64,000 bases of DNA, taken from assembly GCA_965178125.1 (NCBI GenBank), contig OZ237762.1, positions 124,001-188,000 on the forward strand, read 5' to 3'. A program made the position numbers and the translations under genes. The notes below the pieces were generated by a model, which saw only the letters and a program-made list of their open reading frames with translations, had not been told where the DNA came from and made no database searches. How positions within the stretch are numbered: the stretch's first letter is position 1; each line of letters starts with the position of its first letter. This document shows positions 1 to 64,000 of this stretch, one piece after another. Origin of the DNA: Bilabrum cf. latius (taxonomy: Eukaryota).

Positions 1-1623
1 AAGGATTATATTGTCTTTTTAGATGAGTTTAATAGTATCTTAGAACACTGTTTAAGTTCTACGACTTTATATGGTAGGCGACCAATGAGTTTCATTACTC
101 TTATTCGTGCTCTTACCACTTGTAAGTAGTTCATAGTAGCAGATGCTGACTTATCTCAAGATGCTCTATATTTCTTAGAATTATTAAAATTAGATTATCA
201 ATATATTAGGAATGACAGAAACAGGTTCAAGGGCACCAAAACTGTATTTGTTAATGACGAACAGACTTTTAGAGATGAGTTAATGAAACACAAGAAATTT
301 ATGCTTGCTAGTGATAGTAAGACAAAAGCTGATATAATCAATGAGTTAATTAGTCTTAAAATTATAGATAACGAGAAAGATAAGAAATTAAATAAAATCT
401 TAATACTTACAGCAGAAAGCGAAGACAAAGACTATGATATGGATATGTTTGATATCATTATCTTCTCACCTAAAGTCATTTACGGGATAGATAGCACTAT
501 GACTAGACCAGTCTTTGGTTATTTCAAAGGTCATACTATCACACCTCCCCAAATGGTTCAATAGCTTAACAGATGTAGAAACCCATCACATATCACTATA
601 TTTTTTGATTACTAGAAAGGACGATCTAGCACATATGAAAGTCTTTCACAAGTTAAATCTTTTATGGCTACCTCTTTAAAAGACTACGAAGAATTAGTTA
701 AATTTGTCAGTGATACATATCCCGACTTCAACGAGGTAGAAGTAGAAGACAAAGTAGAAGAAGAAATGAGCAAAGTTAAAATCATATTCAAAAAACTATA
801 TCGTAATTATCTTTACAAGGTAGATTGTTATAAGACAAACCCTAAATTACATATGATCAAGTAGTTAATTGATACCGGTTATGACGTGTCTTATGATTTA
901 TCTGTTAAGATCACCAGATGTAAGGATAAAGAAATCAAAGATACCATTAAAGAAAAACAACTTGAAAATTTTGATATTAATTGTCTTAATGTCAAGAAGA
1001 TTAATAAATATTTAGACTTAGATGAAGGTGATATTGACAAATACAAAGAGTACTTTATTAATAAAGGTAAGTTATCTAATTTATTTAATTTCAATAAATT
1101 CTTTAGACAAGATGATAAGCACTTACTTGTGAAAGCAATTAATAAAGGCGAGTTTGATATTATCAATGCTAAGTCTAGTTCTAGAAAATTAGTCTTACTT
1201 AATAAGATGATTGATACTTTAGGTCTTAAAAGAACTAATCTTGATTATAATATCAAAAAGAAAGTATTAGATCAAGACTTAACAGATGAATATAGGACAG
1301 TGTATGACTGCCAAAGAAGAAGTAAAGTTGACTTATCCACTGATAAAGGTCTTTATTACGAAATACTTAAAGTATATAAATCAATGTTTGGGAAAGACAT
1401 ATTTATGACTTGTAAGAAAAAGAAAATTAACTATGATGTAGAATTTAATTAGGATATTATTGATGAGATGGAATATATCTGGTCTAACAAGAAAAAGACT
1501 CGTGAAGTAGATATATTTGTTGATGATGAAGAGGTTCAATTACCCGATGAAGAGATAGAGGTTGACTTAGACCCCGCTTTATTTGTTGATGAGGATAATG
1601 ATCCACTAGAACAACAAAATTAA
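1..1623 (+). CDS. SF2 helicase, origin-binding-protein (herpes UL9-like) type; 5'-truncated; TAG=Gln
   Basis: Frame 1 is open from base 1 to TAA 1621-1623 except TAGs at 127, 562, 613, 862 and 1450. Motifs: YIVFLDEFNS (Walker B), CK*FIVADAD, FSPKVIYGID, QMVQ*LNRCR. Confidence 0.8.
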
Positions 1624-1685
1624 ATTATGACTTATTAATAAAAAACTTAATAAGACTTAATAATACATACCTTATATAAAATGAC

Positions 1686-2036
1686 TTAGTGGTCTCTTTT
1701 TGTCTTTTTAATTTTTTCTTCTCTCTTCTTCCTTTCACATTCACTTCTTTCAACACGATACATCAGCTCCTAGACGTGTTTCACTTGCTCTTCATATTCT
1801 AACTGTTCCAATGTACTTTCGAGTTTCTTGATAATATTGTCGAATTTAAAACTAAAGACATTCTAACGATAACCATCACCTTTGTCTTTTGGTTTCATCC
1901 ATACATATTTATCAAAGTGATTCTCAATACTTTTACCTATACTACTGACTACATCATCGACACCTACACCTTTAACAAGACATTCATCTATAAAATTTTG
2001 AGATAGTTCAATTTTGATATCTTCTTTATCTGACAT
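1686..2036 (-). CDS. Hypothetical viral protein, 116 aa (2 in-frame TAG)
   Basis: ATG 2036 follows the CGCCAAAAAATATCCACTATATATATA motif; reads through TAGs to TAA at 1686. Confidence 0.65.
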
Positions 2037-2037
2037 T

Positions 2038-2066
2038 ACTATATATATAGTGGATATTTTTTGGCG
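2038..2066 (-). promoter_or_regulatory. Putative viral promoter motif (CGCCAAAAAATAT)CCACTATATATATA; also at ~3088-3114, 13536-13564, 14507-14520 and 17091-17107
   Basis: Recurs within a few bases upstream of five ATGs (2036, 3084, 13568, 14501, 17087). Confidence 0.6.
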
Positions 2067-2204
2067 AAAGTAATAAACTAGTCTTAAGATATGACCGCCC
2101 GAAATTGCGGTAATATTATAGCTATTTAAGATATATTTCCGCAATTCTGGGCGCGTAGGTGTATTGAATTTTTAAATTTATTTGAATATAATATTTTTTA
2201 CCTC

Positions 2205-2527
2205 TTGGTGCGTTGTGGTCTTGGTCTAGTGATATCGTGATTGTTTCACAAAGTCAAGGTCGTGGGTTCGATTCCCGCCACTGACATCGCCGTAAGTCGT
2301 TCTGTAAGTCATTTTCATGACAAAGCACACGTCTTGCAAGTCTTTGAAGGGAGTTTGGATACTGTAGAAGTAGTCGTAAGTGGTTGTAGCAGACTTAGTC
2401 GTAAGACTTAATAGGGTTTCAGGTGCATCAGTTCACATTCTGGCCCCGCTACAACAATGACTTACGAATGACTTCGCCAAGTAGTCAAACCATCGGTATA
2501 ATTACTAGCTCAAAGAATTTTTTTTTT
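2205..2527 (+). ncRNA. tRNA-like, putative Pol III structured RNA
   Basis: A-box-like TGGTCTAGTG at 2222; T-arm GTGGG-TTCGATT-CCCGC at 2262-2278; imperfect long inverted repeat at ~2294-2313/2456-2474; T-run at 2518-2527; locally higher GC; no ORF. Confidence 0.55.
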
Positions 2528-2661
2528 ATTACATAGATATGACTTAATATTAATAACTTTATTATTAAGACATATGACCGCCCGAAATTGCGGTAATATT
2601 ATAGCTATTTAAGATATATTTCCGCAATTCTGGGCGCGTACCCGTATTGAGTTTTTAATAA

Positions 2662-3084
2662 TTAATCCATATTAGGGGGTTTCTTATACACGCTAGCAGG
2701 ATCAAAAATATCCACTGGAAAGTCTGCTTTGTGCCATCCCCATACTACTTTATAAATATCTGTGCTCGTGTCGTGTTCAACTTTATGATAAAAAATACAA
2801 TCATAAGCAATACCATTCTAATTACGCACCTCTTGCTCCATCTCTTCAATTATCTATCCTACCTTTAACTTTGTAAAGCCTCCTTCACTTACATATGTCT
2901 TTATATGACCTCTATTATTTACTTGTATCTAATCTTTATCTATTACAATGTCTTCAGGATCTCCTTCAAGTTCATCATCTAAGTAAACCTTTTGAGATTT
3001 AAGTGTTGGGTCTTCTCTATGTGGTAAGAATAAGAATGAATACTCCATATAAAGTAAGTCTTCACACGGTGATACTGCTGCCAT
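2662..3084 (-). CDS. Hypothetical viral protein, 140 aa (3 in-frame TAG)
   Basis: ATG 3084 has the same upstream motif as the ORF starting at 2036; ends at TAA 2662; bracketed by palindromic repeats. Confidence 0.7.
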
Positions 3085-3271
3085 AACTATATATATAGTG
3101 GATATTTTTTGGCGTAATATTTAAACTAGTCTTAAGGTATGACCGCCCCAAATTGCGGTAATATTATAGCTATTCAAGATATATTTTCGCAATTCTGGGC
3201 GCGTACCCGTATTGAGTTTTTAAATTTAGTCAATATTTATAACTTTTAAATATTAATTAATAATTTACGAC

Positions 3272-5158
3272 TCACATATTGAGCTACTTTCTAAGTTTCA
3301 TAAGTTGAGCCTTAGTTAGTTTCTTACCTCCACTGGTCAAAAGACTTCCACCACTAGTTAAAAGACCTGCTCCAACACGTTCAGCTAAGTCATTCACTTC
3401 ATCGGGTAAGTATTCACTTACTGCTTGTCTTGCTTTACGAAGAGCTGGTTTCACTTTATCAAATTTAGCTTTAGCGTTCTTTCCAAAGTCTACCACTTTA
3501 CGTCCTAAGTCTTTAGCTTTGTTAAAGGCTCTCTTAAAGAATTGCATCACTTTACGACGTCTTCCACCTAATACGTTCTTAGAGTAGTTCATATTAGAAA
3601 ATGTATAATTAGAAGGTTTAGCCACTTTCTCAGGGTCAACAGAAGCACTATCTTCACGCCATTCAATAGCGGCACCTCTAGTATTCACGATAATCTTGTC
3701 ATAGGCACAGAATAATTGAGCTTTATATCCTTGAGACATAGCAGCGGTTGGGGGTTCGTCATAGGCTACTTGAACACGAATACTAATAGGGTCAGCACTG
3801 TTGCTTTGAATAGTTTCAGGAGTATTTAAATCACTAAGTCTAAATAAGAGCCAGCCATTAGATCCGTATACTTTAGAAGCACCTCCTACAGTTACATCTA
3901 AGTTAGTAAAAGAAGCATACTCACTATTTGATCCATTTCTTTCACTAAGTCTAAAGATATCGTCTTGTGTAAGTTCTCCTAAAATAGAACCCTAAGACCT
4001 AAGTTGTACTTTAATATTGTTAATGGCAAGTGTTCTATGAGGTGTACCACTAGCTTCTCCATATTGAGAATCAACTAAGCACACAGCAAACCAAGAAGGG
4101 CAAGTCTAAAGTTGATAATTATTAAAAGTATGGACACCTTTAGTAGTGATAGGATTATCAAGTTTAGGCTCTTCATGTAGTTCAAAGTCAACAGAGTTGT
4201 AGAATATTTGTTTAGGTACTTTCTTCAAGAAGTTAAGATGAGTATTATAAGTAAAGACATCAAAATGGATCTAGCAATCGGATAAAGCAAAAGCATAGTC
4301 TCCATTCCAATCACTTGAAGTATTAAACATCTTATCAATTAAGTTATTTCTCATTTGTAAATTAACATTTAATTGTGGATGATCAACAAAAGGTCTAGCA
4401 TTACCACCCATCATATATTGGAAAGGACGTGCAAGAAGTGCTTCAGAGATTTCAATATGTAATTTGACATAGTCTTGAGTTGGTGTTACATTATTATTAG
4501 GTATTGGAGTATTAGCATCCACTTTTTCAAGTGTTGCGCGGTAATTCTTACCAGGACCGCGAGCTTCCATAATACTATCATCATTTACACCCCATTGAAG
4601 GACAGACTTAGCAAGACCATTTGCGGCAGTATTAAATTCCCAAGTGTTATCAGCCTAAAAGACAGGACTTATTTGTGCTAGAGTGGCACGGTCAAGACTT
4701 CTAGCTATTAAATTGACTAATTGATAAGGTGATGAACTACGAGATAAGTCTCCCATTTTAACTGTGGAACTTGTGATCATTGAATTTACCATAAATGTAG
4801 AAGGGGCTACCTTATTGACGATATCAGTTTGAGCTACTGCTCCATTGTTCTAACTATCATAGATGTATACGTCAAATGAAACTCTTAGACGGGGATTACT
4901 GTCAGTCATTCCTTGATTTGATGGCACGACAAAAGTGTAATTACTTCTAAATGCATTAGTTGCGCTAGAGTTACCACCATCTGGTTCATAGTGGTTTTGG
5001 AACTTGGAAGAGTATCCAAGGGTAGTTCCTAGAGTAATAGCTTGACTATCACCCACAAAGTTGAGTTTTTCGTCAGCTATTTGAGTTACTGGTAGTTCTG
5101 AGACGTCATCTACGACTTTGCTTTGTGCTGCTACAGGTACATTATCCATATCAGACAT
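3272..5158 (-). CDS. Virophage major capsid protein, 628 aa (TAG=Gln)
   Basis: Track ORFs 4850-5158, 4271-4570 and 3284-3739 are in one frame separated only by TAG. Virophage-MCP-like segments (ISEALLARPF, NNYQL*TCPSW, LSERNG) and a basic C-terminal tail with GG sites; TGA at 3272. Confidence 0.88.
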
Positions 5159-5200
5159 TATAAATATATTAAGACTAAAGATATTTATTTATTTTTTACT

Positions 5201-6127
5201 TTAAGTTATTAACTTTTTACTTTTAAATAGAGCTTTTATATTAAGTCCTTGTCCAAAAGTAAAGGGTATTTCGTATAAGTTTCCAAAAGTATCTCTAAAA
5301 TACGGTACTATACTATAACTATTAAATGCTGATCTATAGAACTATTGCCATCTATGATTTCCTCCACTACTAAAGTTTATTTTAATAAAACTCGTTCCTG
5401 TTGTATTGTCTATCTTGAAATCACTTAAGATATTTTCACTTTGTATCTCTGTACTAGATGTACTTTTATATGATGGCGTAAATTCTGGAAGTATTGGAAG
5501 TGATGGACTAATAATTTGAATATACTCCATAGTAGGAAACTAATCTAAGGTAGAAGCACTCTATTCATTATATCCATCTAATAGATTTATATAAGTATCA
5601 CTCTTGATGTCTTTACCTTCATCGTCATATTCAAATGTCTCAAATATAGAGAATAAAGGAAAGTTAAAACTTAAAGTCCACGCACTTGTAAAAGCCGCTA
5701 AACGGGTGAAACTAAAAGTTTTAGTCTTACCGTGATATTCAAATACTATACTATCAGTTGGAATACTAGCATCTCCACATAAATCACTAAGAGTATTATT
5801 AAATTCATTAGATAGGGTCTTAAGACTATAATATAACGGCTTAGTTAAGACAATATTACGAGTGTAAGTAGTTCCATCACTCTTCTTCACAAACGACATC
5901 TTATAAATTGACTAATTATCGCTATTCTTTACTTCTTTACTTGCTACAAATAAAGGAATACGACATTTAAGAGTCCATCGGTCAAGTGATAATAAGTAGT
6001 TTTGTGAATTTGTCAAGATATTACCTTGACGCTGTTCATGTATTGATACTGGTCTATTAGTATTAATAGATGTTATAGTATCCTATGAGTTAATATAAAA
6101 GATATCTGGTTCTTGAATCTCCACCAT
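5201..6127 (-). CDS. Virophage penton (minor capsid) protein, 308 aa
   Basis: Lies directly upstream of the MCP. Motifs: NYLLSLDRW..RIPLFV, IISPSLPILPE, NILSDF, RDTFGNLYEI, IKALFKSK. Several in-frame TAG; TAA at 5201. Confidence 0.82.
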
Positions 6128-6487
6128 TCTATAACATTTATCAAGAAAATAAGTCTTGTCTAATGCCCCAAATTGCGGTAATATTATAGCTATTTAAGAT
6201 ATATTTCCGCAATTCTGGGCGCGTACCCGTATTGACTTTTTAAAAAAGTTTTTATTAATTATTTGACTCATTGAAAAAATCCAATATTCCGAAATTTTAA
6301 AAATTTAGTATCTTAAGATATAGTATAATACCAGCGCCCCAAATTGCGATAATATATTAGGATATTAAGATATATTTCCGCAATTCTGGGCGCGTACCCG
6401 TATTCATTTTTATATTTTAGTCTTTTTAATATGGCCACCTTATAGATATCAATTTTCAATATCTAAAAATTTATGGTATATGTCATA

Positions 6488-7036
6488 TTAACTAATTATC
6501 AAAGTAATAAGTTCATCATTATCTAGTCCTCCTCCATACTTTTTAAAAGCCTTCTTTAATTGACTATTAAACTAATCATTCGTCAAGTGATGGAATAATA
6601 TCCTGAGCACACACCACCTCCCGCATGTGGCAGAGTTATTTGATATTAATTGATTCTTTTGATTTGAATAGTCAACATTAATACCAGCATCTAATACGTG
6701 ATCTATTAGAAGACTACTTCTATCATATAGCTTCTATGGGTCTATGACTCCTCCTACGACTGGAATATGAGTATCAGGTAATTGACCATAACTATCCCAA
6801 AAATAAAGAGTATTCTTTGATTTATTAAATATGACCGCAGTATAATGACCGCTCATTGTTGCTCCTTCTACTAAGTTAGGATAATAAAGGACAAATAAAG
6901 GATTTTCATCTAGAAATTGTCTGATGTTATTAGTATCACTTATTTCTTCATACATTATAACTGGTATATGCTACTTTGTAAATGTAAAGTATAGTCTTTG
7001 TACCTCTTCAGGACTTAATGCAGTGGTTATATCCAT
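6488..7036 (-). CDS. Virophage maturation cysteine protease, 182 aa
   Basis: Catalytic triad motifs SGHYTAV, FWDSYG and ATCGRWCVLR; reads through TAGs to TAA at 6488. Confidence 0.88.
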
Positions 7037-7055
7037 ATACTTAATACTAAGAAAA

Positions 7056-8123
7056 TTAATATACGAACATCTATTTAGGACAAGTGATAAAATTATACGT
7101 CTTATTAATACATAGCCATCTATTACCTTCTCCAAACAATTTATAAACACGATTTATAAGACTTGCATCAAATCCTAAATATGCTTTCATTAAATATTTG
7201 CTAAATTTCCATAGATTTCTCTTAAATAAAATAATATTATGACTTTCCATGACTATTGACCTAGTATTCGCATAATCATTCGTTAAATGACTTATAACTA
7301 TCATATTTGTTGAGCTATGTCTTCCAACTTCACCTATACGCTTAATTAAGAATAACGCCCTCTACTTTTTATCCCCGTTTAAGGCTTCATAATCATCAAA
7401 TACCACCACAGAAGGACCCTATTTTGCCCATTCTTCATACAATGGAGTAGTGGTAAATGATGCCTTAGTCTTGTCTTTACTTGTTGGTTTCATTCTTTCT
7501 ATCTCTATCTCTCTTTTAATTAATTCATGAGGTTCTAATGACTTCTTTTCCTACCTAAAGAATATCTTTTCTTCTTTATATTTCCTCATTAAGTCATCAT
7601 AACTATCGTTTCTATCTACTGCTACTAATTTATCAATATCAATAAAATTACCATATTTTAAATAAGTTGGATTTGTTTCCTGTACTGGTGTAATGACTAA
7701 AACCCTCTTCTTTGGAATGAACATATGATAATACTTGAGTAAAGACTTAGCAATATAAGACTTACCAGCACCAGCCTAACCACTTAAATAGTGTATTTGT
7801 CTTTTGGTCTCATCATCAAAGAATGGGACTATTTCAAACTAACTCTTATCATCTATTCTTAACTCGTTAGTCTTTCTAACTAGTTTTTTATTTCCATTCA
7901 CTAGCTTACACATCTCTTCACGTAATGCTTTTTTATTCTTCTCATATTTAATTGCTCTCTTTCCATAATACTCTTCAAGTAAATCATCACTTATATCTTC
8001 TGGAGTTATGACTTTTTCCCCTACATCTTCACTAAAAAAGACGCTTTTGTTCCTCTTCTTGTGCTTGTATTCTCTTAAAGCAACTAAATGACTATTTGGT
8101 ATTTCATCGTATGATAATGACAT
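7056..8123 (-). CDS. FtsK/HerA-family (A32-like) DNA packaging ATPase, 355 aa
   Basis: Walker A G*AGAGKS (TAG at 7776-7778), Walker B VVVFDDYE, VGRH motif; TAA at 7056. Confidence 0.9.
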
Positions 8124-8268
8124 TATATACTATATGTTAATATTTATTATTTTTCTAATAATAAGTGGGTTTAAAAGGTATATTGTGAGAAGTAGCCATT
8201 TCAAATATTCATTTTAGAGTGCACAGTCTTAAGAATATGATTAAAATATCATATAAATATATAGAATT

Positions 8269-8790
8269 ATGGATCACAAACTTCTAATTTCAAAAAGATA
8301 TATTAAATCATTTTATAAGTACTCATGTAAAGTTAATTAGTACTATAAGAAAGCAGAAGAGTAGCGTAATATGATGACAACTGATAGAGTAGATTGCTAT
8401 ACTAATTATATGACTTGTCTGCTAATTGCTCGTAAGTATAGAGAATGTATTATCAATTGCAGTAAAAAGTACTATTGTGATATGAACTTTACGTTAAATG
8501 ATAACGGATATGTATCGTCTTCTTTGGATCACTTGAAAACACTTAACTTTGACTATGCTAATTCAATGAAAATAAATGAATGTATAGAACAATTTAAACA
8601 ATCCGTTGAGTGGGAAAGGTTATTTAAAAAAGACTTTTTTCAAATGTAGTTAATTTATGAATATCTAAAAATTTTCAGACTTAAGTGCTATTTACATGAC
8701 ATACGACCAGATAATCCCCTCCATCCGACAGAAACAGTTAATAAACTTAACGAAGAAGACATTGACGAGCTATTTTATAGTGACTGGTGA
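8269..8790 (+). CDS. Hypothetical viral protein, 173 aa
   Basis: ATG 8269, three in-frame TAG, TGA at 8788-8790 immediately before a palindromic repeat. Confidence 0.65.
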
Positions 8791-8984
8791 GACGACCGCC
8801 CCAAATTGCGGTAATATTATAGCTATTTAAGATATATTTCTGCAATTCTGGGCGCGTAGGCTGTTAGAGGTTTTACATTTTCGGGTCAATCTAATGAAAA
8901 TCTCACAATATAGGGCGCCCCAAATTGCGGAAATATATAAGTATCAAGAAAATTATGTCTGCAATTCTGGGCGTTTAGGTGTAT

Positions 8985-9803
8985 TCAATTATGTGAAACT
9001 AATTTAACGACCCTTTTATTGAGCTAGTCTTCTAAATATTTAATTATAATACTTACATCTTTACTATTGAACGTATTAAAGTATTGATATACTGGTTTAA
9101 TAAGTCCTAATTTACGTACATCATTCTTAAGTCTATCAATAACTCTATTTTTTAATTTAAATGGAACTGTTGGAAGTAATAAACTTTTTAATCTTGTAAT
9201 AGTCAAGTAAAGAAAGCCTACATCGGGATTCTTTATAAGTTGTTCAATCTCTTCCTGTTTCTTCTTTTGCCCTAATTCGTCATATATAACATCTAGTCTT
9301 TTTAATATCTTGAAATATTTTCGTTCTTTTTGTAAGTCTTTTATGTCATCTATCATCCTATCTGCTACTTGTTTAGGCTTCATTTTCAATATCTTACCTC
9401 CAATATCATATAATATACTAACCTCTTCAATATATCCAGTATAGACCCAACTTTCAACGAATATCATAGGATTATTCTACTATTTTAAAGATTTTAATAT
9501 TTTAGGTCTATTAGTATCAAGAAATGTATCTAAAGAGACGCCATTATCATCATATTCAACGTTATAAATATGTATTAATCTACTACCTCTTAAGGTCTTT
9601 AATTCATTTATAACACTATTGACATCAGACAATTTAACGGGAGAGTATAGGTCTATGTCTCCAGCCCAAAGTGAAAGCATATTATGAGTAAATGAATATG
9701 AACCATTTAAATAAATATCACTTCTATTTATTTTAAAAGACTTGAATATCTTATTATCAAATCGTGAATAATACTTTAGCTACTACTTTGTTAATTTAAC
9801 CAT
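8985..9803 (-). CDS. Putative nucleotidyltransferase-fold protein, 272 aa
   Basis: NGS-x13-DID motif (NGSYSFTHNMLSLWAGDIDLY); joins track ORFs 9480-9680 and 9024-9467 through TAGs; TGA at 8985. Confidence 0.6.
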
Positions 9804-9837
9804 ATATTAATAAGAAATATTATAGTTCTTTATTATA

Positions 9838-10281
9838 ATGGACGATTTCATAAGACAAAGACTATAGCAACTAGGTAAATCACCCTCTAATGCCAAAGTC
9901 AACAATTTAAAAGACGAATTTAAGCAAAAACTACTTGAATTATTTGAAGACTATCAAATGAATGGTGTTCAAGGTGGTTCAAAAGTTGGACGCTTTTTTA
10001 AAAAAGTAGGTCGTAAATTCAAGAAAGTAGGGCGAACAATTAAAAAAGGTATTAAAAGTAATGTAGGAAAGGCAATACGAACAGGTCTTAAGTTTGTAGC
10101 CCCTGAAGTTGGTGTCCCTCTTGATGCTGCACTTAAGACTGTAGGACTTGGAAAGGCTAAGCGTAAGAGGAAACCTAATCCAAAAGCTAAAGCAAGAGGT
10201 AAATTAGTGAGTGCGGTAATGAAGAAGTATGGCGTAAGTCTAGGAGAAGCAAGTAAAATATTAAAAGAAAATGGTATGTAA
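9838..10281 (+). CDS. Basic putative virion core / DNA-condensing protein, 147 aa
   Basis: K/R-rich after VQGG|S (possible protease site); C-terminus RGKLVSAVMKKYGVSLGEASKILKENGM; TAA stop. Confidence 0.65.
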
Positions 10282-10320
10282 ATTTAATAATATTATCTAT
10301 TATCATAATATAATTATACG

Positions 10321-11763
10321 ATGTCTAAAAAAAAAACAGCAGTATTGGAAGACTTACTCGATGGACTTGTGGAAAGTAGAGCCCCTACAAGTCAAGCAAG
10401 ACGAAAGGTAAGAAACGAAGAGAGAGCCATAAGAGCAGCTATAGGAGAAGCTAAACGAAAACAAAAAATTCAATTAGAAGAGGACTTTATGCCATTAGAA
10501 GAAAAGAGAAAATTAAAAAGAATAGCAAATCTTATGAAAAGGACTTTAAAAAGAGTTAAAGATAACAGTAAGAAAGGTAAAAAGTATAAAGTAGCAGATA
10601 TAGATCAAGTTGTAAGACTAGCTAAAGATAATGAACTACTTGATGAAGATGCTGAAGCTATTGCTAAGATGATATAGAATATTCCATATATGAACTCATC
10701 TAATACTCTATTTCAAAAAGGTAAAGCTGAGTCAAAACTTAACGACGCATTAAATAACTTATTTATTGAAGCAGAAGAGATAGACAATTTACCTAAAGAT
10801 GTCAAAGACTTAGAGAATGACTTAACAGTAGACTAGTTGAAGAAGTTTCTTAAAGAGAGAGGTGTAAGTGATTCAACTTTAAATGGTCTCTCTAAGGCTC
10901 AACTTAATTCAATGGCATCAAGACTTGTAAAAGTTAGACAAAGAGCAAAAGGAACACAAATAGTACCTCTATTAGAAAGATTAGGAGATAAAAAGTCAAA
11001 AGGCTATGCTTTGGAACGATTACGAAGCCAAACTGATCGAGTTAAACTAAAAAGAGATGTACTTAATAAAAGAATGGAAGCAATAAATGATATTTATAAA
11101 ACAAAAGCCACATCTAAAGCACCAGTACTAAAAGATAGACTTAAAGCACTATTAGGTGATGAATATGATGGTGTGCCAATAGATGATATGTAGTATTATG
11201 ATTTATAGAGCTTATTTCAAGATATTAAGACTGGAAGACAATCGGGACTTGACAGTAAAACTAGATTTGTAAATTTAAATAGAATCAAGTTTGATGACGC
11301 AAAGAAAGATATTGAAAGACAATTATCACTAAGAAAAAGACAACCAAACCCATTTAGTCGTGCAGAACCGTCAGGAACTCCACTTAAAGAAAGACTTAGA
11401 CGAGCTAAGGAAAAAGATCCAGACTTACGAAGAGAAGCCGCATTAAGTGATGTAATGAATGAAGCTGCTGAATAGATAGCAAGAGGTAATGAACCTTTAG
11501 ATGATGAGACAGAAGGGACACTATTAGAAAGACAACCAGATGGAGAATTTGTAGCAAGCGATGCAGGTGAAGATCTTGGTAAAGGTCAAGAAGCAAGAAC
11601 AAGAGCAGCACGAGCAGCACAAGAACGGGAAGAACAAGAACAAGAAGCACAAGGTCAATCATCTAGTGGAGCAAGTGAAAGTAAGACTGGTGAAGGTTCA
11701 GGTCTTAATAAGAGACTTGATACTCTAATATCTTGGTTAGATTCAAGATTAAGAAGTCTTTAA
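10321..11763 (+). CDS. Charged helical protein with a SAP-like motif, 480 aa
   Basis: Single frame broken only by TAG; LTVD*LKKFLKERGV resembles the SAP consensus; TAA at 11761. Confidence 0.7.
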
Positions 11764-12006
11764 ATGGTATATACTATAATATTTTAATTTAAAAATATTA
11801 CATTGTAAGAGGTGGCTATATTAAAAATGACTAAATTATAAAAATCAATACGCCTACGCGCCCAGAATTGCGGAAATATATCTTAATATCCTAATATATT
11901 ATCGCAATTTGGGGCGCTAGTATTATACTATATCTTATACTACTAACTTTTTAAAATCTCGTAATTTAAAAAAAAAATATCTAGTCTAGCTAATATAATA
12001 TAAGTA

Positions 12007-12729
12007 ATGGCAGGAATATACAATCTCTTAAACAAAAATGAATATGAATTAAAGAGTAAGTCTATTGAAGTAGAATCAATTAAAGCAGAAGGCTTTGATG
12101 GAGCCGCTAACTTTGGACTTAACTTCAATGGTCAATCACTACCCTATATTATGAGTGGTACTAATGAAGATGCTAAGTCTTTCACATGGAGAATAGGTAA
12201 AAACTCAGCATCAGCAGGTGCATCTATCTCAATTAATGTCGCAGGTGATGGAACTCAAACCAGTACTATGACAGCAACCAACTTCTTATCATTTACCGGT
12301 ACACATGTTGCATCTTGTAGTGATGTTGCTTCTAGTTTACCAGCTGGTATTGGGTCAGTGGTTACTCTTGATAGTGTAGTTAATAAAGGACCCACAACTA
12401 ATGAATATGTCGTAAGTCAAGCATCTCAACATTCACCACCTTTTGGAGTATATGTAGGAGAACACCATGATGATGGTAAAGTACTTGTGGCATCTTTAGG
12501 TGATGGAGCTGTGAAAGTAAATAAAAATGGAGGAGATGTAAGTGCGGGTGACTACTTAATAAATAGCTCTGATAGTGGATATGTCTACGCGCCTAATCCT
12601 CAACCAGTCTCTGTTGATTAGACTATTGTAGCAAAAGCTCTAGTAGATGAAGACTTTTCAAGTGGTACTTCTACTGATGCTAATGGAGTAGAATATAAAG
12701 TCGTACCTTGTATTTTCTTAACAGGATAA
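12007..12729 (+). CDS. Fibre/tail-like protein with a C-terminal chaperone-like domain, 240 aa
   Basis: FTGTH...SLGDGAVKVNKNGGDVSAGDYL...TIVAKAL...PCIFLTG resembles the C-termini of phage/NCLDV fibre proteins. Confidence 0.6.
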
Positions 12730-12772
12730 TTGAGTTTAATTATAGAAATATCTTTTTTATTAATATAATAAA

Positions 12773-13411
12773 ATGGATGGAATCAGTTCAAGCAGTGTCG
12801 TTGTAGGAGGTTTAAGTGTCTTACTACCTCTAGCATACTCTGGTGGTATGTCTTGTTGGTAGTGGTTATGGGATAAACCTTTACATAAACGTAAAAAAAT
12901 ATGTATCTGTGTGCCTGAAGGTAGTGGTAAGTCTACCGCTTGTCAAATATTACGGTCTAGTTCTAAAGACTGTTTACTTGTTGATTTAGATAGTACTCTA
13001 GGAGTATATGTCTAGGAGCCCGAATTACTTATGAAACTAGACGAATGTAAGTTAAAAAGTGATTGGGGTAATTATAATATACTTAATAGAAAAGCCAGTA
13101 AAGAAGCCCTTCAATGGGTAAAAGATAACTGGTTGAATGAAGGTAGCGAGAAGAGAGTAATATTCTTTACTAAAGAGTTAAGTCTAGCTAATGAGTTATT
13201 TAAAAAAGAAAGTATAGTTGTATGTCTTCCATCTAATTCACTATTCTAGAAGACTTTAAAGAATTAGAAAGTAGATAAATAGAAGTCTATGTTAGAAGAC
13301 CGTAACTCTTATATCAAAGAGTTGAACCCTTCTAGCTATTACATTTATAATACTTACGAATAGCTTCACGATAAATTGAGGAATTGCCTCTAGTTAGGGT
13401 ACCAAATATAA
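12773..13411 (+). CDS. Small P-loop NTPase/kinase with an N-terminal hydrophobic segment, 212 aa
   Basis: ICVPEGSGKST Walker A and LLVDLD; 7 in-frame TAG; TAA at 13409. Confidence 0.7.
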
Positions 13412-13567
13412 TACAAATAAATACAAAATAATACAAAAGTCAATACGCCTACGCGCCCAGAATTGCACAAATATATCTTGAATAGCTATAATATTTCCGC
13501 AATTTCGGGCGGTTAGATCCTAAGTTTAATTATTCCGCCAAAAAATATTTACTATATATATATAGAA

Positions 13568-13912
13568 ATGAACTTTAATAATATTTATAACATAAAAAGT
13601 TTGAACAATATATTAAAAAAGGTAAAGACAGCTTTTGATCAATTTTTTGATGGAAAGGACCTTCGTATTTGTGAAGTTGAAGAGCTAAAAGAAGTAGAAA
13701 AAGACTAGATTATTACCTACGAAGATATTAAGTCTATCCTAGGTCTTAAAATGGCTATGTTGCCTAAATATGAAGGAATGTTTTAGATGGCGCAAGATTA
13801 CAAAGATTTTCGTATTATTAATGGCTTACTTGATTTAGAAATTATGAATGAGTTAAAACGTGTGGAAAAATCAATACGCCTACGCGCCCAGAATTGCGAA
13901 AATATATCTTGA
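13568..13912 (+). CDS. Hypothetical viral protein, 114 aa
   Basis: Preceded by CGCCAAAAAATATTTACTATATATATA; its TGA stop lies inside the downstream palindromic repeat. Confidence 0.6.
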
Positions 13913-13994
13913 ATAGCTATAATATATCCGCAATTTGGGGCGGTCGTATCTAACCTGTCAATTTGTATTTTTATAATTAAAATACATACTGATA

Positions 13995-14501
13995 TTACAA
14001 TTTATAATCTAGACAAATATTGTCTGGTTGTTTAGAAGTATTACATAATAGACTTAACTTTTGATCTATTTCTTTTTCTACTCCTGTTTTAGTCTTTTCG
14101 TCTTCTTGTTCCATCTCTTGGACAGTCTCGTTGAATTTATCCACATCACCGTAAGTCTTTATAAATACTTGTTTTTTCTCGGACATCTTGATTTTGCTAT
14201 CCTCCACATATTGCTCTCCTTCAATATTACATAATATATTATTAAGATGGAGATAACTTTCTGCTTTGTCATCGTGATCTGTGCTTAATACTTCAACATA
14301 CTTTGTTTTAAATCTAAGTTCCAAGTTATGACGTATTTCACTCATATGTTTATGGATCTCTTTTGGGTCTTCTATTTCGCTCTCTTCATACATTGCTATT
14401 ATAGTACTTATGACATCACTAGGGTTTTCGTCTCGTATTTTAAGTATTAAACTAAAGACATCAAAGTATTCATTTAAAAACTTCCAAATTGTGTTTTTCA
14501 T
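13995..14501 (-). CDS. Hypothetical viral protein, 168 aa
   Basis: Open ORF with TAA stop; CCACTATATATATA upstream. Confidence 0.7.
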   Translation of the reverse strand: MKNTIWKFLNEYFDVFSLILKIRDENPSDVISTIIAMYEESEIEDPKEIHKHMSEIRHNLELRFKTKYVEVLSTDHDDKAESYLHLNNILCNIEGEQYVEDSKIKMSEKKQVFIKTYGDVDKFNETVQEMEQEDEKTKTGVEKEIDQKLSLLCNTSKQPDNICLDYKL

Positions 14502-14520
14502 TTACCTATATATATAGTGG

Positions 14521-15201
14521 TCATTTTAATAAGATATTTTTAAACTTTGTAAAGTTATCATGAATTTTATCACTATCACCCCAGCACACTTTAGCATACC
14601 ATAAGTTGCTGTCATACATATCGGTCTCATCAAAATGAAGATGTCCTAATACTCGCTTTCTCATTTTATCAGCGTGTGATTTACCTCTTCTTAAAGCATC
14701 AGGATAAGTCTAAGTATTCTTTTTGTTAAAATATACCTTTGTATCATTAATCTCTACACAATAAACATATTCAGGTTTATCACTCACTGTAAGATCACTA
14801 ATATTGATTTTTGGTTTTGGTTTCTCTTTAATTGGTTTCTCTTCAATGACTTCACTCACTACTTCACTACTTGTATCACTATATGTATCATTCAAATAGT
14901 CTTCCTCTTTATTATCCTCTATGTCTTCGCTATCTAATTCAACATCTTCCAATATAGCCTATTGTCGTTCTAATTGTGGAGGTTTTAACTAGATAGGTTC
15001 TATTTTAGACGGTTGTCTCACTAAATTTATAGTTGCTATCTCGTCCCCTTCATCATCTATTTCACCCTATAAACTTGAATAATGCTTGTTAATCCATAAC
15101 ATTTTTAAGTCATCACGAGACCACTTGTACTTTTCACTTAACTTGACTACTCTTTTTAGAAGGTCTTTATTTTTGTATCTTGTTATATTTAACAATTCCA
15201 T
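14521..15201 (-). CDS. Acidic hypothetical protein, 226 aa, with a possible degenerate DUF5754-like C-terminus
   Basis: ATG 15201 reads through TAGs to TGA at 14521. Confidence 0.65.
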
Positions 15202-15431
15202 ATACTTATTATAAATAATTTCTTTGACTTTGTTTTATATTAATATGGTAAATACTAGAAAAATTTAATATTTCAAAAGTCGTATCTATACACTGGCTAA
15301 CATAAAATGACATAATTATAAAAATCAATACACCTACGCGCCCAGAATTGCGGAAATATATCTTAATATCCTAATATATTATCGCAATTTGGGGCGCTGG
15401 TATTATGCCATAAAGTATATTACTAGATTAA

Positions 15432-17087
15432 TTATCTCTATCTATCAGAATAGTCTTTCGCAAGTGGTCGTATTTGGTCTTTCCCATAATCCTGTTCTAA
15501 TTTCTTACGGGTAATCCATTCATTAAACTTATTAGAATATCCCTTATATTTGACTAAATATTCAATAAGTCTATCTTTATTTTGTCTTTTATCTAAAAAC
15601 TTCTCTATTGTGTCTGGTTCTACTTCTAAACCTTCAACATCATCAATTTCGGGCTCTTCACTTTCTTTGTCTATGTCATCATTTACCTTATCTTCGTGTT
15701 CTACATTCTCTATCTTCTATAACTGTGAAGCATTAAAGAATCCAGTAAGAGGTTCTCCCTCTTTGTCCATTACTTTATATTTAATCCTCTACTTAGGATT
15801 TCTTGGTTTGGTCTTCTATCTAACAGTGAAGACTTCTCTAGACCAATTGAATAAATTCCCTTTAAACTTGTTCTTCTCAAGTAATACTCTAACTCTATCC
15901 CCTACATTAAGATCTTTATCATTCCCGTCAAAATTATTTGATAATTTCTTATTTTCAATTCTAGATCTAACTACTTCTAAATTTTCAGGTTTCATTGCTT
16001 CTATTGGAGACATTCCTATAGTGTTGTGTTTTCTCTTATTATAAGCTCTTACTAGTCTCTATAATGACGTATGCCAAACACCATCACTGTCATTCTTTAT
16101 AGCAAAGTCTTTTCTAATCTATTCTTTTATAGTCCTGTTAAGTCTTTCAACTGCACCATTAGACTATGGATTTCCTGCGATGGTGAATAGTGGTTTTATG
16201 TCATTGTCATTCATAAATTTAATATATGCCTCTTTATTAAACTCATTATCACTTAACATAACAGTCGGTTTTCTCCAATTAGGTTTCTTAAATAGTTTCT
16301 TCATCTCACGAATTATATTAACTAATGTCTTATCTTTTAATGAAATACTCCATAGGTATTTTGTGAATATATCCATTATATTTAATATCCAATTATAGCC
16401 GTCATTAGTGTCTGAATACTTTTGCATGTCTATTAAGTCCAAGGCGTAAATTGAGAAAGGCTTAGTAGGTACAAAAGAACTTACTGCTGACTGTTTAGGT
16501 CGTTTTTTCGTGAGCTAGTGTAGCATTTGGCCATTTAACCACTTTTCAACTTGTCTTCGTTTTATTCTCCTATCTTTTTGTCTAGCTAGGTCATATAACG
16601 CATCACGACTGACTACATTACCTTCTTCATAATATAGTTTCTTTAATATTGGCTTATATTTAAATTCGTCTTTCTTTGGTTTGTCTTCTATTTCTATTAA
16701 TTTACCGGTTGGTTTATTAAGTTTTTTTGTCTAAGCTTTAGTCATCTTATAAAAAAGGCGAACAAGGTTAGACTATTGAACACTAAAATGAACTTTATTT
16801 ATTAGGTTATACAAGGTAAAATAGTCTCCATCCTTCTATATTGAGTTAATAATCCCACCTCTTCTAAACAATGGCTTTCCCTTGATATTTGAGATGTACG
16901 ATATATAAGAGTATAAAGGTAGCTTTTTAATACTAGCTTTGGTGGTTGGCACCTCTTCAAACCCTTTATCAAGTAGTCCCTTAATAGTGGCGTCTAAATC
17001 ATCACTATCTTTTTGATTTTTTGTTGGCTTATCACCGTACGTGTATGATATTTTACCTCTAGTGTATGTCTTGCCTTTGTTTGACAT
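15432..17087 (-). CDS. Retroviral-type (rve) integrase with C-terminal chromodomain, 551 aa
   Basis: DLIDM, MDIFTKY, LSDNEF, P*SNGAVERLNRTIK, YNKRKHNTIGMSP, LNVGDRVRV; chromodomain IEKFLDKR...EYLVKYKGY...NEWI; TAA at 15432. Confidence 0.92.
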
Positions 17088-17185
17088 ATCTATATATATA
17101 TAGTGGCGAAAATAACTTAATAGAATAAAACACACATTGACTTAAAGATAAAACAACTAATAACAATATAAACCAACCTTAAACA

Positions 17186-17851
17186 ATGGTAAATTTCTCA
17201 AATGCAAAGATATACAGACTTTACTCACTTAATGATCCTTCAAAAGTATATTATGGCTCTACTTGTTAGACATTGAGCTAGAGAAAGGGAGGACACACAA
17301 AAGACTATAAGAATTATAAGAAAGGAGAATATCCTTTTATTACTTCATTCATTATTTATGACTTAGGTGATGTAAAAATTGAATTAGTAGAAAAATGTCC
17401 GTGCAAAGATAGAGAAGAGTTAGGCAAGATTGAAGGAGGGTATATCAGGAAATATAAATGTGTCAATAAGTGTATTGCAGGACGAACTAGAAAAGAGTAT
17501 TACAATGAGACAAAAGAATAGAGATAGAAAAGATGGAGAAAATACTATGATGATAATAGAGGCAATATAGTCGCTAAGCAAAGACTATACGCCGAAAAGA
17601 ATAGACATATTATAAATGAACGTCAAAATCTAAAGTATTCGAATAATAAAGAAATGATGCAGTAGTATAGAGACAAAAATAGAGACAAAATAAAAGAAAA
17701 TCATAAAAAGTACGAAGAAAATAATAAAGAAAAACTAAAAAAATATTCTCTTGACTACTATCACAAGAATAAAGACAAGATAAACGAAAGACGAAGACTT
17801 AAAAGAAAGCAATTAAAAGAATAGAAGTCTAAGGTTAAGACATCCACTTAA
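17186..17851 (+). CDS. GIY-YIG endonuclease, 221 aa
   Basis: AKIYRL...VYYGSTC*TLS*RKGGH...IELVEKCPCKDREEL...EGGYIR...CVNKCIAGRT; TAA at 17849. Confidence 0.88.
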
Positions 17852-17908
17852 TTATATTATTAAATATATGTAATTTAATAGTATATATTGGCGTTAATTA
17901 AACGAGTA

Positions 17909-18442
17909 TTACTTCTTATATTTCTTCTTTTTAGAGTAGCATGTAAAGCAATACCAATAAGTGGTATCAGGTTTTAATAGATACCTCTCGCACCTTTTAC
18001 ACTATTTGTATCCTTTCTTTTTGTAATAGCAACTAAGACAAGTCTTTTTCCAAGAGGTCTTTTCAATCCAGTCTTCGCAATCAGTGCATCTCTTTTTCTC
18101 TTTTAATATGTCTTCATTCATTTCGTGTTTGATGGACTTAATATGACTGCTATAACTTGACTTTTTAACAACACAAGAGCATACATCACAAGTCTTATAC
18201 ATACAAGCCTTATACACATCATGATCCTTTTCGAATGTGTTATTAATACATTCAGAACCTAATTTAAATATATCACCAGTTGGGGGATACTCAACGAAAT
18301 GAACTTCCTTAATTTGGTGATCACAGATACACTTTCCGTCTTCTTCTCTAGTCTCTCCAGCTGGTATTAATAGAGGGGCTATCTTATTCCAGTCATTAAT
18401 CTTTAGCTTATTGATTATGAAGTTACGACATTTATAGCACAT
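17909..18442 (-). CDS. Multi-zinc-finger/ribbon protein, 177 aa
   Basis: CICDH...LGSECI, a C2H2-like CDVC..HIKSIKH and repeated CxxC; TAG read-through gives YK*CKRC; TAA at 17909. Confidence 0.72.
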
Positions 18443-18599
18443 TATAATATAGTATATACTATAATAATATATTATTTTTAAGTCTAATTAAACGAGATGT
18501 CTTAAGCTCGATTCAAATTTGGGCGCCCGAAATTGCGGTAATATTATAGCTATTCAAGATATATTTCTGCAATTCTGGGCGCGTAGGCGTATTGACTTT

Positions 18600-19007
18600 T
18601 TAATTTAATATTTTTAATTGTTTCAGTCTTGCGTCCACTTTAGACCTATAGTCATCTAACCATTTTTCCAAAGTATCCCCTTTAACATACCTTTTTACAT
18701 CTAATACTCCATTGGCTAGTTTTGTTAAGTAGTCCTTAATAGCATTATCACTTCCCCATAAGATTTTATGACTGTGATATTTTGAGCTATTAGTATCGGT
18801 AGTCTTCCCGTGTCTTCGGTAGTATAGGCGTCGTCTTTTAGGGTCAATATGGTTATTATCTCCATACTTACCAATCAAATCAAAGTATTGAGCATATCGT
18901 GCATCACCAAAGCTAGTGATATACTTACCATTTTTGAATACATCATATTTCTTATTTCTACGAGTAGAGGGTTTATATTTGAATCCATCAATAATTATCT
19001 CATACAT
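18600..19007 (-). CDS. DUF5754-like protein typical of NCLDV/virophages, 135 aa
   Basis: STRRNKKYDV...SFGDARY..Y...HIDPKRRRLYYRRH...SKYHSHKILW. Confidence 0.7.
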   Translation of the reverse strand: MYEIIIDGFKYKPSTRRNKKYDVFKNGKYITSFGDARYAQYFDLIGKYGDNNHIDPKRRRLYYRRHGKTTDTNSSKYHSHKILWGSDNAIKDYLTKLANGVLDVKRYVKGDTLEKWLDDYRSKVDARLKQLKILN

Positions 19008-19015
19008 AATATATT

Positions 19016-19225
19016 ATGATACAAGATTTATTAACTTAGTATATTGTCGGTAAGACTTGTAAATTAGTTATTAAATAGGTGAAGACTACCAAGACATATC
19101 ATAAGACAAAATCATTTGTTAAGGACTAGTTAGAAGAAGTACTCAATACATTGATACAAGTTAAAGGACATTCTAAATATGAACACAAGATCAAATGGAC
19201 CACTTCAAGTGGTATGACTTAGTGA
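19016..19225 (+). CDS. Possible small viral ORF, 69 aa
   Basis: Open only if TAG=Gln (4 TAG); ends in TGA; no recognisable motif. Confidence 0.35.
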
Positions 19226-19296
19226 ATATGTAAAATTGAATACGGGTGAGCGCCCAGAATTGCAAACATAATTTTCTTGATACTTATATATTTCCG

Positions 19297-19371
19297 CAAT
19301 TTGGGGCGGTCATATCTGGAGATACAATTTGGGGCGGTCATATCTGGAGATACAATTTGGGGCGGTCATAT
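19297..19371 (+). repeat. 28-bp tandem triplication of one palindrome arm
   Basis: CAATTTGGGGCGGTCATAT(CTGGAGATA) at 19297, 19325 and 19353. Confidence 0.9.
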
Positions 19372-20638
19372 TTATTATTAGTTATTTTAAAATATCTCGT
19401 CAAGTGGTTAAGTCTTTTTGTGATATCCCGTTAAGTGGTCAATAAAATGAACGGTAAGTCAAAAAAATTAATCAAAATAAAGAAGTAGTTGATTATTAAT
19501 TATTGAAGACACCTAAGCGCCCAGAATTGCGACAATATCTCTTAATATCCTAATATATTTCCGCAATTTCGGGCCGTCATTTCTGGACATTTAATATAGC
19601 ACATACTAGAAATATCTTTATTACAAAATTACACCTCTATAAGATAACTATGTCAAAATTAACAAAATATAAAACTCAATACACCTACGCGCCCAGAATT
19701 GCGACAATATATCTTAATATCCTAATATATTACCGCAATTTCGGGCGCTAGTATTATACTATACCATATTTAATTATCCTATATTTTCCATTTAATCTAG
19801 TGATTAATCATTTCAAAGTAATACACTTGACATAAACCAGTTCATTGAGTCATTTTAAAGTCATCGTCAAAACATTTATCATTTTTAAGTTATCCCGCTT
19901 TGTATTCCTTTATATCATATACTCAAACAAAGGACTTTAACATATTTAAAGAATTATGAAAAATAAAAATCAATACACCTACGCGCCCAGAATTGCGGAA
20001 ATATATCTTGAATAGCTATAATATTACCGCAATTTCGGGCGATAGATTAAAGGATGTATTTTTAAGGGGATACCCTTATATTTGAAGTTTTGAAGAGATG
20101 ACATATAAAAGACTTTATAAAGTGATTAATATCTCCTTCTAGTTATATTTAAATATTCAATTATTTAAGTATAGATTGACAAGTAATAAAAAAAGAGATA
20201 AATTAAGTTGATATATTAGTTTAGTTTTATTTATTAATTTAAATTTTTCATTGGAAGTATTAAAAAGACTTTAATACTTCTGTCAATCTCTTTAAGTATT
20301 TATTTAGTTATTTTCTAAAGTGGTAAATGTCAATTGATACTTAAAACCAAATCATAATATAAAACTCAATACACCTACGCGCCCAGAATTGCGAACATAT
20401 ATTCTTAAATGACTATATATTTCCGCAATTTCGGGCGGGCATATCCTAAGACTTAGGCTAGGGATTCACTCAACAGATTAAGTAAAGTAAAGGTCTAACA
20501 GATAGACATTAACGGCGCGAAGGTATTAAATTAGGTAGATATATGAATAAATAGCTATTAAATTATTATGTTCAAGTGAAGGACATTATGAAGGACTACG
20601 GCTTAAGATGTTGTGAAGTGGTTAATATTGACCTCTTA

Positions 20639-20739
20639 TGTTATCCGCCAAAATGTGTGTAGTTTTTATATAAGTAAACTCTATTTCTACTATATAGTAG
20701 AAATAGAGTTATCATAACTCCACATTTTGGCGGATAACA
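20639..20739. repeat. Terminal branched hairpin of the virophage
   Basis: Perfect 19-bp inverted repeat at 20639-20657/20721-20739 enclosing a perfect 34-bp palindrome at 20677-20710. Confidence 0.9.
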
Positions 20740-21456
20740 ATCCTCGTCCACCCGGTGGAGTCGAATGCCGTGCTGCTGCCCCAGCCCATCAGTGGCCCGC
20801 TGGCCAGCTGCAAAGCCCCGCATCCTCGTGCACCCGGTGGGGTCGAATGCCGTGCAGCAGCCCCAGCCCATCAGTGGCCCGCTGGCCAGCTGCAAAGCCC
20901 CGCATCCTCGTGCACCCGGTGGAGTCGAATGCCGTGCAGCAGCCCCAGCCCATCAGTGGCCCGCTGGCCAGCTGCAAAGCCCCGCATCCGCGTCCACCCG
21001 GTGGAGTCGAATGCCGTGCAGCTGCCTCGTGCACCCGGTGGAGTCGAATGCCGTGCAGCAGCCCCAGCCCATCAGTGGCCCGCTGGCCAGCTGCAAAGCC
21101 CCGCATCCTCGTGCACCCGGTGGAGTCGAATGCCGTGCAGCTGCCCCAGCCCGTCAGTGGCCCGCTGGCCAGCTGCAAAGCCCCGCATCCTCGTCCACCC
21201 GGTGGAGTCGAATGCCGTGCAGCTGCCCCAGCCCGTCAGTGGCCCGCTGGCCAGCTGCAAAGCCCCGCATCCTCGTGCACCCGGTGGAGTCGAATGCCGT
21301 GCAGCTGCCCCAGCCCGTCAGTGGCCCGCTGGCCAGCTGCAAAGCCCCGCATCCTCGTCCACCCGGTGGAGTCGAATGCCGTGCAGCTGCCCCAGCCCGT
21401 CAGTGGCCCGCTGGCCAGCTGCAAAGCCCCGCATCCTCGTGCACCCGGTGGAGCCG
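20740..21456 (+). repeat. Host 82-bp GC-rich minisatellite, about 9 copies
   Basis: Unit starts at 20740, 20822, 20904, 20986 (internally shortened), 21105, 21187, 21269, 21351 and 21433. Confidence 0.95.
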
Positions 21457-22261
21457 AATCCGGGTGTTTTCCCCAGTCCGGGCTCACTGCCTGCTCTGCG
21501 TGGACCATACATCGTAAAACTTGTCTTAAATTGTCGATACGTGCTTCTAGGTCGGTGTCACGCAAGCTGATGTCTTACCAATACTTACATGTACCAACAT
21601 ATTAGAAATTGCTTCAGGCAGTGCTTATACAGACAGCTACTGCAAAATTGATCCCCGAGTTACGATAATATGGTCACAGATTATGCATGCTTGAACCATT
21701 TACCTGTTGCCGATGTTAGGGTATCTTACGAGTGGAGTGCGAGTGCTTGTTGGATGTGAGCGCGCACACACTGCTTGAATTCCGGTGCCACTTCGCAGCT
21801 ATAAGTGCGCGACTCGCTCAACGAAGGGCATTACTTATGCGCAAAAGAAGTCGCGGAGCATACACGCGCGATACTATCATACTAAAAGACAGAAGTGAGT
21901 TTGATTCAGTCAAGATGACTGGTGGTACCTTGATCGGATCAGCCTGCAGCCACACAGATTTTCCGGGCGCGAGAATCGTAAAGGCTTTTTCCCTAGTACA
22001 TGTACTGAATTAAGGACTCCAGATTTCTTCCTCATTTTGCAATTAGGAACTTTTGTACTAGCAAATTTTTGAGATATGCTCTCAATGTGTCTGTGGCCCG
22101 AAAGATTTGCTGGAGGTGGCCGTCGGCGTCATGATTTTCGCTTCGTGCTCGATGCCTGAAACCTCGATTTAGAAACAGCCAGCGGCAAACGATTCTACTT
22201 AGATAGACAAAGATAGTCCGAGGGCTCCGGATGGGGCCCCGCGGGGCAGAAAGGTTCGAAT

Positions 22262-23296
22262 TCAAAACCCCCGAAGGGCGAACTATAGTACTAGTTCGTT
22301 TCTTAACGCATCGTGCAATGCTGAGGGGGTGTTCTCATGTGTCGCCAACCCGCACTGCACTAGCGCGCGCACACACTGAACGCGGCCATGCTAGCATGCA
22401 AGCCGCAGCATCGACAATTTACCGGAATCTAGACAGTCTACGTCTGCACCAGCCCCCACCAACGTACGGGCACAGGTTACGTGCCCTTCCCATAGAGCAA
22501 GATCCACGGATGACCATCCATTTGCTGACTTAACGTTTACAGCTGCCCCAAGCCGCAGCAGCAAACGGACGCACTCTATATCACCGCGCTTGCATGCACA
22601 ATGCAGTGGTACTACGCCATTAAATATCGCAGCCTTAGGCTCCAATTCTGCCCCCGCCGCAATCAGCATGCGTGCACACGCGACGCACCCTTTTTGACAA
22701 GCAGCATGAAGCGGCGACCCCCATTGGTGCGTTCTAGAGTCTACGCTTGCTCCAGCCTGCAGCAGGATGCGGGCGCATTCTAGATGGCCGCCATGGCATG
22801 CAGTGCTCAAGGGCCCTGCGCCGGCATTTGACTACGGTTCCGGGTCGGCCCCCGCCCCAACAAGAATGCGCACACACTCCTTGCGTCCGTTTAAACACGC
22901 ATAATACAATGCTGACGATCCATCAGAACTCATGTTGTTCATACGAGCCCCGGCCTGCACCAGCACTTTCACGCAATCGCGGTGGCCTCGCCTACTCGCA
23001 ACATGGATAGGCCCAGCTCCCGAATTATCTGCAGCACATTTGCACCGGCGTTGGCAAGCCCAAGCAAGCTTATTGCGTTTCCAATTTTTGCGCAACAATG
23101 TGCTGGTGTTTCGTGTCGTCTGTTTGTGGGTGACATCGTGGCCACACACGGAGACCATGGATACGTCACCGCGTTTTGCTGCAACAACGAGCGTCGTGCT
23201 TGGAAACAGCCAGTTGAATGGTAAAAATGGCACATCGAACCAAATAGTTGCACGTGCGAGCACTCTCACACGCAATATGAAGCAAGCTATCGCCAC
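22262..23296 (-). CDS. Ankyrin-repeat protein (5' end and introns uncertain)
   Basis: GPIHVASRRGH, SALYYACLNG, SPLHAACQKG, PLHCACKRG, LAC*HG; track ORFs joined in frame by TAG. Confidence 0.8.
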
Positions 23297-23494
23297 CTTG
23301 ATAAACGTGACGTAGCAGGTTCGGTTCCTACTAGTAGTACCGAAGAAGTTCTGAGACCTTGCGTGTATCCCCTCTTCTTACCTACGACTGTGTTGTGGTT
23401 TTGCATTGCGCACTCTGGTACGTACCGGCTGGTGCGCCTCAACCGCGTGGTCGATCGGAGCCATGCTATGGGCGACCAGCTCGACAAGGACGAC

Positions 23495-23630
23495 AAGGCA
23501 GAAGTGGGCCAGCCACACCACGAGGACGAGGACAGCAGAGGAGGAGGACGAGGCAGAGGTGGGCCAGCCACACCACGAGGACGAGGACAGCAGAGGAGGA
23601 GGACGAGGCAGAGGTGGGCCAGCCACGCCA
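23495..23630 (+). repeat. 55-bp tandem repeat, about 2.5 copies
   Basis: GAGGCAGAGGTGGGCCAGCCACACCACGAGGACGAGGACAGCAGAGGAGGAGGAC repeated. Confidence 0.85.
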
Positions 23631-24537
23631 CAATTACGCGGACCGGCGAGTGCCGCCGTTGGCTCCCGTCCGCGGCGGACGCATCGGACGCCATCCGCTG
23701 GGAACAGGCGTCCGCCACGCTCATGGCCGTCTGCCGCGGATTGAAGGACGAGGATCCGGAGCGGGTCGTGAATGCTGTCAATCAACTGCCATCCGAGCCG
23801 GGTGTCCACATGCTGGCGGTTGGTTCCGATGCAACCCCTGCGGATTGTGGTGAACCCCAGAAGTTGACGAGTTCAAATTTAGATTATGTTGATGCACTGG
23901 GCGCCGAGCCGACCAGGTTCCGCTGCTCTGCGATTTTAATACGGAATTAGAAACGTGCTATTAATCCCAGCCGTCGATATTGTCCGTGGAGTAGTTCAAT
24001 TCAGCTGATATCGCTTTCGAGAGGTCTCACCCCAAGCCCCTTGAAACATCCAGCCTCGTACGTGAGATGATTCATCCTTCTAATCTACGCACCGCACGTT
24101 CTGATGCCGCTTGGCAATCGTTTCGTTGATCCATGGATGCCACCTGGCGGACTACAGTGCAGAGCCAGGACACATCTAGCGCGCCTGCCCCACTTCCCGC
24201 AAGATTTGTCGGTATAGTGTCACCAAACGAATACGATCCAGCAATTGTCCCATGGCAGTTGCACGCTGCCAGCTCCAAGCATCGAGTACCGCCAGGCTTG
24301 TCCCTTCACTGCTCCGACTCGATGCTGCTCCATTCACTTGATTCATGCCGTTCGATGGATCGCAGCTGGTAGAACCGCATACCAACAGAAGTGCCTATGA
24401 CTTTTGGCGCAAAGGCATTCCTGTGAGGGTTTTGGTTGGACTGTGAATGTCGGATACTTCCAGATCATTGCCCCTCTCTCTATTTCCAAATCGCGTGCAG
24501 CGGCATACACCATGACAGCATTTCTGGTCATAGCCAT

Positions 24538-27105
24538 ATGTCCACTATATATGCTTATCGCAGCATCCTTGCGGCGGCCATGGCGGCTGCCCCAACTGCA
24601 TTCGCAGCGAGCTGGTACAACGCGCCTCAAGCCCGAAGGCATGAGATCATTCTCGTAACGGCTGTGGCAGCAGAGCGCTCTTTGAGGCGAATGCTGACTA
24701 CGAAAGAAGCTAACTTGACCGTCAAGTCCCACCAGAAGATCTCCGATACGCAAGGCGGCTTCACCGGCGAGCTGGACGATAGGGTCTGGTTCGGATTTTC
24801 CGTGGCATCCCTAGGCGATCTGGACGGAGATGGCACAACCGACCTCGCAGTGGGGGCAATCCGAGATGCTGATGGAGGGACTATGCGCGGGGCTACTTGG
24901 ATCCTCTTCTTGAACACCAACGGCACGGTCAAGTCCCACCAGAAGATCTCCGATACGCAAGGCGGCTTCACCGGCGAGCTGGACGATGTTGACTAGTTCG
25001 GATATTCCGTGGCATCCCTGGGCGATCTGGACGGAGATGGTACAACCGACCTCGCAGTGGGGGCGCCCTTAGATGCTGGTGGAGGGACTATGCGCGGGGC
25101 TACTTGGATCCTCTTCTTGAACACCAACGGCACGGTCAAGTCCCACCAGAAGATCCCCGATACGCAAGGCGGCTTCACCGGCGAGCTGGACAATGGGAAC
25201 TTGTTCGGATCTTCCGTGGCATCCCTGGGCGATCTGGACGGAGATAACACCACCGACCTCGCAGTGGGGGCAATCCGAGATGCTGATGGAGGGACTATGC
25301 GCGGGGCTACTTGGATCCTCTTCTTGAACACCAACGGCACGGTCAAGTCCCACCAGAAGATCTCCGATACGCAAGGCGGCTTCACCGGCGAGCTGGACAA
25401 TGAGGACTAGTTCGGATGGTCCGTGGCATCCCTGGGCGATCTGGACGGAGATGGTACAACCGACCTCGCAGTGGGGGCGCCCTTAGATGCTGATGGAGGG
25501 CCTATGCGCGGGGCTACTTGGATCCTCTTCTTGAACACCAACGGCACCGTCAAGTCCCACCAGAAGATCTCCGATACGCAAGGCGGCTTCACCGGCGAGC
25601 TGGACAATGAGGACTAGTTCGGATGGTCCGTGGCATCCCTGGGCGATCTGGACGGAGATGGTACAACCGACCTCGCAGTGGGGGCAATCCGAGATGGTGA
25701 TGGAGGGCCACAGCGCGGGGCTACTTGGATCCTCTTCTTGAACACCAACGGCACGGTCAAGTCCCACCAGAAGATCTCCGATACGCAAGGCGGCTTCACC
25801 GGCGAGCTGGACGATGTTGACTAGTTCGGATCTTCCGTGGCATCCCTGGGCGATCTGGACGGAGATGGCACCATCGACCTCGCAGTGGGGGCGCCCTTAG
25901 ATGCTGATGGAGGGCCACAGCGCGGGGCTACTTGGATCCTCTTAAATGAAGTGATATTGCCATCGCCATCGCCGTCGACCACCCCGAGCAACAGCCCGAC
26001 CCCGAGTAGCAGTCCAAGCATCTCGCCCACGCCGAGCATCACCAGCAGTCCTAGCATCTCGCCCACGCCGAGCATCACCAGCAGTCCTAGCACCTCGCCC
26101 ACGCCGAGCATCACCAGCAGTCCTAGCACCTCGCCCACGCCGAGCATCACCAGCAGTCCTAGCACCTCGCCCACGCCGAGCATCACCAGCAGTCCTAGCA
26201 CCTCGCCCACGCCGAGCATCACCAGCAGTCCTAGCACCTCGCCCACGCCGAGCACTTCCAGCGCCGATAGTGTCGCGAGATCGACATGCAGTGATGGCGA
26301 GACCAACGGCCAGGAGACCGACATTGACTGCGGGGATGCGTCTGCTGAGGACTGCTAGTTATGCTCCCAGGGCAGAACCTGCATCGTCACAGCCAACTGC
26401 GCAAGTGGGCTCGTGTGCTCGGCCAGCAGCACCACATGCACGGCTCCCGTGAGGCGCAGGGGCAGGCGCATCACAGTGTCCAGAACCAAGGTGTCGAGCG
26501 TGGCCACGCCCGTCTTTCAGTCGAACCTGCTGACTCCCTTCATCACGGCCATCGGGGACGTGGGCAGAAGTGATGATGTGGTCATCGACCGGCTGACCCC
26601 GTCCTCGACCAGCAGGGGCCGCTCCCTTCAGGCCTCGGGCTCCGAGGAAAATGGTGTTCCTGCCACCGAGCTGGACTTCACCGTGACTATTCCGCTGGAG
26701 CGCACCGACGTGGAGAAGACGAGGCAGGACATCCTGGACTTCCTGCGGGGCAACATGACCACATCCGAAGATGAGACGCTGGTGGAGGTGCTCAGGATGG
26801 CCGCGCCCGCCGAAATAGCCCAGCTACTGGTGGTTGACACTAGCAGTATTGCCGCGGAGGTCACTGTACAAGAAGAGGACCTGCAAGTGGAGGAGGCTGT
26901 GGCTCCTTCTACGGACGAGGATGACGACGAGGAAGGGGCCAGCACGGTCATCATCATCGTGGTGGTGGTGGTCGTAGTCATTGCCGTCATGGTGGGAGCA
27001 GCCACTTACTTCTTCAAATGCAGGAACACTAAGGCAGGGACTACCAAGAAGGACGAGAAGGCGGTCGATGCGATGGAAGAGCATCAGGCGGCCGAGGCCG
27101 TGTGA
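24538..27105 (+). CDS. Membrane protein: six FG-GAP (integrin-alpha propeller) repeats, S/P/T stalk, Cys-rich NGxETDxDCG domain, TM helix; ~855 aa; start uncertain
   Basis: 207-bp repeats (FGxSVASLGDLDGDGTTDLAVGA), 36-bp SPTPSITSSPST repeats, TM VIIIVVVVVVVIAVMVG; TAG at 24994, 25408, 25615, 25822 and 26356; TGA stop. Confidence 0.85.
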
Positions 27106-27822
27106 AGGAGTGGATGAATGTGCGCTGGTGCGGAGGCTGTCGCGGAAGAAATTGCAAGATTTGTGCAACGCCTGCGCTAATTGGGGCAGCATACAGCGCA
27201 TTGCACTCCAAGTACGGCCACTGTACTTCCTGGGTCAGGTCGAATGAGGCTGGCAATTCAACGAAACATTCACATCATACTAAGAAAACTGGCGAGCGCT
27301 GCCCCTCAGCGCCCGAATAGCACGCGGCTTGATTGACGCTCGAGTCTAATTGCGACCTCTCAACTTCCACATCCGCATGTGGTCGGGTGATCCGATCCCT
27401 CTGATCCGAGGCACTCGTCACACACATGCCCAAATCCCCCACTTCCCGGCCTGTGCCTCCCCCTTCCAATCCGCCGCATGAACCCGATGACCCCACCAAT
27501 CATCTTCTCCTCCACTACTTCCTCCCCCTTTCCGGTGAACCGTCGTCCCTCTCCCTCCGCTCTGCCCTCCCCAACCCCTTCCATTCGCCCATCCCACCCC
27601 CCCCAACCCCCCCATTCGCCACCCCACCCCACCCCTGCACCTCCCCTCCCCAGCCGCTCTCTCTGTCTCGCTCCTCCGCATTGCTACGTCGCATTGAGCC
27701 TGCTCCTCGAGCGGGTCCTGCGCCCACCGAGCGACCTCAATCGCAGAGACCTTGCTGGCCTCACCAACGATCATAGAGCAGCAACAGTAGGCCTAAAACG
27801 ATTTTTGTAGAGGAAGGTGTCA

Positions 27823-30800
27823 TCAAGCGGGGATTGCCTGCATGCTTGAAGGTGGCGCGATGGAAGGCCCGCTGGACCCACGAGCCGCGCCCGAGCCCCT
27901 CCCCGGGCCAAGACTGCTAGTCGTGCTCCCTGAGCCTGAAGCGGACGAAACAGCCGACGCGCGGGCCCCGGGACCGTGCCGAGCAGCAAACCTCACCGCC
28001 GCGGATTGACCGTTGGCAGCACCCGCCCCGCCCAACCCCACCTCCGCCAGCGGATTCGTCACACGCTCCCCCCGCTCCATCTGCCGCCCCACCCCCAGCA
28101 CCCGCCCACCGCGCCGGCCTCCCTTCATCCCCCCTCGTACGCACCGCAGGATCTCCCCCGCCCCGCCGTTCAGCCACCACAGCGCGCCCCACACGAGCAC
28201 CCAGGCCACAGAGGCGAGCGAGGTCAGCGCCAGCCAACCCCCGCTGGGATGCCCAGCCAGCGCGCTCGCCCGTGCCGCCCCCAGCGACATGCTGACCAGC
28301 CCCAGCACCACCACGGCCCACCCCGTGCATTGGTGCAGCGTCGTCCACACGGGCCTCCAAGGGGCCTCCTTGCCCGGCCGGAGCGCCCCCACCGCACCCT
28401 GCAGCACGCACAGCAGCACCACCACGAGCCCCAGCACACCATGCCCGCCGCTCACATGCGGTCCGCCGCCCCTCGACACCGCAGTTAGCACCAAAATGAA
28501 ACCTAGTACGGACAGAAGCACCGCAGTGCCCTGCAGCCCCTGGTGCGACAGGAACCACGCCGCCGGGGCCTGCTGCTTAGATCTAGACCTAGATCCCATC
28601 TCCACCGGCAGCTTCGAAGACGGTGGCCCTGCCTGCTCCACACCGCCGCTGCTGGCACCACCACCCATACTCGCGCCCTCGGTGCCCTGGCCCAGGGAAC
28701 AGCCCCCTTTGAAGAACCTGGCAATCACAGCCCCCAGAGGGGCCAGCAGCCCCCAGGCAATCCCCATCATCACGCCGTGCGCCACCAGCAGCGGGTCGAG
28801 CCCCACCGCCGTGATGCCGCCAGTGCTCAGGTCCACGCTCACCACGGCCCTACCCTCCAGGCTGTGCGCCCCGCTCGACTCGATGCTGGCTGCTGACCCG
28901 TGCCTGGCCACCAGCATGAACAGCTCCCCTTCAGACCCGCCCGCGGGCAGCACGTGGTCGCCCGAGTCGCCCGTGTCCAGGGCCCGCGTGAACTCCATCA
29001 CCCAGCTGCCGTTCCGCTCGTACAGCCTCGTGTTGGTGAGGCTAACTTCTGCATCCCGAGTGATGCCAGACCCGAAGCCCGACCGCCCACTCAGGTCGTA
29101 CTCGCGCACGGCCTCCGATGGAACCGCCACACCAGGCGCCGCTGCCACGACGTGAGCTCCCGCCATGCGAGGCGCGACAGGGTTGAAGCCCAGGGCGAAC
29201 CACCCGGGGGACGGCGCCGAGGACTCCATGTTCCCTAGGTGCACTGCACGCATGTGCAAGTACTTGGCGGTCCCAGGACGAGGGTCTCCTGCCAGCACCC
29301 GGCCGCCCTCCCCGGGCCCCGCCCCGTCCGTAGACAATGACCAGTGCAGCCGCAGCCCGGGGAGCAGCTCCTGCGCCGAGTCAAACTCGCCGTCCTGCAC
29401 GCGGTCGAACGCGCCCCCATTCGACATAGGGGTCAGCACCCTCACTAGCTCCAGCGAGGCGGGCGCCACGTGCCTACCCAGCGATACGGTGCCGGTGCTG
29501 TTCCTCAGGGTGCTGCCCTCTTCTGCGACCTAGTGGAACAGGAGTTCCGTCGTCTGAGTCAGGTCTTCCACGGTCCCGTTGTTCCCTGCCCTCAGGTGGA
29601 AGGTTACAACCACTCCCGGGGCCCGCGCCTGCGCCGCCTCGACAGCACGCCCGGACACGGACACGGACAGCACACGCACCAGGCCAGCCCGTAGCCCGAG
29701 CACATGCTCCAGCTCGCCCGCGAACAGGTCCTGCAAGGCCCCTGGCCCCCCATCCCGCAGCAGCTGCAGAGGCACAGGGCCCGCCAGCAGCAGGCGCACC
29801 TCTATCCCAGGCACCTCTAGAGGTCCCACGGCCCCGCCTCCCTCACCGCCTTCCGCGCTCAACGAGCAGCGGAGCAGCTGGTCCGCGCCGGCTGCAGGTC
29901 TGCTGCTGTCCGAGAACCCGGTCGCGCATTCGTCACACCTATTCCCCTGGTACCCGATCTGGCAGACGCAGGCCACGGGCCCGCCCGCCCCCTCGGTCGC
30001 GTTGTTCCCTCCCTGCTGCTCCAGGTCGCACCTCCCCCTGCCGCTGCACAACGAGGCGCTGTCGCACTCCACCGGTGGATTCAGCACCAATCTGACGTAT
30101 CCCCGCGCCGAATGCCGCCCCAGCGCCGGCGCGGCTCCGCCTACAGCCTGTGCCGCCCCGAGGGCCCAGATGACCCCCGTCTCCTGCCCTGGCTCGGCCC
30201 CCCAGTCCAGGTCGATCCCTCCTGTGCTCGAGTCCCGGAGCGCCCTCCGTATGGTGAACACCGCGAGGGTGCCATCCTCGTCCGCCTGCGAGCCGTCCAA
30301 GGGTAGACTCACCCCGGATGCAGCGGCCTCGAACAGACTGCCAGCATCCACCCCTGATGCAGCCGCCACCTGCCCCCCGCCCTGCGTCTCTTCCAAGAGG
30401 TCGTAGGCCCCCACGGAGCGGTCCCCTTCCCTGCCGGGCATGAACCCAACCGCGGCCCGCCCCACCCCATCTCCGGTCATGCGCCCCTGATCCGATCTCG
30501 CCAGCCCCACCCAGTCCACGGGCCCATCCCGCTCGTCCAGCAGCCCGACCTGCAGCCTCACATGGGTCGGCGCGGCCCCGCCCTGACCGCCCTCGAGCCT
30601 CCACCGCAGCCTGAGCCTCGGCACGCTCTCTCCGTCGGCTCTTCCCTCCGCCACGTTGGCGACTGGAAAGGCCGGCAGCGAGCTAGGCGCGGGCGTGGAG
30701 GTGGCCGAGGGCGAGGGCGAGGGTGTGGGCGAGCTGGAGGGGGAAGAGCCTGTCGATGGCGAGGACGAGGGGGAGCTGGAGGGGGAGGGGCTGACCGAAG

Positions 30801-32003
30801 GGGAGGGGCTGGGTGACGCGGACACCGAGGGTATGGGGGCGGGGTCTGGGAACTGAACGGACAGGCCCGTGGCGTTGGGCGCAAGGAACCTTCCCCTTGC
30901 ATCAGCGAAGGTTTGCGCCCAGGGAAGGAACAGCGTCAGCGTGTCGGTGCTATTCGGAGCCCTGGACATGTCCACGATGATCCTCCAGGCAGCCGAGCCC
31001 GAGCCGCTGACGGTCCCAGCGCTCCCGCCAGAGCCCCCAGCGGCAGTAGTCCCCACAGGGAACAGCTGCACGCCCATCACATCGATGCGGCCCCCTTCTG
31101 CGGTGCCTTCCACGGGTCCAAACTCCAGCCCCAGTCGATCGCCCGGCGGCACCCCCTCAGGGTCCCATGCCTGGCCCTGGGGCACCGCTGTAGACAGGCT
31201 CAAGGGGGGCAGCCAGCCGGGGCGCGGCCTGCCCACGGGCTCCGAGAAATTGGCGAGGAGGACAGACCTGTACACCGCCCCCGCGGTGCCTGCGGGCGTG
31301 CCGGGGGCGTTTATGTGCCCCGACTCTCTGCCGACCAGGTGCACTACACGCAGGTGCGCCTCGCTGTGCGGTGGGCCCTCCGCCACAACGGGCGAATAGA
31401 GCGAGTAGCTCGAGTACGTCCGGACCACGACCGCGCGGAAGCTGATGTTGCCCTTCCCTGCAGAGGAAGGGGGCTCCCAAGACACTGCCATCCTGGATTT
31501 TCCGTTGTCGCTATTGTGGGAGACGCCGTTACAGGAGCTGATCCGCTGTCTGCAGCAGGCGAGCAGGAGGGCCGAGGCAGCACGTCCAGAAATGCGACCG
31601 ATGCAGCACAAATTCAATAGAAATCAATAATTCATCCTACTCACAAGTCGGATTGGGCTGCGTCCAGTCGGCCACCATCAGAAACTGAAAGCGGCGACGA
31701 GGGATTTTCACCGTGCGCAAACAACATCTGGCCGCGGGCCGTCGTTCCAGACGACACCGGCAACGTGCATATAAATAACGGGTCATTTGCAGAGCCCGGG
31801 GTATATCGCCACGGTTGTGGCGCCGATATGCCGCAGTCCTTATCCACGAAAGCCCCAACTGCGAACGGCTTGTCGCTGCTTTCGCTCCCATGGTTTGGCC
31901 TGGTTTGGCACGTTGAGAGCCCAGTACTGAAGCCATAGCTTGTTGGGAACAATGTCACCGCTAAAAGTAGGTAAATGGCATGCACTCGCGAACCTGGTCG
32001 CAT
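27823..32003 (-). CDS. Reeler-DOMON-EGF-DOMON-cytochrome b561 (FRRS1/SDR2-like) protein; intron ~31550-31644
   Basis: Signal peptide; reeler (VSHN..K..AVSWEPP..GNISFRAVVV); DOMON (GWFALGFNP...M); EGF CSGRGRC; b561 AHGVMMGIAWG, WFLSHQGLQ; TAG at 29530. Confidence 0.8.
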
Positions 32004-32395
32004 GATTCCACGCGAGGCCAAACGCTGGCATGACTCCAGCCGGTCGGCACAACTTGAAGCACCCGCAATCATGCCTGAGCACTTGTCCTTTTCCGTTGCG
32101 AAAAGTAGTTGCACTTTCACCAAATTTTGCGCGGCGCGTCGATGCAAACTCGGAACCAATAATTTTGGCGACCACCAGAGCCGCTGGGCTGCGGGGCCAG
32201 TGGTCGCTCGGACCCAATCCAGCCGTCGTCAACTCCCCTTGCAAGTTGATTTACCGACATCGCCATAATACTTGGCTTGATTTGTCGGGGCTGTTCTGCT
32301 TGGCTCGTTGCAGTTTCTCCACGGCTTTGGAGCGTTTCCGATCCCTGTGATTTGCGCACGCTGCGATCCCGGACTGCGCATACAGGGGGGCTAGC

Positions 32396-35300
32396 ATGTT
32401 TTCCGAAGCCGATCTATTTGCAGAATCGGATTCTGAGGATGAGAGACAGCGGCAGCAAGCGCTTGAAGCGCAGACACTGAGGCGCACGAAGAGCAAAACA
32501 CGTCGCCAGTCCGCCATGTTTGCAGCGAAGTAGGCCAGCGTGAGCCGCAAAATTGGCGGTGCAGCAATTCCTGGAGTAGGATAGGGATCAGGATCATCTG
32601 GAAATACCATCCAGGACCGGGGCTAGTTCTTCTAGATGGGCAAAGTCCTTGCCCTTCAGGTCGCCAAACTGCGGTAGCCTGGGTCTGGTGGGTCCGTCGA
32701 TCATGGAATCCCGGTCCGAGAGGGGCTGATATACATGTTCAAGATTACTCGAGACAAGAGCGTGCAGGAGGCCTTGCTATTCTTCGTGTTTTTGGTGCTG
32801 TTCATGGTGATAGTATTCCTCCTCTATGACGTGCACGAGGCCTTCGCGTCGAATTCCGCCATTGAGGACTTGCTGCTCAAAGAAGAGCTCGCTGGCACGG
32901 TGTACAAGAAAGATTTTAGCGAGATTATGACCCAGACAGAGATGTGGCAGTGGCTGGAGGGGCCGCTCGCCGATGGCCTGTGGCCGGAGGAGTTTTACAA
33001 CGGCGCCCCCATCCCCCCAGACCAGCAGGGGTACGCGCTGGACACCCTCCGTGTGGTGGGGGCGGTGCAGCTGCGGCAATCGAGGGCCTCTTTGGACTCG
33101 TGCGGGTCCTACGGGAGGTCGGACCTGAGCCGCGACTCTGTGACGACGATCCCCTGGGTCGAGGGGGTCAGCACGGGGGTGCTGTGGACGGGCGCCCCCA
33201 GTGCGGGGCTAGGGGTACCGCAGGAGGAGCCCGGGGGAGGAGGGGGCGGTGGGCCCAACGGCACCCAGGTCGCGAGCATGTACAGCGACAGCTTCGGGGC
33301 GGCTGGGCTGGACGTGCCCCTCTCCCTTGCACTGCCTGCCTGCCTGCAGCGGGGAACAGACTCGTACACGGGCCTGCCCGCGTGTGTGAGCGGGTACGAC
33401 ACGATGGACGGCCTGTGCGTGGATGTGTTCAGGGAGGGCGAGACAGAGGAGAGGAGGCCCTTCGTGAGGACGGGGCCGCTGGAGGGAGCGGCGGGAGGGT
33501 CTCCCGGCCTGCAGCTCAGGGACCAGGCCTCTGGGCTGACCCCGCAGCAGGCCGTGGAGCAGCGCGCCACCACCCTCCTGGGGGACGGAGTGTACGAGGT
33601 GGACGATCGAACGAGGGTGTACACGTGGCAGGACGGCCTGTCCAGCCAGGACGGGCTGTTTGGGTATGGGCCCAGCTACGGGACGGGGGGATACACGGCG
33701 CAGCTGCCAGCCAACAACAGAACAGAGGCGCTGAGAAGGCTGGCGATGCTCAAGCAGGACGGGTGGACGGACCGGGCCACGCGCGCGGTGGGCGTCTACG
33801 TGAACCTGTACAACACTGCCACTCGCCGGCTGACGGTGAGCCGCATGCTGTTCGAGCTCTTCCCTTCGGGGCACGTGATCAAGAGCGCGCGGTTCTACAC
33901 AGTGCCCGTGGTGGTCTACGACAGGGGCCTGGATCGGTTCCGCATGGCGCTGGAGCTGGTGTTCGTGCTGTACCTGGTGTACTACTTCGTCAAGCAGGTG
34001 AGGCGCGTGGCCTACGCGCCCTCGGTGCAGTCGTACGTGACCCGATTCGCCAACCTGTTCGAGCTGTCCATCCTGGCTCTGGCCTTCCTCATCCTGGGGT
34101 AGTGGCTGCGGTTTGTGGTCTCCTCCATCCGCGAGTTTGACGTGAACGAGCCAAGGTTTACGGACTATTTCGACGAGGCCGAGATCTTCGTGAACGTGAC
34201 CTCCTGGGCGGGCATCATGGTGCTCATGCTGGTGCTCAAGCTGTTCTAGTTCCTCTCCATCAACAAGAGGTTCGCCCTGCTGTGGCTCACCCTCTACAGG
34301 GCCGCTGTGGACATCGCCGCGTTCGCCGTGACCTTTTTCCTCGTCGCGGGAGGGTTCGCGTTCGCGGGGCACAACCTGTTTGGCCACGTGCTGGTGGACT
34401 TCAAGTCCTTCGGGTTCTCATTTGCAACTCTCCTGCGGTATGCCCTTGGCATGTTTTCCTACGAGGACCTGGCGCAGGCCAGGCCCGCGGTGGCCGGCAT
34501 CTTCTTCACTCTGTACGTGGGCATGGTGACCCTGGTGGTGCTTTCCATGGTGGTGGCGGTCCTTGTCAGGCACTACCACGCCATCATCGAGGAGCAAAGG
34601 TTCTATGACAGGTGGCTCGAATCTGCGCTCACCTTCGAGGCCAGCGTGATGATTCGGATGCGGGTGGGCTTGAAGGAGATGGCCTCGTGGTGCAGGTCCT
34701 CTGTGTGCTTCTCGTGCTGTCCCCGGGATACCACTGTCATTCAGAGCGGGGACAGCGGCAGTGTGGAGAGGCCCGGAGGGAGCAAGGACCTGCCGCCTGC
34801 TAGCAGCAGCAGCGGTGCTAGTGGAGACAGCGGGGGCACGAACGAGGAAAGGGAGCGCCGCACGTGGCAGGCCGAGGCCGCCTTCCTCAAGGTCCTGCAC
34901 AAGTGCATGCAGCAGGCTAAGTGGACCCGCAGCATAGACCTGTTCGAGTATTTCGAAAAGGTGTACCAGGAGAGCGGCAGCAACAACTTTCTGTACGTCG
35001 GGTGGGAGGAGCTGGTGGCGCTCACAACCAAGCCAGGCAGGACGTACGACCCCCCGATGGCCGCTCACCCAAAGCTCTCCGCCACGCAGCTCATCGAGGC
35101 CTACACGGCCTGGAAGGACACCACCGTGGTGGGGGCGGGCACCGAGCACGAGAGGGTGGAGCAGGAGGTGAATCGCCTGGGGCTACGGCCCTACGTGGTC
35201 AACAAGGTCAACAGGGCGGGGCAGGTGCAGCGCAGGCGGCTCTACATTGACCAGGAGAAGGCCTAGGTGCTCAACTTCGCCGGCAGCAAGATGACCAAGA

Positions 35301-35803
35301 GGCTGCCCATCACGCAGCTCGTGCAGCTGGAGCAGACGGACCGGCAGCCCGCGCGCCTGTCCATGGTCTTCACCTCCCAGGGCGTGCCACCCGAGGACGA
35401 GGAGCTCATGGGCGTGGGGGGGCTAGAGACCAAGTTCGTGATCGACTTCCAGTCCCAGTAGCGGGCCATGCAGTTCCTGAAGGAGATCCGGCAGTGCAGG
35501 GCAGAGATGGTCAAGCGCATCGAGCAGCTTCAGAAGGACCTGGGTGAGGCCGGGGCAGCCGCGGCGGCAGCTCGGGCTGGGCCAGACGGGTCGGTCAAGC
35601 CCGGGGGCGGGCCCAAGCCCGCGGTGGGGCCCAAGCGCAAGAGTAAGAAGTCCATCCGAGAGCGGGTAGAGACGGAGAGGAGAGCCACGGTGACACCCGG
35701 GCTCAAGGGAGCGGGCGCGGCGCTGTCTGCCGCCATGGCCTTCAGGCGAGGCACGACCCACGGCACGAGGAGCAAGCAGCCGTTCGCGAGCGAGCAACAG
35801 TAG

Positions 35804-35838
<35 letters not shown>

Positions 35839-35854
35839 GGGAGGGGCGTCGTGA
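32396..35854 (+). CDS. Polycystin-2 (TRPP/PKD2-like) cation channel, ~1152 aa, intronless
   Basis: VVGAVQLRQSR, GWTDRATRAV, LFELFPSG, six TM segments, pore FATLLRYALG; single frame broken only by TAG; TGA at 35852. Confidence 0.85.
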
Positions 35855-36003
35855 GATCGATATTGATAGCATGTAGCTGGTGCGATCCAAGGTGTTTCTG
35901 TGATCATGCGATAGTCAGGTTGGATCTTCGATAACATCAAATGGCCGCAATGAGTCCACTGCGTATCTGCCGTGTTCACAAGATCACGACCCATGGTCCC
36001 TTC

Positions 36004-38838
36004 TCACATACGTTCCATCGCAGCAGCCTCCCACTCTATAGCCCCTGCGACTAACTCTGCCTCCCGCTTGGCTTGCTTCTCCTTGTGCCTGGCGCTCGAT
36101 GGTCGCGAGGCATTCAGCGCGGACCAGCAAGCGGCAGCCACTGAGCCGCTGCCGCTGCGCATCTCTCCGCGATGCGGCAGATCACCGCCCGCCACATCCT
36201 ACTCGAACCAGCCATTGTCCCACCCAAACGAGGCATCGATGCTCAGGCGCCTGTCGAGCGAGAACTCAGCTGCTGGCACTGCAACCGCAGACATGGCCAC
36301 CGTTGCAGCGCGCGCATCCCTGGCGAGGCGAGCATCGGACCGGAGCAAGTGCTCGCAGGCGAGCGCATCCCCCGCCCGCACCGCGAGCAGCACCGCCTGG
36401 TCCGCCCTCGCCAGCACCCTGTGCCTCCGTGTTGGCCCGTCTTTGCCTTCTCCCGCGCGCCCCAGCCACTCTGCCACCTGGTGCGCCATGACTAGCGCAC
36501 CAAGCGCCTCCAATGGGTCTTCCTCACCCTCCTAATCACCATCCTGATCGCAAGCACCGCCTGTCTGACCCAAACACCGGCAAAGCGCCAGGCAGGAGGA
36601 GTCGAGCAACCCCTGTGCACTGCCCTTAGGCTGCACCACAATTCCATACACCCACTGCAACACCTCCAGCTCTCTGCGGCCCAGAACTCGCACGCACAAC
36701 TCGGTGGCTCGGCTAGACGCACGCACCAAAGCTCGCAGAGCCACTTGACCGGGTCTCGCTGCTCCATGAGATAGAGCCTGCCCATCCTGCGCGGCACCTG
36801 TGGTCCGCGGTGCCTACTCCACTGGGCGGTGATCGGTCTCCACCTCCCCTTCCATCTTACCCTCCACCTCACCCTCCCTGCTCACCTGCAGCACCCACGG
36901 ACCCACCGCAGTCCGTGTTCCGTCCACTGACACGCTCCCGATTGGCCCCCTGTGCCCGTGTCTATGTCTAGTCCTACCGCCATTGCCAGCGTCTGCCGAC
37001 GGTATGATATTCTTTTCACCCGCACCCTGAGGACGGAAACTGAGGAACAGAGCCTGAGCACTGGTCCACATCGGGTCGTCACCCCCATGGTGACCCACCC
37101 CATCTCCATGGTGACCCACCCCGTCTAGAGGCCTGCCACCACTCACGCTCATCCTCACCCCCAAGCCTGCTTGCCCGCTGGACAGCCCAACGCGGTGCAG
37201 TGCACTGCAACGGCCCACCACGCCATCGCCACCGCCACCGCCACGACCACCGCGCCGATGCCCAGGCCCACCGGAAGGACGCCCCCACGCTGATGCAGGT
37301 ACCCGCACCAGCACCGCAACAGCTCGCATTCCCTGCACCTCTGCCACGCGGGGCTTCCCCCCCACACCTGCACCTCTTTCACCTCCCTCGTGCTGCCCTC
37401 GCCCCGCCTCCATCAGGCGAGCGAGGCCCCTAGCCACTCCAGCATCCCCGCCCCTGTACCCCGGCTGCACCGCCCTGCATGCTGCGTCCAGGGCCGCCAG
37501 CACAGCGCCCTCTTGCCTGGCCCCTGCCTCAAGCTCCTCGGGGCACACGAGCAGAGACCCCAGGAGAGGCAGCGGCACTGCAGTGCGGTGCAGCAGCGCC
37601 TCTCCCTCGCGCTCCACTGCGGACCAGCAGGCCGAGCTCACTCGAGCCAGGGCACACAGCCGCTCCTCCGTCAGGGCTGGAGCTGCCCCCCCAGGGTCAG
37701 CATCAGCATCAAGCTCAGCGCCAGCATCAGCATCAGCATCAAGCTCAGCGCCAGTTTGCATGGGCTCAGCCCCCCAAGCATCGTCGATTGCCTGCCCCTG
37801 CTCGCCGACCCGATGGGTAGACTGCCGCTGAAGCATGCCGCGGACACGGACCCGGTCGTACCGGAGGTTCGAGTTAGACGGGTCCTCTGCAACACTCGTC
37901 ACACCGTGCTGCAGGCACGTGGCCTCGAGCCGCTGCCTGCTAAAGGGTAGCAGCGGCCGCAGCAGTCGGATGGCAGTTCGCTCTTTGATAAGAGACTCAG
38001 TGAGCTGGCTCTCTCCTTTGACAGCAGCGCCAGCTCCAGCGCTTGGTCCATATCCAGCTCGTGCTCCATTTCCTGGTATTGGCGCTGGCAGCGAGGTGCA
38101 TGCCTCCATGCCGCCGAGGCCTCGCAGCCTAGAGCGCCTCCCCATGCGGAGGAGAACCGTCTCGGCCTGGTCGCCCGCATGGTGTCCAAGCATCACTGCA
38201 TCCGCCTTCAAGCGATCAAGACCCTCACGGAACGCTGCAAGCCGGGCCTGTCGTGCCATGTCGTGAGAAATCGACACCCTGCCACCGCCAGTGCTCGTCT
38301 GGCCCGCTTGCTAGTTGAAAATACCGGCGCTATCATGTGGCGACGTGAGCACGTACGTGTGTATTCTGAACGGAAGCTGCTTTCTCAAATGGCCCTGCTG
38401 CGTATCGAGACTATCCCAACGAACCGAGCAGATTGCAACCTGTGCAAAGCCATTTTGGAACAACGTCTCGGCTGCAAATTTAGCTTCCAACAGCGACTCA
38501 GGCCGAATTCCGTGGTCAATTATCAAAGCAGAAACATCATACGAGCTGCTTCGACTCCACTGCTGTGCAAGGCAAGCTAGAGCAAGGCTATCTGTACCTC
38601 CACTAACTGCAACTGCGAACCTTTGGAGCTTTTGGGCATACCTGGAACCGATTCCTCGCTCTACATTTGTATTATAATTGATTATTGTGCTCATACTATC
38701 TGTAAATTCCTGCATGGACACTGGTGTCATACCGCACAATGGAACCAGGCGCCTCGTCGCAATGCTAGCAGCATATCGCAATTGCTTTTCCAGGCACGCA
38801 GTGGCTCGCCTTGGGCGCGCCCGTCGAATTAAATGCAT
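36004..38838 (-). CDS. tilS: tRNA(Ile)-lysidine synthase-like PP-loop protein with a long C-terminal extension; probably organelle-targeted
   Basis: AVAVSGGTDSLAL, IDHGIRPES, GHHAGDQAETVLLR, RLLRPLL, EDPSN; Arg-rich N-terminus. Confidence 0.8.
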
Positions 38839-39299
38839 ATATTCAATGCACAAGGTCCATTGTCGCCGAAGTCACGGGGTGTGGGACGTAGATGGATTAG
38901 AGCCACTTGCAGTGCGGTGCACTCATCCGCACTTTGTTCCAAAGTACACTGTACAAATGCAGGCAGCCAAGCCAAAAAAATCTCCTGGTGGGGGAGATGG
39001 ACCCTTTATGGGCCCTAGCCTTAGCACATAGTGCTTTGGCTATATTCTTCCTTCCTATGGGATGGGAGAAGCCGACGCCTGGATTGGCATTGTCGGCTGC
39101 ACCGGGTTCGGTGCCTGTGCTGGTTGAGCAGCACAGCCCTGTTCAGGCGTCCTGGAGTGTCGTCTGCGCAGCGGAAGAAGAGCTAAATAGCTCTCGATTC
39201 CACTCGAGATCCCTGTGGGGGCTGCGAAGTGGTTATGGCCCGTTCGCCGATGTGCGCGGGAAGGTCTACGACCAAACGGTCGGGAAGGTGTTTACCGCC

Positions 39300-39605
39300 T
39301 CCGACGCCCGTACTGTCATTTCAGCACGGGATTTCTTCCCTTGTGGAGAAAATGGGTTCTTTGAAGCCCTAGTCTTAGCATCTAATGCTTTGGCGCCGGT
39401 CTACCTGCCGGAGAGCAGGGCGATTGGTTTCTGCACCGTTGGTGCCACCTATTCCGACGCCCGTACTGTCATTTCAGCACGGGATTTCTCCCCTTGTGGA
39501 GAAAATGGGTTCTTTGAAGCCCTAGCCTTAGCATCTAATGCTTTGGCGCCGGTCTACCTGCCGGAGAGCAGGGCGATTGGTTTCTGCACCGTTGGTGCCA
39601 CCTAT
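39300..39605 (+). repeat. 153-bp tandem duplication
   Basis: Near-identical copies start at 39300 and 39453. Confidence 0.9.
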
Positions 39606-40591
39606 ATCAGCCGGGCCCGGGGACACCGAGCTCGGGAAGACTCCCAGGAGGGGGAGCCTCGGAACTATTCACATATTTACGCTGACAGTTCCAGAGACGA
39701 GCATGATTGTGTGCGTGCTCGACCCTCAGAGGGATCGCGAGTCCGGACGATCCTGGAAGTGACGTCGGAGGCTGGAGGGGCACTCCGTGGTGGGTCTGGA
39801 CCGCGCATAATGCCGGGTCCACGCAGTATGCCTGTGTGTCTACGGATATCCGAAATAAAGGCTCCGGGACTGCTGCGAAGGAGGGCTTGAAGGCGACAAA
39901 GGGAGGTCCCAACATCAGGGCCGGTACATGGGGGGCCTTTGGTCTGAAAGGGTCGGGGGTCTTGTAGTCCTCTTATGAGGGCTCCTACCGCTGCAGGTGA
40001 TCACCTGAGATATGGTGCATCTGTGGCGGGTTCGGTAACTTAACCCAACAATGTATTTCTGTATTTCTGTATTTCAAGCCAACACCAGAATTCTCACCGG
40101 ACCTGGCGTGGATTCTTGAGGATGGAGATTGATCAGAGCGGGAATAAACTCGATGAAGATAGAAGTAGTGAAGATAGCAACTATGTCGAACTCCTGGTGA
40201 GTAGAATGTGTATGACTGCTCCCGAAACCGTTGAGCAAAAGTTGCAGCTGCGCTGGAAGCATTGCTACAGCCAAATCTGCAGTTTTGAAGGCTCATACAT
40301 GCGATTTACTCATACAGTCAACTATTGGTACCGCTATGGCACGGCTTTCTTCCGATACACGTGCGGGCGACACATCTTGTCGAATTGAGCCGCGGCCTTT
40401 GCGGCGATCCTAGGTGGCATGAGTCGAATCGGAATCAAGATACCCCAGTAGGTTCCTCATTGTTTTGTATGTTGCAGGATACTTATGAAGGAGCTGAGCG
40501 GCCCGACGCGCCAAGATTTCTCGGGTCCCGGTGTTCTTGCTGTACCGATTCGGTGCAGTACGGTGTTTGTGGTGTGTTCACTGCAGTTGCA

Positions 40592-41545
40592 ATGGCTCTA
40601 TTGGTTCTGGTTGCGTTGGTGTCGCAACCCGTTCCCTTCCCCGACTCGGGCTTGCACCCGAACCCGCACGCGCTCCCCTGCCCCTGGTCGCCGAACGGCA
40701 CCAGGATGAATGGCAGCATGGCCTGGCAGGTCCTGCAACAGACGAGCACCAACAGCCTCAGGCAGGCAGCCGGGACAAATAGCAGATAGAAATCAATTGG
40801 TATTTTGGAGCGCGGGAGCATGGTGGTGCGGCACGCAGCCGCCTCTGTCCTCCGCGGCATCGGTCTCTTGACCCCTCTGCCTCTGCAAGACGCCGCGAAG
40901 CTCCCGCCCCCCGCTGTGCTGGTGCCTGAGTCCACGCAGGTATCGCTCTGCTGGCAGCCTTACCTCTGGGCCGGGGACGAGGTGATTTACCAGGTGGAAC
41001 GGTCCGTATGGTGGAACACGACGAGCTTCCGGTCGCAGCCGGGTGTGACGAGCGTGTCCGGCGCCACGATGCAGTGGCAGCTGGCGTACATGGGCAACAG
41101 CACGCACGCGACCATCGCGGGTCTGCTGCCCGGCACGAACATCAGCCTGAGGGTGCGCTGGCTCAACCGCACCAGGACCGGGCCGTGGTCGGACCCGGTG
41201 CCGGCCACCCTGCCCGAGCGGGGGCAGTGCGGGAACAAGCAGGACATGCGCAGCCTGAGGGACCACTTCAGCAAGTACAAGGGTGACGTGCAGTGGTGCC
41301 TTGCGACCAACCTGGGGAACCAGCCCAAGGCCGTGGAGTGCCTCGAGCACGAGCTAGACATGTCCGGGAGGTGCGCGGCCTGCTGGCTTGGCATGGGGAG
41401 GTGCGCCCTGCAGAAGTGCCACATGTGCGCCTTTGTGCCCGTGGATCCCAAGCTGGGCCCCGCCTGCAACAACTGCACGGAGACGGAGTGCTTCCCGCAG
41501 ACGGTCGAGTGCACCGGGGTGCCTAGGTGGAGGCTGCCGCGGTGA
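40592..41545 (+). CDS. Secreted protein with an FN3 domain and a Cys-rich C-terminal domain (start uncertain)
   Basis: VSLCWQP..YQVER..ATIAGLLPGT..LRVRWLNRTRTGPWS; TAG at 40787 read through. Confidence 0.65.
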
Positions 41546-41797
41546 CGGGGACGAGGAGGAGGCACAATTCATTAATGAAAAAAAAATAGGTATTGCGAGG
41601 ACGGGGGGTTCAAGGGGTGCCGCCCCGGGTCCTTGTTTGTTTGCTTGCTTAGTTGCGTCTTCGATTTCTTTATATTCAGTCACTGGATGTGCGGCGGGCC
41701 CGCTGGGCGACAGACATACTAGAAGAAAACATGGCTCGCAGTAACGATGCACACGCTGGCAATTTACTTCTGGCAGGAGCCTGCATACACCGCACGC

Positions 41798-42255
41798 TCA
41801 AGCTAGAACGCACCCCTCAGCCTCGTCTTTCGAGGGCGTTCTGAAGTCAATTAGCTCAACGTCAAACTTCAGGTCCGCGTTGGGAGGGATCACGCCCCCT
41901 GCACCAGCCTCCCCGTATGCTTTGGAAGACGGTGCATGGATGATTGCCTTCTCTCCTGCGATGAGGAAAGAAGAGACCAGTCGGCGCACAATGCTGCAGA
42001 TCACGGACCATAGCAATCTCCCAGTTCCTGCACGAGTACTGGCTAACCTTTCGACATCTTTGCGACGCCTTCGTCCCACGCTTCAATGACTTGTCCTACT
42101 CCCAGAGTGAACTTAAAAGTCCTGCCTTTCGTTCTGCTGCTGTCAAACGTCGTGCCATCCTCAAGGGTTCCGGTGTAATGCATCTCGCATATGTCTCCGG
42201 TCTTGGGATAAGACTTGCCATCTCCAGCAGTTATGGTCTCGACCTTGAACTCCAT
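41798..42255 (-). CDS. FKBP-type peptidyl-prolyl isomerase; intron 41956-42047; C-terminal CVLA
   Basis: MHYTGTLEDGTTFDSSR, FTLGVGQVIEAWDEGV, AYGEAGAGGVIPPNADLKFDVEL; GT-AG intron restores the frame. Confidence 0.92.
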
Positions 42256-42396
42256 TTTGAGCGCCAGATGTTCAGCATTCGGGGCTTCACTTGCAGTTTC
42301 CACAGAGCAAACAAATTGCGCCTTACAAATACTGATTGAATACGATTTAAGCTTGCCAGCCGGTAGGTCCGAGCATTAGGTGCGGCGTTCGCTGAA

Positions 42397-43288
42397 ATGG
42401 CTGCTATTCTTGGGTGGTTCTATGATTTGTTTGCATCTTGGGGTGAGTTCTTGGGAGCAATGTGTCGCGGTGGTCCTCCGCGAATGCCACGTTGACGTGG
42501 CGAATACCGAACCCTACCAGCCACGTTCCCAAGCTTTCAGTCACGTGTCTGGCTTCAAATTGTCTTACTGACGCAATCATTCATTTTCTACATCCCTCGA
42601 GAGCAGGTCTTTTCATGAAGGAGGCTAAAGTGTTGTTTTTGGGCTTGGATTCGGCCGGCAAGACAACCCTTCTACACGTGCTCAAGCACGGGTCTGTCAT
42701 GGCGCATGAGCCGACTACCCATGCAGGTGAGGCTGGCAATGACGCCTTTAATGGATAGACTACATGAAATGGGCGCAGCGGCAATCCCTGGTGAATCTCA
42801 TGGGTCGATGTCTTTGTGTTTGTAGAGCTTGGCCTAGTTGCTCTTCGTTGTCTGCTCCCAGTCTCACAGGCAAGGAGGAAGTTATCGTTGGTAGCCTAAA
42901 GATTGAAGCTCATGATCTTGGTGGCCACAAGGGTGCCCGACGAGGATGGGACCGATTCTTCACAGAGGTGGATGGCGTCGTGTTCATCGTCGACAGTGCC
43001 GACAGGGAGCGCCTCACAGAGGCAGCCACGGTGCTGGGCGAGGTGCTGGACCCTCGCAACGAAAAGTTGAAGGAGACCCCCGTGCTGGTGCTGGGGAACA
43101 AGATCGACAAGGCCGGCGCGTGCACGGAGGACGAGCTGAAGGCCTCTCTGAACCTCATGCACACCACGGGCAAGGACGACGCGGGGCTGGCCGACGGGGT
43201 GCGACCGCTGGAGATTTTCATGTGCACCGTGACTGGCCAGGCGGGTTTCAAGGAGGGTTTCGATTGGTTGGCGACACACATCGAGTGA
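42397..43288 (+). CDS. SAR1: Sar1-family small GTPase; exons 42397-42442, 42607-42726, 42870-43288
   Basis: [40 protein letters not shown] introns restore the frame. Confidence 0.88.
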
Positions 43289-43656
43289 GGCGAGCTGGAT
43301 CGAAGGAGGCCATAGGCCTAGTGGCACGTGTCAGCAGTGCGCAGGGGCAGGGGGCAGCTCAGGGCAGCGTGACGAGGGCAGGGCAACGGTGGACCCCGTG
43401 GGACTTGGAGGTATTGCGCTGCAATGCGCTGCACGCATGCCTTGGTCCCATACGAAGGCTTGGGCTGCGGTGCCCAGCGCCTTGGTTGTTGTATCAAGCG
43501 GGCCAGTGCGGGCCAGTCTGTCTGTCTGTCTGTCCATGCGGCCTGCCTGCAGCTCTGGCTGCACGATTGATGTCCTGGTGCTTGATAGCTGGCTGCAATT
43601 GAAAGAAACACTTGAGCTATGGCTAACTTTGCACTGCATATCTGCGCTCGGGCGCG

Positions 43657-43873
43657 TCGAGTGTCTCGCCTCTCTCCCTTCCGTGCTATCGATGACGGTT
43701 TGGCCCCACCCAGCCTGCGAGCCACCCATCGAGTGTCTCGCCTCTCTCCCTTCCGTGCTATCGATGACGGTTTGGCCCCACCCAGCCTGCGAGCCACCCA
43801 TCGAGTGTCTCGCCTCTCTCCCTTCCGTGCTATCGATGACGGTTTGGCCCCACCCAGCCTGCGAGCCACCCAT
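43657..43873 (+). repeat. 72-bp tandem repeat, 3 copies, intergenic
   Basis: Copies start at 43657, 43729 and 43801. Confidence 0.92.
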
Positions 43874-43879
43874 CATGGA

Positions 43880-46800
43880 TCATGCCTCGGCTGCAGGCAG
43901 GCAGAACAGGTCCAGCTAGGGCACCCCATTCGCTGCATCTGCCCCGGCATGTACATCAACATCAGTGCCAGCAGGCGCATGGATTGCCTGGCTGCTCCCC
44001 CCTGCCCCGCTGCCTTGCCCCACCCCTGCCAGCCCCACCCCTGGCCTCGTCCTCGTCCTCGTCCTCCCCGAGGCCCCTGGCCCGGCCCCGCCCCCCTCCA
44101 CCCTCCTGACGGTCCGCCTTGCCCACTCACCGATCAACGCACCGCCGCTCGCCGACAGGTCCAAGCCCGATGGCCCCTCCCCCGGGTCGACTCCAGGTGC
44201 ACTGCACGATCGCGCGAGGGAGGCAGACAGGTCGAGTGCCTCTCCGGGCGAGGGTCCGTGGGACGAGGCCAGCCCGAGGGCGCGGCGGTCCAGTCGGTGC
44301 CTGTCCGGGGCGATGCGGCTCGCTCTAGAGCTAGAGTGCGCCGGGACTGCACTGCCGTGCGATGCATCCAACCCTTCGCCCATCAGTGCTTGGCTGTGCC
44401 GCAGAAGGCGGGCAGCAGAGTCTCCGGCGCTGCCCTATCCAGCTGTCTCGCTGTTCCCCGGCCACCCCCTCGGCCCCAGCTCACACCCTCTGACTCGGAC
44501 CAGGGCAGGCACACCCGACAGACCCACCGCACAGGCCGCCACGGGCAGACTGGCCCAAGCCGGCGCCCATGCGGCCCCCTCCCCCGCCCCAAGCCCCGCC
44601 GAGTCCCTCAGGCGCCTGGCCCACCCCCCATCCCTCCGCTCGCACACCGCTGTGGCGACCCTCTCCCCGTGCAGCGACAGCCGCCAGAGATCGTCCACGG
44701 GCTGCGTGCACACCGGGGGGACCCCTCCCTTCCTCCTCCAGGCGCTCGCCCAGTGTGACGAGCCCACTGCCGCCACGCCCCCCTGCACCAGCACCACCCG
44801 TCCGAAGGCCGCGGCGCCGTGGAATCCCCTGGACCGGGGCGCCGCACTCGTTAGCAGGTCCGTGGGGAACCGCCGCCCCGAGCAGAAGGCCGGGCATGCC
44901 TCCAGCTCGGACGTGGCCAGGTCCGCGGCTTGTTGCGAATCTGCATTGGAGCTGCCTGCCAATGGGTCTGCATCCTTCTCCTTCTCTTTCTCGTTCTCCT
45001 TCTCCTTCTCCTCGCCCTCCTCTTCGTCCCTGCGCTCTTGCTTGACAGCGGTCCATGGGCCCAGCTGCGACGGGTCTTCGTCCATATCCTCGCCAATGCT
45101 GCCACTTGTACTTCCCTGCGCGTCTTGCATGCCGACTGACAGCGCAGACGCGGCAGGTGACGCGCCTCGATCGCTCCCGCCTCCATCCGCATCGTCATCC
45201 TCGTCGTCATCCTCCTCCTCCTCGCCGCCGTACCAACCCGCTGCCCCCGGACACCGCCCCCGCGGTGTCCTCAGTCGTACTCTCCTCCACACGGGAGTTG
45301 TTGTCCCATCCCCCAGGTCCAGAGAGAACAGCGAGAGTAATGGGGCCTGCTACACACCCCCACCACTGCCACCGCCCGGCTGCAGCTCGGCAGGCCGCAT
45401 GCCGCCCACCAGCAGCAATCGCATCCCACCCCTCGTCCCCGATGTTTCCTGATCTTCCTCACAGGACCCTTGCTGCTCCACCATGCCAGCCCCCGGGCCT
45501 GCTCTATCCTCCTGAGCCTACCCAGCTGCCCTGCTAGCCGACTTGCTCATAGCCGGCGCATCCACGCGCACCAGTTGCGCGCCCAGCCGCGCCCCAGGCA
45601 GGTCAAACAGGTGCTTACCCTTGCCACTCACCTCCTCCCACCGAAGCTCGAATCGGAAGTGGCCCGACGCCCCCGGGCTGGCTGATGGGTCCCCAAACAG
45701 CTCACCCGGCATGTGCCCGCCCTGCACCGCAGTTGGATGCACCCAGGACTGGCAGAGAGTGCCCACACATACTGTGTCGCTCCTATGCGCCACGAAAGGG
45801 GGCGCTGCCTCCCCCACTTTGGAGCCGCCGTCCCCCGCACGCTGAGGGCCTACACCCCCGCATGCCACCAGCCACCCCAGCACAACGTGCGAGGAGGGGT
45901 CCATTTCACTACCCTCCCCCGCACCACCATGCAGTGCATCTGAAGGCACGCCCACCCTGCCCCCTGCATTCTCTGCAGGCACCCAGCACGTTGAGGCGCA
46001 CACCCTGCCCCTGGGCATCTGCCCCGATTCGAGCACGACCTCACTCGAGGAGCGCCCAGGGAACACAAGAAGACTGGGAGCACCCTGATTGACAGTGCCT
46101 GCATCCTGGGGGCGGCTCTTGCGGGACTGCCTGTCCCCGCCCTGTCTCGATGCATCACCACCCATCGGGTCAACATCCATGTCATCCTCGGCTGCCCGCC
46201 CCGAGACGGATTGGCTGGACAGGTGACGGAGCGCGCCGGGAAGACTGCGGAACCGGAAACCGGGCGCCGCGCTCGCTCCACCCCACACAAGGACCGCCTC
46301 CCTAGCACTTGGTTCTCTCTCTCGCTGGCCCTCTGTGCCGGCTGCAGGCGCGGCTGCCTGCATGGCCCTGGCTCCACACACGTGGATGGTGTGAGCGGCG
46401 TGTCCGGCCCTGTCCCGCAGTGGGTGGGCATGCATCATGACCGTGCCTGTACCTGTGCCTGTGCCTGTGCTCGTGCTCGTGCTGTGCCCCAACCTCTGCT
46501 CCGATGCAGCTGCACTGGAGCCACCTGGCACGCCCCTCCTCTTGTTCCCCCGCGGCGAATCCTGCATCAGCGCTTGCTTGAGCCTGGCAGCAGCAGACGT
46601 AGAGGAGGAGGAGGACGAGGAGGTGTAGGATACCGCGCCCTCCAGCTCGATGGACCTGCGCCTGCGGTAGATCTCCTGGGCTAGCGGGTGTTGCCGAATC
46701 CCGCTCTTCCCGTGGAGCCCTTCATCGGCTACACGCACCCTCTGACTCGCTCGACTGGCACTGCCCTCGCTCCATTGCAGGTGGCATGGCATGCCGTGCA

Positions 46801-49588
46801 CGGCGGAGTCCTGAGCGTCAATGAACAACAAGCCGTCGCCACGCCCATCGTCCTGCCTCGTCACCTACCCGCCCACCCCGCCCCTACTTTCGACCCCGCT
46901 CTCTTTCTCGTCATACGCGCGAATCCCACCCAGGACGAGGAGCCCGTCGGAGCACGGGGCCAGAGCCGGGCAAGCCAGCCCCTGCAGCAGCCCCAGCGCA
47001 GGCTGCCTCCGAGGCACGCGATCTGCTCTCCGAACGATCGACAGAGCCGCTCGCAGCGGGATGGCATCGGTGTCAGCAGCCGTCGAGCAGCCCATCCAGG
47101 AGCCGCGAGACAGCACGCCCCAGCTGCGCTTGCTCCCCGCCTGGGGACCGCGTCCGCCCCACCAGCTGGAACCAGCCATGGATCCTTGCCGTCCACCAGA
47201 CGCCGCCTTTGCTTGCATCCTCAGCAGCTCCACATAGGCCCTGAATGCCACCTCGTCCTCGTCCTCTGCTCCCATCCGCAGAGACAGCCGCAGGGCAGAG
47301 ACGCCCCTCTCGCGCAGCAACGGCTCGGGCTGGGGCACAGCGGCAGTGGCCAGGCGGCTAGGGAGCGACGGGACAACACGGACTGCATCATGCTCCCTGC
47401 CGGGTTTCTCCCCCGGTGCAAATGGACTCCTCTTGGATACCGAGGCAGCCTCTCGTGCATTCGGGGGCTCGCTGTCTCTGATGCTGCCGATGGCAGCAGC
47501 CTAGCTGTCCTGCATGGTATCCAGACCAGTACTCAGGCCATGGTTCGCGCCTAGCACCTGCCGTGCATGCTGCTGCTGCTGCTGCTCCTGGTCCTGCACT
47601 GGCGTGGCCTCCGTTGGTGGCTGCATCATGTCGAACAGCGAACTCGAGCTCGAGCTCGAACTTGAGGCAGCCCTGGACATACCACCTGTGGGCAGTGCAG
47701 GAGCGGAGGGGACAACCTCGTGCTGCTGCGCCATGGCAGGGGCAGGAGCTGCAGGAGCCGGCGATGGTGCAGCAGCAGGAGCCGCAGCAGGAGCTGCAGA
47801 GAGTGACCCCTGCCCCCACGTCTCATCTGCGACATCACCACCGAATGCAAGCGAGGCGGCAGCACGGTGGGGAGGGCCGTCCGCTGCCGATGATCCCACA
47901 CCCACAGCCTGACCCTAATCCTGATTCCAAACCTGGTCTGAGCCACTTACCCCTACCGGGCCAAGCGACTCTCCCGTGCCCCAGGCATCCGCTGCAGCGG
48001 CTGCAGCAGCGTCTCCACCAGCGGGGCCGTCCCCGAACTGAAGCTCGGTGGCGACTGCATTGCCCTGCGGTGCGTTGTCGGCCGGCGGTCCAACCCTGTC
48101 AAAACTGAACGGATCTTTGCTTAGCTCAGCTGTTGCCCCCGCCCCGTCAAAACTGAACGGATCTTTGCTTTGCCCAGCTGTTGCCCCCGCCCCGTCAAAA
48201 CTGAACGGATCTTTGCTTAGCCCAGCTGAAACCCCCGCGGTAGACACAGCACCCGCACTGCCTCGGCCACTAGCTTGACTACCGCCGTTGTCGGCACCCG
48301 CCCGCCCCCTTGAGTCCTCGTCCTGATGGTCGACCGATGTGGGTCCCCAGCCAGCGCCCCAGCTGCTCGCATCAGCCCCAGCACTGCGGCTGCTGGCATC
48401 ATCGTGCAGAGATGCGACCACAGGGGCAGGGGCAGGGGCAGGGGCTGGCACAGCTGGCACTGGAGTGCCGAATGGGCCTGCACTCGTCACAGAGGCCTCC
48501 CGGACGCTGGGCAGACTCCCTCCGCCAAACGCATCTCCAAAGAGATCCTATTGCTGCCCCTGTCCCTATCCCTGCTGCTGCCCTTGTTCCCCCGCGTCCC
48601 CCGCGGAGGCGAAGGCGGCGAAGGCGGCCAGCACGTCGGCGCCCCTGTCGCCCGCTGCAGCGAACGGGTCCACAGAGACTGCCACAGCGGGTGCGGGCAC
48701 ACGTGCGGTCCCCTCCCCGGGAGACCCGAAGGCCCTCCTGCCCGAGGAGGCTCCCACCGGCGTGCGGCCGTCCTTGATTGGCTCACTGGCACGGGCACTG
48801 GCGCTACCTGGAGGTGGCATCCCCCCCCCCCCGCTGCTGCTGCTGCTGCTGCCAGCGGCATCCACCGGGGCCTCCCTGCCGCCCTCATAGCTGACCCCGC
48901 CGCTCCCACCGCTCAAGGTAGAGGCAGCCCCGCCGCTGCTGGCCTCCCGACTGCCCGCGCCCGACCCGGGGCCCAACCCCATGCCGTGCAAGGTGGGGGG
49001 CGCCTCCACCGCGACTGTCAGCGAGCGCTGCCGCCGGATGGCCCTCCCACCAGAATGATTCCCGCTCACTTTGTTCTATGTGTCATTTGCGAAATCAAAC
49101 TGGCCGTCGATTCCCAGGGAATCACTACCGTTGCTGTTCTATGAGCGCCATGTGGTCGGCACGTCCGGTTCGTCGCCGGCACCATTGTGAAGCGCAACGT
49201 TGAGCCGAAGCCCAGCCCCACCACCAGCACGAGAATAAGAGCGCTTACGCTGCGGAGGTGACAAAAATGGGACCCCCGTGGCTTCTACTGCTGCGTCTTC
49301 TACTCCTCGAACTGCAGTCCGAAGGCCCGCCTAACTCTCCCCACCCCAGCCATCGCTAGACTGCACAGAGGAGCGGCTCCGCTCCTTTCTTCTCGGCTTA
49401 CTACTGCCCCCTTCATCCATTAGAAGTCTCTGTTTAGGTGCGACAGGCAACTCGGATGGATCGAGCATCTGGCCCTTCGCACGCTTCCGTAGCGCTGCCG
49501 CAAGCTGTCTTCCCATCACTGGATCCTACGAGAGAGCTCCTGCAATCAAGCGGTTGCCTGCACTGACATTTATGGTGGGGCGGGACAT
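43880..49588 (-). CDS. Large low-complexity protein (~1900 aa) with DPF repeats and C-terminal kelch-like repeats
   Basis: Nine track ORFs lie in one frame separated by TAG; kelch-like PRSRGFHGAAAFGRVVLVQGG...DDLWRL; 48-bp repeats encoding KDPFSFD at 48098-48230. Confidence 0.65.
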
Positions 49589-49906
49589 GCTAGCCGCAGT
49601 GCAAAGCCGCCCGGACCGCGGCCCGGCGGTTGGTTCGCATAGGCCGGACCGAAGGTTCGTTTTCCGGTCGAAAACGCGGCGTCGTCGACTCTCATGACTG
49701 TAACAGCAATGTCCATATTGATCGCAGTGCACATGCACATAAAACAGTAGCCACCCTCTCACACGCGCCCGCATCCGTGCTCTCCAGCCGGTTGAATCCG
49801 CTGGCACCGCGGCGGAACCTGTCCCCAAGTTGGGTCCCCCGGGCCACCCCTTCAGATATCTGAGCCTGTACCCATGGTCCAACGCAAGCAAGCGTCCAGC
49901 TCGCAT

Positions 49907-51611
49907 TCAGTTCAAAACCACTCGAGCCCGCTTCGAGTCCGGCATACCGCCGCTTCCATGCCCCCCACCCACACGCACACCCACACCCACAGCCGTGGCC
50001 TGACTGTGCCCCCGCTTGGCCCCCAGTGCGGGGTAGGGCACACTGCTGGCAACCGCCCCTTGCCCGACTTGCAGCCCATTTCCGATTCCGAATCCGCGCT
50101 GCGGCCCAGTCAGCGCAGAGGCAGGCACCCGCGCCGTATCAGCCATATAGCCCTACTAGTAGGCCCCGGCTCCGGCCACTGCACCACTCAGGTCCCGGTC
50201 CCTGCCCTACTGCAGGCCCGGTCCTCCCATCACTCCATAGGGCTGCCCCTGCCCCAGCCCTTGCCCCGCCCCCCCCTGGGTGTACGAGCCAGCGCCAGTC
50301 GGGAAAGACATTCCCATGCCACCACTGGCCATCCCCATACCGAAGCTCATCCCCATGCCATTGCCATGGCCATTGCCCATGTCATCGCTGCTGGGCGGAA
50401 GCATGCCTTTGTCTGCACCTGCATGCACTGCACCTGCGCCCATTCCACGTCCTTGGAGCCGGTCCGGGCCAGCAAAGCGATGTGACAGCACTGCAGAGCG
50501 CTGCCCCTGCTGCTGCTGCTGCTGCTGAGACTGGGCGAGGGCCTGGTGGTATTGCCGATACTTGTCCATCTCCATAGACTCCAGCTCGCGCCGCATCTAC
50601 AGCTGCATCTGACCGTTCCCCATGTGCCCGTTGCCCATATGCCCGTGCATTTGCTGGCTCAGGGCACCCTTTCCCATTCCCATTCCCATCCCACCCATCC
50701 CCGCCCCTGCTCCTGCACCTCGACCCCACTGGCCCGCGAAATTGACTCCCCCCGCGGACTGGCTCACTCCAGGGTAAAAATCACTCGTCACACCGCCGAT
50801 CCACCCCATCCCCACCCCCATCCCCGTTTCCATCCCGTGGCTGGCAGAGGTCGGCGCCGGGGCGGCTGCTAGACCCTGACCCTGACCTTGTCCTTGTCCG
50901 AACGAGGACAGCGCGGAGGCAGTGGAAGAGTAGGACCCAGAAGAGGAGACCGATGGCGTTGACCGGGCATGCGTCTCTGAGACTGGGGCGGGCTGGGAGC
51001 TGAGCGAGGCTTGCCCCTTGGAGGAGAATGAGGTGGAGGAGGACGAGGAGGAGGAGGCCAAGGGCCCGAAGGACGCAGCAGAACCGGACAGCTGCACGCG
51101 AGGTGCAGCTGGGCGGTCCGTCCCAAAGAGAGCACTAGCACCCCCCGTTGTTCCCTGGGTGGCTGTTCCCTCAAGCGCCAGCAGGCTCCACGCAGATTCG
51201 CCGCTAGACGTTCCTGCGCCAGCACCTGCATGCGGTGCACCTGCCCCTGCCCCTGTACACACGGACACGCCCGCACCCACGCTGGTACCCATGCTAGTGC
51301 TGGTACCCATGCTCATGCTCGCCGCCTGTGTAGTCCCCACCCCTGCTGCACTCCCCACTGCGCCCAGAGAGGGGCTAAGCCCTGCAGCCAGCCCCACTAA
51401 CCCGTTGCCGACGTGGGTCCTGTTCCCCGCCGCCACCCCTGCACCTGCACCTGCACCTGCACCCCAGCCGAACCCCAACGGAACGGGGGAAGGGCCTAGA
51501 GCTGCAGGTGATTGAGCAAGAGGGGCTACAAGGGCATGAGCAGGGGCGTAGGCAGGGACAGGGACAGGGGCCCGAGGCAGGGCGCCAGCCGTGCCCACAC
51601 CTGCTCCCACA

Positions 51612-51646
<35 letters not shown>

Positions 51647-52777
51647 CCCCATAACTGCTCCTGCTCCTGCCCTGGCCATCTGGGCCTCGAGCTGCCTCCT
51701 CTGCTGCTCCAAGATCGCCTGCTGCTGGGCGATCATGATCTGCTGCTGCGCCTGCTGCAGCTGTATCTGCCGCTCTAGCTGCTTGCGGTGCATGGCCTCG
51801 TGCACCCGCCTTGCCGGGCCAACCGGGATCACCTGCTCCTGCGGCAGCGGGAGCACCTGCATGCTCAAGTCATGGTGGCCGACCCCGAGCTTTGCCTCCA
51901 GCCTGGTTCTCAGAAGAGCGATGTCTTCCTCGAGCGCGCCCCTCTCGCGGTCCATCTGCTCCTGCAGCAGCTTGCGACGGAGCCGAGACTTGCGAGCATG
52001 GATGCGGTTTCGCTCCCTCTGCTGCTGCCGATCTGCCTCGCGCGTGGCAGCCTGAACATCTGCCGAGGAGAGTTCTTCAACTGAAACTCCAGCTCGAGCG
52101 GCGGCCTTGGCCTTGGCCATCTCGAGGGCCTCGCTGCGTTTGGGCAGAGATGCGATTTCGTCCTGAAGCGCTTCTTCTTGATGAGCTCTCCGCTCCGCTT
52201 CTGCAAGAACGCGAGCATGTGCTGTGCCTGATCCTTCTTGCGCGAGTGCGTGCTCGTAGGGAAGGCCAAACGATACCTGGAACACCCCTGCCAAGTGTCG
52301 AAATTGCGCCCTGAGGTTTGCGACGAAGGCCTTTGTCGTCTCCATCGTGCTCTTCTTCTTAGCGCGCGATTTCCTTGCATGCTCACGATTTCGTCGTCTA
52401 CTGCGATGCTTTATGAAATACCTCGTCTCAATCAACACCAGTCAGAATGCGTCGCTGACATCACACCTCAGTTTGGTTTTAAGTTGGCTTCAGAATGACC
52501 TCGGAGATCGGTTCAAACGCACTCACTGTTCTTCAAGCTGCATCAATGCATTAGTTTCTATCGTTGTATCCATTCTGGCAGGGCGGGTTGACCGTCTATC
52601 GGGTCTGTCACGCCCGACGCCGTTTCCCGGAGAATCATTTTCAGTCGGGCCCGCCGGCTCGACTTCTGCCCCAAACGCATCTTCGGCGGTCATTGCGCTC
52701 ATCTGTCCGGCAGCAAGGATTTGAGAGAATGCATTTCGAACAGATTCTGCGTCATTGGACTGGCCTCCTTGCTGCAT
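49907..52777 (-). CDS. bZIP transcription factor with two basic regions; probable intron ~52401-52526
   Basis: RRRNREHARKSRAKKK and QRERNRIHARKSRLRRK; Q/G/A-rich tail through TAGs; TGA at 49907. Confidence 0.75.
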
Positions 52778-53250
52778 GTCGCGATCGCGCCTTTCCGAGA
52801 TGCTGCTGATGGCCTTTGATCTGCACTCTCAGAATGGTTATCAATCAATGATGCTGTCTTAAGAACAGCACAATATGTTTCGGGTGGCTATTTTACCAAG
52901 AAATCGCCTCCTTGTTGCAATGTACTGCTTGTACGAGGCAAAATACAGTCTACAAGCCCACGGCCTGCCCGAAGCCCCAGGGGTGAACGGATTCCGATTT
53001 TCGATGCGCAACTTGCGACCGTCGTGCAGCCGAGATAAGTACACGCCATCTAATGACGTAAGGGCGCTGCGCTCAATGCATGCCGTATGCGGTTGAAAAC
53101 AACAAGGATAACCAACAAGTAGAAAGCATAACAGGTTCGGAACACGGTTGCACCGACACCTGGGCGTGCATGCACCGAGATCGCCACTAACAAGCACCGG
53201 ATCAATATCAGCTGATCCGGCACGGGTCGTACACAGGCGGACTGCGAGGC

Positions 53251-55557
53251 TCAAACCCCGCAGCAGGATTTGGCTACGGACATAACATTTTCCCAAAGTG
53301 CCCCAACACTCGATGCCAGCCTCTGGTGCTCCTCCAGCAGCGAGGAAGCCTCCTAGAGAGACGACGCGTCGATTGGAACGCCGGCGAGAGCGTCCGGTGG
53401 TGCGCCTTTCTGTCCATCCCTATGCTCTGAACCCGCACCCAGATGTGTTGCTTCCCTTTGAAGGAGTGTGTGTGCGCGATTCCCGCCCAACTGGCCGTCC
53501 CAGGATGCCCGTCGCGACCGGGCCGCGGGCGATTCCGCGGCTGATGAGGCAGCCGATGATGAGGACGCTTCCCCCTGCCAGTGATGACCAATGGCAGCCC
53601 CCGCCCCCATGGTCCCTGTCCCCCGCGCCACCTGGAGGGCCAGCTCTAGACCCCTGGCAGCCTGCCGCAGCTGCTCAACGTCCCTGCGAGCCTGCTGCAG
53701 TGCGGCTGCGTCCACATCTGCTGCCCACTATCCCGGACCTGTCTTCGTCTTCGCGGCCCACCCTTGCCTGCCAGTGCCATCCACAACACCCGACACCGTC
53801 TCTCCCACCCGCGATTCCGACTCCAGTCCCGGCGTCTTTGACTGCACCTCAGCCCCAGCCCCAGCCTGTGCCTGTGCCTATGCCCCTCGGCTGCTGGAGC
53901 CGGGGTCGCCTCCAGGGGCAGTCGACTGTTCCCTGGAGCCGGGGTCGCCTCCAGGGGCAGTCGGCTGTTCCCTGGCCCTGACCCACCGAGCCACCACGGG
54001 AGACCGCATCGTGCGAGCCACGGCAACCCGCGCTACTGACTCGTCGGGGGGCCGGGGGCGAGGGCAGCGAGCATGAGCATCTGCGCGGCGAGTCCTCCTT
54101 ATCCCCTGCTGACCACCGCCCCCTCTTGCCCCAGTTGCCTGCCGCCTCGGTGGTGAACCAAGCTGTGCAGCGAACCCAGCCTCGTCTGGTGGGTGCTCAC
54201 AAAGCTGCTGCTGGTGTGTCCCGCGCTAGGTCGAGGACCTCGCCGGTGCACTCGTCACATGGGTCGAGGACCTCGCCAGTGCTCTCGTAACATCGAGATC
54301 AAGCGATTCGCCCGATTTTCTCTCGACGCCTGTACCTGCATGCAGTGCACCCATGATCAGCCGGCGGGCCCTCGCTGCCGCGGAGGACGAGGACGAGGAC
54401 AAGGACGATGATGAGGCAGATGTGGTGCTGCGGGGGGGAAGGCTGTGAGCGCCAGCACCGGAGACTAGCCGAGGCAGCGCATGCACGGGGCTGGTGCTCG
54501 TTCTGGTGCGTGGGCTAGGCACTGCCTGATCGACGGCTCTTCGACCGGCTCTGGTCCCGTGGTGCTGGTGCTGCTGCTGCTGCCCCGTCTCCAATTTCAT
54601 TCCGAGTCCTCCCGTCAGCTTGATGTCGGTCGCTTCGATGGATTTCTGCAGGCCGGGGGGGATAGCCCGGGGGTCCTGCACTGCCTGCAGGATCGTGCGA
54701 TGCAGCCCCCCACGACTGGCAGCACCGGTTCCGGTTTGGAAGCCAACACGAGAGGCAGTTCTTGACGACGATGGTGATGGTGACGACCGCCGAGAGCCGA
54801 GATGTGAATCGCGTGCTCCTCCTCCTCCTCCTCTTCGCTCTCGCCCTTGCCCCTCTGGCTGAGTCCGTCCCATTGGCAGTGATGATTGACTCGAAGCCAA
54901 CGCTCGCTCGCCACTGCCACTCCCAATGCCACTGCCACTAGTACCACTACTGCCAGTCGTGGTCTTGATTGGTGGGGGTGTGAAAGCCAGGGAGGTCCCA
55001 TGCCGCAAGTGTGCTGGCGCATGATGCCGCTTCTTGCTTGGAGAAGGTGCTTCGTCCGAATCGTAGAAATCTGGGTTGGAGGCATCAAGGCTCTGCCCGT
55101 GGGATCGATCAGCGAGAACCGACGACTGTCCACCACTGCGCTTTGCATCTCCAGCAGCAGTCCCAGCCCCGTCCGACTCGCCAACAGGCTGGACATCATA
55201 CGACATGGTGGGTTCCTACTGGTGTTGATCTAGGTCGCTTCGTAGTCTCTTGATTGCCGTCTGCAACGCTATTCGATCCGACCGCATGCTTGTCACCTCC
55301 TCTCGAATCGTCAATGTCTCGCCCAGAATCTCATTGAGCTAGCCCAACCGGCTATTGTACTATGATTGAACTCTACGCATCACACTAGATGGCTTGATCC
55401 TCAACCCATCTGCTGCCTTTCGCACGGTTCGCAGCTTGGACAGCTTGCCAAGCTTGATATCGGCGCGTCTCTTGGACTCCTCCAGCTTCCGGTGGCAGTC
55501 TGCTAGCAACAGAACGAGTGCGTCGCCATCATGGGTTGTGTCTGTGCTCGCGTTCAT
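53251..55557 (-). CDS. Hypothetical coiled-coil / low-complexity protein, ~768 aa
   Basis: Track ORFs 55360-55758, 54226-55206 and 53353-53715 share a frame and are joined by TAG. Confidence 0.5.
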
Positions 55558-56918
55558 GTCATTGCCTTTTCGCAGCAAACTACCGAACTTGAAGTTGCCG
55601 TTGGGAGACCAGAACGGGCGGCGGTTCCGGTTAGATTGCGCTGAGAAACGAGCAAGCCAATGGCACAGCCCTGCGTTTTCATGGACACCAGATCTAGGGC
55701 TCGAGTTGAAAAGTATGAGGCCAGAAAGAGGCAGCTGCAGGCCCAAAGGCGTCACCACGGGCCGTAGGCTTCATTGCAGCCGGCAGTGCAGCTAAACGCC
55801 AGTGGATACAGCGCGAGGGCAGCGCCTGGGTCCGGCGCAACAGCCCGAGGCAGAGCAATTGACTTATCTTCGGGGAGTGCTACGGACCGGCAACCTGCAC
55901 CTGGAAGGGCACACGAGCACGCTCGGAGCACTCGACCTGCAGCCCACTCGCGCCCACCGGCATCGTCTGCCCCGACTCAACAGAGCTACCCGAGGACTAG
56001 GCGAGATGAAATTTGGGAACTTAAATAGAAAAGATTTCAAGCTCGCGCGCGCGGAGAACGGCCAGGGATTCGAGGCAGCGATGGCGCAAGAGGAGCTGCC
56101 CACCGCGAGCTCCCTCCCAATCCCAGCGGCAGCGGCAGTGGCAGGGGCAGGAGCTGGTCTCCGGTGGTCCCCTCAGGCTCTCGCTCATCCAGCAATCGGA
56201 ATGTGTCCGGACTCGCCCCCCTTGCACCCGCGCCGATCCACCCGCCCCAGGGCCAGGGCGAGGGCCACCACCAGCAGCACCACCACCAGCACCGCGACGG
56301 CCATGCTCGCCTAGCTGGAAGTGGCGCTCCAAGCATAGGTGCAGGGCATGCAAGTGCAGGTGCAGGTGCAGGTGCAGGTGCAGGTGCAGGTGGGAGGGGG
56401 GGGGAGAGGGAGAGGGGGGACCCCCGGGGGATGCCCGGACCCCATCATGGGGGCGGACTCCCTTCCTCCCGGCCCTCGTCCTCGTCGATGCGTGCTTCGG
56501 GCCGTGCCCCCATGGGCCCCATGGACCCCATGCGGCCCCGCAGCAGGGGGTTTGAAGCCAGGGCGGCAGCCAGGGCACAGCTGAGCGTGGGGGGTACTAC
56601 TAGTAGTGGAGGGGAGCGGGGACGCGGTGGGCGGGGGGGTATTGGGATGGACCGAGCGGGGCAGGGCGTGGCGATGCAGCCGAGGGCACACTAGGGTGCG
56701 GGTGCACTGCATGCAGGTGCGGGTGGGGGTGCGGTGAGGCATGCCGCACGGGGGTACAGGCCTCCAGGGGGTGCTTCCCAGGTGGTGTTTGGCTGATGAT
56801 CCCGCGGATAAACTGCGGGTGTGCTGCTTGTGTGTGTCTTCTGCAACTATTGGTATGTGGCTTGCTACGGTTAGCTAGACTAAGCCTACTCCGCATGCGT
56901 GCACGCACTTATCAATCA

Positions 56919-59900
56919 TCACGACACCACGCAAACCTCGCTCCTCACGTGGCCCAGAGGCACCGACCGCCTCACAGCCGGCGCATCACCCCCCACCAGC
57001 TCCCAGTCAGCGCCCTCCACCTGCCGTGCCCCGCCCCCACCCCCTCGACCTCGACCTCGCCTCCACGACCGGCTCCCCGCAATGGACTCTCCACCATTGC
57101 CGGGCTACTTGTGCTGCTAGGGCGATGTGCCGCCATCCTGACTCGTCACACGGGATGCAACCGGCCCGCCCCGCACCGCCGAGCGAGACGCCCCAGTCCC
57201 CGGCCCAGACACCTCCCCAGGCATACCGCCACCCACACCAGCACGAACGCCCTCACTGTCCGCAGTGCCTGCGCCTAGACCCGGGCCAACGCTGACTGCC
57301 CTCCCCATTTGCTCGAAGAAAGATCCTCCCAAAAACGACAAAGACCCGGACTCGTCACCCGTCCCCGTCACCGCCCTGAAATCGCCCATCGAGCCAAACC
57401 GCCTGCAGCCCGTGCCGTCGGTCTCGAAGGATCCTACGGACCCGGAATCGATTCTACCATGCGTCAGCGACGTGTCTGTCCACGCTGCACCCGGCACGCG
57501 GGGCACGCTAGAGGGGTGGTTGTCTGCAGCATGCAGGTCTTCTCCTGCTGTCAACACCGACCCGGCCTCTGACCCAGCCCCACTCCCGCTCCTGTCTCGC
57601 CGTGGCGGGGTTGCAGGGGGAGAAGATGCACCCTTGGGCCCTAGGCCGAACCTATCTCTGCCCTTGTACACGAGAGGGACGTGTCCCATACTGGCCCTCC
57701 TCTGCCTCTGCTGCTGGCTCCTTTCGGTCGCAGTCGACGAGGCCGTGCCCTTGCGGGAGAGAGGGAAACCCTCGCTGTTGTTCCCTGGACCATCCCCAGC
57801 CCCCAGTGCCCCCGCAGTCTCGGATAGCAGACCCGACCGCCCCGGACCCTCTGCCCTAGTGACCACGAAGGACCTGGCCGAGCCCTGCCTCTGCATGCCC
57901 GAGTCCTCGCGCTGCTGCTTGCTTGCAGTTGCGGGGACCACGGGGCTGGTGTGTGTGGATCGGGGGCCCCTTGCACCTCTCTCAGACCCAGCGGAAGCAC
58001 CAGCTGAAGCACCAGCGGAAGCACCAGCACCAGCACCAGCACCAGCACCAGCACCAGCACCAGCACCAGCACCAGCACCAGCTGAAGCTTCTCCTCCACC
58101 CCCCGCTCTGCTGCTGCTGTCAGTCGACCCCTTCTGCACCCAGAACGATGGATTCGGGGTCCCTTTCCTGCTCAGCCCGATGGACCTGCTCTGCACCTCC
58201 CTGCTGCGCCTCGTCAGGGCCACGAAACCCGCCCCCAGCTCCACATACTCGTGTGTCTGCGTCCCGATGAACCGCCCCTGGTCCTCTCTCCTCGACCGCG
58301 GCCCCTCCCCGCCCAACGACTCCGAGTCGGACCCAGACCCAGACCCAGACCCGCCCTCACCACTGACACCACCGTCTCCATGACCTCCGTGACTTCCAGG
58401 AGACGTCCCAGCCGCACTAGCACTGGCACCGGCACCGGCACCTCCTCCCACCCCGCTGCTAGCATCCCCCACACGGTCCCCTCTCCCGATCCCCAGCTCC
58501 CGCACACTCGCTGCCAGCTTGGCCACCTGAGCGGCACGACCACCTCCCTCGGTTCGCTCGAGCCCTCCCCGCCCGGTCTTGCTCCTGCTCCTGCTGCTGC
58601 TGCCGAGTATGCCCTGCCTGGACGAACGCAGCGTCATCTCGCCCGCTTTCCGACTCCGAGTCCTCGACAGCCGCGGGGCCCACGGGCGCCACGCCCTCGC
58701 CCTCCGCTCCTCCCTCGATGGCGCCTCTCTCGGCTGCACCTGCACGGCCCGGGCTCTGCTCACGGCGGGTGCGTCGTCGCTGCTGCGAGTCACCTCCGGA
58801 CCGGTGCCCCGCCCTTGCACCCCGCCCGTGCCCTTGCCCTCTGCTGCTGCCCCTGTCTCCAGGGTCGTGCCGGGGCGGGCAGGCGAAGGCGCCACCTCGA
58901 CGGCGACGGCATCTGCGCCTGCCCCCGCGCCTCCTTGCGCCGCAGTGGGATGCACCCTGTTGCTGACGGCCCCCACCACTGGCTCAGCCCACGTGCCACC
59001 CCTCCCGCCACCTTGACCACCCCCATACGTTCTCTATGTTCCCTGTGCCCTCGCCAGCGCAAGAGCCTTCGCCCCTTCCACCAGCCGCGCCCGGGCCCGG
59101 TCCGTCGCAGCCTGCAGCTTTGTCTTTCCCCCCATGGCGAATTCGTGAGGCATCCAGGGACGGCCAGCCGCCCGCCAGGCCGCGTGCGCCGCGAGCAGAC
59201 GGTCTGCCCTGTGCGAGGCCTGCGTCCTGAGCCGAACGGATATATGGGCCTGCACCGGGACGTGGTCCGAGGCCCCTATGGCCTGCCACAGGGCCAGGTA
59301 CCCGACCGGATGCATGTGCGAGTTCGGCGGCTTGACCAGAACCCTGTCTGTCCACGATGGCACCCGCTGCTTCTTGCTCGAGTCATAGGGTCCTGCGATG
59401 GCTCGTGATGTGCCCACTGCCTCCAGTTCGACCGCGTGCATGCGCCACGCAGCAGCGACAGGGTCACCAACACCTTCTGCCTCCTTGCCCTTGCCCTTGC
59501 CCTTGTCCTTGTCCTTGCCCTTGCCTTTGCCGCCCGCATTCAACCTCCTCCTCTTCCGCTCCGCCAGCACCGGCCCCGCGGTCGGGTGCCCCTCCATGGC
59601 AGGCCCCTTGCGGTCCAGCTTGTACGTCGGCCGGAACAGCAGGGGAGCCTCCCCGAAGTCCTCGAACACGAGCCTCCTCCTCATGTCCCTCCGGAGCTCA
59701 TCTTGCCGCAGCAGCTTCCCCATGTCTCCCTCCAGCAGCGCCTAATCGACCCTCGCCCGCGACATCCTCACCCGATAGTTCAGGTCGCCCATCACCACGC
59801 ACCGGTCGTACCGGGACATCACACGCTTTCGATTCCGGATCTCCGGGGGCGCACCCGTGGGGCACAGGTCCAGCCCCTTGTCGATGCCGTGCGCATCCAG

Positions 59901-60869
59901 GTTCCGCTGCGCGGCGCCCTCCCTGCCCTCCCCCGCGGCCAGGTGGCAGCACACGAAGAGCATGCTGGTGCTGCCCAGGCACAGCCCCACCCCCACGCCG
60001 CCCTTGTTCCCCAGCGCCCCCTGCAAGCCTCTCGCCACGGCCCCCACCTGCACGTCCCCTAGCACAGGCAGCACGGCCTCGTGGGCGAACACCACGAGGT
60101 GCGTCGACTGCAGGTTGCTGGCAGCGACGGGGCGGTACCTGGGCCCCAGGGCCTCCTGCAGCGCACCTTCCCACGCTGACTTGCTGGGGAACAGTGCACT
60201 AGCCTGGATGGACCGCTCGCACTCCTGCGTGCCGTAGGCCACCAGGTGGTGCCGGGCGGCCCGCGGGTGAGGCACCACTCCCCACTCGTGCAGCTGCTCG
60301 GGGCTGGGCGGTGCCTTCCCCGCCATGTTCCAGGTGCAAGCAAGCACGCGTAGGCAACATGTCTCGCGTATCTGTCGAAGAATCCTGCGGTTTGCGTCGC
60401 GGGCGGACTCTGTGGGCGGTGCGCCAGTGCGAGCGGCGTGCTTGTCATCGGTTTGCTTGCCTTCAGCCTGGTTGTAAGGCGCAGACACACCCCCTCCAAA
60501 CGAATCGAAAGTACTGCTTCGTACTAAAGGTTTAGCGTCGTTGCGGGTTGCCGGTGCAGGCTCAGAAATACCTCTTGACTCGATTGCGTCAAGCGGTGTC
60601 CACAGAAGGTGGTTGTCCAGGGGCCGCGGCCACACGTGGCCCTGCGCTAAGTCGTCTGCCTATTGAATGGATTGTTTTCTAGATCTCGACCGCTTGCTTC
60701 CGGCTGATCCTGTTTCCTGGGCTGGGACACCAGGTATACCACTCTGCTTGACTTCCGGTACGTTGGTCTCCGAACGAGCATCCTGGCTTCCCTCTGCTGG
60801 CACGCCCAACCTGGCATGTGTAGGCTGACTTATGGGCGATGTGATCGCCCCGGGAAGCGGGACTTCCAT
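56919..60869 (-). CDS. Inositol polyphosphate 5-phosphatase with a long disordered C-terminus
   Basis: TWNMAG, GTQEC, GNKGGVG, CHLAAG, MGDLNYR, PTYK, RVPSWTDRVL, SDHVPV; TAG at 59742 lies within the catalytic domain. Confidence 0.88.
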
Positions 60870-61166
60870 TGCTGTGTCTTCGATGTCGTGAGAATCTCCG
60901 GGCCGTTGGAAGTGAGCGTCAGCGTGATGAGTTTGAGTTTCATTCGAGTGGAGCTCGTGCAGTCGACAAGTCTGGAGATGTATGACAGCGAGGAACACGC
61001 TGCTCTCCCTAAAAGCAATCGGATGGTCGGCGGTCGCCACGCCCCTCTCCAGCCAGGGGGTGGCAGCCCGCAGCCAGCCCACTACCATGCTCCGAGTCAA
61101 AGCAAGTACCAGCCCAAACCAGCTTCAATCCACACGCACAAATCAACTCTCTGCCATACGTACCCA

Positions 61167-63008
61167 TCATGCACACTGCATAGTCGGCGCCGCCGCGCCC
61201 TCTGGCTGCAGCACCCACGCCCCCAGCTTGGAAGCAGGCGGGACACGCCCCGGGGGGTGCACCACCTTGCCCTGGGGAAAGATCACCGTGCACGAGGCGC
61301 TGGCACCCCCTCCATCCCCAGAGGAAGGAGGCACCTTGAACACGAGGGGGGCACCACTCTCCCCGCCCTTCACGTTGTTCCCTGAGGGGCCGCGCTCCTG
61401 CTGGAACTCGGAAGGAGGCCCCCCGGCCGTGCTCACCCGGTACACGGTCCCGCCCAGTGGCACACCGCTCATGCCAGTCACCACCACGGGACGGTCGAAG
61501 GACAGCATCTCACGGCTGCGGGCCACGGCGGGGTCCTTCGGGTTCGGCCAGGCCCAGGCGCGCTCGTCACACCCCGCGGCCCACGACGCCTCGTTGAGCG
61601 CGCGCGCGAACTCTAGGTTGGAGGTGTCGTTGCTGTGCATCAGCTCGTCAGGGTTCCAGAAGTTCAGGTCGTCCGACCCGGCCAGCAGGAAGTGCAGGAT
61701 CGCCTCCTGATAGTAGTCGGAGCTGTTGGTGAGAGACCCCGAGAATGTCTTGAAGGCGACCCACGGGCGGATGGGGATGTCCACGGTGTCCGAGTACAGG
61801 TTGGGGGCCATGGAGGAGAGGGAGAGGCTCCGGTGCTGCATGACGTTCCATCGCATGGCGTTGTACGGTGTCTGAGGGTATGACCCGCTCAGGTTGAAGT
61901 GGTTCCTCAGGTAGTCCCTGAGTCCCCCCGACCCAGAGAAGCCCATGTACAGCGAGGGGGAGGCCACGTTGCCTTGCACTGCCCCGACCCCGTCCTGGCA
62001 GTACGGGTTGCCGTTGCCGTCGGGCACACAGCTCGTCCTGCTCGTGTTCCAGAGCATGTACTCGTAGTTGCTGAGGGAGACAGAGGAGGCAAAGGGGCTG
62101 GGCCCGAATCGCAGAGGGCTAGGGGGGGCGGGCCACTGCGGCTGCGGCTGCGACGAAGTAGATGGAGATGGAGATGGAGCTAGGGCAGGCCCTTGGGCCG
62201 GGGCTGGCTACCTGCGGGGGGCGAGGGCGAGTGCGGCTGCGGCTGCAAGTCTCTGGCGATGGTCCTGACTGCCGGCCTGCACGGCGGGTTGTGCCCCCGG
62301 ATAGTGCTCTGCAATCACCTCCCATATGGCCAGGTTGAAGTACGTGGCGGTCCGGTTCAGCATGTAAGAGTTCCAGACGTGGTAGTTTGAGCTCTGCCGG
62401 ATGCTCTGCCAGAGATAGTCCGGCTAGGACTCGTTGAATTCCATGCCTTCGTCCTGCAGAGCAGTTTTGATCTCGGGCCAGCGCTGGTCTATCTGGATGT
62501 AGAGGGCGCGCTGCTGCTTGCACTCGATCGAGGGACCCGGGTTGTCAAACAGCGGCCAGTTGGACAGCCATATCTCGGCATCGACGACGAAACGGTCTAA
62601 TTCTCCTCCTATAGCAGAGTAGTTGCCAAAGAACTGCTCGAATCGCCGACGAACTTCGGATACCCCATTGTCCCACCACACCCCCGTGAATGTAGAATAC
62701 TTGCTGGAACAGTTGGTCTCCGGCGGGAAGATGTTGTCGGCAGGTGAGTCCTCAATGCCCCTGTGGTACGTCCATGAGAACAACGTCTTCGCGAATGGCA
62801 TGGCATCCGTGGCGTTTTTGGCCTCCAAAGCTGCCTGAGTGAAGTTGCTCTCATCTTTCAGCCAATGGAAGTACTGCACCGGCTTGCACTCGTCCCCGCA
62901 CCCTGCAGGCGCGCTGGCAGGGGACCACGAGTCGCCAAAAAATTGATGGGGTCGGCATGCGCCTCCCAATGCGGCTCCAAGGATCGCGAAATGGAGAGAG
63001 GCATGCAT
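61167..63008 (-). CDS. Secreted hypothetical protein; possible intron 62071-62211
   Basis: Signal-peptide-like N-terminus and aromatic-rich globular sequence; ORFs joined via TAG. Confidence 0.6.
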
Positions 63009-63239
63009 GTCGGAGCCTGCTTGAGCCAGTAAATAGTAAAAAACAAAACAAAAAACATTATCAGCATTGTGGCAAACAGTATACTTAAATTTAGGCAGAC
63101 TTGCAGATGCTCTCACGCATTCTTGTGCTCGAAGCGTGCGCTAGTCGTCCCCCGCTGCACTGCAGCGGAACCTCCCCGGGAACTTCGGGCTGTGGCGGAC
63201 AACGGGCCGAACCGAAAATTGGGCTCGGGCAGGGGCGCC

Positions 63240-63380
63240 GTCCGATAGATAGACTAGTCCGCCATCTCAAAGTGCACGCGGCTCTCCAGCCCCAAGACAC
63301 GCACCCTCTCCTCCGCCCACTCCTTCTGCTCTCGGCTCAGGGTGATCCCCGTCACGCTCAAGCCGGGCACCATCAGCGGC
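63240..63380 (-). pseudogene. Fragment of a cyclopropane-fatty-acid-synthase-type methyltransferase
   Basis: An alternative frame reads VTGITLSREQKEWAEERVRVLGLESRVHFEMAD. Confidence 0.5.
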
Positions 63381-64000
63381 ATGCACGGTGCACATGTGCT
63401 TCTTGAGATGACCTGCCTCCCCAAACCGCTTACCGCACACCCCGCACTCGTGATTGCGCTCCCCACCATGCACCACGGACAAGTGCTTCTTGAGAGTGCC
63501 TGTCCGCCCGAACCGCTTACCGCACACCCCGCACTCGTGATTGCGCTCCCCACCATGCACCACGGACAAGTGCGTCTTGAGATGGCCTGCCTCCCCAAAC
63601 CGCTTCCCGCACACCGCGCACTCGTGATTGCGCTCCCCACCATGCACCACGGACAAGTGCTTCTTGAGATCGCCTGCCCGCCCAAACCGCTTCCCGCACA
63701 CCCCGCACTCATGATTGCGCTCCCCACCATGCACCACGGACAAGTGCGTCTTGAGAGTGCCTGTCCGCCCGAAGCGCTTCCCGCACACCAAGCACTCGTG
63801 ATTGCGCTCCCCACCATGCACCACGGACAAGTGTCTCTTGAGATGGCCTGCCTTCCCAAACCGCTTCCCGCACACCAAGCACTCGTGATTGCGCTCCCCA
63901 CCATGCACCACGGCCAAGTGCGTCTTGAGATTGCCTGCCTGCCCAAACTGCTTCCCGCACACCCCGCACTCGTGATTGCGCTCCCCACCATGCACCACGG
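63267..64000 (-). CDS. C2H2 zinc-finger array protein (5'-truncated); 87-bp minisatellite-like fingers
   Basis: Seven HEC-x2-CGKxFG-x4-LKxHLxVVHGGERN repeats. Confidence 0.9.
   Translation of the reverse strand, partial: VVHGGERNHECGVCGKQFGQAGNLKTHLAVVHGGERNHECLVCGKRFGKAGHLKRHLSVVHGGERNHECLVCGKRFGRTGTLKTHLSVVHGGERNHECGVCGKRFGRAGDLKKHLSVVHGGERNHECAVCGKRFGEAGHLKTHLSVVHGGERNHECGVCGKRFGRTGTLKKHLSVVHGGERNHECGVCGKRFGEAGHLKKHMCTVHAADGARLERDGDHPEPRAEGVGGGEGACLGAGEPRAL

Follow-up and report, generated by a model that had tools for sequence, protein, structure and literature searches.

A mavirus-like endogenous virophage and its flanking protist genes share TAG as a sense codon that most likely means glutamine

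Genes and features of the locus

The analysed stretch of 64,000 nucleotides, called the window here, consists of two parts. The GC content of positions 1–20739 is 0.313 and that of 20740–64000 is 0.628, and the step is located at 20700–20800. According to its GC contrast and gene content, the AT-rich block 1–20739 is most of an endogenous mavirus-like virophage that appears intact. The flank 20740–64000 is GC-rich (63%) eukaryotic DNA. The features of the block and of the adjoining satellite are listed below, with functions as predicted from the evidence in brackets and with in-frame TAG counts.

1–20739, no strand: integrated mavirus-like virophage, right-hand 20.7 kb (GC contrast, gene content; cut by the window start)
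1–1623, plus: replication helicase/primase-type protein, C-terminal 540 aa, open at the 5' end, 5 TAG (phrog_4913)
3272–5158, minus: major capsid protein (MCP), 628 aa, 6 TAG (PDB 6g45, Pfam MCP_V20_C)
5201–6127, minus: penton (minor capsid) protein, 308 aa, 5 TAG (PDB 6g41, 3j26_N)
6488–7036, minus: putative maturation cysteine protease, 182 aa, 3 TAG (phmmer)
7056–8123, minus: FtsK/HerA-type packaging ATPase, 355 aa, 6 TAG (homologue and tblastn searches)
8985–9803, minus: conserved virophage ORF, 272 aa, 5 TAG (phmmer)
9838–10281, plus: small basic conserved ORF, 147 aa, 1 TAG (phmmer)
10321–11763, plus: charged ORF, 480 aa, 5 TAG (intact only if TAG is sense)
12773–13411, plus: P-loop ORF, 212 aa, 7 TAG against 3 CAA (weak AAA_18 match under the cut-off)
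15432–17087, minus: rve integrase with C-terminal chromodomain, 551 aa, 11 TAG (Pfam)
17186–17851, plus: ORF with GIY...YYG-like N-terminus, 221 aa, 6 TAG (motif by eye only)
18600–19007, minus: DUF5754-like ORF, 135 aa, no TAG (Pfam DUF5754, 26.7 bits, cut-off 27.4)
19208–20739, no strand: probable terminal inverted repeat of the right end, non-coding, 1532 bp (103-nt repeat in five copies, family D1)
20639–20739, no strand: nested palindrome at the extreme tip of the element (inverted repeats I4 and I5)
20740–21459, no strand: GC-rich 82-bp satellite adjoining the element on the host side (Tandem Repeats Finder)

The MCP, penton, protease and ATPase are four consecutive minus-strand genes (3272–8123). 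The MCP is aligned to the mavirus MCP (6g45) with E = 3.3e-16 (residues 68–623 on 53–608), and its MCP_V20_C score is 30.4 bits (cut-off 27). The penton protein matches the mavirus minor capsid protein (6g41, E = 1.9e-12) and Sputnik 3j26_N (E = 4.5e-5). Since both capsid proteins match solved mavirus proteins, the element is classified from its sequence as a mavirus-like virophage. By phmmer, the putative protease matches 62 ORFs of IMG/VR virophage loci; Pfam Peptidase_C57 gives just 16.3 bits, under the cut-off, and a search against the PDB gave no match. The packaging ATPase has 1509 homologues at E ≤ 1e-3 and tblastn matches in 80 of 80 IMG/VR virophage loci, with Pfam AAA_10 and AAA_22 slightly under their cut-offs.

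The helicase frame matches phrog_4913 ('replication') with E = 9.8e-17 (residues 4–322 on profile positions 596–920 of 1290), and it has no Pfam match. Its N-terminus is most likely encoded in the unique sequence, about 1.7 kb long, that precedes the window. No ORF for a protein-primed polymerase was found within 1–20739 by Pfam and PHROG searches. The integrase, for which 35 homologues were found, scores 32.7 bits for Pfam rve (cut-off 32.6) and 30.3 bits for Chromo (cut-off 25.1). Among virophage-locus ORFs, phmmer detected 8 matches to the 272-aa ORF and 9 to the 147-aa basic ORF, and profile iteration raised these numbers to 57 and 37, respectively. The 480-aa charged ORF shows a weak SAP match under the cut-off. 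In the case of the 221-aa ORF, which the initial annotation had called a GIY-YIG gene, Pfam and PHROG searches returned no family; the TAG positions given for it are correct, and the nuclease label is left without Pfam support. Two promoter-like motif classes are present upstream of viral genes, the sole hint in the sequence at dependence on a co-infecting giant virus.

The initial annotation ended the element at 19225. The true end is 20739, and 19208–20739 would be a terminal inverted repeat. Loose contig ends before 19207 (X1, X4) and an opposite-strand joint 1000/19207 (X5, X6) point to terminal inverted repeats of 1.5 kb, and the contig joints give an estimated length of about 24.0 kb for the complete element (1532 + 1720 + 20739). 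The left end and any target-site duplication fall outside the window. At the tip, the inverted repeats I4 (19+19 nt) and I5 (17+17 nt) are both 100% identical, and the sequence ends in ...CA. The satellite of period 82 is present in 8.0 copies at 20740–21396 and 5.3 copies at 21025–21459 (Tandem Repeats Finder).

The element is multi-copy, with several insertion sites. Contigs show other copies of it, and in contigs X1 and X4 a second, different GC-rich flank begins exactly at 20739. Among the contigs listed, none proves the 20739/20740 junction with the satellite. The element fragments in short-read contigs.

TAG as a sense codon in the virophage and its host

If TAG is translated, 84% of 1–19225 is covered by 20 ORFs of 114–628 aa that start with ATG. 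These main ORFs contain 76 in-frame TAG, present in 18 of the 20, and neither TAA nor TGA, as the initial annotation had claimed in stating that nearly every viral gene is interrupted by TAG only. They are terminated by TAA (15) or TGA (5); the earlier count of 21 ORFs (TAA 15, TGA 6) is recovered by adding a 69-aa ORF at 19016–19225 with a TGA stop. As TAG makes up 27% of the stop triplets in all six frames, the probability that all 76 are TAG corresponds to log10 P = -43.8. Coverage of 1–19200 by stop-to-stop ORFs of at least 100 aa, 0.44 under the standard code, doubles to 0.88 if TAG is sense; the values are 0.71 for TAA and 0.47 for TGA read in this way. The longest such ORF grows from 235 aa (standard code) to 638 aa (TAG sense).

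The individual TAG codons named earlier were located at the expected sites: codon 188 of the helicase frame (562), codon 116 of the ATPase within the Walker A loop (7776–7778), codon 308 of the integrase within the PxSNG motif (16164–16166), and codons 28 and 32 of the ORF 17186–17851 (17267 and 17279).

The same pattern is observed in the flank, in which the following host frames were identified.

22265–23377, minus: ankyrin-repeat frame, 3 TAG (Pfam Ank_2, E = 7.1e-45)
24427–27102, plus: FG-GAP repeat protein frame, 5 TAG (Pfam FG-GAP, E = 1.8e-40)
27826–31623, minus: Reeler-DOMON-cytochrome b561 frame, one TAG, codon 698 (Pfam domains)
32351–35851, plus: polycystin-type channel frame, 10 TAG (Pfam PKD_channel, E = 1.7e-22, residues 523–745)
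36007–38871, minus: PP-loop ATPase frame, 4 TAG (Pfam ATP_bind_3, E = 3.3e-31, two stretches)
56922–61124, minus: inositol polyphosphate 5-phosphatase frame, 5 TAG (Pfam Exo_endo_phos2, E = 6.8e-53)

In these six genes TAG lies inside or between conserved domains. In the Reeler-DOMON-b561 frame, codon 698 is located between domains, and the standard code splits the frame into 27823–29529 and 29530–31623. Codons 584 and 633 are inside the polycystin channel domain, and the alignment to polycystin-2 continues through both; likewise, the alignments to OCRL and INPP5E continue through codon 461 in the catalytic domain of the 5-phosphatase. Host ORFs contain 55 in-frame TAG, 0 TAA and 0 TGA in 10,442 codons. 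These results show that the virus and the adjacent host genes both use TAG as sense, whereas TAA and TGA remain stops.

The amino acid encoded by TAG

In the viral genes, the residues opposite TAG were tabulated as the initial annotation had proposed, and Gln ranks first in both column tests. The pairwise-column test, in which 7 close relatives were left out and 49 of 55 sense codons were called right, gives Q 8.3 nats over 15 TAG columns, followed by K at -0.1. The stricter profile test (posterior ≥ 0.9; 39 of 47 sense codons called right) gives Q 6.2, E 2.7 and L -5.4 over 9 TAG columns, of which 7 are enriched in Q. The composition of seven proteins was also compared with their homologues: 63 Gln are observed against 97.0 expected, a deficit of 34 in proteins with 37 TAG. 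Lys is 57% in excess, and Glu, Leu and Tyr are at 1.01–1.06 of expectation. Apart from Ala, Pro and Gly, the residues of GC-rich codons, no residue but Gln falls short by an amount that fits the number of TAG.

The codon usage fits an AT-rich Gln codon, as claimed earlier. The viral ORFs contain 122 CAA, 76 TAG and 10 CAG; because TAG so outnumbers CAG in an element of 31% GC, it does act as the AT-richer partner of CAA. The capsid-type genes use TAG less. Gln is the best-supported meaning of TAG in the viral genes, judged from alignments and composition.

Glu, Lys, His, Leu or Tyr in place of Gln, with TAG still a sense codon in both genomes, is an unlikely assignment, though the strongest of the alternatives. 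The claim that Gln is conserved opposite TAG is valid at about three sites, namely integrase codons 308 and 457 and protease codon 155, whereas most other columns are variable and polar, and K, E and H are common in them; Gln is the most frequent residue in just a few. Since only these three or so are truly Gln-conserved, the Gln margin is moderate: 3.5 nats over Glu, the second residue in the profile test, and homologues of one family do not count as independent observations. At two columns of high confidence a hydrophobic residue is preferred (penton 72, L 0.32; MCP 389, F 0.18), and ATPase codon 191 is opposite His in 5 of the 5 nearest homologues. Host columns opposite TAG do not show Gln. 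Polycystin codon 584 is opposite Y/W/W, and codon 633 is opposite R/N/A, with K in human PKD2; codon 461 of the 5-phosphatase is opposite K or D. Four of the five TAG in the FG-GAP frame, which has matches to integrins, occupy one shared repeat position where sister repeats have W or L. Some relatives carry Q at TAG sites (P0004-6, P0039-41); these were probably translated with TAG as Gln by the gene caller of the collection, and so they are no evidence. Against another residue stand the first rank of Gln in both column tests, the Gln deficit and the neighbourhood of the host TAG codons. Gln occurs within 2 residues of 15 of the 55 host TAG (0.273), the same rate as around true Gln (0.276), against 1427 of 9945 for other host residues (Fisher p = 0.011). 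This context weakly indicates that the host TAG is Gln. The initial view that TAG is Gln in the virus, matching the host, therefore holds for the sense reading in both and, as the best-supported meaning, for viral Gln; for the host, Gln is weakly indicated by neighbour context.

Recoding of the virus alone, or decay

The virus might be recoded alone by its own suppressor, like code-15 phages, beside a standard-code host whose flank TAGs come from pseudogenes, introns or chance ORFs. Long chance ORFs do occur on both strands of GC-rich DNA, the host amino-acid evidence is weak, and the left 3.3 kb of the element, outside the window, could house a tRNA. However, the alignments to solved polycystin and 5-phosphatase structures cross TAG with conservation on both sides, and the six host genes are broken by TAG only. 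A search of the window with ARAGORN found no tRNA, including the 20.7 kb of the element seen, and neither a suppressor tRNA nor a release factor gene is within the window. We regard virus-only recoding as quite improbable.

Least probable, and barely credible, is a decaying or mis-assembled element with TAGs as premature stops or consensus errors: published endogenous virophages often carry false stops from assembly in the available parts of two reports (PMC10120064, PMC8547959) and this element is multi-copy and fragmented in short-read contigs, but only one of the three stop codons is in frame, 76 times, the Gln shortfall equals the amount supplied by TAG, contigs of four runs from two studies cover the element and carry the same TAGs, and among the differences between copies none of the 40 listed of 277 is at a TAG and 20 of the 27 listed genic ones are synonymous.

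Proposed origin of the shared code

Very probably, the locus is an endogenous mavirus-like virophage in a protist with UAG as a sense codon, most likely for Gln, and with a code common to both. Its insertion, into a nuclear chromosome of a protist rich in GC and dense in genes, would be the work of the rve-chromodomain integrase. In this host UAG would be read, most likely as glutamine, presumably by a tRNA-Gln with anticodon CUA, and the release factor presumably lacks UAG recognition; both changes are inferred, as the window contains neither gene. The virophage lineage has probably evolved in hosts of this kind for so long that TAG now ranks second among its Gln codons. According to the initial annotation, the virus adopted the host's code; 'evolved long in hosts with this code' would be the better wording. 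Virophages are small viruses that parasitise giant viruses, and this one would depend on a giant virus, which in turn would need to tolerate UAG as sense. Because TAG serves as an ordinary codon in its genes, the virophage would be readable only in cells with this rare TAG-sense code.

Comparison with known systems

The 74 related IMG/VR virophage loci use the standard code: their median standard-code coverage is 0.94, and the gain with TAG as sense is at most 0.11.

Lineages with reassignment of UAG only include Iotanema and Amoeboaphelidium. Eukaryotic nuclear codes of this kind, with UAG as Gln, are described in the available part of Panek et al. (2017, PMC5304391). As in those codes, UAG is sense and UAA is a stop here, and UGA is a stop too. 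As far as found in that text, no virus is reported from those lineages; unlike them, the present host is linked by its best match to a named protein with a stramenopile. The code-15 (TAG = Gln) phages, including crAss-like and Lak phages (PMC9523058; bioRxiv 10.1101/2021.08.26.457843), also have TAG as a Gln codon used unevenly across gene classes. According to the portions available, their code differs from that of their standard-code hosts and they often carry suppressor tRNAs, whereas here virophage and host have one code and no tRNA was found in the 20.7 kb seen.

The EMALEs of Cafeteria burkhardae and mavirus (Hackl et al., 2021, PMC8547959; structures 6g41, 6g45) are, from the text available, close in architecture: an AT-rich element of about 20–25 kb in a GC-rich, gene-dense flagellate genome, with mavirus-type MCP and penton together with an ATPase, a protease and an rve integrase, and with several copies at different insertion sites. 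Their long terminal inverted repeats are probable here as well. In the same text, no code change was found mentioned, whereas TAG is sense here. Unlike EMALEs and mavirus, the present element has no protein-primed polymerase in 1–20739, and a helicase/primase-type protein would serve replication. The host, at 63% GC, is not Cafeteria, since its polycystin, the host gene with the best named homologue, is just 36% identical to that of Cafeteria.

Endogenous virophages and polinton-like viruses are also reported from Halocafeteria seosinensis (Haro et al., bioRxiv 10.64898/2026.07.28.741278). In the part available, the virophages are similar in being about 24.6 kb and multi-copy, and they are bounded by TIRs, which are probable here too, with a GC content (35%) below that of the host, and they are often subtelomeric. 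That host has 47% GC against 63% here. Its ORFs were predicted by default Prodigal, and the available text has no mention of UAG or TAG codons, so the standard code is implied (10.64898/2026.07.28.741278).

The precedent for the shared code is Streblomastix strix, whose endogenous viral elements use the TAA/TAG = Gln code of the host (Bellas et al., 2023, PMC10120064); in the accessible text, the authors interpret it as long-term association. Both cases concern an integrated small DNA virus of the virophage/polinton-like supergroup that has the same non-standard nuclear code as the protist in which it resides. As far as that text goes, TAA and TAG are both Gln in S. strix and the capsid genes belong to the polinton-like 'Metamonada' group (PMC10120064), whereas here TAG alone is reassigned, most ORFs (15 of 20) stop at TAA and the virophage has a mavirus-type capsid.

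Gene content and identity of the element

The GC content is 31.3% in the region 1–20739 and 62.8% in the region 20740–64000. In the AT-rich region the following genes were identified:

3272–5158, minus strand: major capsid protein (MCP), 628 aa, six TAG codons; matches mavirus MCP 6g45 over almost its full length (E 3.3e-16)
5201–6127, minus strand, adjoining the MCP gene: penton; matches mavirus penton 6g41 (E 1.9e-12) and also the Sputnik minor virion protein
6488–7036, minus strand, next after the penton gene: protease-like ORF; 62 phmmer matches in virophage loci
7056–8123, minus strand, after the protease-like ORF: packaging ATPase; 1509 homologues, present in 80 of 80 IMG/VR virophage loci
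15432–17087, minus strand: rve integrase with a chromodomain (Pfam)
running past the window start: replication helicase-type protein, C-terminal 540 aa

The MCP also scores above the cut-off of the Pfam family MCP_V20_C. By this gene content, the element is classified as an integrating, mavirus-like virophage. About a dozen further ORFs have no family, and no protein-primed polymerase was found in 1–20739, the visible part of the element. Two labels lack support from Pfam: the helicase has no match there even at E up to 10, and the GIY-YIG assignment of 17186–17851 in the initial annotation is supported neither by Pfam (E up to 10) nor by PHROGs. The MCP has no matches in IMG/VR; in the JGI metagenome contigs it has none with either the single protein or an alignment as the query, and a word-based search returned three close relatives and nothing else. 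Neither the MCP nor the ATPase was matched in a phage collection. When the 20 element proteins were compared by tblastn with the 80 virophage loci, the ATPase and the protease alone were widely found. A six-sequence ATPase alignment was used as the query for related IMG/VR loci.

TAG as a sense codon in the element

Read with the standard code, the AT-rich part yields short ORFs only, the longest being 235 aa. When TAG is read as sense, 20 non-overlapping ATG-started ORFs of 114–628 aa are obtained, and they occupy 84% of 1–19225. These ORFs contain 76 in-frame TAG codons, no TAA and no TGA, and they terminate at TAA (15) or TGA (5); at least one TAG is present in 18 of the 20. The initial annotation had counted 21 ORFs ending in TAA (15) or TGA (6). 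This count is reproduced once the 69-aa ORF at 19016–19225 is added, and every coordinate quoted there is correct. As TAG accounts for 27% of the six-frame stop triplets, the finding of TAG at 76 of 76 in-frame stops has a log10 P of −43.8. ORFs of 100 aa or more cover a fraction of 0.44 with the standard code; the fraction is 0.88, 0.71 and 0.47 when TAG, TAA and TGA, respectively, are read as sense. Readthrough of TAA or TGA gives no equal gain.

In contigs from four public runs, none of the 40 listed differences (of 277 between the window and the contigs) affects a TAG codon. Furthermore, 20 of the 27 listed differences within ORFs, each judged singly, are synonymous, which fits purifying selection in the TAG-containing frames. 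Consensus error or decay is thus very unlikely. No RNA run was among the sequencing runs listed as containing the element.

TAG makes up 37% of the presumed Gln codons in the element (76/208) and 11% in the host frames (55/497), and the ratio of TAG to CAG in the element is 76:10. In the capsid gene and its three presumed late neighbours, 13 TAG stand against 55 CAA/CAG codons, whereas the remaining genes contain 63 against 77 (Fisher p = 0.0002). The lower use of TAG in the presumed late set is what would be expected if TAG were a synonym that is decoded less well. The usage pattern speaks for long evolution under a TAG-sense code, and not for recent drift after insertion.

TAG in the host flank

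When TAG is read as sense, the GC-rich part yields frames of 840–2008 aa. Six host frames carry eukaryotic domains:

polycystin channel
inositol 5-phosphatase
Reeler-DOMON-cytochrome b561
PP-loop ATPase
FG-GAP repeats
ankyrin repeats

The alignments to the solved structures of polycystin-2 and OCRL/INPP5E continue through TAG, with conservation on both sides, and the sole TAG of the b561 protein falls between domains that belong together. In ten host frames (10,442 codons), 55 TAG, 354 CAG and 88 CAA codons were counted, with no TAA and no TGA. According to these alignments, the position between domains and the restriction of in-frame stops to TAG, the flank, too, uses TAG as a sense codon.

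That the host TAG encodes Gln is weakly shown. A CAA/CAG-coded Gln lies within two residues of 15 of the 55 host TAG codons (0.273), the same rate as for true Gln (0.276) and higher than for any other residue, Lys coming next (0.191); compared with all others, the Fisher p is 0.011. Several host TAG codons lie inside Gln-rich repeats. The homologue columns opposite host TAG hold no Gln (Tyr/Trp/Trp, Arg/Asn/Ala/Lys and Lys/Asp). The FG-GAP protein at 24427–27102 consists of six near-identical 69-aa repeats, four with TAG directly before the FG motif. The other two have Trp and Leu at this site, each one base change from TAG.

Among named homologues of the polycystin, the best match comes from Cafeteria roenbergensis, and its identity of 36% indicates that the host is not Cafeteria itself. 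The host frames at 43883–52441 and 53254–61124 contain many dipeptide or low-complexity runs (GA, GM, GT, GH, KG, EK and SP); they reach 2008 aa with no Pfam domain, and long open frames are also present on the opposite strand. Introns or non-coding DNA that happen to stay open in GC-rich sequence may account for part of the length of these frames.

The amino acid encoded by TAG

Three tests were performed without assuming Gln, and TAG was treated as X throughout. In the first, the 20 proteins were aligned pairwise with database homologues and the 80 virophage loci, and log-odds were summed per codon. Relatives at 80–99% identity show Gln at nearly all the TAG sites; most likely they were translated with TAG as Gln by the gene caller of the collection. 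They were therefore left out of the counts (P0004-6 and P0039-42, close relatives known as proteins), and the pairwise test leaves out the seven relatives of more than 70% identity. The second test was Codetta-like: profile HMMs of nine families were built with relatives alone as input, the query was aligned, and only positions with posteriors of at least 0.9 were used. In the third, the composition of seven proteins with homologue sets was compared with expectation. The results of the first two tests are as follows.

Residue scores opposite TAG or CAA (nats)
Pairwise test, 15 TAG columns: Gln 8.3, Lys −0.1, Arg −2.5; calibration, 49 of 55 sense codons inferred correctly
Profile test, 9 TAG columns: Gln 6.2, Glu 2.7, Ala 2.3, His 2.1, Lys 1.0, Leu −5.4; calibration, 39 of 47 sense codons right
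Profile test, 16 CAA columns: Gln 14.2, Glu 7.6

Gln, the residue proposed in the initial annotation, comes first in both tabulations. In the profile test, the stricter of the two, it is enriched in seven of the nine TAG columns. In the composition test, 63 CAA/CAG-coded Gln residues were found against 97.0 expected, a deficit of 34.0, and the same proteins contain 37 TAG codons. Lys shows a large excess (250 against 159.1 expected), and Glu, Leu and Tyr are at 1.01–1.06 of expectation. The other deficits are in Ala, Pro and Gly, residues with GC-rich codons that are expected to be low at 31% GC.

Conservation of Gln opposite TAG, which had also been claimed initially, holds at a few sites, namely the integrase PxSNG column (Gln in 14 of 33 homologues), the integrase QLxK column (5 of 6) and protease position 155 (11 of 25). 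Most TAG columns, however, are variable, which counts against Gln, as do the His found at ATPase X191 in all five nearest ATPases, two confident TAG columns that favour Leu or Phe, and the margin over Glu of 3.5 nats in the profile test. Comparison of the protease and of the FG-GAP repeats with the PDB gave no information on the residue at TAG. In MAFFT alignments of the MCP and penton with relatives of ∼20% identity, the TAG columns had a hydrophobic look; these columns were replaced by the posterior-filtered profile test. Taken together, TAG very probably encodes Gln. The initial interpretation is essentially right, with Gln as the best, not a proven, meaning.

Ends, copies and integration

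The end of the element had been placed at 19225; the AT-rich DNA continues 1.5 kb further, to 20739, and the element is cut by the window. The following features are located around this end:

19208–20739: non-coding end region of 1532 nt, a putative terminal inverted repeat, with five copies of a 103-nt repeat
20639–20739: nested perfect palindrome (19+19 nt enclosing 17+17 nt), with the final letters CA
20740–21459: GC-rich 82-bp satellite, about eight copies, directly adjoining the element tip and insertion site
23487–23631: 55-bp repeat, 2.6 copies, 2 kb beyond the satellite

Because the palindrome is nested, the sequence of the opposite end (TGTTATCC...) recurs 100 nt inside the tip. It could represent either a hairpin tip or a small insert derived from an end. 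In the available part of a report on Halocafeteria, virophage insertions are located near repeats or chromosome ends (bioRxiv 10.64898/2026.07.28.741278).

Contigs from the four runs (two studies, at most three samples) were compared over 1000–20900, and 30 of 30 bins were covered in each run. The contigs split the element into pieces of 1–4 kb, with variants and with pieces placed twice, as expected of several similar copies. Between copies, the integrase region, with its 11 TAG codons, differs by 64–91 nt. In each of the runs X1 and X4, two contigs exit at exactly 20739 into different GC-rich sequence. Thus, 20739 is the true tip, and at least one further insertion site exists. Among the contigs listed, none bridges 20739/20740 into the satellite. 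Loose contig ends lie before 19207, and in the runs X5 and X6 the left part of the element is joined to 19207 on the opposite strand. Together, these ends and joints place the inner edge of a putative left inverted repeat, in both runs alike, 1720 nt before the window begins. Adding 1532, 1720 and 20739 nt, the length of the element is estimated at about 24.0 kb. The summed contig depth at 16936–18263 is 64–196 in X1 and X4, against 326–1068 in the adjoining bins and 326–1462 in all other bins. This segment, with its GIY-YIG-like ORF and its Cys-rich ORF, may be missing from some of the copies, contig depth being a poor measure.

Motifs in intergenic DNA

The 15-mer CCACTATATATATAG is located on the minus strand at 2039–2053, 3087–3101, 14506–14520 and 17092–17106, and precedes the ATG of four genes, including the integrase gene, by 3–5 nt. 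Four matches with at most one mismatch were found, against none in 100 shuffles, and the element seems to have one class of promoter marked by this motif. The motif AAATATCT is located at 5179–5186, 11975–11982, 12746–12753, 14532–14539 and other sites, and precedes the capsid gene and three other genes by ∼15–35 nt (eight matches against 1.9 expected). It seems to mark a second class of promoter, late-like in character; its TCT core is reminiscent of the late motif of mimivirus-like helpers. The GC-rich 16-mer CCGCAATTTCGGGCGG, half of an imperfect palindrome, occurs at 13 sites within 2095–20438 with at most two mismatches (0.05 matches expected). It is always intergenic or in the putative terminal inverted repeat, is absent from the 43 kb of host DNA, and may be a terminator or regulatory hairpin. 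The sequence AAATATCCACTATATATATAG had a single exact match in IMG/VR, inside a standard-code coding region of one virophage locus (L081), which was taken as chance.

Implications and comparison with known systems

Virophages are translated by the host cell, and their transcription and replication take place in the giant virus factory. Thus, a virophage that can be read only with UAG as Gln marks the host range of itself and of its helper, and any giant virus supporting the element must function under this code. The same code and shared promoter motifs provide a handle for finding the hosts of TAG-recoded giant viruses. A UAG-only code, rare in eukaryotes, is also added in a host recognisable from ordinary assemblies. 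Standard-code gene calling fragments 18 of the 20 element genes, so that surveys of endogenous viruses will count such elements as degraded. We tentatively raise the possibility, itself rather doubtful, that the flank belongs to an undescribed UAG=Gln lineage of GC-rich heterotrophic protists, with Cafeteria as the nearest named relative in our search, and that its virophages and, necessarily, giant viruses would form a tripartite system isolated by code from standard-code hosts.

Among the 80 IMG/VR virophage loci, the 74 of at least 6 kb were compared for their code. All 74 use the standard code (median coverage 0.94), and the maximum gain from reading TAG as sense is 0.11, against 0.44 in the element. 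The endogenous mavirus-like elements of Cafeteria (PMC8547959) and Halocafeteria (bioRxiv 10.64898/2026.07.28.741278) share the anatomy of the present element, as far as the available parts of these reports describe it, and no code change is mentioned in those parts. UAG-only nuclear codes have been described in a few lineages according to the accessible text of PMC5304391. In the literature, no link between virophages and UAG was found; supplements (for example Codetta results, PMC12220804; Table S6, PMC10120064) could contain cases. According to the available text of Bellas et al. (PMC10120064), the TAA/TAG=Gln table of the host Streblomastix strix is also that of its endogenous viral elements, and the principle is thus already in print for a polinton-like group and another code. 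The Streblomastix strix case, as described there, combines a polinton-like group with a TAA/TAG code, whereas the present case combines a virophage with a UAG-only code. What is new here is a true virophage with a UAG-only reassignment that is common to virus and host.

Follow-up and report, generated by a model that had tools for sequence, protein, structure and literature searches.

The window analysed here, a stretch of 64,000 nucleotides from the Bilabrum cf. latius assembly, carries virophage DNA up to about position 20739 and host DNA beyond it, and the viral part is punctuated by a short palindromic repeat of which we found no description in the print literature. Which function, if any, could account for 17 copies of a fixed-length element lying almost only between the genes of a small virus? 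The answer that we consider probable is that each copy serves as a recognition site for the replicase of the virus itself.

The repeat and its setting in the window

The features on which the analysis rests are listed below. Copy coordinates stem from an exact arm-spacer-arm search, applied to all 17 copies, and each 72-bp span comprises core plus tail.

1-1623, plus strand: 3' part of the Prim-Pol and UL9-like SF2 helicase gene (932 aa whole), start left of the window
2096-2167, plus strand: copy 1, 58-bp core and 14-bp tail, also found by the 1-mismatch arm search
2579-2650, plus strand: copy 2, site altered in a sister element, sister joints at 2519 and 2571
3144-3215, plus strand: copy 3, 67 bp of head flank common with copy 1
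3272-8123, minus strand: morphogenesis genes (major capsid, minor capsid, protease, packaging ATPase)
6164-6235, plus strand: copy 4
6335-6406, plus strand: copy 5, spacer class B
8797-8868, plus strand: copy 6, at a convergent gene junction
8916-8987, plus strand: copy 7, spacer class C, tail overlapping a stop codon
11845-11916, minus strand: copy 8, spacer class B
13440-13511, minus strand: copy 9
13871-13942, minus strand: copy 10, overlapping the end of a 114-aa ORF
15325-15396, minus strand: copy 11, spacer class B, orientation against the gene-direction trend
15432-17087, minus strand: rve integrase with chromodomain
18524-18595, plus strand: copy 12, its place taken by a GIY-YIG-type gene in a minor sister
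19237-19308, minus strand: copy 13, spacer class C, in the terminal non-coding region
19297-19380, minus strand: tandem triplication of a 28-bp unit, with two additional head arms in it
19504-19575, minus strand: copy 14
19676-19747, minus strand: copy 15
19970-20041, minus strand: copy 16
20366-20437, minus strand: copy 17, spacer class D
20639-20739, no strand: terminal palindrome at the virus-host junction (z -12.3), sister-contig loose end at 20739

Each copy consists of two inverted 12-bp arms around an AT-rich spacer of invariably 32 bp (58-bp core), followed by a 14-bp tail, conserved among the copies, that does not repeat the adjacent arm in inverted form. Both arms with exactly 32 bases between them match 17 times in the window, with 0 mismatches in all, and never in 100 dinucleotide shuffles. 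Allowing one mismatch, we recovered 17 right and 17 left arms; the extras were the two left arms of the tandem triplication and one chance match within the integrase. Apart from these extras the arm counts match the 17 copies, and therefore the window holds no length-variant copy. The copies align without gaps over 73 columns, with invariant arms, a variable spacer and a fixed total length, a pattern as for the half-sites of a protein. The count and fixed length given in the preliminary description thus hold, and its three or more spacer variants become at least four classes (9, 5, 2 and 1 copies). Since contigs from three public runs (two studies) break inside copies 3 and 5-11, the copies do not stem from an error of this assembly; run X7, without a long piece covering the viral element, was left out of the sister-contig evidence. 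No Rfam family reached its gathering score for the element, and ARAGORN returned no hit.

All viral genes are opened when TAG is read as Gln. C-to-T decay as the source of these codons was rejected, since TAG stands at conserved Gln positions and the ORFs end in TAA or TGA only. Under this code, 14 of the 17 copies are wholly intergenic, copy 10 overlaps the final 47 nt of its ORF, and the tails of two copies touch stop codons, in agreement with the earlier statement that the element occurs almost only between genes. Also as described earlier, the terminal 1.5 kb of the viral DNA holds five copies, and the host DNA at 20740-64000 contains none by exact or 1-mismatch arm searches. The ORF annotation covers 20 ORFs within the window, the left end of the viral element lying outside it. 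As a single query the capsid protein returned no viral contig, and a word search gave only relatives at 86-88%. The terminal palindrome is separate in sequence from the dispersed element and is not a copy of it.

The orientation pattern is likewise as claimed, with seven plus copies up to 8987 and, beyond, nine minus copies and a single plus copy at 18524. Genuine as it is, this switch does not speak for a function, because the copies were duplicated in blocks and their orientation in relatives is random with respect to genes (51/75, null 52.7, p 0.81). In the window they group into about 8 duplicated blocks, whose shared flanks run over 1-84 bp without fixed ends. A replichore reading of the switch was not adopted, given these blocks and a GC-skew minimum, at 9933, that follows gene strand.

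Replicase type and element geometry

The window replicase is homologous to UL9, the DNA-binding domain included but weakly. For a profile of 28 homologues, the top match was OBP, the origin-binding protein of HSV-1 (E 2.4e-9), to which the structural model aligns across residues 265-897 (Foldseek E 3.8e-13; Z 16.9, next best 14.5). When the C-terminal part was folded alone, OBP residues 547-813, the DNA-binding domain, came first among 48,161 chains, albeit as a middling match (Z 5.7, rmsd 4.9, 149 aligned), and Foldseek with this C-terminal model gave nothing under E 0.001.

Across viruses, the geometry of such repeats co-occurs with the enzyme. We surveyed IMG/VR virophages and Polinton-like viruses, using the 226 of 294 merged loci of at least 9 kb, which are partial. 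The exact repeat is absent from public viral contigs (arms with a 15-45-bp spacer, 0 matches), and a single match in metagenome contigs, in GC-rich DNA with a different spacer length, was taken as chance. Yet the architecture is widespread: 39 of 49 UL9-like-helicase clusters possess a 45-62-bp family of their own, against 0 of 49 SF3 clusters (one locus per genome cluster), while a separate count found a longer 80-130-bp family in 20/49 SF3 clusters. Restricting families to three or more copies left 31 short ones and 3 of 67-72 bp among the 49 UL9-like clusters, versus no short and 10 long ones among the 49 with SF3. Inside one capsid group the short family occurs in 25/36 UL9-like and 0/41 SF3 loci. 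A single-site test scored 41/49 UL9-like versus 8/49 SF3 clusters (two or more sites, 33 versus 0). Against the link, a palindrome of 47-51 bp within iteron arrays was scored in two SF3 clusters as well. Shuffle controls gave 0 matches in 82, 157 and 226 shuffles, and no other gene family reached more than 24 among the 39 element-positive clusters.

On the capsid tree the replicase changes 7 times. Geometry tracks it in the independent pairs by 5/0, or by 4/0 and 1 tie, with a further 2/0 among virophages, so that 6-7 pairs agree and 0 oppose; this pooling is post hoc, and singly the tests reach only p 0.0625, 0.125 and 0.5. The sequence of the arms agrees with the helicase tree (rho 0.27, p 0.0005, 32 clusters), though no more closely than with capsid trees; Mantel tests do not separate helicase from capsid history, and partial tests are mixed. 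Junctions adjoining the helicase gene are weakly enriched in copies (31/57 versus 114/282, p 0.057). Each lineage has its own element sequence, with low, stable copy number, conserved arms and a free spacer, and in most relatives no tail is seen beside it. L003/L017 have a single copy, 22 bp behind the helicase stop (one per 19-20-kb record), and L005 has four; none was found in L002 and L004 (partial records of the window's helicase clade), L012 or L027+L082 (21.4 kb), and several UL9-like virophages have no detectable copy. Density in relatives has a median of 2.5 per 10 kb, versus 17 sites in 21 kb here, which far exceeds the needs of replication and counts against an origin reading.

We consider it probable that each copy is a putative two-box recognition site, similar to oriS, for the virus's own Prim-Pol/UL9-like SF2 replicase. 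The element is most likely where the replicase binds to start DNA copying, a candidate origin, and the best reading of the arrangement is that the sites are dispersed like baculovirus hrs and unusually amplified in this virophage. By homology, the C-terminal domain would recognise the arms while the DNA is double-stranded; occupancy of both arms at their fixed distance would, as in oriS, bend and melt the AT-rich spacer, and the fused Prim-Pol could prime on the opened strand. Copy number is free, from 1 to 17, and copies spread through the duplication of variable-length blocks; in the manner of baculovirus hrs, they may act redundantly as origins or as loading sites. Among the functions first suggested, the dimeric-protein site and multiple hr-like origins gain support, the predicted binder being this replicase, while attC-like sites and transcript 3'-end hairpins are not supported.

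Alternative readings

The presence of copies at all junction types, the missing link to gene direction in relatives, and the lack of compensatory pairing and of target duplication argue against a terminator, promoter, attC site or MITE. Unlikely, although the best of the alternatives, is that the copies are recombination sites for the exchange of gene modules, either attC-like or as plain homology for template switching. Copies bound one- or two-gene blocks, in sister contigs two copies of like direction enclose unknown sequence (joints 2657->8793 and 3222->8793) and the sites at copies 2 and 12 are altered, and flanks are common to copies in blocks, all of which may be a side effect of origin sites. 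However, further breakpoints in the sisters fall within genes or on a promoter-type motif (10825->11411, 2057->17888), no tyrosine recombinase was seen among the 20 window ORFs (the viral left end being outside), a lone copy as in L003/L017 cannot delimit cassettes, and geometry tracks the replicase, while a family common to both groups does not explain this. Integron attC sites stand one behind each gene, in gene orientation, and vary in length, whereas the window copies are fixed in length and follow no such arrangement. An inversion behind the sister's two divergent patches was rejected (best 15 and 13 of 30).

Less likely still are transcription signals, whether 3'-end hairpins or promoter/enhancer cassettes read by a helper virus. 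Under the giant-virus hairpin rule, hairpins with a near-perfect stem and a loop of at most 5 nt stand at nearly all transcript ends, whereas the folds here have loops of ~6-32 nt and a copy is missing from the 3' end of 9 of 20 genes. The rule is named in PMC11814242. Tails do point toward the upstream stop in 8 of 9 window copies at same-direction junctions, six ATGs lie within 100 bp of copy heads, convergent junctions are somewhat enriched in relatives (19/29), and folding energies of the single strands are about -15 to -26 kcal/mol. Yet relatives also have copies at 21/64 divergent junctions, the indifference to gene direction described above holds, 13/19 genes have no copy within 100 bp of their start, compensatory changes are lacking (499/500 shuffles at least as high), L003/L017 make do with one copy, and five window copies occupy a gene-free end.

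Equally improbable is a selfish MITE-like miniature element without function for the virus, possibly copied by its replicase or a nuclease. The unusually high copy number, the recent near-identical sub-families, the presence or absence of copy 12 against the GIY-YIG-type gene, and the palindromic MITE-like repeats of pithoviruses (PMC10664404) would agree with it; none of the 17 copies, however, has a 5-6-bp target-site duplication, their ends are not fixed, the adjacent host DNA is free of them, and the stable, lineage-specific behaviour in relatives speaks against it. Sites for another dimeric protein, such as a small viral ORF product or a host or helper-virus factor acting in packaging or chromatin, are very improbable: dyad symmetry suits any dimer and several small window ORFs lack annotation, but none of the other gene families follows the element's distribution (largest difference 0.23, in 9/39 positives, from partial loci).

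Wider implications and known systems

For virophages and Polinton-like viruses with non-pPolB replicases, the literature proposes that replication starts at terminal repeats or terminal hairpins, and the terminal palindrome of the window would offer a separate priming route, which weighs against the origin reading. Returning to the proposed replicase sites, it is tempting, if rather doubtful, to speculate that virophages and Polinton-like viruses are replicons with multiple origins, the design of which depends on a swappable replicase and changes together with it (short two-box for UL9-like SF2, long iteron-armed for SF3), and that here the origins were amplified to bound every one- or two-gene block, each copied, lost or exchanged as a unit. 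The survey offers dozens of paired candidates of an enzyme and its own site, a rule predicting replicase type from site span, and a connection of small protist viruses to origin recognition of the herpes type. A further question is by what means several dispersed sites are rewritten in a genome once its replicase has been swapped.

A report of palindromes in Dishui Lake virophage 1 was checked for and not found (0 occurrences). Pithovirus M1/M2 (PMC10664404) are likewise intergenic palindromic repeats of a protist virus, but they measure ~140 bp, duplicate TA and cluster by hundreds, features not seen in the window. With the Halocafeteria virophages and PLVs (10.64898/2026.07.28.741278), the window shares an end palindrome (20639-20739), a non-pPolB replicase and an rve integrase; their palindromes are terminal only, whereas the window's 17 copies lie internally and differ from them in sequence. 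Baculovirus hrs (PMC6669502) are dispersed intergenic imperfect palindromes, species-specific, redundant and proposed as origins or enhancers. Their palindromic cores of 28-30 bp stand in tandem clusters and are bound by IE-1, a family without match among the 20 window ORFs, whereas the window elements are single 58-bp units with a 32-bp spacer and are linked to a helicase.

Another comparison is with the origin of pRN1/BIP-1 and its replicase ORF904 (PMC4234260), where a related Prim-Pol domain (E 1.2e-5) goes with inverted arms and a long loop whose structure is kept as sequence diverges; a single copy 3' of the replicase gene is matched only in L003/L017. The pRN1 stem-loop of ~100 bp comes with an SF3 helicase, unlike the window's 58 bp, SF2 and 17 copies; the pRN1 geometry matches the long class of SF3 viruses. 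Compared with HSV-1 oriS and UL9 (PMC12543377, Table 1), the window differs in arms unrelated to the HSV box sequence, a replicase without the RVKNL motif, no clear partner for the Box 3 hairpin, a predicted initiator fused to a Prim-Pol, and up to 17 dispersed sites in 21 kb against few herpes origins. Both systems nonetheless place two inverted boxes around an AT-rich spacer, the length of which oriS requires, and in both a UL9-family SF2 helicase is encoded by the same virus.

Endogenous virophage, host DNA and genetic code

Up to ~20739, the window covers the right-hand portion of an endogenous virophage. GC content is 27-39% there versus 51-72% beyond, and Pfam assigns a major capsid of virophage type, a protease and an ATPase, as well as an integrase of the rve family that bears a chromodomain. 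Near-identical elements (hereafter sisters) with a different host flank past 20739 occur in contigs of three public sequencing runs (two studies). The viral genes are broken under table 11; reading TAG as Gln gives 20 open ORFs that stop at TAA or TGA only (codon counts: TAG 76, CAA 122, CAG 10), and helicase TAG codons align with conserved Gln columns (21/24 and 24/25 homologues). Since long ORFs of the host genes at 22262-64000 also read through TAG, the host probably uses the same code, for which our literature search found no report in bicosoecids. CCGG, GGCC, CATG and TCGA are rare in 1-20740 (0.30-0.36 of expectation), which suggests restriction or methylation avoidance. The following features accompany the repeats:

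1-1623: 3' end of the gene for a 932-aa replicase
2039, 3087, 13553, 14506 and 17092: TATATATATAG motif, preceding the start codon (ATG) of five genes by 1-4 bases
2212-2290, + strand: tRNA-like stretch between copies 1 and 2, with motifs resembling an A box and a B box, plus a T arm
17186-17851 and 18491-18608: GIY-YIG polymorphism among sisters
20639-20739: terminal palindrome of 101 bp, bordering the host DNA (z -12.3)
20740-21460: 82-bp GC-rich tandem repeat in the host flank

ARAGORN made no tRNA call at 2212-2290, where we found a weak tmRNA-end match and where a sister change at 2277 makes the T stem perfect; the stretch is a possible polymerase III RNA. The TATATATATAG sites, often with CGCCAAAA upstream, are a candidate promoter class, and the terminal palindrome contains the same short word as this promoter-type motif.

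Structure and spread of the 17 copies

The dispersed family of 17 palindromic elements proposed in the preliminary description was borne out in full, as was a spacer that varies in sequence and keeps its length in all 17 copies. The arms are invariant at 23 of 24 positions. Because one arm base pair is mismatched in 17/17 copies and arm covariation across them is lower than in shuffled controls, base pairing is not the conserved property. Sub-families have identical spacers and share flanks of very unequal length (at most 67 bp on one side and 84 bp on the other), and none of the 17 copies shows a 5-6-bp target duplication; the copies have therefore spread as blocks, and a transposon with fixed ends was rejected on these two grounds. 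Both the block-wise flanks and a 28-bp triplication are consistent with template switching at the sites as the route of amplification. This virus carries 8.2 copies per 10 kb; relatives have a median of 2.5 and reach at most 5.4.

At same-direction junctions, the tail faces the upstream stop in 8/9 window copies; 9/20 window genes lack a copy at the 3' end, only six gene starts have one within 100 bp, and the gene-free end of the element holds five. Relatives show no orientation trend with respect to genes (51/75 concordant, null 52.7; 19 genomes), and their copies occupy 105/246 tandem, 21/64 divergent and 19/29 convergent junctions (33 clusters).

The idea that gene-content breakpoints fall on the repeats stood in part. 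Contigs of a minor sister pass from 18490 through a divergent GIY-YIG-type gene to 18609, so that copy 12 is replaced, and minor contigs carry unknown sequence between two copies. The major sister variant lacks the GIY-YIG-type gene at 17186-17851, with the joint at the promoter-type motif, and one sister joint falls within a gene; as far as the sister contigs reach, breakpoints thus lie partly, not only, at copies. Differences from the sister are dense at 2417-2445, 2691-2737 and 15377-17089, while most genes are nearly identical. These patches reflect mosaic exchange; inversion was rejected as their origin.

Element geometry and replicase type

IMG/VR loci were gathered with the window helicase (best 80 of 132), the virophage ATPase (best 80 of 283) and, from the main Polinton-like group, a capsid-like protein (best 80 of 195) as well as the SF3 helicase (80 listed of 85). 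Merging overlaps gave 294 loci in 165 genome clusters, and the scan covered the 226 loci of at least 9 kb. Recurrence in relatives, which the preliminary description put up for checking, failed for the exact sequence, which has no real match elsewhere in viral and metagenome contigs, and held for the design: among the matches listed, each lineage with a UL9-like replicase (Prim-Pol fused to a UL9-like SF2 helicase) has its own family, with inverted arms of 11-20 bp, an AT-rich variable spacer and a constant span.

Clusters by replicase and element present in at least three copies, among the matches listed
UL9-like (n=49): 31 short (45-62 bp), 3 of 67-72 bp, 15 none
SF3 (n=49): 0 short, 10 long (84-129 bp), 39 none
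No replicase seen (n=47): 5 short, 6 long, 36 none

Among the matches listed, at two or more copies, short elements occur in 32/49 UL9-like clusters and long-only in none; SF3 clusters comprise 18 long-only, 2 with both and 29 with none. A single-site test, again among the matches listed, recovered 62/75 UL9-like versus 13/86 SF3 loci (shuffles, 2 and 0). With one locus per cluster, 39/49 UL9-like versus 0/49 SF3 clusters carry a short family, among the matches listed. No other gene family among the matches listed approaches the helicase link, the loci being centred on the helicase, so that other families possibly lie outside them. On the capsid tree, replicase changes seven times with element geometry changing alongside; independent pairs agree in 5/5 cases (p 0.0625; 33 rows with an element), and a second detector gave four agreeing, none opposed and one tie, with virophages additionally 2/2. 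Arm sequence follows the capsid trees about as well as it does the helicase tree (32 clusters, without L014), which counts against the link.

Among individual UL9-like virophages, L003/L017 have a single copy that follows the helicase stop at a distance of 22 bp; there are four in L005, two in L006 and three in L007. None was detected in L002, L004, L012 and L027+L082, which weighs against the link to the replicase. Further repeats in UL9-like virophages, at L003:9380-9620 and L002:7176-7290, are an array of 25-bp tandem units in which inverted copies also occur, and a ~58-bp tandem duplication. One arm variant of L050+L181, whose helicases are distant, is identical to the window left arm over 11 bases, and a CCC-A/T-tract-GC arm design is common to several lineages. 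SF3-helicase virophages as well as Polinton-like viruses (PLVs) have a second dispersed class of 80-130 bp, its arms often of short iterated words (L107, L171, L255, L260, L263, L283, L296, L301, L302, L310 and others).

A putative replicase site and known origins

Homologues of the replicase have Prim-Pol in 27/28 cases, with SF2-type matches as well, and its model (pLDDT 81.8) aligns to UL9, the origin-binding protein (OBP) of HSV-1, across the helicase and C-terminal parts. For a separate model of the last 292 residues (pLDDT 83.6), the OBP DNA-binding domain ranks first of 48,161 chains and is the sole hit with Z of at least 5, yet with a Z of just 5.7; Foldseek with this model did not recover it. 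On the most likely reading, which we consider fairly probable, the copies are oriS-like sites at which the Prim-Pol/UL9-like replicase would bind and melt DNA, scattered over the genome in an hr-like manner. This reading builds on the observed repeat, homology and co-occurrence; the replicase would bind the copies, DNA would melt there, and priming might follow at the same sites.

In the accessible parts of the open literature on virophages and PLVs, neither dispersed two-box elements nor a tie between such elements and the type of replicase turned up, although figures of PMC8547959, whose accessible text covers promoter motifs only, and the supplements of two preprints may show such elements. 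The accessible portions of PMC10120064, PMC4722103, 10.1101/2022.07.28.501842, PMC6669502, PMC4234260, PMC11814242 and PMC10664404 describe none. As far as the available text goes, terminal repeats have been proposed as origins (PMC11296320), terminal palindromes have been reported (10.64898/2026.07.28.741278), and AEP-SF2 fusions and replicases bracketed by repeats are already known (10.64898/2026.10.13.758929).

The terminal palindromes reported for Halocafeteria virophages resemble that at 20639-20739, and the copies are dispersed like baculovirus hrs. HSV oriS, according to the accessible text of PMC12543377, has an AT-rich spacer between two inverted boxes, and a 6-bp deletion in this spacer abolishes replication. 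The element is real and not confined to the window, and is best read as a variant of known origin designs.

Follow-up and report, generated by a model that had tools for sequence, protein, structure and literature searches.

The plus-strand segment 2212-2522 of the window (the whole stretch of 64,000 nucleotides that was analysed) reads best, with a probability of about 0.5, as a tRNA-derived, Pol III-type, SINE-like RNA unit which is carried by a virophage. The unit has ~310 nt (311 nt as counted here). It would be of the type-2 Pol III kind, comparable to a tRNA-related SINE or to the master gene of a SINE, and it would consist of three parts: a decayed tRNA head with internal promoter parts, a body of ~200 nt with two hairpins, and a terminal T run. 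In the proposed mechanism the integrated copy is read by the nuclear Pol III of the host, with a start at ~2212 and an end in the T run; as RNA, the probable route, or as DNA, the module would have moved in one piece. Whether the unit is a cargo that benefits the virophage or a passenger we consider to be about even.

A first-pass annotation had described this part of the window as a tRNA-like, non-coding unit of Pol III layout in a slot of its own, with possible pairing between its 5' and 3' parts. The head, the B box, the T run and the ends of the unit speak for this description, but the 5'/3' pairing was not supported. The layout of a Pol III non-coding RNA, i.e., internal boxes, a T-run terminator and a structured RNA, is found in the module, with a weak A box. 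The positions of all parts and neighbours are given in Table 1.

Table 1. Window coordinates of the module, its parts and its neighbours.
Feature	Position	Strand	Remark
Shared non-coding module, putative Pol III-type unit (tRNA-like head, structured body, T run)	2212..2522	+	
A-box-like motif TGGTCTAGTGA, also D-loop-like part	2222..2232	+	2 mismatches to the consensus
Anticodon-like arm, 5-bp stem TGATT/AGTCA, 9-nt loop GTTTCACAA	2238..2256	+	loop of 9 nt, not 7; no CTA
T arm GTGGG/TTCGATT/CCCGC, enclosing the exact B box GGTTCGATTCC (2265-2275)	2262..2278	+	Rfam T-arm match
Hairpin 1, with T4 (2312-2315) at its tip	2292..2337	+	46 nt, from the fold
Long imperfect hairpin, the inverted repeat of the first-pass annotation	2353..2490	+	138 nt, from the fold
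Variable tip of the long hairpin; second haplotype with pair-preserving changes	2414..2446	+	contig comparison
T10 run, candidate Pol III terminator	2518..2527	+	sequence
Virophage gene, 116 aa, 2 in-frame TAG; CCACTATATATATAG at 2039-2053(-) just before the ATG	1686..2036	-	
Virophage gene, 140 aa, 3 in-frame TAG	2662..3084	-	
Intergenic hairpin repeat, left slot boundary	2080..2172	.	
Intergenic hairpin repeat, right slot boundary	2563..2655	.	abuts the stop of gene 2662-3084(-)

The virophage element, its TAG codons and the slot

From base 1 to ~20600 the window has ~30% GC, and the remainder has 48-70%. The AT-rich part encodes a protein with the MCP_V20_C capsid domain (E 3.2e-07, above the cut-off) and an integrase with rve and Chromo domains (both above the cut-offs). 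Matches to an AAA ATPase and to a C57-like peptidase are below the cut-offs, and all virophage domain matches depend on TAG being read as sense. Judged from its sequence, the AT-rich part is an integrated virophage beside eukaryotic host genes. The virophage context named in the first-pass annotation is confirmed by the V20-type capsid domain, the rve and chromo integrase and the AAA ATPase. The adjoining host genes encode a polycystin channel, a cytochrome b561/DOMON protein, an inositol-phosphatase-type domain and FG-GAP repeats.

With the standard code no ORF of more than 235 aa is present in the AT-rich part. When TAG is read as sense, 20 ORFs of at least 150 aa appear, the longest of them with 638 aa, and no comparable lengthening is obtained in this part with TGA or TAA as sense. 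The 20 virophage genes hold 76 in-frame TAG in 5385 codons and, as they were defined, stop at TAA (15) or TGA (5). In the integrase one TAG stands at the Q of the conserved P-Q-S-N-G...E-R motif and another one in a column where 7 of 11 aligned homologues have Q. In the capsid protein, Q is found in 8 of the 12 cells opposite the TAGs of the window in two relatives, where Q may itself derive from TAG. As read from these frames and alignments, TAG is a sense codon in the virophage and in the host, and it stands for Gln in the virophage.

In the host part the longest ORF grows from 697 to 2008 aa with TAG as sense, and host Pfam domains run across TAGs. For the phosphatase-type domain 144 of the 149 best-hit proteins compared (P0025-P0173) align on both sides of the TAG, and a database protein from a standard-code call (P0024) ends exactly at this TAG. 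The residue is not named for the host because the tested column is variable (A 35, K 14, E 13 and so on down to Q 3 among 144 homologues). Since the host reads TAG as sense, it should supply the decoding tRNA, and the module need not do so. A host FG-GAP protein (24427-27105(+)) contains five in-frame TAG codons, and four of these directly precede the FG of consecutive, near-identical repeats; the other FG-GAP repeats of this protein carry W or L at the TAG position. As TAG is sense, gene calling with the standard code breaks up all genes of the element, and this matters for annotation whether the module is cargo or passenger.

The module is antisense to both neighbouring genes and has no virophage promoter motif. 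That it occupies a repeat-bounded slot of its own, as had been noted before, is borne out by the hairpin-repeat copies on both sides. The core of this repeat, GCAATTCTGGGCG, is absent from the host part and has 17 exact copies in the element, and 13 of 14 positions are paired in the arms of the left-boundary copy. The repeat is palindromic and ~60-100 nt long, with the arms GCCCSAAATTGCGG and CCGCAATTCTGGGC and a loop of ~28 nt, and its 17 copies lie within 2097-20466 (e.g., at 2097-2157, 2580-2640, 6165-6225 and 19251-19308). It is found after most genes, in both orientations and with a contig depth 10-20 times that of genes, and we take it to resemble the transcript-end hairpin signals of Mimiviridae.

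Along the minus strand, a stop codon is usually followed by the hairpin repeat and then, in four cases, by CCACTATATATATAG before the ATG. The last motif is situated directly upstream of the ATG at 2039-2053(-), 3087-3101(-), 14506-14520(-) and 17092-17106(-). With up to 2 mismatches it has 6 matches in the window vs 0.12 expected, and it may be a promoter that was taken over from the partner giant virus. Spacers with two tandem hairpin repeats and no cargo are present at 6165/6336 and 8798/8917. When the 311 nt of the module are subtracted from the 483 nt of slot spacing, ~172 nt are left, compared to 171 nt for the 6165/6336 pair, which would fit an insertion of the module into a spacer of this type.

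At least six copies of the hairpin repeat together with 28-nt tandem units are clustered at 19223-20466, just before the GC jump at ~20.6 kb. Situated at the host-proximal end, this cluster may be the terminal repeat region of the element; the other end of the virophage element is outside the window. The GC-rich host DNA at the virophage junction (20740-21500) contains 82-nt tandem repeats, with TGGCCCGCTGG every 82 nt.

With TAG as sense, the module slot contains no ORF of note on either strand. A small protein encoded in the slot was considered and rejected, as the best stop-to-stop frame reaches 84 aa on the minus strand and has no promoter motif. The GC content of the module is 40-51% vs 22-37% in the flanks, and such a GC island without an ORF would fit what is seen for RNA genes of AT-rich genomes.

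The tRNA-like head

The A-box-like motif and the exact B box within the T arm are present in the sequence where the first-pass annotation had placed them, and so are the non-canonical anticodon arm and the irregular acceptor stem. The latter is weak, with five of seven pairs between 2212-2218 and 2279-2285, two of which are G:U. The A-box-like motif starts 10 nt past the 5' end of the module, and the spacing from A to B box is 43 nt.

How often such motifs arise by chance was counted in the window and in shuffled sequences. The A-box consensus, used with 2 mismatches allowed, gave 303 matches in the 64-kb window vs 345 expected, and the A-box match carries no weight because its frequency is not above chance. 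The B box has one match in the window vs 0.35 expected, and at least one match was found in 29 of 100 shuffles. The window has one T arm with a 5-bp stem and a TTCRANY loop; when the AT-rich element is shuffled, at least one such arm arises in 9 of 300 cases, and for the whole window in 16 of 100. The motifs by themselves are only modestly beyond chance, which is only partly excluded from the sequence. However, the module recurs in other public contigs, and therefore the feature is real.

ARAGORN found no tRNA genes in the 64-kb window, and the calls obtained with relaxed settings were rejected since all of them had implausible introns. No Rfam family reached the gathering score in the window. 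At E up to 10 the T arm alone matches, with 11.4 bits to the tmRNA model; this tmRNA/tRNA match covers 2261-2278 and has an E of 0.022 in a search of 701 bases, and another match of this clan, which overlapped it with a lower score, was left out. For the other Rfam families (SRP, RNase P/MRP, 7SK, Y, vault, U6 or any other) there were chance-level matches at most at E up to 10. The tRNA identity which these programs and covariance models could have supported was not obtained, as no tRNA was called in the module.

The tRNA-like head alone has a z of -0.16, its fold is not a cloverleaf, and no D stem can be drawn. Among the features of a canonical tRNA it has the T arm with a 5-bp stem and a TTCRANY loop, and it lacks the 7-nt anticodon loop, the 7-bp acceptor and the D stem. 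By these features the module is based on a decayed tRNA and is non-functional as tRNA.

This bears on a possible role as suppressor tRNA which would let the virophage read its in-frame TAG. The element has 76 such codons across 20 genes, and a virophage tRNA of ochre type has been published (PMC6905037). However, the loop GTTTCACAA contains no CTA, and therefore the module is not a TAG suppressor. In addition, the loop is 9 nt long, no cloverleaf is formed, and the host part also reads through TAG, with the decoding tRNA expected from the host. We regard this explanation as almost certainly wrong.

The head could also be the dead relic of a once-working virophage tRNA gene which, together with a spacer, is now neither transcribed nor useful. 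Canonical tRNA genes are published for virophages (PMC6905037), and the head of the module is degenerate. The element has 270 GAA vs 84 GAG codons in 5385, and the host has 60-70% GC, in contrast to the GAA-rich element. The D-loop-like motif, the loop TTTCAC and the T arm presumably recall tRNA-Glu(UUC), and such a tRNA would have served these GAA codons. However, the degenerate form is near-identical in all four data sets described below, which is unexpected for free drift. Likewise, the shared unit takes in 230 nt 3' of the head and stops at the T run, and two-sided changes maintain the helices of the hairpins. A dead relic is improbable in our view.

Recurrence of the module and folding of its body

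The search of public runs gave 8 holders in 4 studies, and four of the nine listed runs were compared, i.e., X1 (organism A), X3 (organism B), X7 (organism C) and X8 (organism D). X1 and X3 hold the virophage, with slot-spanning contigs that correspond to 2138-2571 and 2138-2517, respectively. The depth of these slot contigs is 408.7 (X1) and 17.1 (X3), compared to 477-519 and 17.4-19.3 for the flanking genes. It shows no sign of extra host copies in X1 and X3, contig depth being a poor measure of copy number. The anticodon-like arm is without any difference in the contigs of X8, X1 and X3. At 2277 all four runs compared have A instead of G, by which the U:G pair of the T stem in the window becomes U:A. 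Position 2518 of the T10 run is A in X1 and X7, and also in part of the depth of X3.

The ends of the unit are seen in the other two runs. In X8 a 226-nt contig equals 2212-2414 with 1 difference, and its other 23 nt are unlike the window, with the boundary exactly at 2212. In X7 a 280-nt contig equals 2264-2522, keeps the TTTT at 2519-2522 and continues with 21 A-rich nt which are unlike the window. The two ends, 2212 and the TTTT, would be the start and stop expected for a type-2 Pol III transcript. Each end is given by one short contig of one run, and the RNA or DNA kind of the runs is a guess; none of the nine listed runs is classed as RNA, and two that were guessed to be RNA may be DNA. 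As the unlike flanks measure just 23 and 21 nt, assembly-graph artefacts are possible. That X7 and X8 have no cover over the virophage genes flanking the slot was not counted as evidence. Retrocopies of Pol III RNAs and SINEs are made up of DNA from the start site to the U-run, followed by an A-rich tract. We propose that the same module has other flanks elsewhere because its RNA or its DNA moved as a unit.

No second copy of the module was found in the 64-kb window, and the T-rich flanks show no readable target-site duplication. The window copy ends in T10 without an A tail, in contrast to the A-rich tract that follows TTTT in the X7 copy. A joint in X3 from 2172 to 2579 (side 25 nt) was rejected as an empty site because it lies within repeat sequence. 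According to the first-pass annotation, identity with a host SINE would have spoken against a regulatory RNA; in part this has come true, as the same module with other flanks is present in two further data sets. The recurrence with other flanks would point to a mobile or retrocopied unit at least as much as to a dedicated virophage regulator.

Exact DNA patterns of the head, the body and the hairpin repeat had no hits in IMG/VR, JGI metagenomes and GTDB genomes. Relatives of the capsid protein were absent from IMG/VR and from the phage collection. In a comparison of the slot with the phage collection only a 36-nt T-arm likeness to a tRNA-Gly of a Vibrio phage was obtained. As no relatives were found in these collections, no covariance model was built.

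The variation between virophage copies is a mosaic, as it also is in the module patch 2417-2445. In the gene at 2662-3084, 17 of the 19 differences to X1/X3 fall within 47 nt (2691-2737), and there are also differences at 2807-2808. The stretches 1600-2053 and 3194-3300 are identical to the copies in X1/X3. In the public read assemblies at least two related virophage lineages are found on contigs of 2-3 kb, with capsid proteins (3272-5158(-)) and integrases (15432-17087(-)) that are 86-88% and 75-78% identical, respectively.

The long imperfect inverted repeat, the T10 run and the T4 at 2312, which the first-pass annotation had listed, are all in the sequence; the inverted repeat pairs 2292-2316 with 2457-2477. 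Between 2292 and 2480 the body contains repeated GTAAGTC / AGTCGTAAG words plus the complement GACTTAC. We assume that these words have the letters of the consensus 5' splice site, and that GACTTAC is the U1-like complement.

When folded on the plus strand, hairpin 1 has -13.1 kcal/mol and a z of -2.62 (2 of 200 shuffles equally stable), and the long hairpin has -44.1 kcal/mol and a z of -2.70 (3 of 200 shuffles equally stable). The values for the minus strand are -9.4 and z -0.68 for the region of hairpin 1, and -42.7 and z -3.69 for the long hairpin. The latter does not fix the strand because the minus strand folds about equally well, whereas the T arm and hairpin 1 each fold better on the plus strand. 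The whole stretch 2200-2530 has a z of -1.26 and is no better than shuffles.

The anticipated pairing of CTTGGTG (2205-2211) with CGCCAAG (2475-2481) has -6.9 kcal/mol as a duplex. It is absent from the minimum-energy fold, and its 5' half lies outside the shared module. The fold contains a terminal stem 2219-2233/2501-2516 instead, which is matched by 134 of 2000 shuffles. A terminal 5'/3' stem was rejected, as it is not above chance and the 5' end of the module pairs better elsewhere in the unit.

For the tip of the long hairpin, X1, X3 and X7 have a single alternative version in common, in which 13 positions of 2417-2445 are changed and the remainder is identical. The pairs of this alternative haplotype were compared by hand, with the differences of the contigs set against the predicted folds. 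At 2425:2434 G:C is changed to C:G. The centroid fold shows replacements at 2420:2442 (C:G by G:C) and 2421:2441 (A:U by C:G), and in either fold 2417 retains a partner via changes on both sides. In total, no predicted pair is lost in the alternative haplotype, and 2-4 pairs, depending on the fold, change on both sides. The pair-preserving changes would be the best sign of a plus-strand RNA structure under constraint, in two versions. Since there are two haplotypes in all, the changes may be one event. With regard to the structural conservation which the first-pass annotation had made a test of its reading, helices are kept in one alternative haplotype, but this rests on two versions and a comparison by hand.

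The strand is of importance for a further explanation, in which the slot gives a minus-strand transcript made by the giant-virus polymerase, or a DNA hairpin acts in recombination or replication, and the tRNA-likeness is incidental. All neighbours are on the minus strand, the long hairpin folds equally well there, and the virophage is rich in DNA palindromes. However, the slot has no CCACTATATATATAG-type motif on its minus strand; all 6 matches in the window lie elsewhere. The better fold of hairpin 1 and the T arm on the plus strand also argues against it, on the opposite strand A:C would stand in place of the G:U pairs at 2263:2277 and 2417:2443, and the unit ends follow the logic of plus-strand Pol III transcription. 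We hold this explanation to be very unlikely.

The module could further be a dedicated virophage regulatory RNA, either VA/EBER-like or a TMER-like precursor of small RNAs. As part of the same reading, it would be a Pol III product of the provirophage in uninfected nuclei, with targets in the host or the giant virus. The anatomy is the same, and TMERs, too, are laid out as a tRNA-like head with two hairpins behind it (PMC4337559, PMC8223928). The helices preserved via two-sided changes, the presence of the module in virophage copies from the data of two further organisms (X1, X3) and its own slot between terminator-like hairpins agree with this as well. However, the complementarity check that had been suggested earlier gave little: elsewhere in the 64-kb window just 11-16 nt are complementary (E >=2). 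The terminal stem, being not above chance, also argues against a regulatory RNA. The other flanks fit a selfish or mobile unit equally, and SINE RNAs may also keep their structure. A dedicated regulator seems rather unlikely to us, and the SINE-like unit is the reading we prefer.

Comparison with known systems

The VA RNAs of adenovirus and the EBERs of EBV are viral Pol III transcripts; they carry an A and a B box, are strongly structured and end in a U-run. The module is like them in the boxes, the structure and the U-run end. In contrast, VA RNAs and EBERs have ~160-170 nt and a defined terminal stem, which in the module is not above chance, and the module shows no likeness to them in sequence or in Rfam.

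Virophage genes are presumably read by the polymerase of the giant virus in the cytoplasm, and they are thought to depend on its transcription machinery. If true, an internally promoted Pol III unit would be the one part of the provirophage that can be expressed by an uninfected host nucleus. If it is a cargo, the module would be the first non-coding RNA gene of its type in a virophage and a route for the integrated virophage to talk to the host before infection. If it is a passenger SINE, it would indicate that retroposons move into endogenous virophages and perhaps also leave them. In a more far-reaching version, the virophage would own a structured, tRNA-derived RNA that is made by host Pol III in the nucleus from a silent provirophage, at a time when the protein genes still await a giant virus. 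It would act as a latency-type regulator or sensor, similar to the TMER/EBER RNAs of herpesviruses, and be abundant enough for retrocopying into other genomes; we regard this as unlikely. In the literature on virophages and RNA polymerase III and on endogenous virophages and tRNA, in the parts that were accessible, no report of such a unit was found.

Paez-Espino et al. (2019, PMC6905037) reported canonical tRNA genes of virophages, in 18 high-quality genomes; Gln and one ochre type are among them. The module resembles these as a tRNA-related sequence in a virophage with an integrase. The published tRNA genes are called with anticodons, whereas the module is called neither by ARAGORN nor by Rfam and has a 230-nt extension.

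The TMERs of murine gammaherpesvirus 68 are closer. They are likewise virus-borne, with a tRNA-like uncharged head followed by hairpins, and a drive by Pol III from internal boxes is expected for both. In contrast to the module, TMERs have ~200 nt and hairpins of pre-miRNA size that are processed; the long hairpin of the module has 138 nt and is known here from sequence. Furthermore, the carrier of the module is a virophage of a protist.

With the tRNA-derived SINEs, such as rodent B2/ID and the BC1 RNA, the module shares a size of ~300 nt, a decayed tRNA head and an unrelated body. The different flanks, the ends that equal transcript ends and the A-rich tract after one copy (X7) are alike too. 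Unlike these SINEs, the module is located inside a virophage, has no readable target-site duplication and ends in T10 without an A tail. There is also no sign of many copies in the data of X1/X3, which is a weak difference, and we know of no partner LINE for the module. In its build the module would be closest to the tRNA-derived SINEs and the TMERs, and structural features of both are found in it.
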